In this document: in pieces, positions 1-64,000 of the stretch | Numbering within the stretch: the first letter of the stretch is position 1 | Layout of the letters: each line of letters begins with the position of its first letter | IMG/VR virus record: IMGVR_UViG_3300014204_000002 | Span: 64,001 to 128,000 of that record | From: a virus | Lineage: Duplodnaviria > Caudoviricetes | Direction: 5' to 3' (one strand) | Length of the DNA: 64,000 nucleotides | The notes under the pieces: model-generated | Database searches by the model: none | What the model saw: only the letters and a program-made list of their open reading frames with translations | Told to the model about the DNA's origin: nothing | Made by a program: the position numbers and the translations under genes

Positions 1-83
1 GTGGTGCCTCCAGATGGAGAGATAAGAATTGATTGCCCGGCTAATACTGTTTCGTGCCCGGCTATCATATCACCCTGCGTCAT
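1..83 (-). CDS. Partial (runs off window) tail/virion-associated protein
   Basis: ATG at 83, 2 nt after the stop of 86..604; open frame MTQGDMIAGHETVLAGQSILISPSGGT to the window edge. Confidence 0.55.
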   Translation of the reverse strand, partial: MTQGDMIAGHETVLAGQSILISPSGGT

Positions 84-85
84 GA

Positions 86-604
86 TTAACCTCGCCCATA
101 GGTAATTTTCCAGACCATGGCAAACGACTCACCACTGGCAATGACCCAATCGGTAAATGTTTGTCTTGAGCCCATGTATCCACTTGTGAGCGTTGTGTGC
201 AGTCCGGCCTCCTTGAGAGTTGCTGATTCTGTTGCCGTTATCACAATTGTATACTGCACGGTGTCTGGATAGGCTGGATCTGTGTTATATGTGCTTACAT
301 AACTGATTGTTGCAAGTTGACGAGCCATTACTGGGGAAACTAACTCATTCAGCGTATAATCGGTGCTACTTGCTGCGCTGGTTCCTACTGATGCATAGGT
401 GTATTTTCCGGCAGTATGGACGGCTAAATCATTAATTGCATAATTTGTAAGGGCATCACCGGCACATTTGTATAATCCGAAGTATTTGAGGAGTCTTTGC
501 CATAAACTTGGATTGTTATTGGTTTCAAATTCCTTGTGCCACACTCCTTCTTTGTCTATTCGATATCCTTCAAGGGTATCTATACATCTGGTATTATCTT
601 GCAT
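86..604 (-). CDS. Tail fibre/baseplate-associated protein
   Basis: GTSAASSTDYTL...ATLKEAGL pattern resembles phage tail-fibre N-terminal/baseplate proteins; position downstream of tail genes; GGAGG RBS. Confidence 0.55.
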   Translation of the reverse strand: MQDNTRCIDTLEGYRIDKEGVWHKEFETNNNPSLWQRLLKYFGLYKCAGDALTNYAINDLAVHTAGKYTYASVGTSAASSTDYTLNELVSPVMARQLATISYVSTYNTDPAYPDTVQYTIVITATESATLKEAGLHTTLTSGYMGSRQTFTDWVIASGESFAMVWKITYGRG

Positions 605-654
605 TTTATTTCCTCCTGTCTTGTTAAGTTTTACGTTATATAGTCTATGATTAA

Positions 655-2643
655 TTATGGTGTTATACGATAAATCCCGGCATTTATTAGGTCGGCGTCA
701 GTAATTACGTATATATCTTTGTAGATTTTGTGATTAAAGTCAAATTTAAACTTGTATTTGTGAGTGTCCGGGTTTTGCACGTTGATAATATTTGGTGTTT
801 TTCCATCCATGTAAAATATCTCACTTGCCTTCACACCATCGATGCAATGCGTCTGATTGTCACTAAATGAGAGAGATTGACCGTTATAAATAGGGATAAA
901 TGATGCAAAGTTATTCACGGTAAAATTCAAATAGTGTAGGGGCTCGCTCAAAACAGATTCGAGCACTGTAGCATCCTCAAATGTTTGCCATAAGGTTTCT
1001 CTGAATGGTGCAGCAATTTCACTTCTCGCGATTTCCGTATATGTGGCAAATGCACGCTCTACGTTGAAATAATGAATTTTGTCTACGTTTGTTGCTATTT
1101 CAGTCGCTGTTATAACAGAATCTATGGAATCATTTGGCTTGATATCAATTGCTATAATGGCAGTAGGATCGTCAATGGACTTGTTATCGACTACTGTAAC
1201 CGATATTACGCGAAATTCTTCTTCTGCCGCAATTCTTTGTGGTGTAATAACATCAATTTTATCGCCATTCATCCATGTGCCAGATGTAACACGGCCCCAA
1301 TCTGAAGTCGGAAATGCTGCTTCTGCCTTGTATAAGAATGTTGCAAAATCAGTCATGGAAATGGAGCCACATTCGCTCTTGTCAATTGGGAGTAGTTCAA
1401 TTGTCTTTGGGTAATAGGCCTGCAGTATGTTGGTTCTATTTGCTGCGACATTAGGGGCGAATTCTTCCCATTTGTTCACGACAGCATATACCTTTACGAC
1501 TTCGCCTGTTTCGTAGCCTTCAAGAGCCGCATATATCGGAAAGTCTAATCCTGCCGTTCTTGTTTTATCAGCGCCTTTTGGTAGTGTATATATGTGTGCT
1601 GCTTCAGAACCCCGATCTCCAGCAGTTCGCATATTCATGAATATTCCATCTTCAGAATAGTTCCACTGCCATTTAAACAGCACGTTATTGAACGTGACAG
1701 CAGACGATAGTTGATTTGTAATCGTGAACTTGTAGCAAAATTCAGGAAGCACGGCCCGTTTTATGGCTACCTGATCAGCGACATCCTTGGTTAAATCAGT
1801 GTACCACTTTACTTCGAATGGCGGAAGTTGCCCGAATGACGATATATTCCACGTAGGCTCTGGCATTGCAGTATATGTTTCACAGGTTGGAAATTCTGTT
1901 TCTGTGTTATTTGCCGTGATTAAATTTTCAAATATTTTACTATCATATGAAAGATTCCCTTCGTACCACGATGGTATATTGGAGCACATTATGCTCATAT
2001 CCCAGTCTATATCGAACATTCCATTTGTGTCATCGGTACTTCCAATAGTGTTATAGACTCCAATGCTGGCACTCTGGTAAAATGCCGGTAAGAATTCAAG
2101 ATTTTCAAGTTTTATAACACCCTGTGATGCAAACTGAGTGCCTGCAATTAAGCCAGTTTTGTCGAAAATCAAATCAATGGTAGTATTTCCTGCTACTACA
2201 ACATTTGTAAGCACTGCACTTGCATTTATTGAGGTGGATGATCCGGCTTTTTGGTAGGTGTTTTTATCGACTAAATCCACGATACTGGCAGTAATTGTTA
2301 TGTCCCCGGTGCATTCAGGTGGAATTATAACTGGCTTCAGGCTAAATACATCTGCAGCAATTCCCGTTGTGGTATTTGGGCCATTTGGATCTAACAATGT
2401 GACGGCGCTATTAATGCCTTTAGCGTAGCCATTTATCGTGTAATCGACCCAGACATCGGCGGTGCCATATCCTGAAAAGGTAAACGTGCCCGGATTTCCC
2501 GAAGAAGTTCCCTCAATAATGCTGTTTAGAATCCATGTCCAGGAAACGCCGGTTATTACGTCAGTGATATTTTGTGGAAGCAAGGTTCCGGTTGCCGCCT
2601 TTCCTGACGATGTTAATGATAATGTTGCCGGTGGCTGTGCCAT
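655..2643 (-). CDS. Minor tail / baseplate or receptor-binding protein
   Basis: 662 aa, Thr/Ile/beta-rich, abuts upstream gene (TAAATG), located in tail module. Confidence 0.55.
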   Translation of the reverse strand: MAQPPATLSLTSSGKAATGTLLPQNITDVITGVSWTWILNSIIEGTSSGNPGTFTFSGYGTADVWVDYTINGYAKGINSAVTLLDPNGPNTTTGIAADVFSLKPVIIPPECTGDITITASIVDLVDKNTYQKAGSSTSINASAVLTNVVVAGNTTIDLIFDKTGLIAGTQFASQGVIKLENLEFLPAFYQSASIGVYNTIGSTDDTNGMFDIDWDMSIMCSNIPSWYEGNLSYDSKIFENLITANNTETEFPTCETYTAMPEPTWNISSFGQLPPFEVKWYTDLTKDVADQVAIKRAVLPEFCYKFTITNQLSSAVTFNNVLFKWQWNYSEDGIFMNMRTAGDRGSEAAHIYTLPKGADKTRTAGLDFPIYAALEGYETGEVVKVYAVVNKWEEFAPNVAANRTNILQAYYPKTIELLPIDKSECGSISMTDFATFLYKAEAAFPTSDWGRVTSGTWMNGDKIDVITPQRIAAEEEFRVISVTVVDNKSIDDPTAIIAIDIKPNDSIDSVITATEIATNVDKIHYFNVERAFATYTEIARSEIAAPFRETLWQTFEDATVLESVLSEPLHYLNFTVNNFASFIPIYNGQSLSFSDNQTHCIDGVKASEIFYMDGKTPNIINVQNPDTHKYKFKFDFNHKIYKDIYVITDADLINAGIYRITP

Positions 2644-4329
2644 TTATATCACTCCTACTGAACCAATGCCAGTGTAGTAACCTTTGATTTCTTTATTTTC
2701 AGTTGTGGCAGGCACTCCATCACAGCGCTTCAGAGCATCCTGATAAATGTCGAAAACGCTAAAAAACGACGATCCGACGATAACTTCTGTTTTCTGCTCG
2801 GTAATTGTCATTTCTTTAATTTGCCACACTTGGTCGCTTGGATCTGTCTCTGGTTCGGTGTCCGTTCCTGTTCTGTAAGGCATGGGAGTCGTTGTTGTTT
2901 CGTCACCAAGACCAGTAAAGAAGTCGCCATCCTGAAATCGACATACACCTGCCTGAAATGTTACTTTGTATGTATCGCGACCTCGTTGTGTTGCATCAAA
3001 CACCTGTGCTGCAAAGTCTGCAAGCTGTTGATCGTGCAGATCAGAGTTAAGTTTGTACTGGATACATTTGGATGTAGCAAAGGCCGTTGCTGATTCCGGG
3101 GCGATCGCACGTTGATCTGCACTATTGTTCCAGAGAATGATATAATCTGCATTGTAATCAGAAGTCGAGGCTGGAATCTTGGTGCTGTCTTCGATATACT
3201 CGCTCATCGGATTAATTGTGATGCCGTTTCTCACAAAGCCGTACTCAAGTGCTCCAGTTAGTGAATTATACCACGTATAGAGGCCGCATTGGTTAATGAG
3301 GAACGTGTCAAGTGCTTTTCCTACCGACATACCAGACAAAATCTGCGGTGATATCTTTGACGATTTGCCGGGTAATGTGTCTCTGACTGCAACGAGTGGC
3401 GACGTACATACTCCGTATCCAGGATTGTAACCAAATACTGGCCCATCCAGATAAAACTGTATGATTAATTTGACCATTTCTGATATAGTGAAATAGCGAT
3501 TGACTCCGTATGGATTTGGGATCTTAATTCGGGATTTAAATAGTCCTACTCCGAGTTTTGCACAATGCTTACGGTTTAGGATGTCACCAATTTCAATGCA
3601 ATTGTATTTGAAGGTGCCATTTTGTGAGTTTTTTACTTCGCTCACTAATCCGTAAAACATTGGCTTTGTTGGATATGTCTCTGAATAAATCTGGATGATG
3701 TCGTCTACGTCTAATTCCTGATAGATAGTCGAGAATTCTGCAGTGTTCAGGTCTTTACAGGTTGCATGAATTGTTGTGTCGTATATCTGGTAATGTGACG
3801 CAAATCCCTGTTTTTCATAGAAGAATTTCACGTTGTCGTATTTTACTGTGCCTACTCCTCCTGCGAATAACTGGATTTCGTTTAGGGCGGGAATCCAGAT
3901 ATAACCAAGTTGCATGGAAAAGTGATACTGGCCAAGTTTGTTTGCCATTCGATCCCACGTAAATGAATTGATTCTCCATAGACGGTTACTTAATTCGGGA
4001 ACGAGATCGTTTCCTGATGTCACTGCAATGGCACGGCTTAATGCTTCATCTGGTCTATCGTCTCTTACAACGTCGAGTCTGGCATTTGCGTAGGTGCTCA
4101 TCACGAGACTGTCTGTAAATACGCCGGATATAGTAGCCGATCTATCTTCACAGCCTTGTGGAATAGTCAGGGGCTTGACCATCTCTTCAACTTTTAATAT
4201 TTTGGCCTTTGTAACAATGGTAACTTCTTCTAATAGAACTTCTGGTGATATACCATCAGGATCCCACTCTGATGCACCAGTTACTAGATTTTTCTTCTCT
4301 ACGTAGAAGGTGAATTTTATCTGGGCCAT
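2644..4329 (-). CDS. Baseplate hub (Tal/gp27-like) protein
   Basis: Second gene after tape measure; MFYGLVSEV...YNCIEIGDIL pattern typical of hub proteins. Confidence 0.55.
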   Translation of the reverse strand: MAQIKFTFYVEKKNLVTGASEWDPDGISPEVLLEEVTIVTKAKILKVEEMVKPLTIPQGCEDRSATISGVFTDSLVMSTYANARLDVVRDDRPDEALSRAIAVTSGNDLVPELSNRLWRINSFTWDRMANKLGQYHFSMQLGYIWIPALNEIQLFAGGVGTVKYDNVKFFYEKQGFASHYQIYDTTIHATCKDLNTAEFSTIYQELDVDDIIQIYSETYPTKPMFYGLVSEVKNSQNGTFKYNCIEIGDILNRKHCAKLGVGLFKSRIKIPNPYGVNRYFTISEMVKLIIQFYLDGPVFGYNPGYGVCTSPLVAVRDTLPGKSSKISPQILSGMSVGKALDTFLINQCGLYTWYNSLTGALEYGFVRNGITINPMSEYIEDSTKIPASTSDYNADYIILWNNSADQRAIAPESATAFATSKCIQYKLNSDLHDQQLADFAAQVFDATQRGRDTYKVTFQAGVCRFQDGDFFTGLGDETTTTPMPYRTGTDTEPETDPSDQVWQIKEMTITEQKTEVIVGSSFFSVFDIYQDALKRCDGVPATTENKEIKGYYTGIGSVGVI

Positions 4330-4790
4330 TAGATCACCGCTGGTAAATACCGACTAATGACCAAGTTAAATAGGATTACACTACGGCGCTGTGATGATCT
4401 AGTTATCGTGAATGTTTCAACTATCCATTCTGTACCGAGCGGGATTTCAGGATGATCGGTGTTGTCGGTGCAAGTTATGATTGAACAGGGCAAGAACACG
4501 TTATATAGAGTGTTTACGTTGCGTGCTGTGAATCCTGCAAGAAAAGAGGTAACATCGATTACTTTGCAAAGAACGCCATCAATGGTATACGTTTCAGTTT
4601 TTCGTCCTTTAACGTGCGTATACGGGTTGGATTCCTGCGTAAAGGAAGGATATGATTGAGAGTTAATCTCTCGTTTGTTTGTTATTTTTGCGGATTGCAG
4701 ATTGTGCGTAATACCGGCAGATGTTGGATTATATTTTTTTAGTCCGTTAATCATTGTGATATTAAGACACTTTTCTGTAAACACTAACAT
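4329..4790 (-). CDS. Distal tail (Dit-like) protein
   Basis: Directly after tape measure; ATG at 4790 follows a TATA box at 4815-4822; GRKTETYTIDG...WIVETFTI...FNLVI pattern. Confidence 0.5.
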   Translation of the reverse strand: MLVFTEKCLNITMINGLKKYNPTSAGITHNLQSAKITNKREINSQSYPSFTQESNPYTHVKGRKTETYTIDGVLCKVIDVTSFLAGFTARNVNTLYNVFLPCSIITCTDNTDHPEIPLGTEWIVETFTITRSSQRRSVILFNLVISRYLPAVI

Positions 4791-4835
4791 GATTATGTAA
4801 TGCAATTTTTACACTATATAATCAAAAAGAGAGTC

Positions 4836-7800
4836 TTATGATTTCGAAGAAGTGTTTACATTGTATTGTTTCAGCAGATCCGGCAATACTGCCTTTAACT
4901 GGGCTACTATGGCCTGTGCATTTTCAGACTTTTCTCCACCATTAATCGTGAAATTAAGCGTAATCTGATTTGACGATGTAACGAATCCATCATTTGGTGT
5001 CTCGTTTGTTGGTAAGTTGTTATTTAAATTTGCAGTAGATGTCTGTATTGCAGTATCAAACGATCCGAGTGATGTTGGCAAATCTGTCAATGGCTGAATC
5101 GCTGCTTGTGCAGAAGCATTATCAAGCGAGGTGGTTGTTTGAGGCATTAGCAATGGTGCTAACAATGCTCCGAATCCACCGGGCGTTCCTGCAGTTAATG
5201 CAAGTTGTGCTGCGGTATATGGATTTTCAGCAATTGCGCCCGCTGTGTTTTTTGCAAGATCGACGCCAGTTGCACCAAGTCCTACCATCGATGTTCCGAA
5301 TCCAAATATATTTCCAACATCGAGATTTGCTAACTGTTCAATCATGTCATAAATGCCAGAGTTCGCATCTGCTAACGATCCACCAAGATTTAATCCACCA
5401 ACTAATGGAACTTCTTCGCCTATGCCATAGTTTAGGTTAGATCGAAGCATGTCTGAAACTGCTGTATTACCACCTTTTAATTTTGTACCAAATCCTTCTA
5501 CGTTTTCTTTACCGAGTGCAGTATTCCATAATCCTGATAACCCAATATCAAGAATGCCAGATTTGTTCATGTCTGCGATCATTCGAGTGTCTTCTTTTCC
5601 AGACATTCCTCCCCAAACCTGCATTCCTTTGCCAAATGCGGCACTAAATAACCCACTGTCAACTAATCCCGCAAATTCGTTTTTCCCGGCGCCTTTTTTA
5701 ATTGCTTCTGCAGAATATTTACCACTGAAATAATCATCAGACGTTTTTCCAGCAGTTAACAACCCTGTTCCCATGACGACTGGCGCTGTTCCAGATAATT
5801 GCATTGCTCTACCGGCTGCCGTTCCAACTCCTGCAAGTCCTTTGCCTGCAACAACAGATGCTGCATTTCTGACGGTGCCTTCTCCGATGACTTTTGATAT
5901 TGCTGCAGGAGCAGATAGCGCTGCTCTTTGAACTGCATCTCCGGCAACGCCTGTCACAAGGTTACCAATGTGCATAGATGCAACGCCTAATGCTGTGTCA
6001 TATGGATTTCCATTCGATGATACTGCTGCAGTAGCAGGCTGTAACCAATCTGCCTTGTCAGGAATAAATTTTTCCCACGGCGTATAAATTTTGCGCCCAG
6101 TCATCGATTTCTGACCTGGTGATATTTTTGGAATGGACACAGTAGATAAATCAAGAGATCCCTTATTGTAATCCGCGACTTGATCGTGAGTAATAAAATT
6201 TGTGCCTTTATATTGCTCGCGTAATTGGCTTATTAATTTTTCTTGTTCTCTATTGACTAATACTGCACCAATATTTGTCTTTCCAGACTTATCGACTAAT
6301 GAGTCTCCTGGTTTTGATAGTAATGTAAACGCACCATGTGTATATGCTCCTCCCGCAGCGCCAGTTCCTGCCCCCGCCCCATTATAATCAATTAATGACG
6401 TAGTGTGAAATCTTTTTGTTGTGTCTACTCCGTTATTAATCAGATTATCAAGAGATCCTAACTGATTTGACAATGTCCCTTTTGCAATGCCATGAGCATC
6501 TATATTTGATCCAAGATGTTCTTTGCGTAAATTAGATTCCAAAAATAAAGATTCTGCATAATTATCTATCTCATTTGGCGTCCCAACTAATTTTTTATTT
6601 TGCTGTGCGATAGGAGAATATGCAGCAAAAAAATCTTTTTTAAATGTATCAAAGGACTTTGCGGGTATACTAACTGATCCAGTAGGACCGGGCACGTTTT
6701 GCTTGTTATATCCTCCGGTAGTAAACCAGTCCATGAAGCCAGCATTGCGTTTTGTTTGTTGGTTTCCGTAATCTTTTATATCGCCGTAATTACGGTATCC
6801 GCCATGTTGCGCCCATAATTCCTGTGTGTTATATCCAGCGCCGCCTTTTAATGCTCCAGTCATTGCCGATATACCTGCTTTTGCAGTGTCCACGGGATGA
6901 GTTATACCAGATACGATTTGTCCAAGATCTGATTTTATAGTAGTGGATGCTGATCCTGCCCCACTTTTAATTGACGAAATAACTGTTGAGATTGTCGGGC
7001 CAAGATCAGATATTGTTACTGTGATATCTCCGATTGTAGTTGCTGCCTTTCCTAATGCAATATATATAGCATCAAATGCACTCATTAATCCAGTTGTGAT
7101 TAATCCAGTTGCGTTTTGCACTGCAGCGACAAGTAATTCAACTATTGTTGTGGGAGAAGGAGTTGGCGTATGGCTTGGCGTCATAGTTTGAGTTAACGCA
7201 CTTTGCATGTCTCGTAACTGTTGTGGCGTCGCAGTAGGCGTTGTGGGTGGCGAAGGCGTTGTAGAAACTGGAGTTGGAATTGTTGCAGGGCCTAATCCGT
7301 ACAATTTCGATGGGAATAAACTACCAATGTCGGGCCATGGAATGTTATCGAAGAAGCCTTTATCTTCTTTCTGTGCTCCCCAGTTTGCGGGCATGTTTTG
7401 GACTACGACATTGATCGCGTTGCCGTTTTTGGCATCACCGAGCACTTTTGAGGTAGTCATGTTGAATGCCATAGACTTCGAAAGCGGATCCTGTAATGCA
7501 CGGTTTTCATTTGCTGCCTGTGCATCGAATGGCTTGAGCATTGACGGCATTAACGGGCCTGCAGCGATGGTACCTGTTGCATAATGAGGCATTTTGTAGC
7601 CTTTAGGAAGGACAGTTTCCCCAGATTGCAATGCAGCAATGGTATCATCAGGAGATCCGGGCACCATGTCTCTGGATGGCACTGGTACTACTCCACCTGT
7701 GTACATTCCCGGAACTTCGGGCTTATATGTTTCTATGCCTTGGCCAAACATCCAGTCTGATGCCCTGATACTAAATCCAGCGATCCTGATTTTTTCGCCA

Positions 7801-10800
7801 CCAAGCGCTTCGACTGCGGCTCCAAGTGCTTCGAGTCCCACTACTGCAAGCGCAATTAATGGAAGAATTGATACTAATGCTGCGGTAGAAGTCATACCAA
7901 TGGCAGTAAATCCTGCTGATATACCATTTAACATTGCCATTATTTCGGCACCTGTTCCAAATGCTCCCATAAACAATGATATCCCGGAAGTCAGGGGTTG
8001 AACAAGCATCGTAATTGCCATAATCTGCGCAGCCATCGTAATGAGCCATTGATTTTTACCAATAAACTCTAATAGTGGAGCAATCATTTTAATTGCATCT
8101 ACCAGTGCTGGCATTGCATTTGCTGCTGATGTGATTAATGTTACGAATGTAGCAAGCATGTCCTTATCGGCTAATTGGTTGAATAATTCTCCTATTGCAG
8201 CATTTAAGCCGTCTGAAAAGTCTTTGGTGGTAAATATGCGGGCAGCAAGAGCTGACATTGATAATCCAAACGTGGCCTGAACACCCTGAACATTTTGCCA
8301 TCCTTTAACAAGATCATTCTGTGATACTTCAAACTTTTTGAGTATATCAGTGACTTTACCCATTCCACCGGCGAATGCAGAAACATAGCCCACGTTTTGG
8401 AACACGGTATTAAGATCAGAGAGGCTTCCCATTACCTGATTTAATGCACCCTGAAGTTGCATCATCACGCCAGATAACGAGAAGTAAACTCCCATTGACG
8501 ACATAGAAATGGACGCAGCCTTCCACGACAGTCCCTGAGTTACTTTGCTGGCCTTCATCCACCCAGTTTCCCAAATACCCTGCCTCTGAACATCTACAGT
8601 AGATTTTTTACCAGTGGATGTTGCGCCAGTCTCGTATTTCGCAAGAGTTTCGTCAACTTTTTTCTGGTAATTCAAGAAAAAGGTATCGACTTCCTTTGCC
8701 CCCATTCCAAATTCTTTTAGTTTTTCTCTAAACTCCCCGAGATTGGTTTCCATTGCTGTAGTTGATTCAATAAATCCGTCTGCTCCTGTTTCCCAAGAAT
8801 CTACGAATTTAGTGTTAACCATGCTTTCTGCATCGAGTTTTCCAATACCAAATACATCAGTTTCACGAACTACATAATCTTTTAAATCTGCCTCGATCCC
8901 ACCTTGCTTTCCTTTTATAGCCTGTGAGTTTTTATAAAGCGCCTCGTTCAAGTCTGCTTGTGTCTTTTCTCCGGAAAGTATCTCTATGTTCTTAATGCCA
9001 GTAGTCAGTCCGAAACTTGCCTTGCCGGTATAAACGTCCTTTTTGTCAATTTGCTCATTTAAAAAGCCGGTGCTAAATGCGTTAATGCCCGCTCTGATAT
9101 TTCCGGTACTTGGAAGATGTGGAATTTTTCCCTGTCTAAACAGTCGAGCCAGTGGATTGTTTACTGACTGCTCGTGCATACGCTGTGCTATTTCTTCATC
9201 ATTACCTTGTGCACCAAAATAATCACGCAAATACGGAGCAACAATTCGTGTAAGTCCACCAACGACCCCCATTGGTTTTGTGCGATATCCTTGCGAGGCA
9301 CGTTCTTTTGCAGCACGATATGCAAACTGATCCTCTTGTTTAGTGTATGTAGCCTCTTCATTTACTCCAATAAGCGGATTGGTTGCATAGCCTTTATTAA
9401 TATTATCAATATATTTGGCTTTTTGCTTTTCGAATTTCGCAAGGCGGGCCGCATTATCTTCGTCTACAAGCCCCTCCATGTTACCAGTTGCTTTAAATCC
9501 AGTAGCGGCAAACTTTCCAAGAGCGTCACCAACGACATGCTGCATTTTTTGGAATGCTGCCGTAACTGGCTTCATGCTGTTAATTAATTCGCGAGAGTAT
9601 GGCGCAACCTTATATAACTCGTCTTCATCTGCTGCAACAGGTTTTCCAGATGCCGCATTAGCCATTTGCAATCTGGGAGCATTTCTTCCACTAGTTGCAA
9701 TTTGTTCTTCTGTAAATGGAGCATATGTTCTTTCAAACGCTGCTTTGTTTGCACTTTTCATCATCCCGGATCTTTGATTGAAATATCTTGTGGGATTTGC
9801 CATTAGCATTTCTACTGGATCGTGCTTAAGAACATCACGCATCTCACCAAATATATACTCTCCATCGCGCTTCGAGTTGAGCACATTGAGAATATCTGCT
9901 CCCGGACTTCCCTTTATAAAAGTGGATAAATCGGCCTTGGTTGCAGCAACAGGCTTGTTAGATTTTTTGTTTGCTGCTATCATCTTACGAAGGGTAGTAA
10001 CTGCTTGTTTTGATTTATCTCCTTTTAATGCATCGATTTCTTCTTGTGTATGAGGTGCGTACTTGCTCTTGTGAGATATAGTCTTATCTGGTGATATAAC
10101 ACTAGTAAATATACTTTTAAATTCATTTTTACCAAGCAATCCTTTGTAAAGGTTCATGGGATCTTGGAATAATGCATCATAATCTTTAACAGTGTCAAGC
10201 CCGGCACTATACATTCCGGCAGGATCTGCAAAGTCAACTATATCATCGTACCAAGATTCTGCTAATTTAGGATTTCCGGCAGCATCACTGAAGTATTTTG
10301 GATGTTTTCCCGGATCGTTTTTATTTACCGATGTTGTTACTTCTCTGCCTCCTCCTATATACGGATTGATTTGTGGCTCTTTTGGAGGAAGTGATGGCGG
10401 GCGTCGCTTTGAAAGATTTGCGTCATCGCGTGCTTCATATCCGGGATACGTAACCGTGTTATAATATTCTAAATCTTTTGCATATTTTTCTTCGGCGGCG
10501 TCATATCGTTCATTTCTGCGTTTTGAGTAGCCTAACCCGTCTGGAGTTCCATATTTGTAGCCGGGGATAGATCCACCATTTGCATAGCCACGTAATGCAG
10601 ATACAGTACCACCATTCATGTGCTTGAGATAGTCTTCCGATGAACTATCTTTAATTATATAAATGATATCATCCATTGAAGTTGAGGGATTTTGAGCAGC
10701 GTTTAGAGTAATTAAATCATCACGACCTCCTCCCGGACCTTTAAACATATAAGATGATGGTGTGCCTCCTCCAGTTACTTGCTGCCATTTATGAAACCCT

Positions 10801-13103
10801 CCAGAGTTTAATGCATTAAGCCCCTTAGTTCCACCCCATTTATCTGCCTGATCTCTTCGAATTCCTAACTCGCCATTTGACACCCGGATTAAATTTTGTG
10901 CAGATCCACCTGATGCTCGCTTCGGAATTTTGAATCCTGTAAATTTCTTTTCGGGGATCATGCCATCGATGTATTTTCGACCAAGTTGGTTTAAATATCG
11001 ATCATCTGATAACCTACTGACTAATTTGCCACCTTCTGCGAAACCGTCACCTATGTTTCCGGGAGTCATGGTTTGCAAGTTTATTAATTGATTTGCGATC
11101 TCTGCACCGGGTGATAATTGTGGCTGTTGGTAGTGCACTAATCGAGCCATGCCCCTGAATGGATTAATTGCTCCGCCCCTCGCATAACCAAATGCTTTTC
11201 TCCATGCTCGCGTCGCCTGTAGAGTTTGTCTAATATGATTCTCGTTAATTTTTTCATTTCCAAAATATCCGCGAGTCTGTAAATATTTTAAATTGTTAAG
11301 GATGTGAGTTCTCTCATTTTTGTCCCATCCAGCACCAAATACAGAATTGTATTCATTTGCCCATCGATCAGGTTGGTTTTTATAATTTCTGTTAGATAAT
11401 GTTTCAAATAATGGTGTAACTGGAATTTGACCCGTCGCATACGCTCCCTTAACACGGTTTACCATGTCTGGATTTGTGTGCAGCCATTCATGCTTCAATG
11501 TTTCTGCAAGAACGTCTGTGTAATTACGGCCCTTCATGTTTGCAATCTTGTTAATTCCTGCGCTGTATAGAGTAATTCCTGATTTGTCGTATTTGCCAGT
11601 TACAATCCCGCCTTTCTTTTCGTAATGAGTCCCAAAATTTATATCGACGTTGTGTTTTCCTGTAAGTTCTTTAAAATCGTTATAAAATGGCCGAAGAGTA
11701 TCTAAAACCATGTCCCTGTGCATAATAGAATTCTTGCTGCCGGGACGAACCTTTCTACCAATAATACTTACTCTTATAGCATCGTCTATCGCAGATTCTT
11801 TTTTCCCGAAAACCGATTCACGGAGCCTCTGGATAAATCCACCACCTTCAAATGTTGGAACAGATCCGCCGGATTTGAAGGGCATTGGAATTCCGTGGGT
11901 CATGAAGCCTGATAGTGCAGAGGCTGATACACCTACGAGTCCTGCTGTGCCACCAATTCCTATTGCGGCGTCAAGGATTCTATTTTTATTGCGCTGGAAC
12001 CATGACTGTTGTGGCTGGGCTTTTCTGGTAATTGTTGGAGTCCCGGTAACTTTAGGTGTGACTTGTGCTTTGAGAGCGTCGAGGTAGCCTGTAGGAGGAG
12101 CCTGTATATTTTTCAGTGCATTACGCACATTTATTTCTCTAATGGCATCCTTGGCCTGCTGTTGCATCCTCGTGTTATATGTCATGGAGACCGGTGCTAC
12201 TTTTTGCTGCTTAACCGGTGATGTCGTTCTGTACGGAGCAAGCAATGAAGCAACATCATATCTGACTGGTTTTGCAATTTTTCTATAGGTCGGAAGTTGC
12301 CGTGCTACGGTATATTGCGGAGATTGCTTGCGCTGAACTCGCAGAGGGTTCCCAAATAAATTTTGCCGTGATATCGCACTTGATTCCTTTAGCATTGAAA
12401 AGAATGATGCTGAATTTATAACAGATCGGAATGTTGCAGCATCGCTTCCCTCACGACGCATTAACTCATCCGGCCTTGATGTAGTTGCTAATCCAGCACC
12501 CCTAATTACTCTCTTTGTCTGATTTCCAACTTGCCCGGTGCTATATCCGGGATCACTGAAAAATCCCTTTGGCACACGAGCCATGTTTATTGATTTCGAT
12601 GCTTCTATGATCTGCTGGGCTTTTTCAATTCCGATTTCCATGCTCATGTACGTAGTGCCACGACCTGCTGCCTCTGTAACGGCCTTTATTTGCTTGTAAT
12701 TAAGCCGATCTGTGTCAGGAGCAACCCGCTCTATAGCAGGTTTAATTTTCTCGTTATATGACGCAATAGTTTTGGCATCTCGACCTGTATAGCCCGCATT
12801 TTTGACTTCCGTTTCTGCTTTTGCGTAACTTTTAAGTATCTTTTCGAGCTTTGCAACATCTCCCCTTGAATAGTACATGGCCTGATCCGTGTGATGCTTC
12901 TCAAATCTGGAACTGATAGCATCGCGCTCTGTTGCGCTTAAATGAGACGATGATTTATCTCCGATTGAAGACTGCTGAATCATGGCATGTGCTAATTCTT
13001 TGTCAGAAACTGCCCCGTTTACAATACCGGCTATCTGTTCAGGAGTATAGCCCATCTGCTGAAAACGACGAAGAATCCGATCTACATTAGGGAAGTCAGA
13101 CAT
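4836..13103 (-). CDS. Tape measure protein (2755 aa) with embedded HExxH metallopeptidase-like segment
   Basis: Very long ORF after tail chaperones; Ala/Gly-rich amphipathic and hydrophobic central region; repeated (F/Y)AxGG motifs; KHEWLH at 11478-11495. Confidence 0.85.
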   Translation of the reverse strand: MSDFPNVDRILRRFQQMGYTPEQIAGIVNGAVSDKELAHAMIQQSSIGDKSSSHLSATERDAISSRFEKHHTDQAMYYSRGDVAKLEKILKSYAKAETEVKNAGYTGRDAKTIASYNEKIKPAIERVAPDTDRLNYKQIKAVTEAAGRGTTYMSMEIGIEKAQQIIEASKSINMARVPKGFFSDPGYSTGQVGNQTKRVIRGAGLATTSRPDELMRREGSDAATFRSVINSASFFSMLKESSAISRQNLFGNPLRVQRKQSPQYTVARQLPTYRKIAKPVRYDVASLLAPYRTTSPVKQQKVAPVSMTYNTRMQQQAKDAIREINVRNALKNIQAPPTGYLDALKAQVTPKVTGTPTITRKAQPQQSWFQRNKNRILDAAIGIGGTAGLVGVSASALSGFMTHGIPMPFKSGGSVPTFEGGGFIQRLRESVFGKKESAIDDAIRVSIIGRKVRPGSKNSIMHRDMVLDTLRPFYNDFKELTGKHNVDINFGTHYEKKGGIVTGKYDKSGITLYSAGINKIANMKGRNYTDVLAETLKHEWLHTNPDMVNRVKGAYATGQIPVTPLFETLSNRNYKNQPDRWANEYNSVFGAGWDKNERTHILNNLKYLQTRGYFGNEKINENHIRQTLQATRAWRKAFGYARGGAINPFRGMARLVHYQQPQLSPGAEIANQLINLQTMTPGNIGDGFAEGGKLVSRLSDDRYLNQLGRKYIDGMIPEKKFTGFKIPKRASGGSAQNLIRVSNGELGIRRDQADKWGGTKGLNALNSGGFHKWQQVTGGGTPSSYMFKGPGGGRDDLITLNAAQNPSTSMDDIIYIIKDSSSEDYLKHMNGGTVSALRGYANGGSIPGYKYGTPDGLGYSKRRNERYDAAEEKYAKDLEYYNTVTYPGYEARDDANLSKRRPPSLPPKEPQINPYIGGGREVTTSVNKNDPGKHPKYFSDAAGNPKLAESWYDDIVDFADPAGMYSAGLDTVKDYDALFQDPMNLYKGLLGKNEFKSIFTSVISPDKTISHKSKYAPHTQEEIDALKGDKSKQAVTTLRKMIAANKKSNKPVAATKADLSTFIKGSPGADILNVLNSKRDGEYIFGEMRDVLKHDPVEMLMANPTRYFNQRSGMMKSANKAAFERTYAPFTEEQIATSGRNAPRLQMANAASGKPVAADEDELYKVAPYSRELINSMKPVTAAFQKMQHVVGDALGKFAATGFKATGNMEGLVDEDNAARLAKFEKQKAKYIDNINKGYATNPLIGVNEEATYTKQEDQFAYRAAKERASQGYRTKPMGVVGGLTRIVAPYLRDYFGAQGNDEEIAQRMHEQSVNNPLARLFRQGKIPHLPSTGNIRAGINAFSTGFLNEQIDKKDVYTGKASFGLTTGIKNIEILSGEKTQADLNEALYKNSQAIKGKQGGIEADLKDYVVRETDVFGIGKLDAESMVNTKFVDSWETGADGFIESTTAMETNLGEFREKLKEFGMGAKEVDTFFLNYQKKVDETLAKYETGATSTGKKSTVDVQRQGIWETGWMKASKVTQGLSWKAASISMSSMGVYFSLSGVMMQLQGALNQVMGSLSDLNTVFQNVGYVSAFAGGMGKVTDILKKFEVSQNDLVKGWQNVQGVQATFGLSMSALAARIFTTKDFSDGLNAAIGELFNQLADKDMLATFVTLITSAANAMPALVDAIKMIAPLLEFIGKNQWLITMAAQIMAITMLVQPLTSGISLFMGAFGTGAEIMAMLNGISAGFTAIGMTSTAALVSILPLIALAVVGLEALGAAVEALGGEKIRIAGFSIRASDWMFGQGIETYKPEVPGMYTGGVVPVPSRDMVPGSPDDTIAALQSGETVLPKGYKMPHYATGTIAAGPLMPSMLKPFDAQAANENRALQDPLSKSMAFNMTTSKVLGDAKNGNAINVVVQNMPANWGAQKEDKGFFDNIPWPDIGSLFPSKLYGLGPATIPTPVSTTPSPPTTPTATPQQLRDMQSALTQTMTPSHTPTPSPTTIVELLVAAVQNATGLITTGLMSAFDAIYIALGKAATTIGDITVTISDLGPTISTVISSIKSGAGSASTTIKSDLGQIVSGITHPVDTAKAGISAMTGALKGGAGYNTQELWAQHGGYRNYGDIKDYGNQQTKRNAGFMDWFTTGGYNKQNVPGPTGSVSIPAKSFDTFKKDFFAAYSPIAQQNKKLVGTPNEIDNYAESLFLESNLRKEHLGSNIDAHGIAKGTLSNQLGSLDNLINNGVDTTKRFHTTSLIDYNGAGAGTGAAGGAYTHGAFTLLSKPGDSLVDKSGKTNIGAVLVNREQEKLISQLREQYKGTNFITHDQVADYNKGSLDLSTVSIPKISPGQKSMTGRKIYTPWEKFIPDKADWLQPATAAVSSNGNPYDTALGVASMHIGNLVTGVAGDAVQRAALSAPAAISKVIGEGTVRNAASVVAGKGLAGVGTAAGRAMQLSGTAPVVMGTGLLTAGKTSDDYFSGKYSAEAIKKGAGKNEFAGLVDSGLFSAAFGKGMQVWGGMSGKEDTRMIADMNKSGILDIGLSGLWNTALGKENVEGFGTKLKGGNTAVSDMLRSNLNYGIGEEVPLVGGLNLGGSLADANSGIYDMIEQLANLDVGNIFGFGTSMVGLGATGVDLAKNTAGAIAENPYTAAQLALTAGTPGGFGALLAPLLMPQTTTSLDNASAQAAIQPLTDLPTSLGSFDTAIQTSTANLNNNLPTNETPNDGFVTSSNQITLNFTINGGEKSENAQAIVAQLKAVLPDLLKQYNVNTSSKS

Positions 13104-13153
13104 GGATGTCTATTTAAATATTACGTTATATAAATGAATAGAAGCAGGATAAA

Positions 13154-13225
13154 TTTATATGTGGAAAAACACAACTAAATGATGCACAAGTAATAAGGCG
13201 AGAGATTTTCTCTTTCGTTTTGTTA
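13154..13225 (+). ncRNA. Dispersed promoter-hairpin element, copy 1 (putative small RNA)
   Basis: TTTATATG-N7-ACACAACTAAATGATGC then hairpin TAATAAGGCGA/TCGTTTTGTTA with G-U pairs. Confidence 0.6.
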
Positions 13226-13269
13226 TGCAGCAAAACTTTTGTAATCGTTAACCGGGGCAAAATAGAGGT

Positions 13270-13458
13270 TTAGTAATATCGCGATCTGGCTATCACAAGA
13301 TTGTCAATTAGATTGATTATAGACCCGATTTGTTGAACTGTTGCGTTATATGTTCCTGTGCCAATAACTGACGAGTTTAATTCTTTGAGTAAGATATCTA
13401 AATGATTTTGCAATGATTCAATTTCAGAATAAAATTGTGAACCTACTTTGTCTTCCAT
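13270..13458 (-). CDS. Hypothetical protein (62 aa)
   Basis: ORF track; ATG start; helical composition. Confidence 0.5.
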   Translation of the reverse strand: MEDKVGSQFYSEIESLQNHLDILLKELNSSVIGTGTYNATVQQIGSIINLIDNLVIARSRYY

Positions 13459-13489
13459 GTATAGTAGTTAACTTCAGAGGATAAAAATG

Positions 13490-13745
13490 TTAGTGTGAGC
13501 GTTGGCCGCTTAACATCGGTGAGTAGATTTCGTTCCAAAAGTGCATAGACATGTCGAGATCGAACATAATGGTGTCTATCCAGTTTGGATCGTCAAAGAT
13601 TTCGTGGAGCGCCTTATGAGTGATAAAACAATGAATGCCGAGGACTTTACGCCATCTCGCATCATCGTCAAGATCGCCATCGGGGTCGATTTTACACGGG
13701 CCTTTGTAGTCGATAATTGGCGCGTTTTCAGGCAACAAGCCGAAA
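13490..13745 (-). CDS. Tail assembly chaperone C-terminal (GT) frame, probably reached by +1 frameshift
   Basis: Overlaps end of 13728..14105 in the +1 frame; only a TTG start with no RBS; TTT CGG at 13745-13740; lies between tail tube and tape measure. Confidence 0.65.
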
Positions 13746-14105
13746 CAAGTCCTTGCGCACGTTCATTGTATTGAACGAGGCTAAGAATAACACCCATTGA
13801 TCTTCTCCGGGCACGTCTTCGTACTTGTGGGATACGAGAATTTCTGGCAGCACTTCATCGAGCCACTGGACAAATACTTCCTGCATTCGCTCCTGATCGG
13901 CTGGCGAGGCATCTCCGGTTACGTCATCAACGGACTTTGGCATGGCCTTCGTTAAAAGCCTAAAATGCAATGCACCGAGTTTGCCCGTGGGCTTGGACAA
14001 TTCGTAGATTTGATTTGCCGTCTCAATTCTGATGCTCCTAGCCTTTGGATCGGGCTTAAAAACTGGCTCGTCTTCTGTTACAGGTAGTGCTTTCTTGGCA
14101 ACCAT
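13728..14105 (-). CDS. Tail assembly chaperone (G-like)
   Basis: Canonical position between tail tube and tape measure; own TATA promoter. Confidence 0.7.
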   Translation of the reverse strand: MVAKKALPVTEDEPVFKPDPKARSIRIETANQIYELSKPTGKLGALHFRLLTKAMPKSVDDVTGDASPADQERMQEVFVQWLDEVLPEILVSHKYEDVPGEDQWVLFLASFNTMNVRKDLFRLVA

Positions 14106-14155
14106 ATGTTAATATATAGTTATTAACCTGTATATAAAGATAAAAATAGGGTGGT

Positions 14156-15034
14156 TTATGCGAAGACTATCATAGTAGCCGTTGTATTGGTTGTAGAGTT
14201 GACTTCTGCTCGCCAGTTTATGGTTTTGTCGAAGCGGGCGCGGCCTTGTGCAGATGCGGATCCTGATTCTATTTTGACATTCGTGATCGTTATCGTGGCG
14301 ATGAGAACTGCAGGATCAGAACATGTTGCACCGGGAGTATTCAATGTCAGGGTAATGGTTCCAATATCACCGCAATCTCCTGCTGCTTTTTGGAGTCCGA
14401 GCCATTCTGATGAGGCCAGCGTCAATGTGCCACTTAAACTGCCGTTTCCACTTTGTAGGATATCGTATAGTTGTTTAGTGCCGATCACGTAATAGTCCTG
14501 ATCGATCGGAATCTGGCCGTTGATAGTAATTGCTGAAAACTTTATGCCTGCGTCCGGACAACTGATTTGGGACACTGATGCGATTGGAATTGGATCGGCG
14601 TAACTCGTCGGGCTTGTTACACCTGTTATTGCGGCAACAGTTCCAACTTTGCAGGAGACGAAGTTGTATTTGACCTTCGCGTAGTCTTTTACAGTTAGGG
14701 ATAATTCGAACGAGTTTATGGCAGTGCTTGCAAAAGAGAGGCCGTTTGTCTCATCTCCGATAACGATGGTATTGTATGGTAAGGCTGCGAGAGTTCCGCA
14801 CATAACGTCCATGACATCGGTGATTGCGTATTTTACAACGTCTATATTACGGAGGGCGCCGTCAAACGAGCCGGTATTTATAACGCCGCCATCATAGATT
14901 TTTGCTTCGCCTGCAGAACCAAAAGATTGTTCAGTGATTAAACTACGTGTGGGATTGATAGACGCGCCAGTAACCGGGACATACGCTACTGTGCCACCCG
15001 ATCGAGATATTGATACACCACGAAATGTCGCCAT
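14156..15034 (-). CDS. Tail tube protein paralogue 2
   Basis: Alignable to 15072..16217 (SFDGALR/SFEAAFR; DQDYYVIG/DQDYFFIG; QGRARFDKTINWRA/QGRNQFEKTVTWKA); GGAG RBS. Confidence 0.7.
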   Translation of the reverse strand: MATFRGVSISRSGGTVAYVPVTGASINPTRSLITEQSFGSAGEAKIYDGGVINTGSFDGALRNIDVVKYAITDVMDVMCGTLAALPYNTIVIGDETNGLSFASTAINSFELSLTVKDYAKVKYNFVSCKVGTVAAITGVTSPTSYADPIPIASVSQISCPDAGIKFSAITINGQIPIDQDYYVIGTKQLYDILQSGNGSLSGTLTLASSEWLGLQKAAGDCGDIGTITLTLNTPGATCSDPAVLIATITITNVKIESGSASAQGRARFDKTINWRAEVNSTTNTTATMIVFA

Positions 15035-15071
15035 AGTTTAGTCTCCTATACTCTCCTCAAAAAGGAGAAGT

Positions 15072-16217
15072 TTAGTTGTTATAGACCTCGATAGTAAATT
15101 TATCGGTGTCGTTAATCTGTGCCTTCCATGTGACGGTCTTTTCGAACTGATTACGGCCCTGAACTGAACGGCTCATTTCAGTTAACTTTGCAACATCACA
15201 GGTAATCTTACCAGATTCTTTGGTGCCATCTGGCGCGTGGAGAATGACTTCGAATTTACCTGCGGGCACCGCATTCGTGAGCACGGTTCCGGTTGCTGCG
15301 TCTCCGAAGAACTCCTGATTGGTTTCATCGAGCACATTGCCGTTTGTTGCTCCCGTAGTCTTACCAACGAGCATGGTTCTGATACGCTGCCAGTCACCTG
15401 CCCCGAGAGTAATCTGACCACCGAGATCGGTAAGCCCATTGTAGTAAAGCCCCTGTAAGAATTCTGAACCAATGAAGAAGTAATCCTGATCCATGGTTCG
15501 TGCAAGCGTCATCGTGAACGCCTTACATTTCAGCGTCTCGGCAGATCCGCCTTCTGGAGTCCACTTTAATACTGCATTGTAGAAAATTGCCGGTTCTCCA
15601 TTGATCGTGTTGTTTGCAGAATTGTAACCAACGTCAAATACCTCGGCACGCCGTGCAATCCACTGGAAAGTAGATTTTGCGTATTCCTTGACGTTCAGAT
15701 TGATTTCAAAGTTCGTGATACCGACACCACGATAGATCGTAGTAGAACCGTGAACATCATTAGATCCGGTCGTATCAGTTGCCTGTTCATCAATTACTTT
15801 CAGTGCAAGAGGCATTGCTTCCATTGCCAGAATGTACTTGAGCCCGGCACCGTGTGCAGTGTTAGATGCTACAACCTCTGGCGTCTGATTTCCTAATGCT
15901 CCAAGTAAAAGACCTGAAGTTGCGAAATCCCATCCTCTGAATGCTGCTTCGAACGAGCCGCTTGACGAGTAAGTACCCGCGTATACGGTCGCTGCAGCCA
16001 CCTGATCAATAGACTCTTCAATAACGGAATTACGATTTGCGGCATCACTGAAGGAATTAACACGGATTGTCTTAAATGCATTCGTATGAGTCGCCCCACT
16101 TGAATATGTAATCCAATCGCTAGATGTGTTATATCCCGGAGCAATGACGTAGTCGTCTATTTCATCGGCATCATACGCCGATATGTCCGTGGTGATCGCT
16201 AATTCTCTTGTCGTCAA
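15072..16217 (-). CDS. Major tail tube protein
   Basis: Position after tail terminator; beta-rich; AGGTGA RBS before TTG start; paralogue downstream. Confidence 0.7.
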   Translation of the reverse strand: MTTRELAITTDISAYDADEIDDYVIAPGYNTSSDWITYSSGATHTNAFKTIRVNSFSDAANRNSVIEESIDQVAAATVYAGTYSSSGSFEAAFRGWDFATSGLLLGALGNQTPEVVASNTAHGAGLKYILAMEAMPLALKVIDEQATDTTGSNDVHGSTTIYRGVGITNFEINLNVKEYAKSTFQWIARRAEVFDVGYNSANNTINGEPAIFYNAVLKWTPEGGSAETLKCKAFTMTLARTMDQDYFFIGSEFLQGLYYNGLTDLGGQITLGAGDWQRIRTMLVGKTTGATNGNVLDETNQEFFGDAATGTVLTNAVPAGKFEVILHAPDGTKESGKITCDVAKLTEMSRSVQGRNQFEKTVTWKAQINDTDKFTIEVYNN

Positions 16218-16312
16218 TTCGTTTCACCTTTATATATTTTGTTTATTTTAATAATCGTAGATCTTGCAGATTCACTCGATCATGTATTTCCAGTTACCTT
16301 TATATAAGATAA

Positions 16313-16732
16313 TTATGGCTGTGCGTTGTCAGGATCTGATATGTCCATCCAGTCGTTTTCGAATTTATAACAACAGGACATTTCTACTTGCGTTGTAGTG
16401 CCGAGTGGCGGTGCGTGGACTGGGCCAAACATGAACGAGGTGCAATTTGGGGCTTCTGACTCCTCGACGTACTTCGTTACAAATGACAGGATGTTGCTAA
16501 TTTTGTACGGGACTTCGTTATTGTCGTTTACGTTGAATATAATTTTGAGCCAGACAAGATCCCAATATGATTCCTGTGTTTCTACGCTGTTGTCAAAACT
16601 GTTGTAGACGACGCTACATTCGTTTTCATTGAGTTCGTTTGTGTAATTACTGTTCGTTGTATAGTTGAGTTTGCGCATGGCTTCCTCAACATAATACTTT
16701 ACGTCCTTGCGACGTGCTTTATATACTGCCAT
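16313..16732 (-). CDS. Tail terminator / tail completion protein
   Basis: 139 aa, synteny between neck and tail tube. Confidence 0.5.
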   Translation of the reverse strand: MAVYKARRKDVKYYVEEAMRKLNYTTNSNYTNELNENECSVVYNSFDNSVETQESYWDLVWLKIIFNVNDNNEVPYKISNILSFVTKYVEESEAPNCTSFMFGPVHAPPLGTTTQVEMSCCYKFENDWMDISDPDNAQP

Positions 16733-17772
16733 TAAATGTCTCCAAATTCTTTAAATGGGTTAAACGGGCCATATTTGTTACGATAAACCTGTGGATCACG
16801 TTTTACTGTGCCATATCCTGATATATCACGGTGTTTATCGTAGGGAGAGTCGGGTGTAACTGGCCCAGTTTTAGATTTACGGGATTTGCGTGTGGCTTCG
16901 TCCTTCGTGATATTCTTTTCTTTTTTAGATCCGGAACGAACCTTGGCGAGATCTGACTGTTGTAATATGCCCATTTTGGCAATCATGTCCATTACCCGCT
17001 TGTGCAACCGAGCATTTGTTGCTTCTACCTTTAATTGGAAATATGCCTGCCATCGGAGCCAGTACGATTGCTTAATTCCACGCCATTTTTGATTTCGCAT
17101 CTTAATACGGCGATCAAGTTCCGGGATATATGGGTGTCCGGATCTGACTCTGGCCCCGTGCATTAGAACATTAACATAATCGATTTTGCCACCAGTTGAA
17201 GAATAGCACGGCTTTACAAATAACAGGCATCCATCGGCAGTGATATCAGTAACCGATAGTGACCGACGAAGTTGCCCAGTATGCATTCTACCGGGAAATT
17301 GTCGCCTATTTTGAGTGTATTTTTTCTCTATGGCTTTTCCTTTGGTGCGATAGAGGTATTTTTCGTCTCCTATGAATGGGCCGCTCATTTGGTGGGGCCT
17401 GAATGCCTTGTTTCTGCGACGAAATCGTCCACTTTGACGTGCAAATTTTTTGGGCCTCGCGTTTTTTGCGTAACCGGATTTTCGAAAATACATACCATAG
17501 GCACGTCGATTAAAGTATTCAGGAACGCCTATGTACCAATCGTGCTGTAATTTGCGGGCTTCTGCAACAATCAACTCTTTAATTTTTAACGAGACCATAT
17601 TTGCATAATCGAGTTGAAGCGCCTGTGATGCCGGGATTCTGGCCTTTGTGTTAAACCACATGCCATTTTGCATCTTAAAAGAATTGAAGCCCTTACGCTT
17701 TTCCTGCGTAAAAGGAACCAAGTCTTCTGACACGACAAGATAAAACGATCGTGTTGCGGTTGGTTTGCTCAT
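16732..17772 (-). CDS. Neck / tail-completion protein, highly basic
   Basis: HTGQLRRSL...DYVNVLMHG resembles the HK97-gp10-like (TG.LR.S...Y...G) family; synteny. Confidence 0.5.
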   Translation of the reverse strand: MSKPTATRSFYLVVSEDLVPFTQEKRKGFNSFKMQNGMWFNTKARIPASQALQLDYANMVSLKIKELIVAEARKLQHDWYIGVPEYFNRRAYGMYFRKSGYAKNARPKKFARQSGRFRRRNKAFRPHQMSGPFIGDEKYLYRTKGKAIEKKYTQNRRQFPGRMHTGQLRRSLSVTDITADGCLLFVKPCYSSTGGKIDYVNVLMHGARVRSGHPYIPELDRRIKMRNQKWRGIKQSYWLRWQAYFQLKVEATNARLHKRVMDMIAKMGILQQSDLAKVRSGSKKEKNITKDEATRKSRKSKTGPVTPDSPYDKHRDISGYGTVKRDPQVYRNKYGPFNPFKEFGDI

Positions 17773-18179
17773 GACTCAATGAGGGTCGGGCTCATGATGC
17801 CGTCAACCGGCGTTCCAAGGGCATTGATGTTCAGTGACAGATCATTGTTCAATGGCACTTGTGTGATATACGATAAACAATTATATGCCTGCATCAACAG
17901 CGTCTGAAGCAACATCGGGGCACTTTCCGGCAGTGTTCCAAGGCGTCTTTCTGAAAGCGTCGTGTAATTTTTGTAACTAATATAGGCACCAAGTCGAATG
18001 GTGCAACGTCGCACATATCGCATTTCGAGGTCGTCTGCCGCAATCATACACACGAAGTCCAATGCATCTTCTAAATCGTTGACGATTAATTCGTCGTCTA
18101 TAATATCGAATCCCGGATCGCCTATCGACTGCCTCACTGGTTTTGTCAGGCTATCTAAATTTAAATCGTAATCTGCCAT
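17769..18179 (-). CDS. Head-tail adaptor protein
   Basis: VRQSIGD...IIDDELI pattern of adaptor proteins; ATG at 18179, 30 nt after TTTATATA. Confidence 0.6.
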   Translation of the reverse strand: MADYDLNLDSLTKPVRQSIGDPGFDIIDDELIVNDLEDALDFVCMIAADDLEMRYVRRCTIRLGAYISYKNYTTLSERRLGTLPESAPMLLQTLLMQAYNCLSYITQVPLNNDLSLNINALGTPVDGIMSPTLIES

Positions 18180-18217
18180 GTAAAGCAATGGTGATTTACA
18201 GTATATAAAAAAGAGAG

Positions 18218-19399
18218 TTATGTATATTTGTGGATGATTTGCTTTGCTACAAAGTGTTTTCTATTCATATAAATCGTTGCATCAGTATAAAGCCACTTTA
18301 AAACTTTACCTGTGTTAAATCCTCCCTGAACCAATAATACATATGTGTTTTTATCGTTGTTTTTATCTTGTTTATGAATATGTACGGATGTATCAGGAAC
18401 ATGCTTTTCAATTATTTTTTTAATTCCTGTCATTGCTTCAAATGTGCCAACTATAGAAGCATTATGTTTATAATTTTGTGGTGAGTTTTCATTTCGTTTA
18501 TCTTTACGCTTGTAAATTGATACATGCCCATCACCATCAAACCAACCTCGTATACAATGTCTCTGAATATATTCAGGAGCATCAATTATTACTTGTGGAA
18601 ATTGCAATATAAGCGATTTTGCCGGAACCATTCCATATGAAACAAGTGTATCTTTCATGTGCTGACTGTACATGACTAAATTATATTGCGGTTTTGCATT
18701 TTCATAACCACTACTATCTTTTAAATATAACGGTCTATCATTTGAAACAAATGAATTTAATTGCTCCACAAGATAGCCATCATCTTCTTTTAGTGCGAGT
18801 GAAATTGATGGCTGATCTTTTGCTACATTTCCATCAGCATAAAGCATCCCGAGAAAATATGCCTTTTCTTCAGTGTCAATATTATCAAAGAAATCTTCAG
18901 TTATCTGATATTGATTTTCTTTAGTTGGGCGTGTAACTTCTCCATTTCTACGTAAGATACTAAGGATCGTTGTATCATCAACTTCATATAAATGACTAAG
19001 TTCTCGCATTGTAGCACCGTTTCTATACAATTTACATACTCTCGCTTCTAATCTATCTCCCAGTTTACGCTTTCCTCCAACTGGATCTATTTTAACATCA
19101 TTTTTATGCAGTGTTCTATTAATTAATCCATAATCAAGTCCGAGTATGGCTGCAGTTTTTTCCATAGATCGTGTTTCTTCATATGTCTTGATTACAAGAT
19201 CTACATCAATTGGTTTACATCCAGTATTGTTATTATACCACTCTCTACGTTTAATGCCAGAATTAACTACAATTGTTCGTGCAGTAGTCGATCCAATACC
19301 AAACATTTCACCAAGTTCTCTATATGATAAACCAGATATGTAATGCTCAACTAGTTGACTTTTCTGTTCATTGGTTAGTAATATACTTCCCATGATCAT
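18218..19399 (-). CDS. Free-standing LAGLIDADG homing endonuclease with N-terminal HTH repeats
   Basis: AYFLGMLYADG and CIRGWFDGDG motifs; three HTH-like repeats; AT-richer than flanks; inserted just after the capsid gene. Confidence 0.85.
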   Translation of the reverse strand: MIMGSILLTNEQKSQLVEHYISGLSYRELGEMFGIGSTTARTIVVNSGIKRREWYNNNTGCKPIDVDLVIKTYEETRSMEKTAAILGLDYGLINRTLHKNDVKIDPVGGKRKLGDRLEARVCKLYRNGATMRELSHLYEVDDTTILSILRRNGEVTRPTKENQYQITEDFFDNIDTEEKAYFLGMLYADGNVAKDQPSISLALKEDDGYLVEQLNSFVSNDRPLYLKDSSGYENAKPQYNLVMYSQHMKDTLVSYGMVPAKSLILQFPQVIIDAPEYIQRHCIRGWFDGDGHVSIYKRKDKRNENSPQNYKHNASIVGTFEAMTGIKKIIEKHVPDTSVHIHKQDKNNDKNTYVLLVQGGFNTGKVLKWLYTDATIYMNRKHFVAKQIIHKYT

Positions 19400-19529
19400 A
19401 TATTGGCTATTAAACTATTTGTAATTTGTGGCATATAGAAAAATAGAATCAAAAACTATGTAAAACAGACAATTTTTAAAAATGAGAAAATTAGAGATAT
19501 TTTGTGGTATAATCAATTTTGTTAATTGA

Positions 19530-20462
19530 TCATGTGGAAACTGTGGAAATCTTCATTATTCTGTCATTTGTGGCCTGCTGAAGGTAGGATTGAGGTAACG
19601 TCTTTGTACAGTAATACTGAGTCACCATATATGCGTCTGATCCCTCGTCTGCATCACGAACCTGCTCGACGGTTGGAATTTTTCCGCCAGTGTAGTTGTA
19701 ATGAATTGCAGTCTGAGGGCCTTTAATAACACACAGAGCAGTGTTCTGATCATTAAGCTTCCGTGAACCCTTGAACGTAAATCCAAGTTTCTGAGTAAGC
19801 CACGAGTCAACTGCATCAGTGCGCAGACGTCCCATATTTCCACCAGAAGTCCCATTATCACGGAACATCTCAGGAAGCTTGAGCCGACCGAAGAGTTTCA
19901 GTGGGTAATACACAACAACGTCTTTCAGTTCGTTCTCGGTAACATTTGAGTTAGGCTTATCGAAGATTTCCTCAATGAGGTTTGCGATATCACCAACTAC
20001 ATCAGCCGCATTGTTATTCCACGGGGTTCCTGCTGCCTTGGTAGTTCCGGCACCATTCCAGAGTGCATTCAGAATATCGTTATCTCTGGCAATTGCCATA
20101 CCACGGGCGACAGCATCCATTGAATAGTTCCACTGGGTAGCCTCGTCGTTCCGAATACGGCTCTCATCATCGATCATGAGCTTAGACCGGTATTTGTTCA
20201 TTGAGAACCCGATATCGAAAAATCCTAATTTAGAATACTCCCCTGTAGCACCTTCGTTAATCTGATAGGTGGGCAGTGTGTGGTCTTTCGGGAATCTCAG
20301 GTGCTTGTCAAGAACATCGGTGTTCTCCATCACAACTGCGTCCATGAACTCAACGTATGAAAGAGTCTTGAACCACACGAGCTCGGCAATCATGTCTCTA
20401 CGAAGAGCGTCATAAGTCTGCCCGTCAGAGGTGTATATACCTGTATTATATGTCATATTCAT
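19530..20462 (-). CDS. Major capsid protein (probable HK97 fold)
   Basis: 310 aa; synteny portal-protease-decoration-MCP-adaptor; INEGATGEY...KYRSKLMIDDE pattern; GAGGTGA RBS. Confidence 0.75.
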   Translation of the reverse strand: MNMTYNTGIYTSDGQTYDALRRDMIAELVWFKTLSYVEFMDAVVMENTDVLDKHLRFPKDHTLPTYQINEGATGEYSKLGFFDIGFSMNKYRSKLMIDDESRIRNDEATQWNYSMDAVARGMAIARDNDILNALWNGAGTTKAAGTPWNNNAADVVGDIANLIEEIFDKPNSNVTENELKDVVVYYPLKLFGRLKLPEMFRDNGTSGGNMGRLRTDAVDSWLTQKLGFTFKGSRKLNDQNTALCVIKGPQTAIHYNYTGGKIPTVEQVRDADEGSDAYMVTQYYCTKTLPQSYLQQATNDRIMKISTVST

Positions 20463-20473
20463 TTTAATTCACC

Positions 20474-21037
20474 TCATACCTTCACGTAAGGCGTGTTTAT
20501 ACGGACCTTTACGAACTTTGCTCCTGCTGCGCCTAATGAGTTATCGGCTGCCAGTTCTGCGATACCAATGACCGTGTTGCCAGTCGTTGCGATAGATGCG
20601 AATCCACCAGTTGCTGCAGCGATTTCTGCATTCAGCGTGATGTTAATTCCTGCTGCAATCGGGACACCCACGAGCTGATCGGGAATCAGTGGCACGACAG
20701 TGACCGGCGTAAAGAGAATCTCGTCAGTTGCGAACCCGGATCCTGCTACATCGGCATCTAATGGGTAGAATGCAAGTGTGGCCCCGGTTAAATTACTGGT
20801 AATTGCAGTCGTCTTGAAGGACCAACCTTTTACTGCTGCTCCCGTGGCTGCGGGGACGGTAACAAGGTATCCATCTGCGCCAGAATCGTAATCTACGGCA
20901 GGCTTAAGGTCCATTAACAGACCGGCATACTTTACCTGATACGGACAGGCGTATGCAAAGTTACCTTCTCCAATGCGTCCACCATTTACGGTAGTTGAAG
21001 TAGTAACCCCTATTTTTCCTAATGCTGGATTAATCAT
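20474..21037 (-). CDS. Capsid decoration / cement protein
   Basis: Ala/Gly/Val-rich; C-terminal VIGIAELAA...VKVRI pattern; between scaffold and MCP. Confidence 0.6.
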   Translation of the reverse strand: MINPALGKIGVTTSTTVNGGRIGEGNFAYACPYQVKYAGLLMDLKPAVDYDSGADGYLVTVPAATGAAVKGWSFKTTAITSNLTGATLAFYPLDADVAGSGFATDEILFTPVTVVPLIPDQLVGVPIAAGINITLNAEIAAATGGFASIATTGNTVIGIAELAADNSLGAAGAKFVKVRINTPYVKV

Positions 21038-21074
21038 ATTTTTTACCTATTATGTACAGTTATATCACTGAGGA

Positions 21075-22253
21075 TCACTGTACTGGAATCCTCAGAGTTT
21101 TTGACAATCTTTCTGCTGTCTCTTGATCAAGTTGCATTTTGAGTGATTCTGCAAGACCAATGACCGTAGGTTTCGTTGATTGGTTCTTGCCTCCCTCAAC
21201 CCCGAGTGGTGTACTTTGTGGGGAGTTCATTGGCGTATTCTTGACAATTGCTACTTTGAGTGCGTCAAGAGTCTCAATCTTCAATTTAGTGTCTTTAATG
21301 TGAGCAACAAGTTTTTCAGGACTTTCCTGTCCGAGAGCGCGAAATTCTGCCAATTTAGCAGTATATGCGGCTTTCTCGTCCTTGTCGAGTTGTGCCTTGT
21401 AAGTTATGTTCTCTGCCTGCAGTTTGGTAAACTGGTCGAGCAGTTCCTTTGGAATATTTTCTGCTGGCTGTTCAGTCGATACCGGCTGCACCGTTGCTAA
21501 ATTATTAATAACGGATGGCTCTAAAGGCTGCGGAGTATTAGATTTTAATGCGGCGATTTCCTGCTGCATAGCCTCTAACTGCCCACCAATCTTGGTCGAA
21601 AATCCTTCGACTATCGACGCTGCAATATTTTTAGCAAAGTCCTGCGGATCAAATGCTGGCGTAGGAGTAGTCGGAGCGATCGGTGCAGTTGGCTGAACAA
21701 ATGTGTCTGTAGGAACCTGTGTTCCCTGTATATTTACGGTTGTTACGGGTTGTTCGTCAGGAACGGTCATAGAGTTTACCTCTGGGGCAGAAAATGCAAA
21801 CCGAGTCATGTTAACTTTAGTTTGCTGCATTGCTGGATTCGGGACAAAAGCAAGTTTCACAATCTTTCCACTGACAACTTTTCCAGAAGAGTCTTTTTCA
21901 AAATCAATGACTGGTGATATCGAATTGTAGCCCATAGCAATCGCATTTTTGACATTATCGGTATTAAACACGATTCCCTTATGGCCTATTCCAGTGTCGT
22001 TTTCAGCAAATTGCGTTGCGTGCCCAACTTCTTCCTGAAATCCATCCTCGTGCTTAATAACAAAAGGAATGGACTCGTCTATATTATTGAAAAGAAGTTT
22101 GGCGTCTTCCGGAGAGATATCTACTTTGTTTCCAGAATGTGAAATGAAGCTTCCAATTTCGAGGATGTTACCTTCTGTCTTGATTACATCCCCGACCTGT
22201 TTCCAGTTTGAAACATTGCTCGTGTTACTCGCATTGTTTAAATTTTCAGCCAT
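21075..22253 (-). CDS. Prohead protease-scaffold fusion
   Basis: N-terminal PFVIKH...YNSISP...LAFVPNPA protease-like motifs; Pro/Thr linker; coiled-coil C-terminus. Confidence 0.7.
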   Translation of the reverse strand: MAENLNNASNTSNVSNWKQVGDVIKTEGNILEIGSFISHSGNKVDISPEDAKLLFNNIDESIPFVIKHEDGFQEEVGHATQFAENDTGIGHKGIVFNTDNVKNAIAMGYNSISPVIDFEKDSSGKVVSGKIVKLAFVPNPAMQQTKVNMTRFAFSAPEVNSMTVPDEQPVTTVNIQGTQVPTDTFVQPTAPIAPTTPTPAFDPQDFAKNIAASIVEGFSTKIGGQLEAMQQEIAALKSNTPQPLEPSVINNLATVQPVSTEQPAENIPKELLDQFTKLQAENITYKAQLDKDEKAAYTAKLAEFRALGQESPEKLVAHIKDTKLKIETLDALKVAIVKNTPMNSPQSTPLGVEGGKNQSTKPTVIGLAESLKMQLDQETAERLSKTLRIPVQ

Positions 22254-22316
22254 CAGAAAACAAGTGCTGTTTTCCTACATATAAAGAAGTTCAATAAAAA
22301 GAGTTTACATAAAGTT

Positions 22317-23558
22317 GCCAAAGAATGCTCGTGACTTCAATCATGATAAGAATTTATAATATATGGAAAAGTATTAAATATTAAGCAGATCAATAATGTA
22401 CAGTGTCGCTTAAAGCCTATAAGTTTAGAATATATCCTACCAAGGCGCAAGAGACTGTGTTAGAACAGACTCTTGAAACTTGTCGTAGAGTATATAATAA
22501 AACTTTGGCTTTAAAAAGAGAAGTTTATGAAGCCACGAAGACCCACATCTCCCTGTTTGAAACCAATAAACAACTGACCCAATGGAAGAAGGAAGAACCA
22601 ATTTATCTAAAGAAAGTTCATTCTCAAGTACTGCAGAATGTACAAGTAAGAGTGGATCTATCATTTCAAGGATTTTTTCGAAGAGTTAAAATTGATTCCG
22701 CTAATGCCGGATACCCTATATTTAAGGCAAAAGGCAGGTATGATTCTATCACCTATCCTCAGCCCGGTTCAGCATTTAGATTGAGATCTGGTTGTATTGA
22801 ATTATCAAAGATCGGATCAGTTAAAATTAAACAACACCGAGCAATTGAAGGCAGCCCCAAAACTTGCATAGTTTTAAAAACATGTACTGGTAAGTGGTTT
22901 GTTTCAATCTGTTGCGAAGTTGAGAAGAAATCTAAACCAAAACGAGAGTTTAAAGCAATTGGAATTGATTTAGGTGTGAGAACACTTTGTGCCTTATCAA
23001 ATGGGGAAGAAGTCCTACCTCCAAGATTCTTAATGCAAGATGAAAAGATCCTTGCAAAAGCACAACGTAAGTTAAGTGCTGCTGAAAAAGGATCTAAAAT
23101 GAGAAAGAAGTGCAAGAAAGTAGTTGCGCATATTCATGAACGAATATCCAATAAACGTAAAGATTTCTGTGAGAAGTTAAGTCTATCTTTGGTTCAGACC
23201 TACTCTTTTATTGCATTTGAGGATCTGAAGATAAATGAAATGGTGCAAAGATCGGATTGCTATATCGAGAAACATATTCTAGATGCTGCATGGAACCAAT
23301 TAACAACCAGAACAATACGCAAAGCGGAAGATGCTGGTGCAAAAGTTGTGTTTGTTAATCCGTGTAATACTACTAAAATGTGTTCACAATGTGGAACGTT
23401 AGTACCAAAAGATAGAAGTGAAAAGGTACATAATTGTCCCGCGTGTGGTCTTTCCATAGGAAGAGATCATAATGCAGCAATCAATATACTCAGACTGGGG
23501 TTGCAGTCTGTGGGTTCAATCCCTATATGCCCGTCACTTTAGTGGTGAGAACAATCAC
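22317..23558 (+). mobile_element. IS200/IS605-family non-autonomous element (tnpB only)
   Basis: Left subterminal imperfect hairpin (GCTCGTGACTTCAATCATGA); right end with hairpin remnant ending TCAC at 23555-23558; antisense to the virion operon; ends approximate. Confidence 0.7.
22403..23542 (+). CDS. tnpB: RNA-guided endonuclease TnpB
   Basis: KAYKFRIYP N-terminus; RuvC motifs GIDLG, AFEDL, RDHNAAINI; zinc finger CSQCG...CPACG. Confidence 0.95.
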   Translation: MSLKAYKFRIYPTKAQETVLEQTLETCRRVYNKTLALKREVYEATKTHISLFETNKQLTQWKKEEPIYLKKVHSQVLQNVQVRVDLSFQGFFRRVKIDSANAGYPIFKAKGRYDSITYPQPGSAFRLRSGCIELSKIGSVKIKQHRAIEGSPKTCIVLKTCTGKWFVSICCEVEKKSKPKREFKAIGIDLGVRTLCALSNGEEVLPPRFLMQDEKILAKAQRKLSAAEKGSKMRKKCKKVVAHIHERISNKRKDFCEKLSLSLVQTYSFIAFEDLKINEMVQRSDCYIEKHILDAAWNQLTTRTIRKAEDAGAKVVFVNPCNTTKMCSQCGTLVPKDRSEKVHNCPACGLSIGRDHNAAINILRLGLQSVGSIPICPSL

Positions 23559-23566
23559 TTATGAGA

Positions 23567-25279
23567 TTATTCATATAATACAGACTTACTTACACTATCT
23601 CCCGAGTCAGTAGTTTGGGTGCCCGCAGATTTGGGTGTTGTGGGGCTGTTTACCTTCCCATCTGACCTGCCTCCTACAACGCCACCGAAATTAGCCTTTG
23701 TTTTCTCGATCTCCTGTTGTGCTTCAGTTTTAATTTTCTGCTGGTGTTCAAGGGACAATTCGTCAATTGAATGTACAATTTGGGTATTTCCACTAGTGAG
23801 AATTCCATCGTCCTTAATCTGCTGTTCGTTTAATGGCGCGAATCCAACTTCTTCTCTTATTTCGGTCGGTGTGAATGCCCCAATATCCTTCATTAACTGG
23901 GCAACTTTTAACTTTTCGAGCCGTGACGCCGCCAATTCGAAGTGAATCTTAACGTCTAGATGAGATACCGGGTAATCAGGATTAATCTGTAATAGTCGTT
24001 CCTTCATATTTTCAAGAATTACCTTGGAAATACGTTTTGCGATCTGCTCAACGCGCAGAGATGCCCCGGACGCAATAATCAACTCGCTTGCATACGACCC
24101 ATCGCTCTGACCCCTAATAACAGATGGTGGCATTCCGGCTCCATCCCAGATACTTCCGTCAATTTGCGCCAGTAATCCAGACGCATCCATATAAGAGTTT
24201 CCGGCATGTTCCAAGTTTTCAATTTTGACATTTGACGAAGTAACATGTTTTTGATCCGGCGCAAGAGTCTTTAGCCCTGCTGCATAACTCGAAATAAAAG
24301 ACCGTAGTGCTTTATCTGCCGCTTTACGTTTCTGCACTGGAGTTCCCGGAAACAATGCGACATTAAATGCATTCGCATCAATTATATGGTGCTCTCTGGG
24401 AACATTTGCCCATCTCCAAATCGTCTCAATGATATATACCTGCCGTTTCATCCAAATTGGAACAATGCAACGTTGTAATGGTGAGATTCCATAAATGCCG
24501 AAAGTCATCCGTTCACGATTATCAATGATATTCAGAGGCACATCTGACAATTTGAGGTGAATGAATTCGTCCTTTTCTAAAATCGTCTGTGTAGTAAAGA
24601 AATGTTCGTCAATTACAAGGAAGTTTTCATCGGTGATGATAGTATTTGGCGAAATAGCCCCGTCTATTCGAGCCTTGTCGTCTAATATAGTAATCCTGTT
24701 ATTTGGCAAGACTGTCAGGCTTAAATTGTCGTGCTTCTGTAAGTACAACTCGCCCTGTAAGTAAAGAATTGCGGCCCATGTCTCCATAATTGACGGAATA
24801 TCAATAAGACGCGAAATTTCGTTTGCGGTGTCCTTCATTTCATCGCGTAATCTTGATTTGCTAATGAGAGCACGTAGTTCTGGCTCTAATTGCCCGTCAT
24901 ATTCCTCGTTATTTAATTTTTCATAAATTTCGTCGGGAATAGAGTCAAGCATGGTATCACCAATCAACATAAAATAATTAAATGACGATCTCACCATTTC
25001 GGCAACTTTGTTTACTACTGCGGCAACTTCCGGTTCCCAGACATATAATTGCTCATAAATATCACGCTCGTTTAATTCTTCAAAATTAGATAAGCCGATG
25101 AGAAAGTTTGCAATAGATGACGTTATCTGCGTCGCGTTTGCTGCAGTTCCGTCTGCTGTATTGTGTTGTATTCCGGGGTCTTGAGATTTGTAACGATTAT
25201 ATGTTGCTGGCAATCCGACAGTTCTATTAAAGTTGTCAGCAGAAGAAAACATCTCGCGCACGCGATCCACTATTGTCAT
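23567..25279 (-). CDS. Portal protein
   Basis: 570 aa after terminase; FIHLK...FGIYGISPL and TPTEIREEVGFAPL motifs typical of portals. Confidence 0.85.
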   Translation of the reverse strand: MTIVDRVREMFSSADNFNRTVGLPATYNRYKSQDPGIQHNTADGTAANATQITSSIANFLIGLSNFEELNERDIYEQLYVWEPEVAAVVNKVAEMVRSSFNYFMLIGDTMLDSIPDEIYEKLNNEEYDGQLEPELRALISKSRLRDEMKDTANEISRLIDIPSIMETWAAILYLQGELYLQKHDNLSLTVLPNNRITILDDKARIDGAISPNTIITDENFLVIDEHFFTTQTILEKDEFIHLKLSDVPLNIIDNRERMTFGIYGISPLQRCIVPIWMKRQVYIIETIWRWANVPREHHIIDANAFNVALFPGTPVQKRKAADKALRSFISSYAAGLKTLAPDQKHVTSSNVKIENLEHAGNSYMDASGLLAQIDGSIWDGAGMPPSVIRGQSDGSYASELIIASGASLRVEQIAKRISKVILENMKERLLQINPDYPVSHLDVKIHFELAASRLEKLKVAQLMKDIGAFTPTEIREEVGFAPLNEQQIKDDGILTSGNTQIVHSIDELSLEHQQKIKTEAQQEIEKTKANFGGVVGGRSDGKVNSPTTPKSAGTQTTDSGDSVSKSVLYE

Positions 25280-25316
25280 ATGTTAACTAAAGTGGATTTA
25301 CAATATATAAAAAGAA

Positions 25317-25454
25317 TTAGTTTGTAAGATACATACAGATGGATTCTGCCCACATCTTGACCCTTACTTGTTCAGAAGGACTTATTTTATCGTAATCGGT
25401 ATTATTAGCATGGCAAATCATTTGTGCCACGCTCTCTATCTTAAGGTCGTCCAT
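25317..25454 (-). CDS. Small hypothetical protein (45 aa)
   Basis: ATG-started ORF MDDLKIESVAQMIC... filling the terminase-portal gap; translated by hand. Confidence 0.4.
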   Translation of the reverse strand: MDDLKIESVAQMICHANNTDYDKISPSEQVRVKMWAESICMYLTN

Positions 25455-25481
25455 TAATATTCCACTTTGATTTTCCTGTTA

Positions 25482-27998
25482 TTAAGCATAAAAATCCACA
25501 TAGTCATCATCTGCATTACAATAAACATCAAGGCCGGAATATGAATCAAATGTTGCAGCACATCCAATTGTTGTCATGCCTGAATAATCAACTGAATCAT
25601 CTGATTCAAGATACCAGATACAATTTGCCACGGTATCGGCACTATCCTTCGAATTATGCACGTAAATTCCGGCCATTAATGCAAAATTGCTCCATTTATC
25701 GACTTCCAGATCATAAACTGGCACCGGATTATCTAAAGTTATCTCCTTTTTGGATACAACGATTATATCAAGTCCTGATACGGGCATCAACTTATCTGAT
25801 CTTGCAAGATCTTTCACTTGTTTGTAATCGCCGTGTTTTAACATGAATGGATGATCTGGCGTGCAGGTAATAATGTTGCCGTTAGATAAGGTGACTTCGA
25901 GCAATTCTGTTACGTATTTTGTCAGGCGTGCCTTTGCTCTTCCGGATCTCAATTTTCCCTCGTCATTGCACGAGCACACCCAGACATGATCCATGTTGGT
26001 TAATGACTCGATTGGAACATATTGTCCGTCGAGCAATTTGACCTTTGTATCGCCAGTAAAGCAGCCATTCCACGGATGATCTACTTTCGCCTTTCCACCA
26101 GTCATAATTTTAATAAACAGGGCATTACATTCAGTTTCTAAATTGTCGTCGTATACTACGTTTAATTTGGTGTTGGATAGCCCTTCCTGTAATTCGCGCC
26201 ACCGATCGTAGTCTTCTTTTGCAACAATGTGTTTTACGATTTCGAGGCCAAGATCGCGCTCTACCGCTTCTAGAATTTCAGGATACATATGTACATCATA
26301 TAGGAAGGCGTATACATTAAGGTTCATACACGCATGTATAATAAAATTCTTGATATCTGATGGAAGCACGGTAGCATCTGTGTCTCCCATTTTTTCAAAT
26401 CGCTTAACTCCATCTATTATAACAGTGCCAACTTCTGTTGCTGGATTAATATGTTTATAACCAACTGATATACCAAAAGAATCGTTTTTATATGCAGGAT
26501 CAATTGACATTACACGAGGAATTGCCTTTATTTCCTTTTGCAACGTCTCGTAATTTGCGTCAAGCACGTTTAAAATCGTCTTATCGAGTTTAATGCCTTC
26601 TGGGAACTGCAATCCTGACGACATCTGCGGCTCATTTGCAAAATCACGGTAAAATCGCGCTCTGTCACCCTCACAAGTCTCTAATAAGTATTCTTGTGTA
26701 ACAGTCGGGTTAAATTCCCACGTTTTATACATGTAGGCTCTAGCAAGTCGATTACCTTCTTGCTTTTTGAACTGATTATGAAGAGCCATTTGGCGCCCAT
26801 TCTGTGATTTCAACGATGATAACACAATAATTTTACCGTCGCGCTTAAATGTTTCAGTTGAATTTGCCAATTTAGTAAAAACGGCCTCAGAATCTATCTG
26901 AGTATCGGAATCCGGGAAATAATCGTATTCATCAGCAATAAAACACTTATTTGTGTAACCTGCAAGAGTAGTAGCCTTGGCAGCCATAACCTGAGCCAAT
27001 ACATTTTTGCGAGGTTCTTCAATCTGATATGTATCAAAAACCAAATCAGGAAAATTAAGTTCAAACCATGGATTTCCTTCAATTAACGCTCGCATTGAGG
27101 CAAATACACCGTCTTTTGCCTGTTTCATTGAAGGGCATAAACAAGTAAGCGCAATAGTTGAACCTTTCCCGGATTTACCTGTCATTAACCCAAAATGTTT
27201 TGCCGGACTCGCCCATGAAATAACCTCAACAAGTTCATAAGCCATAATAGTCGCCGTAAGCGTCGTTTTTGACGAATTATGCACTAATATTCCGTTTGCG
27301 ATATAACAGTTTCCAGACGGAACATACAAATCATACATCTCACAAGTAAATTCTTCTTTATCCCATCCTCTGACTGTCGATTCATAAAATTCACCATTGT
27401 AACTATTATAGCAAGTAATTGAATCTCCAGAGTTAATCTCTGATAAAGGCACCCAAATATCATTTATTTTAAACTTGTGATCTTTTGAACAATATATTGT
27501 TACTCCATCTTCAAGTAGCATTTTACACTGACTTTTAAATCCCGTATAAAATACCATACCAACATTGACCCACCCAATAGGATTTTTAACATGAATCATC
27601 TCTCCTAAGTGAAATCTATTATATAAGTCTTCTATTGTAATTGTTCCATATTCCCAAGTTAGAATGCCTGTATCACCACGAAGGCATCTCTGGCCTAAAG
27701 TGAGACTTAATTTCTTGATTGGGAGCAATGATGGATCATATTTATGGCCGTAAAACTCCTGTATGATTTCTTTTTGTTTGGGCCACATTGAGCGAGGGGA
27801 GCCATCTTCTGCGGGGCCTGGAAATCCTAAAATGTCCTCGATGAAATAAATGGGATCAGATCTGATTCGCTCCATTTCGAACATGAAGTCGAGATAATCT
27901 ACACCATCAAGTGTTTCGCCATCAGATATTTGGTATTCACCTTCCGGGATGGCAAGACGACTATTCTTCTTCGGTCTTCCGGGAGGCATTATTACCAC
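25482..27998 (-). CDS. terL: Terminase large subunit with two mini-inteins
   Basis: After intein removal: WPKQ Q-motif, Walker A GQR|SSKT, Walker B FIADE, nuclease SIDPA...DSFG and G|SKDSAD. Confidence 0.9.
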   Translation of the reverse strand: MVIMPPGRPKKNSRLAIPEGEYQISDGETLDGVDYLDFMFEMERIRSDPIYFIEDILGFPGPAEDGSPRSMWPKQKEIIQEFYGHKYDPSLLPIKKLSLTLGQRCLRGDTGILTWEYGTITIEDLYNRFHLGEMIHVKNPIGWVNVGMVFYTGFKSQCKMLLEDGVTIYCSKDHKFKINDIWVPLSEINSGDSITCYNSYNGEFYESTVRGWDKEEFTCEMYDLYVPSGNCYIANGILVHNSSKTTLTATIMAYELVEVISWASPAKHFGLMTGKSGKGSTIALTCLCPSMKQAKDGVFASMRALIEGNPWFELNFPDLVFDTYQIEEPRKNVLAQVMAAKATTLAGYTNKCFIADEYDYFPDSDTQIDSEAVFTKLANSTETFKRDGKIIVLSSLKSQNGRQMALHNQFKKQEGNRLARAYMYKTWEFNPTVTQEYLLETCEGDRARFYRDFANEPQMSSGLQFPEGIKLDKTILNVLDANYETLQKEIKAIPRVMSIDPAYKNDSFGISVGYKHINPATEVGTVIIDGVKRFEKMGDTDATVLPSDIKNFIIHACMNLNVYAFLYDVHMYPEILEAVERDLGLEIVKHIVAKEDYDRWRELQEGLSNTKLNVVYDDNLETECNALFIKIMTGGKAKVDHPWNGCFTGDTKVKLLDGQYVPIESLTNMDHVWVCSCNDEGKLRSGRAKARLTKYVTELLEVTLSNGNIITCTPDHPFMLKHGDYKQVKDLARSDKLMPVSGLDIIVVSKKEITLDNPVPVYDLEVDKWSNFALMAGIYVHNSKDSADTVANCIWYLESDDSVDYSGMTTIGCAATFDSYSGLDVYCNADDDYVDFYA
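25653..26063 (-). mobile_element. Mini-intein 2 (137 aa) in terminase nuclease domain
   Basis: Starts CFTGDT; block B CTPDHPF; ends VYDLEV...IYVHN followed by Ser; no endonuclease. Confidence 0.9.
27276..27686 (-). mobile_element. Mini-intein 1 (137 aa) in terminase Walker A
   Basis: Starts CLRGDT; block B CSKDHKF; ends MYDLYV...ILVHN followed by Ser; no endonuclease. Confidence 0.9.
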
Positions 27999-28497
27999 TC
28001 ATCAAGGCTTTTTGTTCTTTTATATTTGAGATGAGCGTAGGACGACATACAGGACAAGCATTTTCGACAATTGATGCCGTTACCAAGCGCAAATTCTCCT
28101 GTGCCTCGATATACTTCAGTTTAAAGGTGTCACCACGAGAAAACTTGCCCTCTAACTCAGCTAACAATTTAAGAGTTTCACGAGTTTCTTTCATGAGTTT
28201 CATACCCCGATCCATATTGTGGGTACCAAACTCTTCTGCTTCCATCATGAACGCAAGCCATTCTTTCAGGCGTATATGCATCATGATCACTTCTCGCTTA
28301 ATGAAGTCAGGATCGTTTAACAAATCCATGACATCAACTGCTTCTTGTTTACAATCGTGTTCATTGATGTGAATAAGCACATCTTCGACACTCATATTAA
28401 ATTCGATGGCCGCATTACTAACCTTTTTAACGCCAAGATTGAGTTCTGCTGACCAACGAGCGCCGTAATTACCGGCGTTGCAAATGTTACAGCCCAT
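27961..28497 (-). CDS. Probable terminase small subunit
   Basis: Immediately upstream of and overlapping terL; CxxC plus HTH-like segment with HxxxH; helical; own TATA promoter. Confidence 0.6.
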   Translation of the reverse strand: MGCNICNAGNYGARWSAELNLGVKKVSNAAIEFNMSVEDVLIHINEHDCKQEAVDVMDLLNDPDFIKREVIMMHIRLKEWLAFMMEAEEFGTHNMDRGMKLMKETRETLKLLAELEGKFSRGDTFKLKYIEAQENLRLVTASIVENACPVCRPTLISNIKEQKALMSGNNASRKTEEE

Positions 28498-28567
28498 TAT
28501 ACGGGCTATTTGGCCTTACCGGTATTTAAACTAAAAATACTTATAGAATTAAGTCAAATATAAAACG

Positions 28568-28729
28568 ATGAATCTAACAGAAAGAAACGAAAAAATAGAA
28601 TTACTGAAACAACAGGCACAAGAACCCATCAATGATCTACAAAGTAGAGTTACACAATTAGAAAATGAGATCGAGACATTAAAACAAGAAATCAGAAAGT
28701 TAAATAATAGAACAACTATAAGATTTTAA
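28568..28729 (+). CDS. Small coiled-coil protein (53 aa)
   Basis: MNLTERNEKIELLKQQ...LQSRVTQLENEIETLKQEIRKL heptads; TATA-like box upstream; below ORF-track cutoff. Confidence 0.55.
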   Translation: MNLTERNEKIELLKQQAQEPINDLQSRVTQLENEIETLKQEIRKLNNRTTIRF

Positions 28730-29661
28730 GTTGATCTAATAAATTTCTCTATTATGGCATTTGCTTCTTCTTGTGAAGAAACTGCTCCATTATCTTTGTA
28801 TCTGGGATCTGTTGAGTAATCGGTGTCATCTCCCAGACGATATCCATTATCATTTCCAGAAGATGTATAATGATAAAACCCATCCTCGTTTATAGACACA
28901 TCGCTTTCCTTTAAATCTGGATGCTTGGCCTTTAACTGTTGCCATTTAGCCACTGCAGCATCTGTTGAGGCTACATTTTCATCAGGCGTATATTTGCGAG
29001 GCACATCATATATATCGGCATACATATCGTAATTTTTCTGATACTCTGTTTTGCTATCGTAATCCTTTCCATATGCCTTTAGGTATGGATCGTTACGTGC
29101 TGTGTCAATCTTGGCCCGCAATTCAGCCTCTCGTGCCTTCTCAAGATATATAAAACTGGCATACAGTGTTATACTCGAATGCTCTGAATAATATGGCTTT
29201 AATTCTTGATAACCATCTCTATATAGCCGTTCAGCCGTCTGGGTCTTTGCATAGTTAATCATCTTCTGATCAGCATTTCTATGTGCAATTATATCCTGCC
29301 AATGAAGCCCGTATAACTGCAAGTTTTTCTTAATTAGAGTGTTATCATAGTATTCATCAGTGAAACCATAATTGATTTTGGCAATCATGTTAATGCCGTC
29401 AGATGACACGACTGGCAAATCATATTTATAATCCGCATAAAATGTTACCTGTTCTATAGGAGGTGCTAAAAATGGAATAGCAGGCTTCCAGTAACTACCA
29501 CCGTCTCTAACCATGTGATATTCGCCATTATCCATGAACATTACCGGTGCATCGTAAACCAGCCCGATATCTGCAGGATAAACTACCTGAAATCCGGGAT
29601 GCAATATTCCAAATCCTCCAATTAGCAACACAATTATAGTTGCAGCCACTATTTGATTCAT
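28726..29661 (-). CDS. Membrane-anchored SPFH/band-7-like protein
   Basis: N-terminal TM helix then FQVVYPADIGLV...GSYWKPAIPF...VVSSDG pattern. Confidence 0.5.
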   Translation of the reverse strand: MNQIVAATIIVLLIGGFGILHPGFQVVYPADIGLVYDAPVMFMDNGEYHMVRDGGSYWKPAIPFLAPPIEQVTFYADYKYDLPVVSSDGINMIAKINYGFTDEYYDNTLIKKNLQLYGLHWQDIIAHRNADQKMINYAKTQTAERLYRDGYQELKPYYSEHSSITLYASFIYLEKAREAELRAKIDTARNDPYLKAYGKDYDSKTEYQKNYDMYADIYDVPRKYTPDENVASTDAAVAKWQQLKAKHPDLKESDVSINEDGFYHYTSSGNDNGYRLGDDTDYSTDPRYKDNGAVSSQEEANAIIEKFIRST

Positions 29662-29708
29662 ACAATCTTATTATTCGTCCAGACTTAAATAGGTATCGGC
29701 TCGATGAT

Positions 29709-29797
29709 TTTATATAGGAGTAAACACAACTAAATGATGTCAACAACGGAAGTAACAGAAGGAAGACATAGGCAATCTTCTTTCTTTTCTTTTGTTA
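29709..29797 (+). ncRNA. Dispersed promoter-hairpin element, copy 2
   Basis: TTTATATA-N7-ACACAACTAAATGATGT...TAACAGAAGGAAG/CTTTTCTTTTGTTA. Confidence 0.6.
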
Positions 29798-29908
29798 GGC
29801 AAACTTTTGACGCACTCTTCTGGCCCGATTTCCAGTATATAAACATAGTTAAATGAGGCATGACGCGGCTAAGCGAGGCTTTTTAACTCTGGACGACGAC
29901 TCTTTTGT

Positions 29909-30115
29909 ATGGCAATTTATGAGCCTTGTAAATTTTTGAGGTTGCAGGCATGTAGAGGGCGGCCTATTGACTTTACGTTTTGCACCAATTGCGAAGTTAA
30001 TGAGATTATGTATAAGCAGGTGCCAAATTTTGACGATTCGTTCGATTATCATTGCCGCTTTCATGAGTTCCCGCGATCTACGGGCCTGTGTCGCTTTTTC
30101 GAGGCGCAGCGATGA
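29909..30115 (+). CDS. Cys-rich small protein
   Basis: Six Cys including CTNC; promoter TTTTTAAC-TCTGGACGA 29 nt upstream. Confidence 0.6.
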   Translation: MAIYEPCKFLRLQACRGRPIDFTFCTNCEVNEIMYKQVPNFDDSFDYHCRFHEFPRSTGLCRFFEAQR

Positions 30116-30311
30116 CGATTCATTATCATAATTCATTTATTGTAAAGGGGCAATGGTCACAAGATCAAATTGTAAGTGGCGGCACTTCTCACAAGGATGC
30201 ACGGGGTGTATTTGATGGTAATTATATGCGAGAGTATAACACCACTGATAGATTTACATTTGTGCATGAGTACAATGCCGGGAGTGGCGAGTGTTCGGTC
30301 TGGTGGTTAAT

Positions 30312-30734
30312 GTGATTGAGATTTATACGGACGGAGGATGTAGATTAACGCGACCTGATAAACTTGGCGCGTGGAGTTACATTATTATTGGAGACGGATT
30401 TGTTGTTGATAAGCATTCTGGTATAGAATTCGACACAACCGTCAACAGAATGGAGTACACTGGACTTATTATGGCATTACGCGCGTTAAAATGGATTAAT
30501 ATAACCGGGCATGAAATTAAAATCACGTCAGATTCGCAGTTGCTTATAAATCAGGTCACTGGTAAGTGGAATGTCAATGACCCGGTGTTGCAAAACTTAA
30601 GATTCTTGGTGCTTGAGGCGGGTAGCATTTCATTGAAAGATAACCAGGTAGCGTTTATATGGAATCCGCGCGAAAGTAAATGGACGAGTGAATGTGATAA
30701 AATGTGTAACGAAGCAATGGATCAGGTGAGATAA
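30312..30734 (+). CDS. rnhA: Ribonuclease HI
   Basis: IYTDGG, TVNRMEY, ITSDSQL, W.PR...CDKMCN: catalytic D/E/D/D pattern; GTG start overlapping the upstream TGA. Confidence 0.9.
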   Translation: MIEIYTDGGCRLTRPDKLGAWSYIIIGDGFVVDKHSGIEFDTTVNRMEYTGLIMALRALKWINITGHEIKITSDSQLLINQVTGKWNVNDPVLQNLRFLVLEAGSISLKDNQVAFIWNPRESKWTSECDKMCNEAMDQVR

Positions 30735-30871
30735 TGAGTATATGTGAGAAATGTGAGTATTATGATACGTCTGATGAGGAGGAAGAGTGGTGTAATAATT
30801 CCGGTGAGTTATTGGGCGATACGTGTGATAAAGAGGAATGCGACGATTTTCAGGAGCGCGAAAATGATTGA
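30734..30871 (+). CDS. Acidic Cys-rich microprotein (45 aa)
   Basis: MSICEKCEYY...WCNN...CDKEECDDF; TAATG coupling to rnhA. Confidence 0.55.
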   Translation: MSICEKCEYYDTSDEEEEWCNNSGELLGDTCDKEECDDFQEREND

Positions 30872-31346
30872 TTATAAGAAGTTTTTAGATGAGTGTCAGT
30901 TTGGCTTCGAATTGCAGGATAATGGCAATTATTATGCTTGTATAAAGTGCGCAACCAAGAAAGAAACGATTTGGAACATGGCGCAGGTGATATCATACAA
31001 TAACCACGATATGTTCAGGGAGATGTTATACCGTAAAATGGATTATTGTTATTTGTCTATTCCGGGAGAAATAAGTTTTTATGCAGGTGTTAGACCAGAC
31101 TGTGATAAGTTTGCAAGACACCGCGTTGTTAGCAGCCCAGATTTAATTGAGCAGGGATACGAGGAGATGCCTGTTCATTGGTCTGGAGTAAATTGGGCCC
31201 GAAAATGGCTGTCGGTTAATGAGTATAAGGCGCTTATAATTGACGCAATTGAGACCTCGTTAGTTGAATATGCTGACGAAATAAAGAACAAGGAGTTATA
31301 CAGGGAGAAAGGCGCCGTATTCGAGGTGTGCCGCGAAAATGATTGA
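30864..31346 (+). CDS. Hypothetical protein
   Basis: ATG at 30864 after GGAG RBS; in frame with ORF 30744..31346. Confidence 0.6.
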   Translation: MIDYKKFLDECQFGFELQDNGNYYACIKCATKKETIWNMAQVISYNNHDMFREMLYRKMDYCYLSIPGEISFYAGVRPDCDKFARHRVVSSPDLIEQGYEEMPVHWSGVNWARKWLSVNEYKALIIDAIETSLVEYADEIKNKELYREKGAVFEVCREND

Positions 31347-31830
31347 GATTGGGAAAACTTATATTAAGGAGCCGTATGATATCGGTGGCGAGGCATTTGT
31401 TTTTACGCCGAATAGACCTGCCGAGGTGACATATGACAGAATCGAGGAATATGGATGGGCCAATGGAGGAGTTTTTACATCTGGATTTTATTGCGATAAG
31501 TTGGTCGAGAAGGTTCATTTATGGCTTAATAAAGAGACAAACACCTGTATTGAGTTAATTGAGCGCAAAGATTATGAGGTAAATATTGGATTCTTTGGAA
31601 ATGGATGGAAACTCAAGCGCGGGTATATTGAGGGTCCAAGAAAATACACCATCAAGGTAGTGCTGCCAGAGGACTGCATTAATGACATGGTGGCTGGATA
31701 TTTGCTATATTCGTGGGCATATAGAGATTCTATTTTAAATAAATATGGGTTGCCGAAAGGTACAAAGAGACAAATTTTGGAATTTATTGGTGAGAATGTC
31801 GAGTCACAGAAGACCGTTTACGAATGTTAA
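31339..31830 (+). CDS. Hypothetical protein
   Basis: ORF track; GAGGTG RBS; overlaps previous gene. Confidence 0.6.
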   Translation: MIEIGKTYIKEPYDIGGEAFVFTPNRPAEVTYDRIEEYGWANGGVFTSGFYCDKLVEKVHLWLNKETNTCIELIERKDYEVNIGFFGNGWKLKRGYIEGPRKYTIKVVLPEDCINDMVAGYLLYSWAYRDSILNKYGLPKGTKRQILEFIGENVESQKTVYEC

Positions 31831-31872
31831 ATTGCAGTAGTTAACTTTATCTATTTTTACGTTTAATGTTAT

Positions 31873-32112
31873 GTGATGATACATAACAATATTCTCGATA
31901 TGGTAAGTGTTCTAAATAGGCAGTCGATCCTGGTGCTTGAGATGGTGATCAATGGAACGTGGGAAACTGCCGACTTTGATGATCTGAATTCGCTGGATGA
32001 CCTTTATCAGGCAGGTTGGGTTGATGGGATTTCTGACGGCGATTATTGCGTGTGGATCATGACTAATAAAGGCCGAAAATTGTATGATGTGCTGGGCGAT
32101 TTAATCATTTAG
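31873..32112 (+). CDS. Small winged-helix-like protein
   Basis: LDDLYQAGWV...WIMTNKGRKL is a typical wHTH C-terminus. Confidence 0.5.
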   Translation: MMIHNNILDMVSVLNRQSILVLEMVINGTWETADFDDLNSLDDLYQAGWVDGISDGDYCVWIMTNKGRKLYDVLGDLII

Positions 32113-32316
32113 TGTTTCGAGTATTGCGTTAAAGACCATTGATGGTTCACCCATTTTTAGTATAGGGAGTTCAAATTCTTGTTCTATTGACAGTGCCGTG
32201 AGTATTGCGACTATTTCAGAATCAGTGGATGAATCCAGATATTTAAGGTACATGGATTATATGTGTTATTTTACCCTTATTATGTGTTTGGGCGCGTTTG
32301 CTATGTTTATATATGG

Positions 32317-32592
32317 TTAATACCCGGCAGCAATGTAAGCGTCTATGATTTCTTGTGGAGGATCGAGTTTTATGCAGCGCTGTGCAAACGTATAGCCCAT
32401 CATTGTTCCTATTTTGCCGTCACGAATGCTTCTGATGCCAACTCTGTATACGAGTCTGCGATGCTCTAATTCTGATTTGAGATCGAAAATTTTGCACCAG
32501 ACGAACTCGACATTGTTTCTCGATATAAACACGGCATAGTCTCCGATGTTTAGAGGTTGACCTAAAAAGTCTCTTATTTTACGTTGTGACAT
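32317..32592 (-). CDS. Hypothetical protein (SH3-like fold possible)
   Basis: RDFLGQPLNIGDYAVF motif common in small phage proteins. Confidence 0.55.
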   Translation of the reverse strand: MSQRKIRDFLGQPLNIGDYAVFISRNNVEFVWCKIFDLKSELEHRRLVYRVGIRSIRDGKIGTMMGYTFAQRCIKLDPPQEIIDAYIAAGY

Positions 32593-32805
32593 GGATTACC
32601 TGACCCGGAGTATATCGTGTAAGTCCATTCGTCTTCTGAATTGGCGCAACTGGCTTTATATGGGCAGGAAGAGCACTTTCGTTTGAAGCATGGCGGTGCA
32701 TCGTTAATTGACATGCATTAACTTATGGAAGAATAGATATTTAAAAGTTTCGAAAATGGAGGTGATCCATTTGGAGTGTTTTGGTTTTCTGTTTTGTTTT
32801 TTTTT

Positions 32806-33018
32806 TTACTGGGATGCGGCGAGGTTGATGTCTTCTGCGCGAACAGTGGACCGCTTTGCATGGACGGCAAGTTCGGTTGCTCTCTTCGCAAGATCGGTTC
32901 CAATTTCAGCAAGCTTGGTATCGAGGGCGATTGCGGCCTCTTTTGATACACGAGTTACACCGGCGTTCTTCATAAGGCGCACTACTGCGGCCATAGTAAA
33001 GGTTGTGTCGTTTGACAT
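32806..33018 (-). CDS. Archaeal histone (HMf family), 70 aa
   Basis: AAVVRLMKNAGVTRVSKEA...AVHAKRSTVRAEDINLA histone-fold signature; ATG at 33018 about 30 nt after a TTAAATA box. Confidence 0.92.
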   Translation of the reverse strand: MSNDTTFTMAAVVRLMKNAGVTRVSKEAAIALDTKLAEIGTDLAKRATELAVHAKRSTVRAEDINLAASQ

Positions 33019-33043
33019 GATATAATGTTGATTCGGATTGTAT

Positions 33044-33316
33044 TTAAGAGTTTTCATTTTGTTGAGTGGGTTTAGTTGACTTTTCCAATTGGAGTGCGTC
33101 GTGTTCGATGGAGCAACAGCGCTTGCTGGAGTCAGTAGTTTTGAATTGGAGCCCGCAATACTCGCAGTTGTATACGTAGGTTGGATCGTGTCTATGTTCG
33201 TTTGCGCACTGTGCCGAGCAGAAAAGCCCCTTACCGCGCTCAATGTCGCGTGGATAATACTCTCTTGTTATCTGGCAACCAGGATGCTCACACATTCGAT
33301 GTAACTTTATGATCAT
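33044..33316 (-). CDS. Zinc-finger protein
   Basis: CEHPGC...RGKGLFCSAQC...CEYC...CCS; paralogous to the C-terminus of 46487..47221. Confidence 0.7.
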   Translation of the reverse strand: MIIKLHRMCEHPGCQITREYYPRDIERGKGLFCSAQCANEHRHDPTYVYNCEYCGLQFKTTDSSKRCCSIEHDALQLEKSTKPTQQNENS

Positions 33317-33372
33317 GTATTGTTATTGGCTTGCGAAGGTTATATAAGTTTGGACGAAGAATTATTCTATCA

Positions 33373-33714
33373 ATGAATGATAAGCCGAGTTCGCAGGTTA
33401 AGGGCAAGTTTGTTAGCGAGACTGATAAGGCGATTTGTATCGTGTATTGGGGCAGAAATGAGTGGTTTCCAAAGAGCCAGATAAGTGGTATTAATAAAAC
33501 GGGTGAGGAGGTTACATTTGCTGCACCGGACTGGTTGATAGCCAAGAAGCGCAAGGAGATCGTGTTTGAAGAGGCAGTTGATGCTCCTGCTCCGGTAGTG
33601 GCGCAGAATTGGGCATTTTGTGATGAATGTAAAGAGGACTCGTTTAACATTTGTAAACAGGGCGAGACTTATTTTATACAGTGTGCAAGTTGCGGGAAAC
33701 AGTTGAAATTATGA
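33373..33714 (+). CDS. Protein with C-terminal zinc ribbon
   Basis: ETDKAI...WFPKSQI motif; CDEC...CASC; ATG at 33373 after TATATAAG-TTTGGACGA. Confidence 0.65.
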   Translation: MNDKPSSQVKGKFVSETDKAICIVYWGRNEWFPKSQISGINKTGEEVTFAAPDWLIAKKRKEIVFEEAVDAPAPVVAQNWAFCDECKEDSFNICKQGETYFIQCASCGKQLKL

Positions 33715-34019
33715 TTAGAAATATTCCGTATGAGTATACAGTGGATCGTTATAAGACGAAAGGGATGTGGGCGTATCGATGCGCGGATGAGATCGGCGAG
33801 CAATTGGATGATTTGAAGGAAATGCTGAAAATTCACGAAAGAAAAGGCGAGTGGGTAAACTTTGATGAATTGGAATTGTTGCCAGAGATGATTGCTGATT
33901 TGATCTTGGCACTGGATTTGTATTGTTATTCAGATGGCGTTACTGGCACATGTGTTAATCGTGTTATTGATAGGCGAATTGCTGGTGACGATAGCAAGTA
34001 TAAGAGGTGTGGCTTTTGA
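33711..34019 (+). CDS. MazG-like (degenerate NTP pyrophosphohydrolase) protein
   Basis: ADEIGEQ...EMIADL helical motif; ATGA coupling. Confidence 0.4.
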   Translation: MIRNIPYEYTVDRYKTKGMWAYRCADEIGEQLDDLKEMLKIHERKGEWVNFDELELLPEMIADLILALDLYCYSDGVTGTCVNRVIDRRIAGDDSKYKRCGF

Positions 34020-34022
34020 GGA

Positions 34023-34217
34023 ATGGTGAGTAAGATGCCAGTAGTCACATTTATCTGCGTCAAATGCGGGTATAAGCATCGGTGTGAGGCGAAAACATAT
34101 GATGATTCGTTTTCTGGAGTGCCAGAAAAACCAATGTGCTTTCAAGGATTAATTGATGAAAATGGGGACGATAAATCAGAATTTGAGTATATTACTTGTA
34201 ATTTGGATGAGATTTAA
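34023..34217 (+). CDS. Small Cys-containing protein
   Basis: CVKC...C...PMC. Confidence 0.5.
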   Translation: MVSKMPVVTFICVKCGYKHRCEAKTYDDSFSGVPEKPMCFQGLIDENGDDKSEFEYITCNLDEI

Positions 34218-34410
34218 TGGCTCGTCGTAGGAAGGTGTCGGTGCAGTTTGCGTGGGATATTTGGTGCGTTGGAGCGTTTTGGTTTGGAATTAAAAGTGAT
34301 CCGATTAAGAGGTTGCATATCTTTCCAATGCCATTTGTTGTAATTGTGGTTGAGTGGATAGAAGAGTAAACTTTTCTTGAGTTAGATCAATTTATACATT
34401 TTTGTGATTA

Positions 34411-34642
34411 TTTTCGCTTTGAGAACAGCCCCTTATTATATATTTTACAGTTATTTTCGCTCTGAGATTTTATAACTGTGTAACGGGTTTGGATTGTTGG
34501 TTTTGTGGTGTCTGCGTTGTTTGTTCAGAGCGAAAGTCAGAGCGAAAACACCAACTTTTTCGACGCGAGATTTGTGTAGACGTTTTGGTGGTCTGGATTT
34601 GCGTTTGGAGGCCGTAGAGCGATTAGAATTTTCACTCTGAAA
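34411..34642. promoter_or_regulatory. Cluster of TTTTC(G/A)(C/T)T(C/T)TGA motifs
   Basis: Copies at 34411, 34454, 34525 (rev), 34537 (rev), 34557 (degenerate) and 34629 in a gene-free gap. Confidence 0.55.
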
Positions 34643-34677
34643 TTTTGTGGTTGATTTGCTAGAAAAGTAAAGTGAGT

Positions 34678-34872
34678 TTAGTTAACTGCCGCTGTACAGA
34701 TGAGGCAGGTAGTCATCTCTTTGCCGTTTAATTCAAATTTGGACTGCGAGACGTGGTGGACTTCCTCAAATGCGTCACCATCATCGAGATCGATATACAT
34801 CATTTCGACTTCGTGATCGCCATCTTCGTCCATGTACTGCTGTAATACGGTGATTAATTCGCTACATTTCAT
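34678..34872 (-). CDS. Small acidic hypothetical protein
   Basis: MKCSELITVLQQYM...GDHEV common phage N-terminal pattern; starts just downstream of element copy 3. Confidence 0.6.
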   Translation of the reverse strand: MKCSELITVLQQYMDEDGDHEVEMMYIDLDDGDAFEEVHHVSQSKFELNGKEMTTCLICTAAVN

Positions 34873-34900
34873 AATTTGACCTTCAGGAAAGTGTTAGACC

Positions 34901-34975
34901 TCTATAACAAAAGAAGAAAAGAAGACTCTTCTCTTGTTGGGGTGCATCATTTAGTTGCGTTGATAAATATTTATA
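34901..34975 (-). ncRNA. Dispersed promoter-hairpin element, copy 3
   Basis: TATAAATA-N7-ACGCAACTAAATGATGC...AACAAGAGAAG/CTTCTTTTGTTATAGA on the minus strand. Confidence 0.6.
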
Positions 34976-35122
34976 GTTAATTGTTGAGGTAATTTGATTG
35001 ATGTTAAGTGTAGTTGATTAACTATTATATTGGGAGATATTTTCATGTTGTTAAGATAGGACGTATTAGGATAAATAGTTAATTGTAGGTGGTTTAATAT
35101 ATCTGGACGATAGATATGTATT

Positions 35123-35359
35123 ATGAATGAAGTTAGTGAGAGGTTGAGGAAAATTGAATTGGAACTGGAGGCTGTTCGTGGTATGATTGACGATGGTATA
35201 ACTCATCCACTGAGAGATACTTGCCCTTGTCTTGTTGGGTTTGTAATTAAGCATGGTGATGGTCGCAGGTATGTGAAGAGAGATCTTGATGCGTTGTACA
35301 GTAATGTGGGTGGGAATATTGTCAATGCACTTGAGAAGTTTATTAGGGAACATTCATGA
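35123..35359 (+). CDS. Hypothetical protein
   Basis: Leaderless start 30 nt after TTTAATATA-TCTGGACGA. Confidence 0.6.
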   Translation: MNEVSERLRKIELELEAVRGMIDDGITHPLRDTCPCLVGFVIKHGDGRRYVKRDLDALYSNVGGNIVNALEKFIREHS

Positions 35360-35601
35360 AGTGGATTTATTTGGCTGTTGTGATCGGGTTGTTGACGTTG
35401 GTGGCAGGCTGTACTAGTTATGCTCCTGTTGAGGGCGATGTAGTCGATAAGTATATGGTTGAACCGGGATACAAAGCGTATTACCCAACTTATTATGCGG
35501 TTTACAGGGATGACACAGGACACAGCAATGTGAGGTAGGTATCTGCTGATGTATATGCAAATTCTGAAAAGGGTGTTAGATACAAATGGAGCGCTATATG
35601 A
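35356..35601 (+). CDS. Lipoprotein with in-frame TAG at 35536-35538 (truncated or read through)
   Basis: Signal peptide with lipobox LVAGC; frame continues 20 codons past TAG to a TGA that overlaps the next ATG. Confidence 0.6.
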
Positions 35602-35840
35602 TTGAGTTTGGTGGTTGCTCAATTGAGATGTTGGATTGTGTGAGTAAAAGTATAGAGATTAAGACTTTGTGCAGTCAAGCAAATATGAGGCCAGAAGTAT
35701 TCTTTGAGCAGTTGAATATCATGCTTGAAATGAATAATGTAATTACATGGTTATCGGAGCTAGATACTGTACAGAGAAGGCAGGCTATTGCCGAGATTGA
35801 TGGATTTACAGACGATTTAGCGGAGTATTGGGATGAGTAA
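35598..35840 (+). CDS. Hypothetical protein
   Basis: ATG at 35598 after GGAG. Confidence 0.55.
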   Translation: MIEFGGCSIEMLDCVSKSIEIKTLCSQANMRPEVFFEQLNIMLEMNNVITWLSELDTVQRRQAIAEIDGFTDDLAEYWDE

Positions 35841-36093
35841 ATTGGTGTATGTGAGTGTGGCGATTGTTGCAATTTTATGGATTGTATTTGGGATAGTGGT
35901 TGTTGCTGGTGACAGTTTCGTGATTTATGTCATGGATGAGAACTCGAATGATTTTGTTGAGTTGAATGTTTCGGGAGATAATTTGACTATTAGTGGCAGA
36001 GAGGAGTGTAGAGGTGATATGGCCGGGTACTTTTATGGGAATTTGACAAATGCGACCAAGGTTATACATGTGAGCGGGTTTTTGGAGGAGTAG
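35833..36093 (+). CDS. Small membrane protein
   Basis: N-terminal TM helix; several N-x-S/T sequons (NVS, NLT, NLT, NAT). Confidence 0.6.
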   Translation: MSKLVYVSVAIVAILWIVFGIVVVAGDSFVIYVMDENSNDFVELNVSGDNLTISGREECRGDMAGYFYGNLTNATKVIHVSGFLEE

Positions 36094-36095
36094 AG

Positions 36096-36356
36096 ATGGA
36101 TTTTGAATTAACTCATGATCAGAAACTTGCTGTGAAGGCGCTTGAAAGAGCATTTAGGCAATGTAAAGATGCCAAAGTTTACATTTACAATGATTATGGA
36201 ACGCTGGTTGCATTTGACGGCAATGTAGTGGCTTATGTTGATGATAAAGAATCAGAGTATTCCACTGAATTTAATTTTGGGTATTGCGTAACACATGAGT
36301 ATAATTTGGATTCGTGGGCAGATGATGAGCATTTTATACATTTGGTGGGAAAGTAG
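36096..36356 (+). CDS. Hypothetical protein
   Basis: ORF track; GGAG RBS. Confidence 0.6.
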   Translation: MDFELTHDQKLAVKALERAFRQCKDAKVYIYNDYGTLVAFDGNVVAYVDDKESEYSTEFNFGYCVTHEYNLDSWADDEHFIHLVGK

Positions 36357-36358
36357 AA

Positions 36359-36649
36359 ATGATAAATTGTAGATTTGCAGAGAGGCGTTATTATCAGGGG
36401 CTTGGAAGGAGTGAAGTTGGATGCTTTTATAATTCTGACGGATCGCGCAATTTGAGAGGATCTTGTGCGTTTGATGCATGTGATATGGAGAAAGAAGCAT
36501 CTCGCTATTGTAAATTTTATCAGCCGGTAATAGAGTGCGCATCTAATGTTGAGTTGTTGTTTCTCGATATTGATAGTAGGTTAAAGGATATTGAGTCGAA
36601 TATTAGTGATGTAAGAACGATGATATGCAGGTATAAACATGAAGTGTAA
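36359..36649 (+). CDS. Cys-rich protein with C-terminal coiled coil
   Basis: CRF...C...C...C...CKFY; IDSRLKDIESNISDV heptads. Confidence 0.6.
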   Translation: MINCRFAERRYYQGLGRSEVGCFYNSDGSRNLRGSCAFDACDMEKEASRYCKFYQPVIECASNVELLFLDIDSRLKDIESNISDVRTMICRYKHEV

Positions 36650-37086
36650 GTATTATGAGTTTGCGATTGAACATGGTGTAGAGTATAATTTGTGTAAACA
36701 TCCCGATAAACAAGACCCGGAAAGTGATTTTTGGAGCATGTGCGATTATAATGGGTGTGATGAAAGTGACGAATGATGATAAGTGGGCTGTGTTTATTGT
36801 GATCTTGGTGCTTTTGGGGCTTATGAGTATTGGGATTATGTTGTATAAGGCGCAGTCATGATTGATAAGGGCGAAATTAAGAAGATAGTGAATGAATTGC
36901 TGGGTTATATAGGAAAGCATGATGGCGTGAAGTGGCTATGGGAGCGTATACAGGAGTTATGATGCAGTTAGAGTTGACAGAGGAGGAGTTTGAGTTGATA
37001 ATTGATGCATTTGAACTGGTTGATGGTGAATATACATTCAATTACAAACAACAGGAACTGTATGATAGGTTAGTCGAGATGAGGAA

Positions 37087-37272
37087 ATGAATGTTGGGCC
37101 GAAGCGTTATGAAGGGTGGACTTGTAATGGATGTGATAAAATTGACCCTGAATGGGTAGATGGAGAGATTGTATATTACTGTAATACGATTAATAAGTTT
37201 ATAGATGGTGATACGCCTAAAGAATGCCCTTATATGAAGGTTGATAGTTCGTCCAGATTTTGGAAAATATGA
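37087..37272 (+). CDS. Cys-rich small protein
   Basis: CNGC...YYC...TPKECP. Confidence 0.6.
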   Translation: MNVGPKRYEGWTCNGCDKIDPEWVDGEIVYYCNTINKFIDGDTPKECPYMKVDSSSRFWKI

Positions 37273-37350
37273 TGCGGAAGATGAAATTAAGAATGAGTGC
37301 GAAGTTGCATATGCACACTATATGCGTCGTTAAATGGGAAATTTCTTATC

Positions 37351-37611
37351 ATGATTATTAAGCAGAGTGATATTGAGTGTACGAACTTTGATGATGTTAC
37401 ACAGAGTTGTTACTATGGTATGTATAAGCCGTGTGAAGAGGATTACTTTCACCGCAGCGGAGGAATGCCATATCCGTGCTTTTGTACTATGATTGATTCG
37501 GAAACTATTGGCGACAACACGACCGGAAAGACTCCAAATGTTTGGATTGATATTAAATACGTAGCAGTTTGTTGCAAACATTATACTGATAAGCCAAGAG
37601 CGATAGACTGA
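37351..37611 (+). CDS. Cys-rich small protein
   Basis: ATG at 37351 inside ORF 37297..37611; CTNF...C...C...CFC...CCKHY. Confidence 0.5.
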   Translation: MIIKQSDIECTNFDDVTQSCYYGMYKPCEEDYFHRSGGMPYPCFCTMIDSETIGDNTTGKTPNVWIDIKYVAVCCKHYTDKPRAID

Positions 37612-37853
37612 TTATTAGGTGCGGATTTGTGAGTAATTCGAGTAGTTACAGGGATCAAAGGGGTTTAGTGAGTTCACGAACGCGCTCTTATGGGTGTGCC
37701 GAGGGAGGACATTTGTATATGGTGATAGAGGTGATTGGCTGCTTCTGGGCGATGATGGTAGTCAGGTGGTTATGGATCAGGACGATTTTGCTATCTTTGT
37801 TAAGGAGTATGAGCACAGCCGTGGTTAATAGAACAGTTAAAATGGGTTTAGTT

Positions 37854-38045
37854 GTGGGCGATGAGTTAAAGCCGAGTCCGAGTCCGTTTCCAGGTGCAAT
37901 TCCAAAAGTATCCCAGGCGAGAGATGGCAGTTGGTGGATAGATGCCGTTTGGAATTCTGATGATTGGGCGAGCCAAATAAACATTTCAGTCGGAGGAACA
38001 CAAACTCGTGCTGAAGCAATTGAATTATGGAATAAGAGAGCGTGA
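37854..38045 (+). CDS. Lar (restriction-alleviation)-like protein lacking the usual cysteines
   Basis: ELKPSPSPFPG...TRAEAIELWNKRA matches the ELKPCPFCG...EAIxxWNxR outline. Confidence 0.5.
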   Translation: MGDELKPSPSPFPGAIPKVSQARDGSWWIDAVWNSDDWASQINISVGGTQTRAEAIELWNKRA

Positions 38046-38180
38046 TAAATCTATGAGTTCGTCCAGATGTTTAGATGGTTACTTTAACTTTTTTACGTCC
38101 AGACATACTCGATAACATAATTAATTCGGATCCTCAACGGCTAATATATTTAGACCTATTACAAGGCTCTAATTTTATTC

Positions 38181-48820: not shown

Positions 48821-49172
48821 TATAAATATCTGGACGATCAATCATTATTCATGCAAGGGATGACACCTCACAAGAGGGATGAAACCTTGCTAAAGAACGA
48901 ATGCTAAATATCTCTACGGTTTGAATGCTCCTTGGTTCCTTCAATAAAGCCAAGTCAAATCGGGGTGTAAATTTCTCTTCGTGAAATTCACGTAAGAAGG
49001 ATTTAAACTGAAGTAAGCCCTGTTATCATTGTGAATAACAGAAATGTAGGACGCAAGTTTATAGATGAGCCATGTAATGTGATCATGAGAAGTTCAGGAT
49101 ATCAAAACAGAGTATGAAGCATTACATGAGAACAACTATTACAACTGGTTAGAGGGTTCGCGTATCCCGAAA
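48821..49172 (+). ncRNA. Promoter plus multi-hairpin structured RNA or leader
   Basis: TATAAATA-TCTGGACGA followed by six consecutive stem-loops. Confidence 0.5.
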
Positions 49173-49224
49173 ACCAGTATCTGGAAACCGCCATTAAGAA
49201 TCTAACAGGAGAAATGAAACAAAA

Positions 49225-49560
49225 ATGAGATCAAAAAGAGAACGACTTGAAATGAACGATAACATGATGACCATTGTACACAAGATGAGTGAGGGAAATC
49301 CTGGTGCAGTGTCAGTAATGTCTCTAATCATAGCCCGAGATCAAACAACTGCATTCATGACGTTACTGGATCTTGATGATATGAACATCCGGGGATCCCA
49401 AATCTGGATCGGTTACAAAGATCATTGCCACGAAGATCTTAACAAGTTTACAGAACTGGTCAACGCAAGAGATCAGGCACTCGTATCATGCATCAATAAG
49501 GAATCAGCCCGAGAAGGAATAACTGAACGCTGTGTAACTCACGGAGCAAGTTTCAAGTAA
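49225..49560 (+). CDS. Conserved-looking hypothetical protein
   Basis: KMSEGNPGA...LDDMNIRGSQIWIGYKDHC motif; AGGAG RBS. Confidence 0.7.
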   Translation: MRSKRERLEMNDNMMTIVHKMSEGNPGAVSVMSLIIARDQTTAFMTLLDLDDMNIRGSQIWIGYKDHCHEDLNKFTELVNARDQALVSCINKESAREGITERCVTHGASFK

Positions 49561-49584
49561 AGCATACAGGAGCAATGATAAACA

Positions 49585-50541
49585 ATGACAAAATTTAACC
49601 ATGCATATCACAATGAAAATGACCTTGTAGCGTTTGATGATTTCGCAGATCAGATCCAAGGTATGCCAAGAGCGATTATTAAGCCCCTCTACTTCAATGA
49701 ACAGATAATCAATGAAGACACCGGATTGTCAGAGTTGAAGCCCTCACGTTTTAATGCGGTGCTATCAGAAGACGAAACTGTTCAGTATAACGCAGTAACC
49801 AAAAATTACAAGCTTGCCCAGCATTCCGATGTAATGTACCAGGTGCTTAACACAATTCAGGCAACCGGAATAGACGGTAACGCACGTTTGAAGTCGTTCG
49901 GGAGCCGGGCATACATGGATATGGTTTTCTCAAATATGCAGATCGCAGATCCTACCGGTACTGATATCTCACTCGGTTACACGGTGCGAAACAGTTACGA
50001 TTCTACCGGCGCAATTAACCTCTTTCCCTTCGCAATCAGAAGAATTTGCTCAAATGGGCAGATTATGAGACTTACACCCGATCTTCACTTGAATGTTATC
50101 AGCATCAAGCACATGGGAGACATCGAGTTAAAGGTCAGAGAAGGCATGAAAACACTCATCGAGAACACCATGCGAGTTCAGAATGTCTTTGTTACCATGA
50201 TTGATCGGGCAAACAACAACGTCATTGAATTCCAAGGCAATGAACTTGAGTTAACCATGGCCGAATATTCAGGCTCAAGATTTAGCGCCCGTAAGATCAT
50301 CGACAGTAGCAAACTTCCCCTATCAGGCGAGATCAGTCAGTGGCAAATTGTTAACGCCATGACTCAATACGCCTCATGGAATGCATCATCCGGGTCTTCC
50401 TACGAACGCATTGAAACAGGAGCCGAAAAGATGTTCAACCTCAAACCTGATGAATTGAACAGCATCAAGAAGGCAGCCATTGAAGCAGAAGAAAAACGCC
50501 TTGCAAAACAGGTACTTGTCACTGCACCACTAACCATTTAA
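49585..50541 (+). CDS. DUF932-family protein
   Basis: VTKNYKLAQH, VRNSYDST, RRICSNG, IKH, WQIVNAMTQY motifs. Confidence 0.75.
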   Translation: MTKFNHAYHNENDLVAFDDFADQIQGMPRAIIKPLYFNEQIINEDTGLSELKPSRFNAVLSEDETVQYNAVTKNYKLAQHSDVMYQVLNTIQATGIDGNARLKSFGSRAYMDMVFSNMQIADPTGTDISLGYTVRNSYDSTGAINLFPFAIRRICSNGQIMRLTPDLHLNVISIKHMGDIELKVREGMKTLIENTMRVQNVFVTMIDRANNNVIEFQGNELELTMAEYSGSRFSARKIIDSSKLPLSGEISQWQIVNAMTQYASWNASSGSSYERIETGAEKMFNLKPDELNSIKKAAIEAEEKRLAKQVLVTAPLTI

Positions 50542-51040
50542 CCCATTTTTGCAGGTGAAGTATCAACAGGAGACGATAACTAAAATGATGATCGGTAAAC
50601 AAATCAAAACAACGAAGCAGAATAGCCGAAGATACCAAAACATGGCATGGCGAAACAGAGATCATAATCTAACAATTTTGAAGTAGTGTTAAATGAGTTA
50701 TCAATACTATGACTAAAACTTTTGTTGCTGAAATTTGCTTTATTAGCAACGACAAGAACGATTCAGAAGCACGATCACGATTGTATCGAATTATTAACAA
50801 TCCAGAAAACAATCTGGTTAGTGCATCAATTGAAGATCTCTACGAAATTGAAAACGAGTAAACAAAATGACAAAATTCAATGAAGAAGCAAGCAAAACCT
50901 TCTACTATGACGAAAAGCCATCTCTTCAAATTAAAGGTGACTACATTTACGCTTTTAACGAACTTGGAACCAGAGCATTGAGCATCGCAGAAATAGAGGC
51001 TCACATCCTCCACTCAGGTGATATCATCGAGGATTAAACA

Positions 51041-51217
51041 ATGGTACACTATTCACAAGAGCCTCATTTGTGTCCTTGGTGCAAGGCAGGTGACTTTAAA
51101 CCTGTACCAAATGAACAGAAGATCGTCCAAGGCATAGTATATCAAATCTGGAAATGTGACAACCTAACATGTAAGTATACCACAATGGCACGAGAACATG
51201 TACTACAACAGCATTAA
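51041..51217 (+). CDS. Zinc-ribbon microprotein (58 aa)
   Basis: CPWC...WKCDNLTC; GAGG RBS; translated by hand. Confidence 0.55.
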   Translation: MVHYSQEPHLCPWCKAGDFKPVPNEQKIVQGIVYQIWKCDNLTCKYTTMAREHVLQQH

Positions 51218-51494
51218 GACTAATTTCAAGTGGCTACCCATGTCTTCACGATTGATGCAAATGTCAATTCAGGCCATGGTAAATCACAATCACCTACGCC
51301 ACATACATCAGTATGGCAACGTCTATGAAATAACATTCATAAACATCAAATCAGAACAACTCTACACCTGCTACATAAAACATTGTGGCAACGAATTAAC
51401 AAGGTATCTAATCAACCGACCACAATTCCGGGTAATTGAAAGTAATCTCATCACGAACATCGCAAACAAATACGATAACAACCAGTGATATAAA

Positions 51495-52055
51495 ATGAGA
51501 ACTATTACAAAAGAAGAATTACAGGAAATTATAAAACTGCATAAACTGTACTTTATAGGAAATCCTACTGGAGTACGTGCATATCTAAGTAATGCAGATC
51601 TAAGATATGCAGATCTAAGATATGCAAATCTAAGTAATGCATATCTAAGTAATGCAGATCTAAGATATGCAGATCTAAGATATGTAAAAAATATTTCCAA
51701 TTACGTAGAAAGCACGACTTCTATTCTTCCAGAGGGTACAATTATAGGATATAAGAAGGCGTGTATTAAAAATTCTAATAAGAGGTGCATAGTAAAAATT
51801 AAGATCCCGGATTATGCTACAAGAAGTAATGCTACTGGTCGCAAATGTCGATGTAATGAATGTATGGTGCTTGACATAACAGGCATAGATTGCAATATCC
51901 AAGATAGGGATATCATAGTATCATCACATGATCATGATTTCATATATAAGATCGGAGAAACACTCAAAATAGATGATTTCGATCTAAACAGATGGGATGA
52001 ATGTAGCACAGGGATACACTTCTTTATAACTAAAAAAGAGGCTCTTGACTATTAA
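51495..52055 (+). CDS. Pentapeptide-repeat protein with conserved phage C-terminal domain
   Basis: Seven A(D/Y/N)L(S/R)(N/Y) repeats; GYKK...RKCR...ECSTGIHFF C-terminus. Confidence 0.85.
   Translation: MRTITKEELQEIIKLHKLYFIGNPTGVRAYLSNADLRYADLRYANLSNAYLSNADLRYADLRYVKNISNYVESTTSILPEGTIIGYKKACIKNSNKRCIVKIKIPDYATRSNATGRKCRCNECMVLDITGIDCNIQDRDIIVSSHDHDFIYKIGETLKIDDFDLNRWDECSTGIHFFITKKEALDY
51579..51683 (+). repeat. 7 x 15-nt coding tandem repeat
   Basis: GCA(T/G/A)ATCTAAG(TAAT/ATAT) units encoding the pentapeptides. Confidence 0.9.
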
Positions 52056-52296
52056 ATTTTTAAAGGAGATTTCAAAAGTGAAACTAACCAACAGAGAACA
52101 AATAGTCTACGATGACATTATTGCCCTATCAGAGTTAACCGACGATCAGACCGTAAAGATTGCTCACATATCGGTCCTTACATCAATTAAGGGAAGAACT
52201 CTTTCAGGCATCATCAGTTCCCTCCAGAGACGAAATTTAATTAGTACAGATGGCACTATCATTAAATTAACACAGGTGATACAAAATGAAATTTGA
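52045..52296 (+). CDS. Winged-helix protein
   Basis: KLTNREQIVY...LSGIISSLQRRNLI pattern. Confidence 0.55.
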   Translation: MTIKFLKEISKVKLTNREQIVYDDIIALSELTDDQTVKIAHISVLTSIKGRTLSGIISSLQRRNLISTDGTIIKLTQVIQNEI

Positions 52297-52528
52297 ACCA
52301 GATCACGATAAAAAGATCAGCATAACCTTGATCAATAAGAGACTGAACTTCTACGCACAACCTGAATATGACATAAAAATTCGGGTAAAAATAAATGGCA
52401 CAAATGAAGTAAAGGCCATAACGTTGCCAGATTATGTTACCAAGACGCCTAAATTCAGAGCAACAACAGAAGCCGCAAACCTGATAACAAACATCGAATC
52501 CAAAACCCGCCTCATGCTCCGAAGATGA
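52286..52528 (+). CDS. Hypothetical protein
   Basis: AGGTGA RBS. Confidence 0.55.
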   Translation: MKFEPDHDKKISITLINKRLNFYAQPEYDIKIRVKINGTNEVKAITLPDYVTKTPKFRATTEAANLITNIESKTRLMLRR

Positions 52529-52534
52529 TAAATC

Positions 52535-52864
52535 ATGACATCAATAAAACTTAATCCTATTCCCGATGATTACTTTGAACACTGTAAACAAAAATATGGA
52601 GAAGGTACACAATATGTCATCTTACATGAAGAATTATCCGAGTTATCAATTGCATGTAATGAACTCCAAAAACTTACATGTAAAATTATCAGAGGATTAG
52701 AAGATAAAAGAAATACAGCAACAGATGTAGGAAATGCAGTTGATCATATTTATGAAGAAATTGCAGATGTGAGAATCATGCTTGAGCAATTTATTTATAC
52801 AAAGCAGATAGAGTTCTACATCAATGACTACACAAAACAAAAACTCGCAAGAGAAGGTTTTTAA
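52535..52864 (+). CDS. MazG-like nucleotide pyrophosphohydrolase
   Basis: EELSEL...EEIADVRIMLEQ...KL motif. Confidence 0.7.
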   Translation: MTSIKLNPIPDDYFEHCKQKYGEGTQYVILHEELSELSIACNELQKLTCKIIRGLEDKRNTATDVGNAVDHIYEEIADVRIMLEQFIYTKQIEFYINDYTKQKLAREGF

Positions 52865-52867
52865 ATT

Positions 52868-53308
52868 ATGACTAACGATTTAGAATGGATGGATGTCATT
52901 GCAGGAGGACTGGTTGCATTATTAATAATATTTCTAATCGCTTGCATAGCGGCATTCATAGCATGGGTAACACCAGTAGAGACCATAGAAATCACCGATC
53001 CTAATATCCAAATGAAGAACATCTACAAAACTTATACCGATAGATTTGGCAGGCACGAAAGTTTCACCGACACCTATTTCATTGAAGATATAACAACACA
53101 TCGAGTATTCAAAACAATAGATCTTCACAAAGCAAACAAACTCCGATCAGGCACTCACTCAATCGAAATAAACATACATGATGAGATATTACAAGTATAC
53201 AACGTACCTGAAAAAATCTTGACACTCAACTTAACAAATCATATCAAAGTATCATTCAACTTTGACAGACTACGATTTAAGTGGAACATCTATGGAGCAA
53301 CGATCTAA
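52868..53308 (+). CDS. Membrane-anchored hypothetical protein
   Basis: Single N-terminal TM helix. Confidence 0.6.
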   Translation: MTNDLEWMDVIAGGLVALLIIFLIACIAAFIAWVTPVETIEITDPNIQMKNIYKTYTDRFGRHESFTDTYFIEDITTHRVFKTIDLHKANKLRSGTHSIEINIHDEILQVYNVPEKILTLNLTNHIKVSFNFDRLRFKWNIYGATI

Positions 53309-53979
53309 TGAAACTACACAGAGCAGAAAACGTATTGAAACTATTTGCAACCGGAAAAATCGAGAAAGTAAATTATGAGTATGAGTATCGTGATTGTAGT
53401 TGTCATTTAAGACAGTGGTTTAGAAACATCTACACATTTACTCAAATCAATGGTCCGGTATCACTAACTCACACGTATTGCAATCGCAAAATCAAACTGA
53501 AACTCGAAGAAGAGGAGAATCCAGATTGTAAGTTTTACGATGTTGAATATATGATGTTCAACGATTACGGCGATGATAACTTCGATCCAGAATCCGAATT
53601 CTACAAGAGAGTATTTGATTACAATGGAGTTGGAATACCTGCCACAATCATCATTGATCAAGACTGCAAACTGTATATTGCATCTATTTACAAACTGAAA
53701 ACAGATTATGGCTACACACTGGACTTGCAATACTTCTGTGATATTCCGAAAAACATCTACGATAAAATCTGGAATGGTGAAATAAATCACAAACGGCCAT
53801 ATCAGATTGTAATCAACAATTATCACATCACAGGATTTCTAACGAACTACATTGGATTCAGAGATCTACATAAAAGCATAGAAATAAAAATTAGAAACCA
53901 AGACAACGAATACTATGTGTTTACAGTAGAAGGATATCGATATACAGAATTGACACGAAATGACGCGAGATTAACATGA
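53308..53979 (+). CDS. Hypothetical protein
   Basis: ATG at 53308 (TAATG coupling) within ORF 53281..53979. Confidence 0.6.
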   Translation: MKLHRAENVLKLFATGKIEKVNYEYEYRDCSCHLRQWFRNIYTFTQINGPVSLTHTYCNRKIKLKLEEEENPDCKFYDVEYMMFNDYGDDNFDPESEFYKRVFDYNGVGIPATIIIDQDCKLYIASIYKLKTDYGYTLDLQYFCDIPKNIYDKIWNGEINHKRPYQIVINNYHITGFLTNYIGFRDLHKSIEIKIRNQDNEYYVFTVEGYRYTELTRNDARLT

Positions 53980-54110
53980 CCGAAGTAACACATGATCGAC
54001 TTGTACCAAGATTGTATCTCATTAGAGGTCTTCCCGGTGTAACTAAGTTGCTTGGATCAGGAATAAATATTAATAAAACAATGTATATATGTGATAGGAA
54101 AAGATTCTAA
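53976..54110 (+). pseudogene. Truncated N-terminal remnant of a P-loop kinase
   Basis: MTEVTHDRLVPRLYLIRGLPG then diverges at the P-loop; near-duplicate of the N-terminus at 55137. Confidence 0.7.
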
Positions 54111-55140
54111 TTTATTAATGTTTAATGGATCAATTAAACAGATTTGCGATATTAAAACAGGTGATGTATTAATGGGAATAAATAACAATCCTGCAATAGT
54201 TAGATATAATATATTAACAAGTGCGGAAATGTATAAAATTAGTCCCGTTAAAGGAGATCCATTCAATTTGTCAATATCACATTGTTTATACGGGAAAAGA
54301 AAAGTTAGCATAATTGAAAGAGACATATTTTTAAATCTAAAGACATATTTAGAGTCAGATAGAATGGCATTTAAAGAGCGATTAAAACTATGTAGATCTA
54401 CTGCTGTAGAATTTAACACCAATGATACTTTATTAATTGAGCCATATTTTCTTGGAATATGGCTTGGTGATGGGGATTCTAGTTCTCAAAAAATTACAAA
54501 CCCAGACAATGAAATTATTGAATACCTAACATATTATGCGAGTTCTATGCATATGAAAATTGCAAATTACACACCATTAAAAACAGCATCTGCATTATGC
54601 ATTAGCAATGGCAAAATAGGAACTCCATTTAATAACAGTCTGTTAAATAATATGCGATATTATAATCTTATTAATAATAAGCACATACCAGATTGTTATT
54701 TACTATCATCAATTGAAAATAGATTAATGTTATTGGCAGGATTATTAGATTCTGACGGCCATCTACATGCCAACGGAGGATATGAAATCACATTTAAATC
54801 GAAGCATTTAATGAATCAAACAAGGTTTTTAATAAAATCTCTTGGGATAGCAGCCTACACATCTGATAAAATTGCAACCTGTCAAACAGCAAATGGAAAG
54901 TTCAAGGGATTGTATTATAGAACATCTATATCAGGAAACCTTGATGTTATTCCATGTAAAGTCAAGCGAAAACAAGCACAAGAAAGAAACCAAGTCAAAA
55001 ACGTTTTAAGAACGGGATTTTCAGTAGATAAAATTGGATATGATAATTGCTATAATATTATGGTTGATAATAACTTTATCATACTTGATAATTTCACGAT
55101 AATATGCGACTCTTCAATAATAGGAGACTGTATTATATGA
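54091..55140 (+). CDS. Intein-derived LAGLIDADG endonuclease, apparently free-standing and splicing-defective
   Basis: Hint N-terminal IGKDSNLLMFNGSIKQICDIKTGDVLMG; PYFLGIWLGDG and LLAGLLDSDG; C-terminal DNFTIICD-S instead of ...THN-S. Confidence 0.8.
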   Translation: MIGKDSNLLMFNGSIKQICDIKTGDVLMGINNNPAIVRYNILTSAEMYKISPVKGDPFNLSISHCLYGKRKVSIIERDIFLNLKTYLESDRMAFKERLKLCRSTAVEFNTNDTLLIEPYFLGIWLGDGDSSSQKITNPDNEIIEYLTYYASSMHMKIANYTPLKTASALCISNGKIGTPFNNSLLNNMRYYNLINNKHIPDCYLLSSIENRLMLLAGLLDSDGHLHANGGYEITFKSKHLMNQTRFLIKSLGIAAYTSDKIATCQTANGKFKGLYYRTSISGNLDVIPCKVKRKQAQERNQVKNVLRTGFSVDKIGYDNCYNIMVDNNFIILDNFTIICDSSIIGDCII

Positions 55141-55949
55141 CAGTAAGAAATTCACCAAGATTATATTTAATCAGGGGTTTAGTAGGATCTGGAAAAACAA
55201 CGTATGCAAACACATTAGGTTGTATTACAATTGCGCCATCTGATATGATGAGTTATAGAGGAGGTCAGTATAATTGGATAAAAACTAATTATATGATATC
55301 AAAAATCCATTTTAGAAAAATAGTAAGAGATCTCATGGCTCTGCAAATTGATATTTGTATAACCGAACTCTTATTAGAAAAAAGATTTATCGATTTTTGG
55401 CTAAAAGAAGCAAAAGACAATTATTATGAAGTGCGCATTGGTACCCTATTGACCGATCTTAACACAAGCAAATCTCGAAACATTCATAATGTAAATAAAA
55501 CGTCTATTGCAGAAATTCACGAGCAAATGGACTATGGTATTCCAGATCAAATAATTGATTATAGCGAAGGAGAGTGGGATAAATCAAGCACAAACAAATT
55601 TAGGTCTCCTAATTTTGTTCCTAATGAGGAGAATCATTATGGGCTATCATCAAATGATATAATTGGTAACGAGATTAAAAAATTGATATCTGATAACCAA
55701 CTGGAAAAAGCAATTCAACTGCATATCGATATGAGTAATTATTTAGGAGCAAATGTGACAACCGACAAATCTGTTGCGCAAATCGTAGTAATCAACGACG
55801 AAACGTACATAAATAAAAGTTCATTGCTTCGGATCATGGCACACTTTAAGACTGCCATCAAAGAAGCAAATGAAACGGCACCAGAAAAACGCAAGATTAT
55901 CGTCTACACTCTTGAATCAGTAGAAGACATAATCAAGAAAGTTAATTAG
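55137..55949 (+). CDS. P-loop kinase (AAA_33 / polynucleotide-kinase-like)
   Basis: LYLIRGLVGSGKTT Walker A; SRNIHNV lid motif; AGGAG RBS; ATGA coupling. Confidence 0.75.
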   Translation: MTVRNSPRLYLIRGLVGSGKTTYANTLGCITIAPSDMMSYRGGQYNWIKTNYMISKIHFRKIVRDLMALQIDICITELLLEKRFIDFWLKEAKDNYYEVRIGTLLTDLNTSKSRNIHNVNKTSIAEIHEQMDYGIPDQIIDYSEGEWDKSSTNKFRSPNFVPNEENHYGLSSNDIIGNEIKKLISDNQLEKAIQLHIDMSNYLGANVTTDKSVAQIVVINDETYINKSSLLRIMAHFKTAIKEANETAPEKRKIIVYTLESVEDIIKKVN

Positions 55950-55966
55950 AGGAGACAGCAAACACC

Positions 55967-56266
55967 ATGACATACATTGTCGTTATTGGAGATCCAGCAT
56001 CAGGCAAGACTCATTTAGTGCAACAATTAATGAGCCAGTCTGACAAACTTTACGAAGACATTCAATCAGCACAAGACATACAAAAAATAATTAGGTATCA
56101 TGAAGGTAACAATGAACTCATTAGATGGCTCATTATAGACACCACAAAACCAGATTACAAAAATGGCCTCATAGACATAGAGATTGGAAACTTGCCCGGC
56201 AAAGTAGCAATTTTGAACATTATCAAACCTTGCATGAGGAATCAATGTTACCAAAGAACGTATTAG
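55967..56266 (+). CDS. Small P-loop protein
   Basis: IVVIGDPASGKT and WLIID. Confidence 0.6.
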   Translation: MTYIVVIGDPASGKTHLVQQLMSQSDKLYEDIQSAQDIQKIIRYHEGNNELIRWLIIDTTKPDYKNGLIDIEIGNLPGKVAILNIIKPCMRNQCYQRTY

Positions 56267-57633
56267 AAAAAATGCATCGATTAGAAGCGGCAGGTCATGA
56301 GTGTTACATTGTAGGAGGTGCTGCACTTTATAATTTCGCATATCTGAACATGGGCCTCACAAACTACAAACAGGAACCAAAAGATTATGATTTATTCACT
56401 AATTGCCCATCAAATGAACTATTAGAGATATTTCCAGAAGCAAAACCAATGGGAGGTCAGGATCGACTAAACAAAATCTTCACTGTCATTACACCCGATC
56501 AAGTAGAGATTAGCATCTATCGAGGCAATGGCGAAAGAACCGAAACAGGCAAGACAATCTTTGATCACCAATCCACATGTGATTTTAGCATGAATGCGAT
56601 TGCTATGAGTTCCAAAGGTGAATTCATCCTCCCACCTGATGTAATTAATCACCTAAAACAACAAAGACTCGTAGCAATGGGCAATCCCGAAGATCGCATA
56701 GCCGAAGATCCTAACAGAATTTTAAGGGCCTTTAGAATTGCAACAAAGTACGACCTGACCATTGAAAATAGTTTATATTGGGTATTACTAACCACATCAA
56801 TTGCCTCAATCCCGAAGGAAGTGATCCACGATGAACTATTAAAGATCCTACCTCTTGGAATAGATCAACTTTATATATCTGGTAAACTATTCGAGATATT
56901 TCCACGGCTAAAAGAAATGGAAAACATTACAGGGCGAGGTATACACCATGAGGAAACTTGTTTGGAACACACTCTTGAAACTTATCGACAGATGCTACAC
57001 CACACCACTGATCCGATATTGCTCTTCACAGCGATTGTACATGATTGGGGAAAAGTCACCGCATACGATCCAGACACCAAAAAGTTTACCGGACACGAAA
57101 ACATTGGAGCCAAAGAAGTAAAAGCCTTAATGCAGGATCTCAAATTCAGCAATCACGACATAAAGCGTGTAGTGTGGCTCGTTAAAAATCACATGAAATG
57201 CCGCAATGACGACGATTGCACGAAACGCTCACGAAGCAAATGGTACAAATTCCTAAATAGAATGGAAGATGCCGGAGTCTCAATCAGCGATCACCTAACC
57301 CTGAAATACTGTGACTCAAGAAGCAGAATGGTAACCGGCTACTGGGTGCATGAACAGAGCCTAACAACGCTTGAAACCTTCACCGATCAGGACATAACCG
57401 CACAATGGTATAACCGGTATATCGGTGAACATTTCCCGCAAAGACTAAAATATATCGATGTATCAGGAACCGATCTTATAATGCTCGGAATACCAAAAGG
57501 ACCACTGATCGGTGAAGTGCTCTCAAAACTTTACATAATGGTTCTTGCAGCCGAACTCCCCAATGAAAAAGAAGCCCTAATAAACCAAGTAGCAAAATGG
57601 CAGGAGGCCAAATCAAACATCTTCTTAAATTAA
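56245..57633 (+). CDS. cca: Class II (bacterial-type) tRNA nucleotidyltransferase / poly(A) polymerase with HD domain
   Basis: YIVGG...KDYDL, DFSMNAIA, EDPNRILRA, H...HDWGK, GHE, NHM; ATG at 56245 after GAGGA. Confidence 0.85.
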   Translation: MLPKNVLEKMHRLEAAGHECYIVGGAALYNFAYLNMGLTNYKQEPKDYDLFTNCPSNELLEIFPEAKPMGGQDRLNKIFTVITPDQVEISIYRGNGERTETGKTIFDHQSTCDFSMNAIAMSSKGEFILPPDVINHLKQQRLVAMGNPEDRIAEDPNRILRAFRIATKYDLTIENSLYWVLLTTSIASIPKEVIHDELLKILPLGIDQLYISGKLFEIFPRLKEMENITGRGIHHEETCLEHTLETYRQMLHHTTDPILLFTAIVHDWGKVTAYDPDTKKFTGHENIGAKEVKALMQDLKFSNHDIKRVVWLVKNHMKCRNDDDCTKRSRSKWYKFLNRMEDAGVSISDHLTLKYCDSRSRMVTGYWVHEQSLTTLETFTDQDITAQWYNRYIGEHFPQRLKYIDVSGTDLIMLGIPKGPLIGEVLSKLYIMVLAAELPNEKEALINQVAKWQEAKSNIFLN

Positions 57634-57720
57634 TAAATTAATCATTAGACATTAACAAAACCTTTATTTGCTCTTAAAATCAATAAAAGTTAAGTGAGTG
57701 ACACACTGGAGAATCAAAGC

Positions 57721-58068
57721 ATGAAAGTAGGCTCAATACAATGTCAAGGGATCATTACTCTTGACGGAGAACTGATACTTCCACCAAAAGGATCCGTCCT
57801 TGAAGTGGGAGGCATAGAGATTGCAAACATAACCGAGATCGTCATAAACTTCGTTGTTCACACGAAAGAATCAGATACCACATGGATTCAGAAAGGCCAT
57901 CACCGCAACATTGTAATCTCCCACGATGACATGATACGCAAAGCCCGCAGCGCAATACGAAACACAAAGCGCTTCAACTTTTGGGTCAGCAACAACACGC
58001 TAAACATCAAGGATCACCGTCTTGGCCCGTACAAAAATCTGATCGGCCACATCAACGGCAGAGTATAA
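57721..58068 (+). CDS. Hypothetical protein
   Basis: GGAG RBS before ATG 57721. Confidence 0.55.
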   Translation: MKVGSIQCQGIITLDGELILPPKGSVLEVGGIEIANITEIVINFVVHTKESDTTWIQKGHHRNIVISHDDMIRKARSAIRNTKRFNFWVSNNTLNIKDHRLGPYKNLIGHINGRV

Positions 58069-58089
58069 CAACAGAGTATAAACAAAACA

Positions 58090-58183
58090 TTTAAGTATTA
58101 ACACACACAACTAAATGATGCACCTTACTAACAGAAGAACTTTCAACAGAAAGACTAACCACCTTTCTTTCTTTTGTTATAGA
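58090..58183 (+). ncRNA. Dispersed promoter-hairpin element, copy 4
   Basis: TTTAAGTA-N7-ACACAACTAAATGATGC...TAACAGAAGAA/TTCTTTTGTTATAGA. Confidence 0.6.
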
Positions 58184-58404
58184 CGCTAAAATTCGCACCG
58201 TTGAACGCACTTTTCTTGAAACGACAACGCGTCTAAATGAACCGGCCTCCAATTCTGAACGTGCAGCGGGGCGGCATTTGTGTTTGCGCGTCGTGGCCCG
58301 GATGTAAAACGGCACGCATTTATATTAGCGATTCGTCCGGTTTTCGACGTGACTTCAGAAGGTTTAAGTATCTGGACGACAACATTATAATACAGAGGTG
58401 ACAT

Positions 58405-58683
58405 ATGACAAACTATGTCCAGTTGATGAAGCAAGATCGACTGGAATCAGAAATTGCAGAAACGAGGTCGAAGATTCGCGAGTTGGGCGACGCTGCCGAC
58501 GCGATTATTGGCGATCTCGGCAAATTAGTGGGGAATGATGATGCAGACAATGTTCTGTATACAGTGAGTGAAATAGGCAAGGCTCTGGCGCCATTGAGCA
58601 AAATTGCGCTGGAAATGGAAGAATTGGAGAACTCGATCCCTGGATGCGGCATTGAGGCGTATGATGTTGCAGGCGACAGGTAG
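58405..58683 (+). CDS. Coiled-coil hypothetical protein
   Basis: Promoter TTTAAGTA-TCTGGACGA; GAGGTG RBS. Confidence 0.65.
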   Translation: MTNYVQLMKQDRLESEIAETRSKIRELGDAADAIIGDLGKLVGNDDADNVLYTVSEIGKALAPLSKIALEMEELENSIPGCGIEAYDVAGDR

Positions 58684-58717
58684 CGTAATTTGGTAAATTT
58701 TACATGGATGAAACAAC

Positions 58718-59203
58718 ATGGCAAGAAACACCGCACAAACAATCGAAAAATCGCCCGCTGCTACAAGGGCACGACGAACGACCACCCGAAAATTAGAACA
58801 GGCTCCGCGCTCGAATAGAGGACGCAAGGCCGAGGCAATTAAGGAATTCATACCGCCGACTACGACCGCAAAGCGCTACCGAACACGAAAAGATTACGTT
58901 GGCGAGGGCTGGAAGGCTACTGTCGATGAGGCAAAACCATCATTGAGCAAGCGGGTCGCGGCAAAATTCGAGGCTACCGAAACCGCCATTAAGGCAAAGG
59001 AGGCCGTTAAACAGGAGAAGCCGGAATCGCCACAGTTAACGATCACGAATGAACTATCTGGCCCAACTGATCAGACGCTCGCGTATAATATTGCCGAAAT
59101 GTGCAACAAGTACGTCTTTCTGATGAAGGACATCTTTGGCGGGCAGGGCGGTATCGCAGAAATAGACATTCACATAAAGGTAAAGCCCGTGAGCGTATCA
59201 TGA
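58718..59203 (+). CDS. Protein with very basic Ala/Thr/Arg-rich N-terminus (possibly nucleic-acid-binding)
   Basis: ATRARRTTTRK...PRSNRGRK...KRYRTRK. Confidence 0.6.
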   Translation: MARNTAQTIEKSPAATRARRTTTRKLEQAPRSNRGRKAEAIKEFIPPTTTAKRYRTRKDYVGEGWKATVDEAKPSLSKRVAAKFEATETAIKAKEAVKQEKPESPQLTITNELSGPTDQTLAYNIAEMCNKYVFLMKDIFGGQGGIAEIDIHIKVKPVSVS

Positions 59204-59339
59204 GAAAGCCCATAGACATGACACGAGTAATCATCGGTATAAGTTTCATCCTGATTGGGGTTGCGGCAATAGCGTTCCAATGGTGAAGTGAGACAGTAAA
59301 CTGAAAGTGGTCCGTGGCACGATAAAAGACGGCTAGCCC

Positions 59340-59415
59340 TCTATAACAAAAAAGAAAGAAGAACTTTCTCTTCTGTTAGGTTGGCATCATTTAGTTGTGT
59401 CTACAACCTTATAAA
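59340..59415 (-). ncRNA. Dispersed promoter-hairpin element, copy 5
   Basis: TTTATAAG-N7-ACACAACTAAATGATGC...TAACAGAAGAGAAAG/CTTTCTTTTTTGTTATAGA on the minus strand. Confidence 0.6.
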
Positions 59416-59503
59416 ACTTTTTATTTAAATTTTTATAGTTGTGTTTAATGTAATTGTATCTGGAATAACAACATTAATAAACGTATACATCATATAGATA
59501 TGT

Positions 59504-60493
59504 ATGGAAATTAATCAGGATTTGATTAATGAGTATATTTCTGGTAAATCAATCAGGAAATTAGTTGTTGAATATGGAATATCTGATCATTTTATAGACA
59601 AAATGCTCAAACAGGCAGGTGTCACAAAGCGACCAAAGACAGTTTCTCGTGATGTTGTGCTTAAGATGATTGACGAATACAAAAATGGTGATAGTGCTCT
59701 GAAGATTGGTGCTCGATACGGAGTATCTGATACATCTGTGTTTAGGACGCTAAAAAAGAATGGTGTAAACATAAGGGCGTTGAAGTACGCAAAGCGACAT
59801 TTTCCGATTGATGAGCACTTCTTTGACAATATAGATTGTGAAGAAAAGGCATATGCATTTGGATTATTGTTTGCAGATGGTTGTAAAAGAGACGGAGAGA
59901 ATTGTGTAGCAATCACACTAAAAGAAGATGATCATGATATATTGCAACACGTAAGTGAGTTGATTCAACCGGGTGCTACTGTGCGATTCTGTGACAGGAG
60001 TAATTGTAAAGATAGTGCAAATAGAAGAAGTCAATACAAGATTGAGTTATGGAATGATATCATTTCAAATACGCTCGTTTCTTATGGTCTTATACCAAGA
60101 AAGAGTTTAGTTAAACAGTTTCCAGAAGTAATATTAAATTCTAATGAAGATATTATTCGATGGTTCATAAGAGGATATTTTGATGGTAATGGATCAATAT
60201 TTTGTGTCTATACTGGAATAAATATTCGAAGTGCGCGAGTTTCTATATCATCGACGTTGGAAATGTGTCATACTATGGAAGATATTTTTATTAAGTATAT
60301 TAATAGTCATGATTTTACAATTACGACGAGGCATGAGGTTAACAATTTTGACATGTCGTGTTCGACTATTGAGGGATCTCTAAAGTTTTGTAATTGGTTG
60401 TATAAAGATGCAACCATTTTCATGCCTCGTAAGTATTTCAAATATAGAGCATTAGTTTATAGAATAGGTGAAAACAATGACAAATCAATTTAG
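59504..60493 (+). CDS. Free-standing LAGLIDADG homing endonuclease with HTH repeats
   Basis: AYAFGLLFADG and FIRGYFDGNG; shares FFDNID.EEKAY, ITLKEDD, TLVSYG..P.KSL and WLY.DATI with 18218..19399. Confidence 0.85.
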   Translation: MEINQDLINEYISGKSIRKLVVEYGISDHFIDKMLKQAGVTKRPKTVSRDVVLKMIDEYKNGDSALKIGARYGVSDTSVFRTLKKNGVNIRALKYAKRHFPIDEHFFDNIDCEEKAYAFGLLFADGCKRDGENCVAITLKEDDHDILQHVSELIQPGATVRFCDRSNCKDSANRRSQYKIELWNDIISNTLVSYGLIPRKSLVKQFPEVILNSNEDIIRWFIRGYFDGNGSIFCVYTGINIRSARVSISSTLEMCHTMEDIFIKYINSHDFTITTRHEVNNFDMSCSTIEGSLKFCNWLYKDATIFMPRKYFKYRALVYRIGENNDKSI

Positions 60494-61403
60494 GCCAGTA
60501 ACACTTGATAATTTTATTACAAGTAGTAGCATTAAAGATGTAATTAAATTTACAATGGGATCGGCAAAGAAACAAAAGATATCGTTCCCGCATACGTTAA
60601 TTACGTCTATGCCAGGATGTGGGAAGACCACGCTGGCACATATAATTTCTAACGAAATGGAGGTTAATATCAGGACATTGATGGGGCCATCTATTAAAGA
60701 TGGAGACGATATATCAAATGCATTTGTGGGGCTTAAAGACAAGGATATTTTATTCATTGATGAAATTCATGCCGTAAAGAAGCAGTTTCAGGAGATGCTG
60801 TATTCGGCAATGGAGGATAGATTTGTTCCAAAACGAGTGGATGATCACACATTTAATTATAAAATTAAAGATGTGACATTGATTCTCACGACAAATGAAT
60901 CGTCAAACTTGCCCGGTCCACTGGTAGATCGATGCAGACTCAAAATCAAGCTTGACAATTATAGTAACGATGATATTGCTACAATTATTAAGGCGAATGC
61001 AGTAGTTATTGGCATAGACATTACTGATGATGCGGCACTCATGCTTGCAGGTGTGTGTCGTGGCGTTCCTCGTGTAGCAATTAACAATCTGATCACGGTC
61101 AAAGATTATGTAATTGATGCCGGGATAAAAGTGATCACAGTAGATGTGCTCAAGGGAGCTCTTGGAATTATGGGCGTGGATCAATATGGTCTTACTGAAA
61201 TAGATCGGCGCATCCTGCATACGCTATTCAATGCCAAGAAATTGAGCAAAGAGTCACTTGCATCAATGATTGGATACAATCCTGATATCATCGAAAAGGA
61301 ATATGAGCCATATCTCATGATCCAAGGGCTTATGATCAGATCGTCAAAAGGTAGGATGCTATCCGAAAAAGGTTGGACTATGATTGCCGATGAGTTGATC
61401 TAA
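60477..61403 (+). CDS. ruvB: Holliday junction branch-migration ATPase RuvB
   Basis: FRPVTLDNFI, PGCGKTTLAHII, LFIDEIH, LYSAMED, RGVPRVA, YEPYL...GR. Confidence 0.9.
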   Translation: MTNQFRPVTLDNFITSSSIKDVIKFTMGSAKKQKISFPHTLITSMPGCGKTTLAHIISNEMEVNIRTLMGPSIKDGDDISNAFVGLKDKDILFIDEIHAVKKQFQEMLYSAMEDRFVPKRVDDHTFNYKIKDVTLILTTNESSNLPGPLVDRCRLKIKLDNYSNDDIATIIKANAVVIGIDITDDAALMLAGVCRGVPRVAINNLITVKDYVIDAGIKVITVDVLKGALGIMGVDQYGLTEIDRRILHTLFNAKKLSKESLASMIGYNPDIIEKEYEPYLMIQGLMIRSSKGRMLSEKGWTMIADELI

Positions 61404-61876
61404 ATGGCAGCCGATATTGCTAAATTTATTTGCATTGCAATTTCTGAAACTATGACAATTCCGAGGGTTGTTGGTGAGGCTGATACCGAGGACGTCATAT
61501 TGCACAAGATGGTTGACGCACAGTCGCGATCTCCACATCTGGAATATGCAGTGTATGAAAGGAAGAAGTTTAAGAAGCGTTACGACAAATGAATAATGGA
61601 GGTAGAATGACTGACGAAATAAGTATACCGAAAGTGAAGGTAGTAATGAAGCGATCTGATGTTATGCGAAAATACAATGGAAAGCCGTGTGTTCTAGCGC
61701 GATCTTATCCATGCAAGGTTGAGAATTGCTCACTTGCTCGGTGTGATCGATTGCAGGCATATGAAGAGGCCGGAACAACAGTTAGTAAACCTCCGAACAA
61801 TTGGAAAGGTAAATCAAACGATTCAGCGAGGGCAATAGCAGCAATTGACAGGCTATATAGAAAGAAACTACCTTAA
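61404..61876 (+). other. Two small hypothetical genes (61404..61592, 61589..61876)
   Basis: Coupled ORFs; second has C...C...C...C. Confidence 0.5.
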
Positions 61877-62031
61877 TAAAAGATAAACAATCAAATTTTA
61901 AAGGAGGAATTTATATAACAAAGAAGCATGGGACAAATAGTGACAAGCGCGAGCCTGTAAAACGAAACATTACATTTGACAAGATCAGGAAAGAAGTATC
62001 TGATGGATTTATCAATGGGTTAAATGAGCAA

Positions 62032-62391
62032 GTGGAATTTACCAGCAGGCCGGAACTTAAAAAGTTTATGGGGCTTGGTTCGTTTGATTTCCATGCTCGT
62101 TATGGTTATAAGTCTACCTTGGTTAATGGGATACCAGTGGCGTGCCTGAAAGATGTTAGGGATCCATTAACCCATGATATTTTGACCAATCATGTCTGGG
62201 TAAGATTAAATGAGCGTAATTCAAAGATGCTTGATCATTTGAAGAAGGAGTCACCGATACGAGTCAGGGCAAAAGTAGTGAATTACAACGGTGAGAAGAT
62301 TGGCATCAAGATCGATTATATTAATCTCGTCAGGGGGCAGCGAAATTATACGATTGCATCGAAGCAGGTGGATCATGGCAAAGAAGAGTAG
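62032..62391 (+). CDS. Hypothetical protein (OB-fold-like)
   Basis: CLKDV...LTNHVW...RVRAKVVNY pattern. Confidence 0.55.
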   Translation: MEFTSRPELKKFMGLGSFDFHARYGYKSTLVNGIPVACLKDVRDPLTHDILTNHVWVRLNERNSKMLDHLKKESPIRVRAKVVNYNGEKIGIKIDYINLVRGQRNYTIASKQVDHGKEE

Positions 62392-62842
62392 CGTTTATGG
62401 TGTAGTAAATAATATGCAGTTGATTCTTATCGTGGGGCAAAATTACAAATTGCAATTGAATTACTTTCATTATAAGACGATCACGGACAAGAATAAGCAG
62501 TGGGTGCCTGTTTGTAATTCGTCTGTTACCAATGATGAGGCATATAATACATATGTCCTTGGTTACGAAAAAATAGAAGATCAATGGGGCTATTGGAAAA
62601 ACAAGGATGCAAAGTTTCTCACGACCCAGTATGGCCCCTCTCTCTTTATAAACAAGGATAAGCATGAAGTGTACTGGGTATATAGGCGTAATATAGACTT
62701 CAAGGCAACACAGAGACGATTAAAGGATCTTCGAATTATAATGCTTAAAGATTACAAGATGACAGAGGTATCATTTGAGGAAGTGTATAATGCTCACCTA
62801 GGCCGTCATTTGTTTGTGTTGGCAACGGTGGAGTTTTTATGA
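62375..62842 (+). CDS. Hypothetical protein
   Basis: ATG at 62375 after AGGTGG. Confidence 0.55.
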   Translation: MAKKSSVYGVVNNMQLILIVGQNYKLQLNYFHYKTITDKNKQWVPVCNSSVTNDEAYNTYVLGYEKIEDQWGYWKNKDAKFLTTQYGPSLFINKDKHEVYWVYRRNIDFKATQRRLKDLRIIMLKDYKMTEVSFEEVYNAHLGRHLFVLATVEFL

Positions 62843-63255
62843 GCGACAAAATCAAACGGTGCGCATATTGTAAAAAGATACTCGAAGATGATAATCAGAA
62901 GGCATATTGTAATTCTACGTGCGAGGAGTTGCGCAAGATAAAAAATAAGGAGTATTACGAAGCGCACAAAGCAGCAGTTATCAAGCACAATGCTGAATAT
63001 GCAAAGGCTCATCCTGATCTTAGGAGGCAGATTAGTCAGACGTATCGGGATAAGTTAACTCCTGAAGAAATACAAGCAATGAATATTAGTAGGCGCACTG
63101 GAAAGGCTGCATGGGCACGCAAAAATAGAAGGAAGCGAAAGCGAATCCTCAGTATTTCAGTGGAGCAATTGATAGCCAATGAGAAGGAAAAGGCTATTCG
63201 GAGAGCGCTTGGAATTGAGGTTCCCGAAGTGGAGGACGAATTAGACGAAAGTTAA
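62839..63255 (+). CDS. Zinc-binding basic protein
   Basis: CAYC...YCNSTC followed by a basic helical region. Confidence 0.6.
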   Translation: MSDKIKRCAYCKKILEDDNQKAYCNSTCEELRKIKNKEYYEAHKAAVIKHNAEYAKAHPDLRRQISQTYRDKLTPEEIQAMNISRRTGKAAWARKNRRKRKRILSISVEQLIANEKEKAIRRALGIEVPEVEDELDES

Positions 63256-63306
63256 ATGATCACACTAAACAAAACCTTTTTTAATTATGTTACCTGATTA
63301 TTTAAC

Positions 63307-63498
63307 ATGAGTGACGAATGGTCCAAAGTTTTCTGGGATGATTCTTTTGAAGGAGAAGCCCAGGGCGGTATGTTTTTCAAGTCAATGAAATTGGGAAAAT
63401 TTATTAAGGAAACTGAAGAGAAAGGTTTCGTAATTGCCGGAATAAAATTTGATGAATCGAACAAATGTGAGTTAATCTTTAAAAAGCCAGAGGAATGA
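63307..63498 (+). CDS. Small hypothetical protein
   Basis: ORF track. Confidence 0.55.
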   Translation: MSDEWSKVFWDDSFEGEAQGGMFFKSMKLGKFIKETEEKGFVIAGIKFDESNKCELIFKKPEE

Positions 63499-64000
63499 TG
63501 CACCAATCTTGTATTTATCCAGTATATGAAAATTATAATGAGCCACATCGGTATTATCACAATGTGAATCATGTTCAATCGATGCTTAAGGAAGTAGATG
63601 AATTACGGAGAGATCTTGATGTTCACGAGATAGGAATACTGACGAGGGCAATTGTGTATCATGATGTAATATATGATCCACGTAGGCAGGATAATGAAGA
63701 GCGATCTGTTGAGTTCATGCGACAACACTGTTCATTTATGGAAATGGAGGATGTTGCGCGTATTACGCAGTTGATCAGGGCTACTGCGCCATCTACTTAT
63801 GATTCTGATGGGAATGACATGCTGGTTACTTTAATCAGGTATCTCGATTGCAAAACATTGTATGACGAAGACTTGATTCAGATGATGATCAATTTCAAAT
63901 TGTTGCTTAAGGAATTTCAGTTTGTGAATTACAAGACGTTCAGGGATAATCACTTATTGTTTTTTAATTGCTTTTCTTTTCTTTTGGGCATGGATTCGGA
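63495..64000 (+). CDS. HD-superfamily phosphohydrolase (partial, runs off window)
   Basis: Hand translation: YNEPHRYYHNVNH...AIVYHDVIYDPRRQDNEERS; ATGA coupling. Confidence 0.85.
   Translation, partial: MMHQSCIYPVYENYNEPHRYYHNVNHVQSMLKEVDELRRDLDVHEIGILTRAIVYHDVIYDPRRQDNEERSVEFMRQHCSFMEMEDVARITQLIRATAPSTYDSDGNDMLVTLIRYLDCKTLYDEDLIQMMINFKLLLKEFQFVNYKTFRDNHLLFFNCFSFLLGMDS

What the first reader, a model, noticed from the sequence alone, without database searches (positions are those of the whole stretch)
13154..59415. Five dispersed promoter-plus-hairpin units: a candidate virus-encoded small-RNA family
Seen: five intergenic copies at 13154-13225 (+), 29709-29797 (+), 34901-34975 (-), 58090-58183 (+) and 59340-59415 (-). 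Each has an 8-nt TATA box, exactly 7 variable nt, then AC(A/G)CAACTAAATGATG(C/T); the first ATG lies 25 nt from the TATA start in all five. A 4-12 nt linker follows, then a hairpin with a purine-rich 5' arm ((T/C)AAYARRRG...) and a pyrimidine-rich 3' arm ending TTTTGTTA, followed by TAGA in three copies. Stem sequences differ between copies but pairing is kept, often through G-U wobbles, with a C-G/G-C change in copy 1. Loops and 3' tails vary. The ATGATG frames give unrelated peptides of 4, about 40, 18, 24 and 4 aa, so peptide coding is not what is conserved. Four copies sit back-to-back with a divergent gene. Inference: each unit is transcribed independently as a short structured RNA with a shared scaffold. 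Possible roles are protein decoy (e.g. anti-defence), antisense or guide RNA, or attenuator; copy 3 could be the 5' leader of 34678..34872. I recognise no known RNA family here.
Basis: partly seen in the sequence, partly recalled or inferred. Interest (0 to 1): 0.88.

Follow-up and report, generated by a model that had tools for sequence, protein, structure and literature searches.

The report
Candidate RNA-primed viral replication origins
A large virus of methane-making archaea carries ten scattered copies of a promoter followed by a small RNA hairpin, and they sit where the genome's strand composition flips, so they are most likely start points for DNA copying primed by short RNAs, although no transcript or replication start has yet been observed.

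Summary
The five units are real, and the complete 143.5-kb genome holds ten. It is a tailed virus, probably of methanogens. Sixteen more copies lie in nine contigs of related viruses, with compensatory stem changes. No Rfam family matches.

Two corrections. The conserved 15-mer lies at about -15 to -1 of an archaeal promoter, so it is DNA promoter, not RNA scaffold; the predicted RNA is a 55-75-nt hairpin. The copies also mark upward jumps in synonymous-site strand asymmetry: the four largest jumps in the genome are 19-700 nt from a copy, ordinary promoters show none, and the jumps recur in relatives. The asymmetry follows promoter direction and extends 16-32 kb. The virus encodes PolB, PCNA, an MCM-fold protein, ligase and RNase H, but no detectable primase or Cdc6.

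Best reading (0.58): a family of transcription-primed replication origins, working like T4 oriF/oriG or ColE1 but using archaeal promoters. The priming step is inferred; no RNA data were available. First-stage notes on this same genome supplied the skew lead, which I tested; the scan has not reported the element on other DNA.

The parts
13154..13240 (+). Copy 1: TATA 13154-13161, conserved promoter motif 13169-13183, predicted +1 at 13184, hairpin 13191-13225, T-run 13237-13240. Divergent from the 2755-aa tape-measure-like gene and antisense to the structural operon.
   Evidence: skew jump +0.10, z 1.7
29709..29808 (+). Copy 2 (long form): TATA 29709-29716, predicted +1 at 29739, hairpin to 29797. 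Points toward RNase H and the skew-reversal region.
   Evidence: jump +0.36, z 6.5, blind-scan peak 76 nt away; orthologous copy in L069
29849..29875 (+). Two extra YTAARYG motifs downstream of copy 2, at the same offsets in L069
30291..30734 (+). RNase H gene about 500 nt downstream of copy 2; also downstream of a copy in L069 (about 1 kb) and L067 (about 2.3 kb)
   Evidence: PF00075 E 2e-10
34905..34975 (-). Copy 3: TATA 34975-34968, predicted +1 at 34945, hairpin 34939-34905. Inward-facing partner of copy 2.
   Evidence: weak jump +0.07, z 1.1
38040..39640 (.). Gene-free palindrome-array tract at the largest downward skew switch of the genome; inferred physical ends or replication terminus
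   Evidence: the function is inference
58090..58190 (+). Copy 4 (long form): TATA 58090-58097, predicted +1 at 58120, hairpin 58129-58179 with a YUAACCA loop kept in three related viruses
   Evidence: jump +0.38, z 5.8
58233..58239 (+). Extra YTAARYG motif downstream of copy 4, also present downstream of the syntenic copies in L055, L056 and L058
59344..59415 (-). Copy 5: TATA 59415-59408, predicted +1 at 59385, hairpin 59378-59344. Inward-facing partner of copy 4; divergent from the homing-endonuclease and RuvB genes.
   Evidence: jump +0.43, z 6.2; syntenic copies in L055, L056, L057, L058 and L062

Best explanation
Each unit is a transcription-primed DNA replication origin. Step 1 (inferred from geometry): host TBP/TFB/RNA polymerase, perhaps with a viral factor that reads the conserved -15 to -1 motif, starts a transcript 23 nt after the TATA box. 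Step 2 (structure shown by covariation, role inferred): the purine-arm/U-arm hairpin folds on the sense strand only, as RNA or as displaced non-template DNA. G-U/G-T wobbles on that strand become A-C mismatches on the template strand, which keeps the template unfolded. The U-rich arm makes a very weak RNA-DNA hybrid and may stall or release polymerase. Step 3 (inferred by analogy with T4 oriF and ColE1): the RNA stays hybridised to the template, is trimmed, possibly by the viral RNase H, and is extended by viral PolB with PCNA and the MCM-fold helicase. Step 4 (supported by composition): synthesis runs in the direction of transcription for tens of kb. Six plus and four minus copies, often in inward-facing pairs, supply starts on both strands.
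For: Gene-strand-corrected G/C asymmetry at fourfold sites rises across all 10 copies; no circular shift of the set reaches the observed mean, and random gene boundaries reach it at p<=0.0002. A blind scan puts the four largest upward jumps 19-700 nt from a copy; 12 ordinary TATA promoters average -0.02 against +0.20 (p 0.0013). A gene-level test gives p 0.003 with 8 of 10 positive. In relatives 13 of 16 copies show jumps with z>2; the L060 pair reaches z 4.1 once its TnpB insert is removed. Natural control: L064 lacks a copy at the tape-measure site and has no jump there (z 0.6), while L060, L067 and L069 have both; L064's own copy lies 0.9 kb from the expected site, and of the five positions tested the jump is largest there (z 8.0). 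The forward-direction model fits best (dAIC -460, reverse -437, bidirectional -416), with a decay length of 16-32 kb; the true orientations rank 7th of 1024 at 16 kb and 42nd at 8 kb. Mostly plus-strand genes on either side of window 38-39.6 kb have opposite skew. Replisome: PolB, PCNA-like (E 6e-4), MCM fold with TM 0.53-0.57, ligase and RNase H. No primase or Cdc6 family match, whereas 98% of polymerase-encoding dsDNA viruses encode a primase (PMC4889955).
Against: No transcript, R-loop or nascent strand was observed. Strong read-through transcription would bias mutations in the same direction. Copies 30434+ and 98960- (window copy 3) and one L067 copy show little or no jump. There is no AT-rich unwinding element downstream (AT 0.58-0.62), unlike T4 oriF/oriG. 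The first 30 nt of RNA are not unusually hybrid-favourable. AIC and z values treat codons as independent and are inflated; several relatives share one ancestral site, and paired copies share one jump. The L060 result needed a post hoc exclusion. A divergent or host primase cannot be excluded.
Confidence: 0.58

Rival explanations
1. The copies are origins, but the RNA is not the primer. Transcription or a viral initiator opens the DNA, and the hairpin on the displaced strand or the YTAARYG motif loads the viral helicase or the host primase, as in transcription-activated or ssi/oriL-type origins.
For: Explains the same skew jumps. G-T wobbles also work in single-stranded DNA. YTAARYG recurs in sense orientation downstream of several copies: 13 seen, 4.1 expected, with orthologues counted.
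Against: An oriL/ssi-type hairpin on the displaced strand would prime opposite to the promoter, and the reverse model fits worse than the forward one. No primase was found in the virus. The exact promoter spacing is kept in most copies.
Confidence: 0.17
2. One reading: a multi-copy trans-acting small RNA (protein decoy or anti-defence RNA). The skew would then come from transcription-associated mutation during read-through from very strong promoters.
For: Strand-specific covarying hairpin and T-runs after the stem. The virus carries an anti-defence-type gene set: RNA ligase, CCA-adding enzyme, NAD salvage. Transcription bias has the same sign as the observed skew.
Against: It needs transcripts of 16-32 kb, often antisense through whole operons, despite U-tracts right after the start. 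Other TATA promoters leave no jump. The conserved motif is upstream of +1. No target was found in the virus. A diffusible RNA does not need syntenic, dispersed, inward-facing loci.
Confidence: 0.14
3. PeSL-like or HF2-intergenic-repeat-like promoter/terminator cassettes that regulate neighbouring genes, insulate operons or seed recombination; the skew link is incidental.
For: Dispersed conserved promoters are known in haloviruses HF2 and HGTV-1 and in T4-like phages (PMC8707807, PMC3950731, PMC4122927). Several copies follow a co-oriented gene and could terminate it.
Against: About half the copies point into a convergent gene or away from every neighbour; four have no upstream co-oriented gene. 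Copies lie in conserved core regions and stay syntenic in viruses with only about 40% capsid identity. It does not predict the skew jumps.
Confidence: 0.08
4. Non-autonomous mobile elements (MITE, PATE or REP) spread by an IS200/605-type transposase.
For: Two TnpB genes are present, and the copies are dispersed hairpins.
Against: No resemblance to the TnpB element ends by inspection. Positions are conserved across distant viruses. The stems diverge with compensation while the promoter motif is fixed.
Confidence: 0.03

Closest known systems
Phage T4 origins oriF (uvsY) and oriG
   Same: About 100-bp unit with a promoter whose transcript is proposed to form an R-loop and prime the leading strand in one direction; several origins per genome; viral RNase H; origins near compositional shifts (PMC3016281).
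   Different: T4 origins share no sequence motif, use MotA/sigma70 promoters and an AT-rich unwinding element, and T4 has a primase. Here ten homologous copies have archaeal TATA promoters, a conserved hairpin, no AT-rich downstream element and no detected primase.
ColE1 RNA II primer and the mitochondrial light-strand promoter primer
   Same: A structured promoter transcript used as a replication primer after RNase H processing (named in PMC3016281; details from my own knowledge).
   Different: Single-copy origins with much longer RNAs and G-rich hybrid anchors; no sequence similarity, and no match to any Rfam family.
PeSL promoter/stem-loop cassettes of T4-like phages
   Same: Dispersed, conserved promoter plus stem-loop units (PMC4122927).
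   Different: PeSLs are sigma70 cassettes concentrated in hyperplastic regions next to variable ORFs. These are archaeal, in core regions, often not oriented to any gene, and mark skew switches.
Halovirus HF2 intergenic repeats and the HGTV-1 TATA/inverted-repeat motif
   Same: Repeated archaeal-virus promoters with strong conservation just upstream of the start site, syntenic among relatives (PMC8707807, PMC3950731). HGTV-1 also lacks a detectable primase (PMC4889955).
   Different: They drive downstream genes. In 34 kb of HGTV-1 the repeats I found are promoters about 30 nt before a start codon, with no match to this element's HMM. The HF2 paper describes no conserved downstream hairpin.

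Membership tests
T4 oriF/oriG-type R-loop origin | Promoter within a unit of about 100 bp | tested here: met
   TATA at fixed spacing in most of 26 copies; 23 nt to a pyrimidine-purine start (PMC2699501). Predicted, not mapped.
T4 oriF/oriG-type R-loop origin | AT-rich downstream unwinding element | tested here: not met
   AT 0.62, 0.62 and 0.58 in successive windows after +1, at about the genome average
T4 oriF/oriG-type R-loop origin | Location at strand-composition switches, with synthesis in the direction of transcription | tested here: met
T4 oriF/oriG-type R-loop origin | Persistent R-loop and RNA-primed nascent DNA; autonomous plasmid replication | not testable with these tools
   No RNA holder listed; needs an infection system
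T4 oriF/oriG-type R-loop origin | Virus-encoded RNase H | tested here: met
   window 30291-30734, PF00075 E 2e-10
PeSL cassette | sigma70 -35/-10 promoter with stem-loop | tested here: not met
   Archaeal TATA geometry and archaeal-type ribosome-binding sites
PeSL cassette | Concentrated in hyperplastic regions beside variable ORFs | tested here: not met
   Copies sit beside PolB, PCNA/RNR, tape-measure and RuvB genes and are syntenic in distant relatives
HF2/HGTV-1 intergenic repeat promoters | Conserved promoter with a motif just upstream of +1 | tested here: met
   PMC8707807
HF2/HGTV-1 intergenic repeat promoters | Directly drives a co-oriented downstream gene; sequence similarity | tested here: not met
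   About half the copies face a convergent gene; no HMM match in 34 kb of HGTV-1
Box C/D sRNA | Box C RUGAUGA and box D CUGA forming a kink-turn | tested here: not met
   The box-C-like letters are absent from several copies and lie upstream of +1; no box D by inspection; no Rfam hit
Any Rfam 15 family | Covariance-model match at gathering score | tested here: not met
   0 hits in the window; best E 5 around copies 4-5
IS200/605-derived MITE/PATE | Ends shared with the cognate IS, and recent insertion polymorphism | tested here: inconclusive
   No similarity to the TnpB flanks by inspection. Presence differs at the tape-measure site in L064, but close-strain empty sites could not be examined.

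The most novel reading that the evidence does not exclude
This virus family replicates a genome of about 140 kb without any primase: host archaeal RNA polymerase makes short hairpin primers at about ten homologous sites on both strands, and each strand is made largely continuously from these. That would be RNA-polymerase-primed, multi-origin replication in an archaeal system, for which I found no precedent in the papers searched.
Probability: 0.22. Interest if true: 0.92.

Novelty: new variant of a known kind. Interest (0 to 1): 0.8.

Why it matters
Replication origins of large tailed archaeal viruses are, to my knowledge, largely unmapped, and I know of no RNA-polymerase-primed initiation shown in archaea. 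Here a recognisable 90-bp element predicts origin positions and directions in a whole virus family. That makes the priming question testable with purified archaeal RNA polymerase and a cloned copy. It would also offer an explanation for polymerase-encoding viruses with no detectable primase, and a candidate compact replicon for methanogen genetics.

Tried and rejected
Exact 17-mer scan of viral contigs: 43 hits, none with the hairpin, so chance. Composite pattern scan: 0 hits. The search for related loci with portal, RuvB and the 161-aa ORF found nothing in viral or metagenome contigs; relatives came only through protein look-ups. The covariance model found no match in 151 Methanomicrobiales-order and 151 Methanosarcinales-order genomes searched, with no positive control and only 28 candidates scored each; one marginal hit (E 0.04) in a Methanosarcina genome was not convincing. 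A DNA search of about 600 methanogen genomes for CRISPR spacers found no spacer-like match: one set of hits was A-rich low-complexity sequence, the other 73-86% matches in a coding stretch that I did not examine. The host is therefore inferred, not shown. No RNA holder listed; contigs laid gave no strain variants of use. YTAARYG as a general late promoter: rejected, it is not upstream of structural genes. Conserved micropeptide: rejected (several copies lack the double ATG). Box C/D, H/ACA, CRISPR-repeat mimic and tRNA: no supporting features. Hybrid-stability signature of the first 30 nt: not distinct from background. No match to the element or the capsid protein among cultured phages.
Full report
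Observation. The five units exist exactly as described. The window is positions 64001-128000 of a complete 143,525-bp virus record. A profile built from the copies finds ten in the genome and nothing else below E 0.08: six on the plus strand and four on the minus strand, at 15019+, 22155-, 30434+, 46846-, 57309+, 77169+, 93724+, 98960-, 122105+ and 123400-. Eight of them form four inward-facing pairs.

The virus. Terminase, portal and tail genes make it a tailed virus. PolB is closest to halovirus polymerases among cultured viruses. The nearest named TnpB relatives are mostly from Methanofollis, Methanoculleus and Methanosarcina. The holders are landfill and groundwater metagenomes. Ribosome-binding sites and promoters are archaeal in type. 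A methanogen host is an inference; no spacer match was found.

Relatives. Contigs carrying relatives of RuvB, TnpB and the capsid protein hold 16 further copies in nine contigs. They sit at the same sites: around the RuvB neighbourhood, beside the tape-measure gene, and beside the ORF upstream of the terminase. This holds even in viruses with about 40% capsid identity. In the most distant lineage (L060, L067) the upstream motif has changed in concert in all copies, which suggests co-evolution with a binding factor or gene conversion (inference).

Anatomy. [quoted passage not shown] Many apparently leaderless genes of this virus have TATA boxes 26-34 nt before the start codon. So the conserved 15-mer covers about -15 to -1 and is promoter DNA, as with the conserved motif of HF2 intergenic repeats (PMC8707807). 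The predicted RNA starts with a purine, has an A/C-rich leader, a 12-18-bp hairpin with a purine 5' arm and a U-rich 3' arm, a short G-rich stretch and usually a T-run, 55-75 nt in all. Pairing is conserved with compensation. The stems have 52 G-U pairs against 10 A-C, and the sense strand folds more stably in 21 of 26 copies, so the structure is strand-specific. No Rfam family matches.

The cis signal. First-stage notes on this genome suggested that the copies lie at skew switches; I tested this. Using synonymous third positions, corrected for codon family and gene strand, plus-strand G-over-C asymmetry rises across all ten copies. No circular shift of the set reached the observed mean, and random gene boundaries did so at p<=0.0002. 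A scan blind to the copies puts the four largest upward jumps 700, 76, 91 and 19 nt from a copy; twelve ordinary TATA promoters average -0.02 against +0.20 (p 0.0013). A conservative gene-level test gives p 0.003 with 8 of 10 positive. The largest downward switch is at the gene-free palindrome tract at window 38-39.6 kb, with mostly plus-strand genes of opposite skew on its two sides. That pattern fits forks running toward genome ends or a terminus, and is hard to get from the genes' own transcription.

Replication in relatives. Thirteen of 16 copies show jumps with z above 2, including five contigs where the flanking genes are on one strand. The L060 pair reaches z 4.1 after its TnpB insertion is excluded, a post hoc step. 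L064 has no copy at the tape-measure site and no jump there (z 0.6). Its one copy is separated from the usual neighbour gene by two extra genes, and of the five positions tested the jump is largest at the copy (z 8.0). These sites are not all independent: five contigs share the RuvB site.

Direction and range. A model in which each copy makes its sense strand G/T-rich downstream fits better than reverse or bidirectional models, with a decay length of 16-32 kb. The true set of orientations ranks 7th of 1024 at 16 kb and 42nd at 8 kb. G/T richness is the usual leading-strand or displaced-strand signature (established knowledge), so synthesis would start in the direction of transcription. The AIC gaps are inflated by non-independent codons; the rank test is the safer figure.

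Machinery. The genome encodes PolB just upstream of one copy, a PCNA-like protein and ribonucleotide reductase flanking another, ligase, an ERCC4 nuclease, RuvB and a 466-aa protein whose predicted structure matches MCM helicases. RNase H lies 500 nt downstream of window copy 2 and also downstream of a copy in L067 and L069. Six-frame searches for four primase families and Cdc6 were empty with working controls. A primase is found in 98% of polymerase-encoding dsDNA viruses, and non-canonical priming was suggested for the exceptions (PMC4889955). A divergent or host primase remains possible.

Mechanism and limits. Shown: the family, its conserved strand-specific hairpin, its promoter-like geometry and its coincidence with directional, long-range strand asymmetry. 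Inferred: transcription, hybrid formation, RNase H processing and extension by PolB. Against a simple T4 copy: there is no AT-rich unwinding element, and the first 30 nt are not especially hybrid-favourable, although the U-rich arm is strongly hybrid-unfavourable (+7.3 kcal/mol over 19 steps). I put about 0.75 on the copies being origins of some kind and 0.58 on the RNA being the primer.

Comparison. It works like T4 oriF/oriG (PMC3016281) and the ColE1 and mitochondrial primers, but is not a member of those families. It resembles PeSLs (PMC4122927) and halovirus intergenic repeats (PMC3950731; PMC8707807) in being a dispersed promoter, but those drive neighbouring genes; the HGTV-1 repeats I examined are leaderless promoters with no match to this element. 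I found no description of a homologous multi-copy origin family in an archaeal virus in the papers searched. Verdict: real feature, new variant of a known kind, interest 0.8.

Noticed in passing
window 38040-39640: Gene-free tract of several periodic palindrome arrays at the largest skew reversal of the genome; likely the physical termini or packaging region. The 123-nt terminal repeat of the assembly may be only a circular overlap.
   Followed up: partly
L052:2771-4171 (genome 42771-44171): 466-aa protein with no Pfam, PHROG or PDB sequence hit whose predicted structure matches MCM helicases (TM 0.53-0.57) and clusters of uncharacterised viral proteins.
   Followed up: partly
window 60468-61403: Viral RuvB belonging to a distinct group (46-82% identity) found on related virus contigs, about 40% to cellular RuvB.
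   Followed up: partly
window 56125-57633; L050:17219-18109; L054:1495-4555; L050:20-820: CCA-adding/HD enzyme, RNA ligase, NAD salvage pair (NMNAT-like, NAMPT), an ADP-ribosylglycohydrolase-family protein and four tRNA-like genes: a counter-defence-type gene set. One relative carries RtcB beside RNase H.
   Followed up: no
window 22403-23542 and L050:18317-19504: Two stand-alone TnpB elements with no adjacent transposase gene; an 85% identical TnpB sits at a different site in the structural module of L060.
   Followed up: partly
window 58129-58179 and L055, L056, L058: The long copy next to the CCA-adding enzyme keeps a 7-nt YUAACCA loop in four viruses; unexplained.
   Followed up: partly
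window 43128-43143 and 43238-43253: A 16-nt inverted repeat containing YTAARYG lies just upstream of the ribosome-binding sites of two divergent genes; possible operator.
   Followed up: no
L050:8079-9308: 409-aa protein upstream of the AAA ATPase, exonuclease and PolB genes with weak OB-fold resemblance (scores under 0.9); possible single-strand binding protein.
   Followed up: partly
window 18218-19399, 54091-55140, 59504-60493, 25482-27998: Free-standing LAGLIDADG-like homing endonucleases and an intein in the terminase; PolB also has an intein.
   Followed up: no
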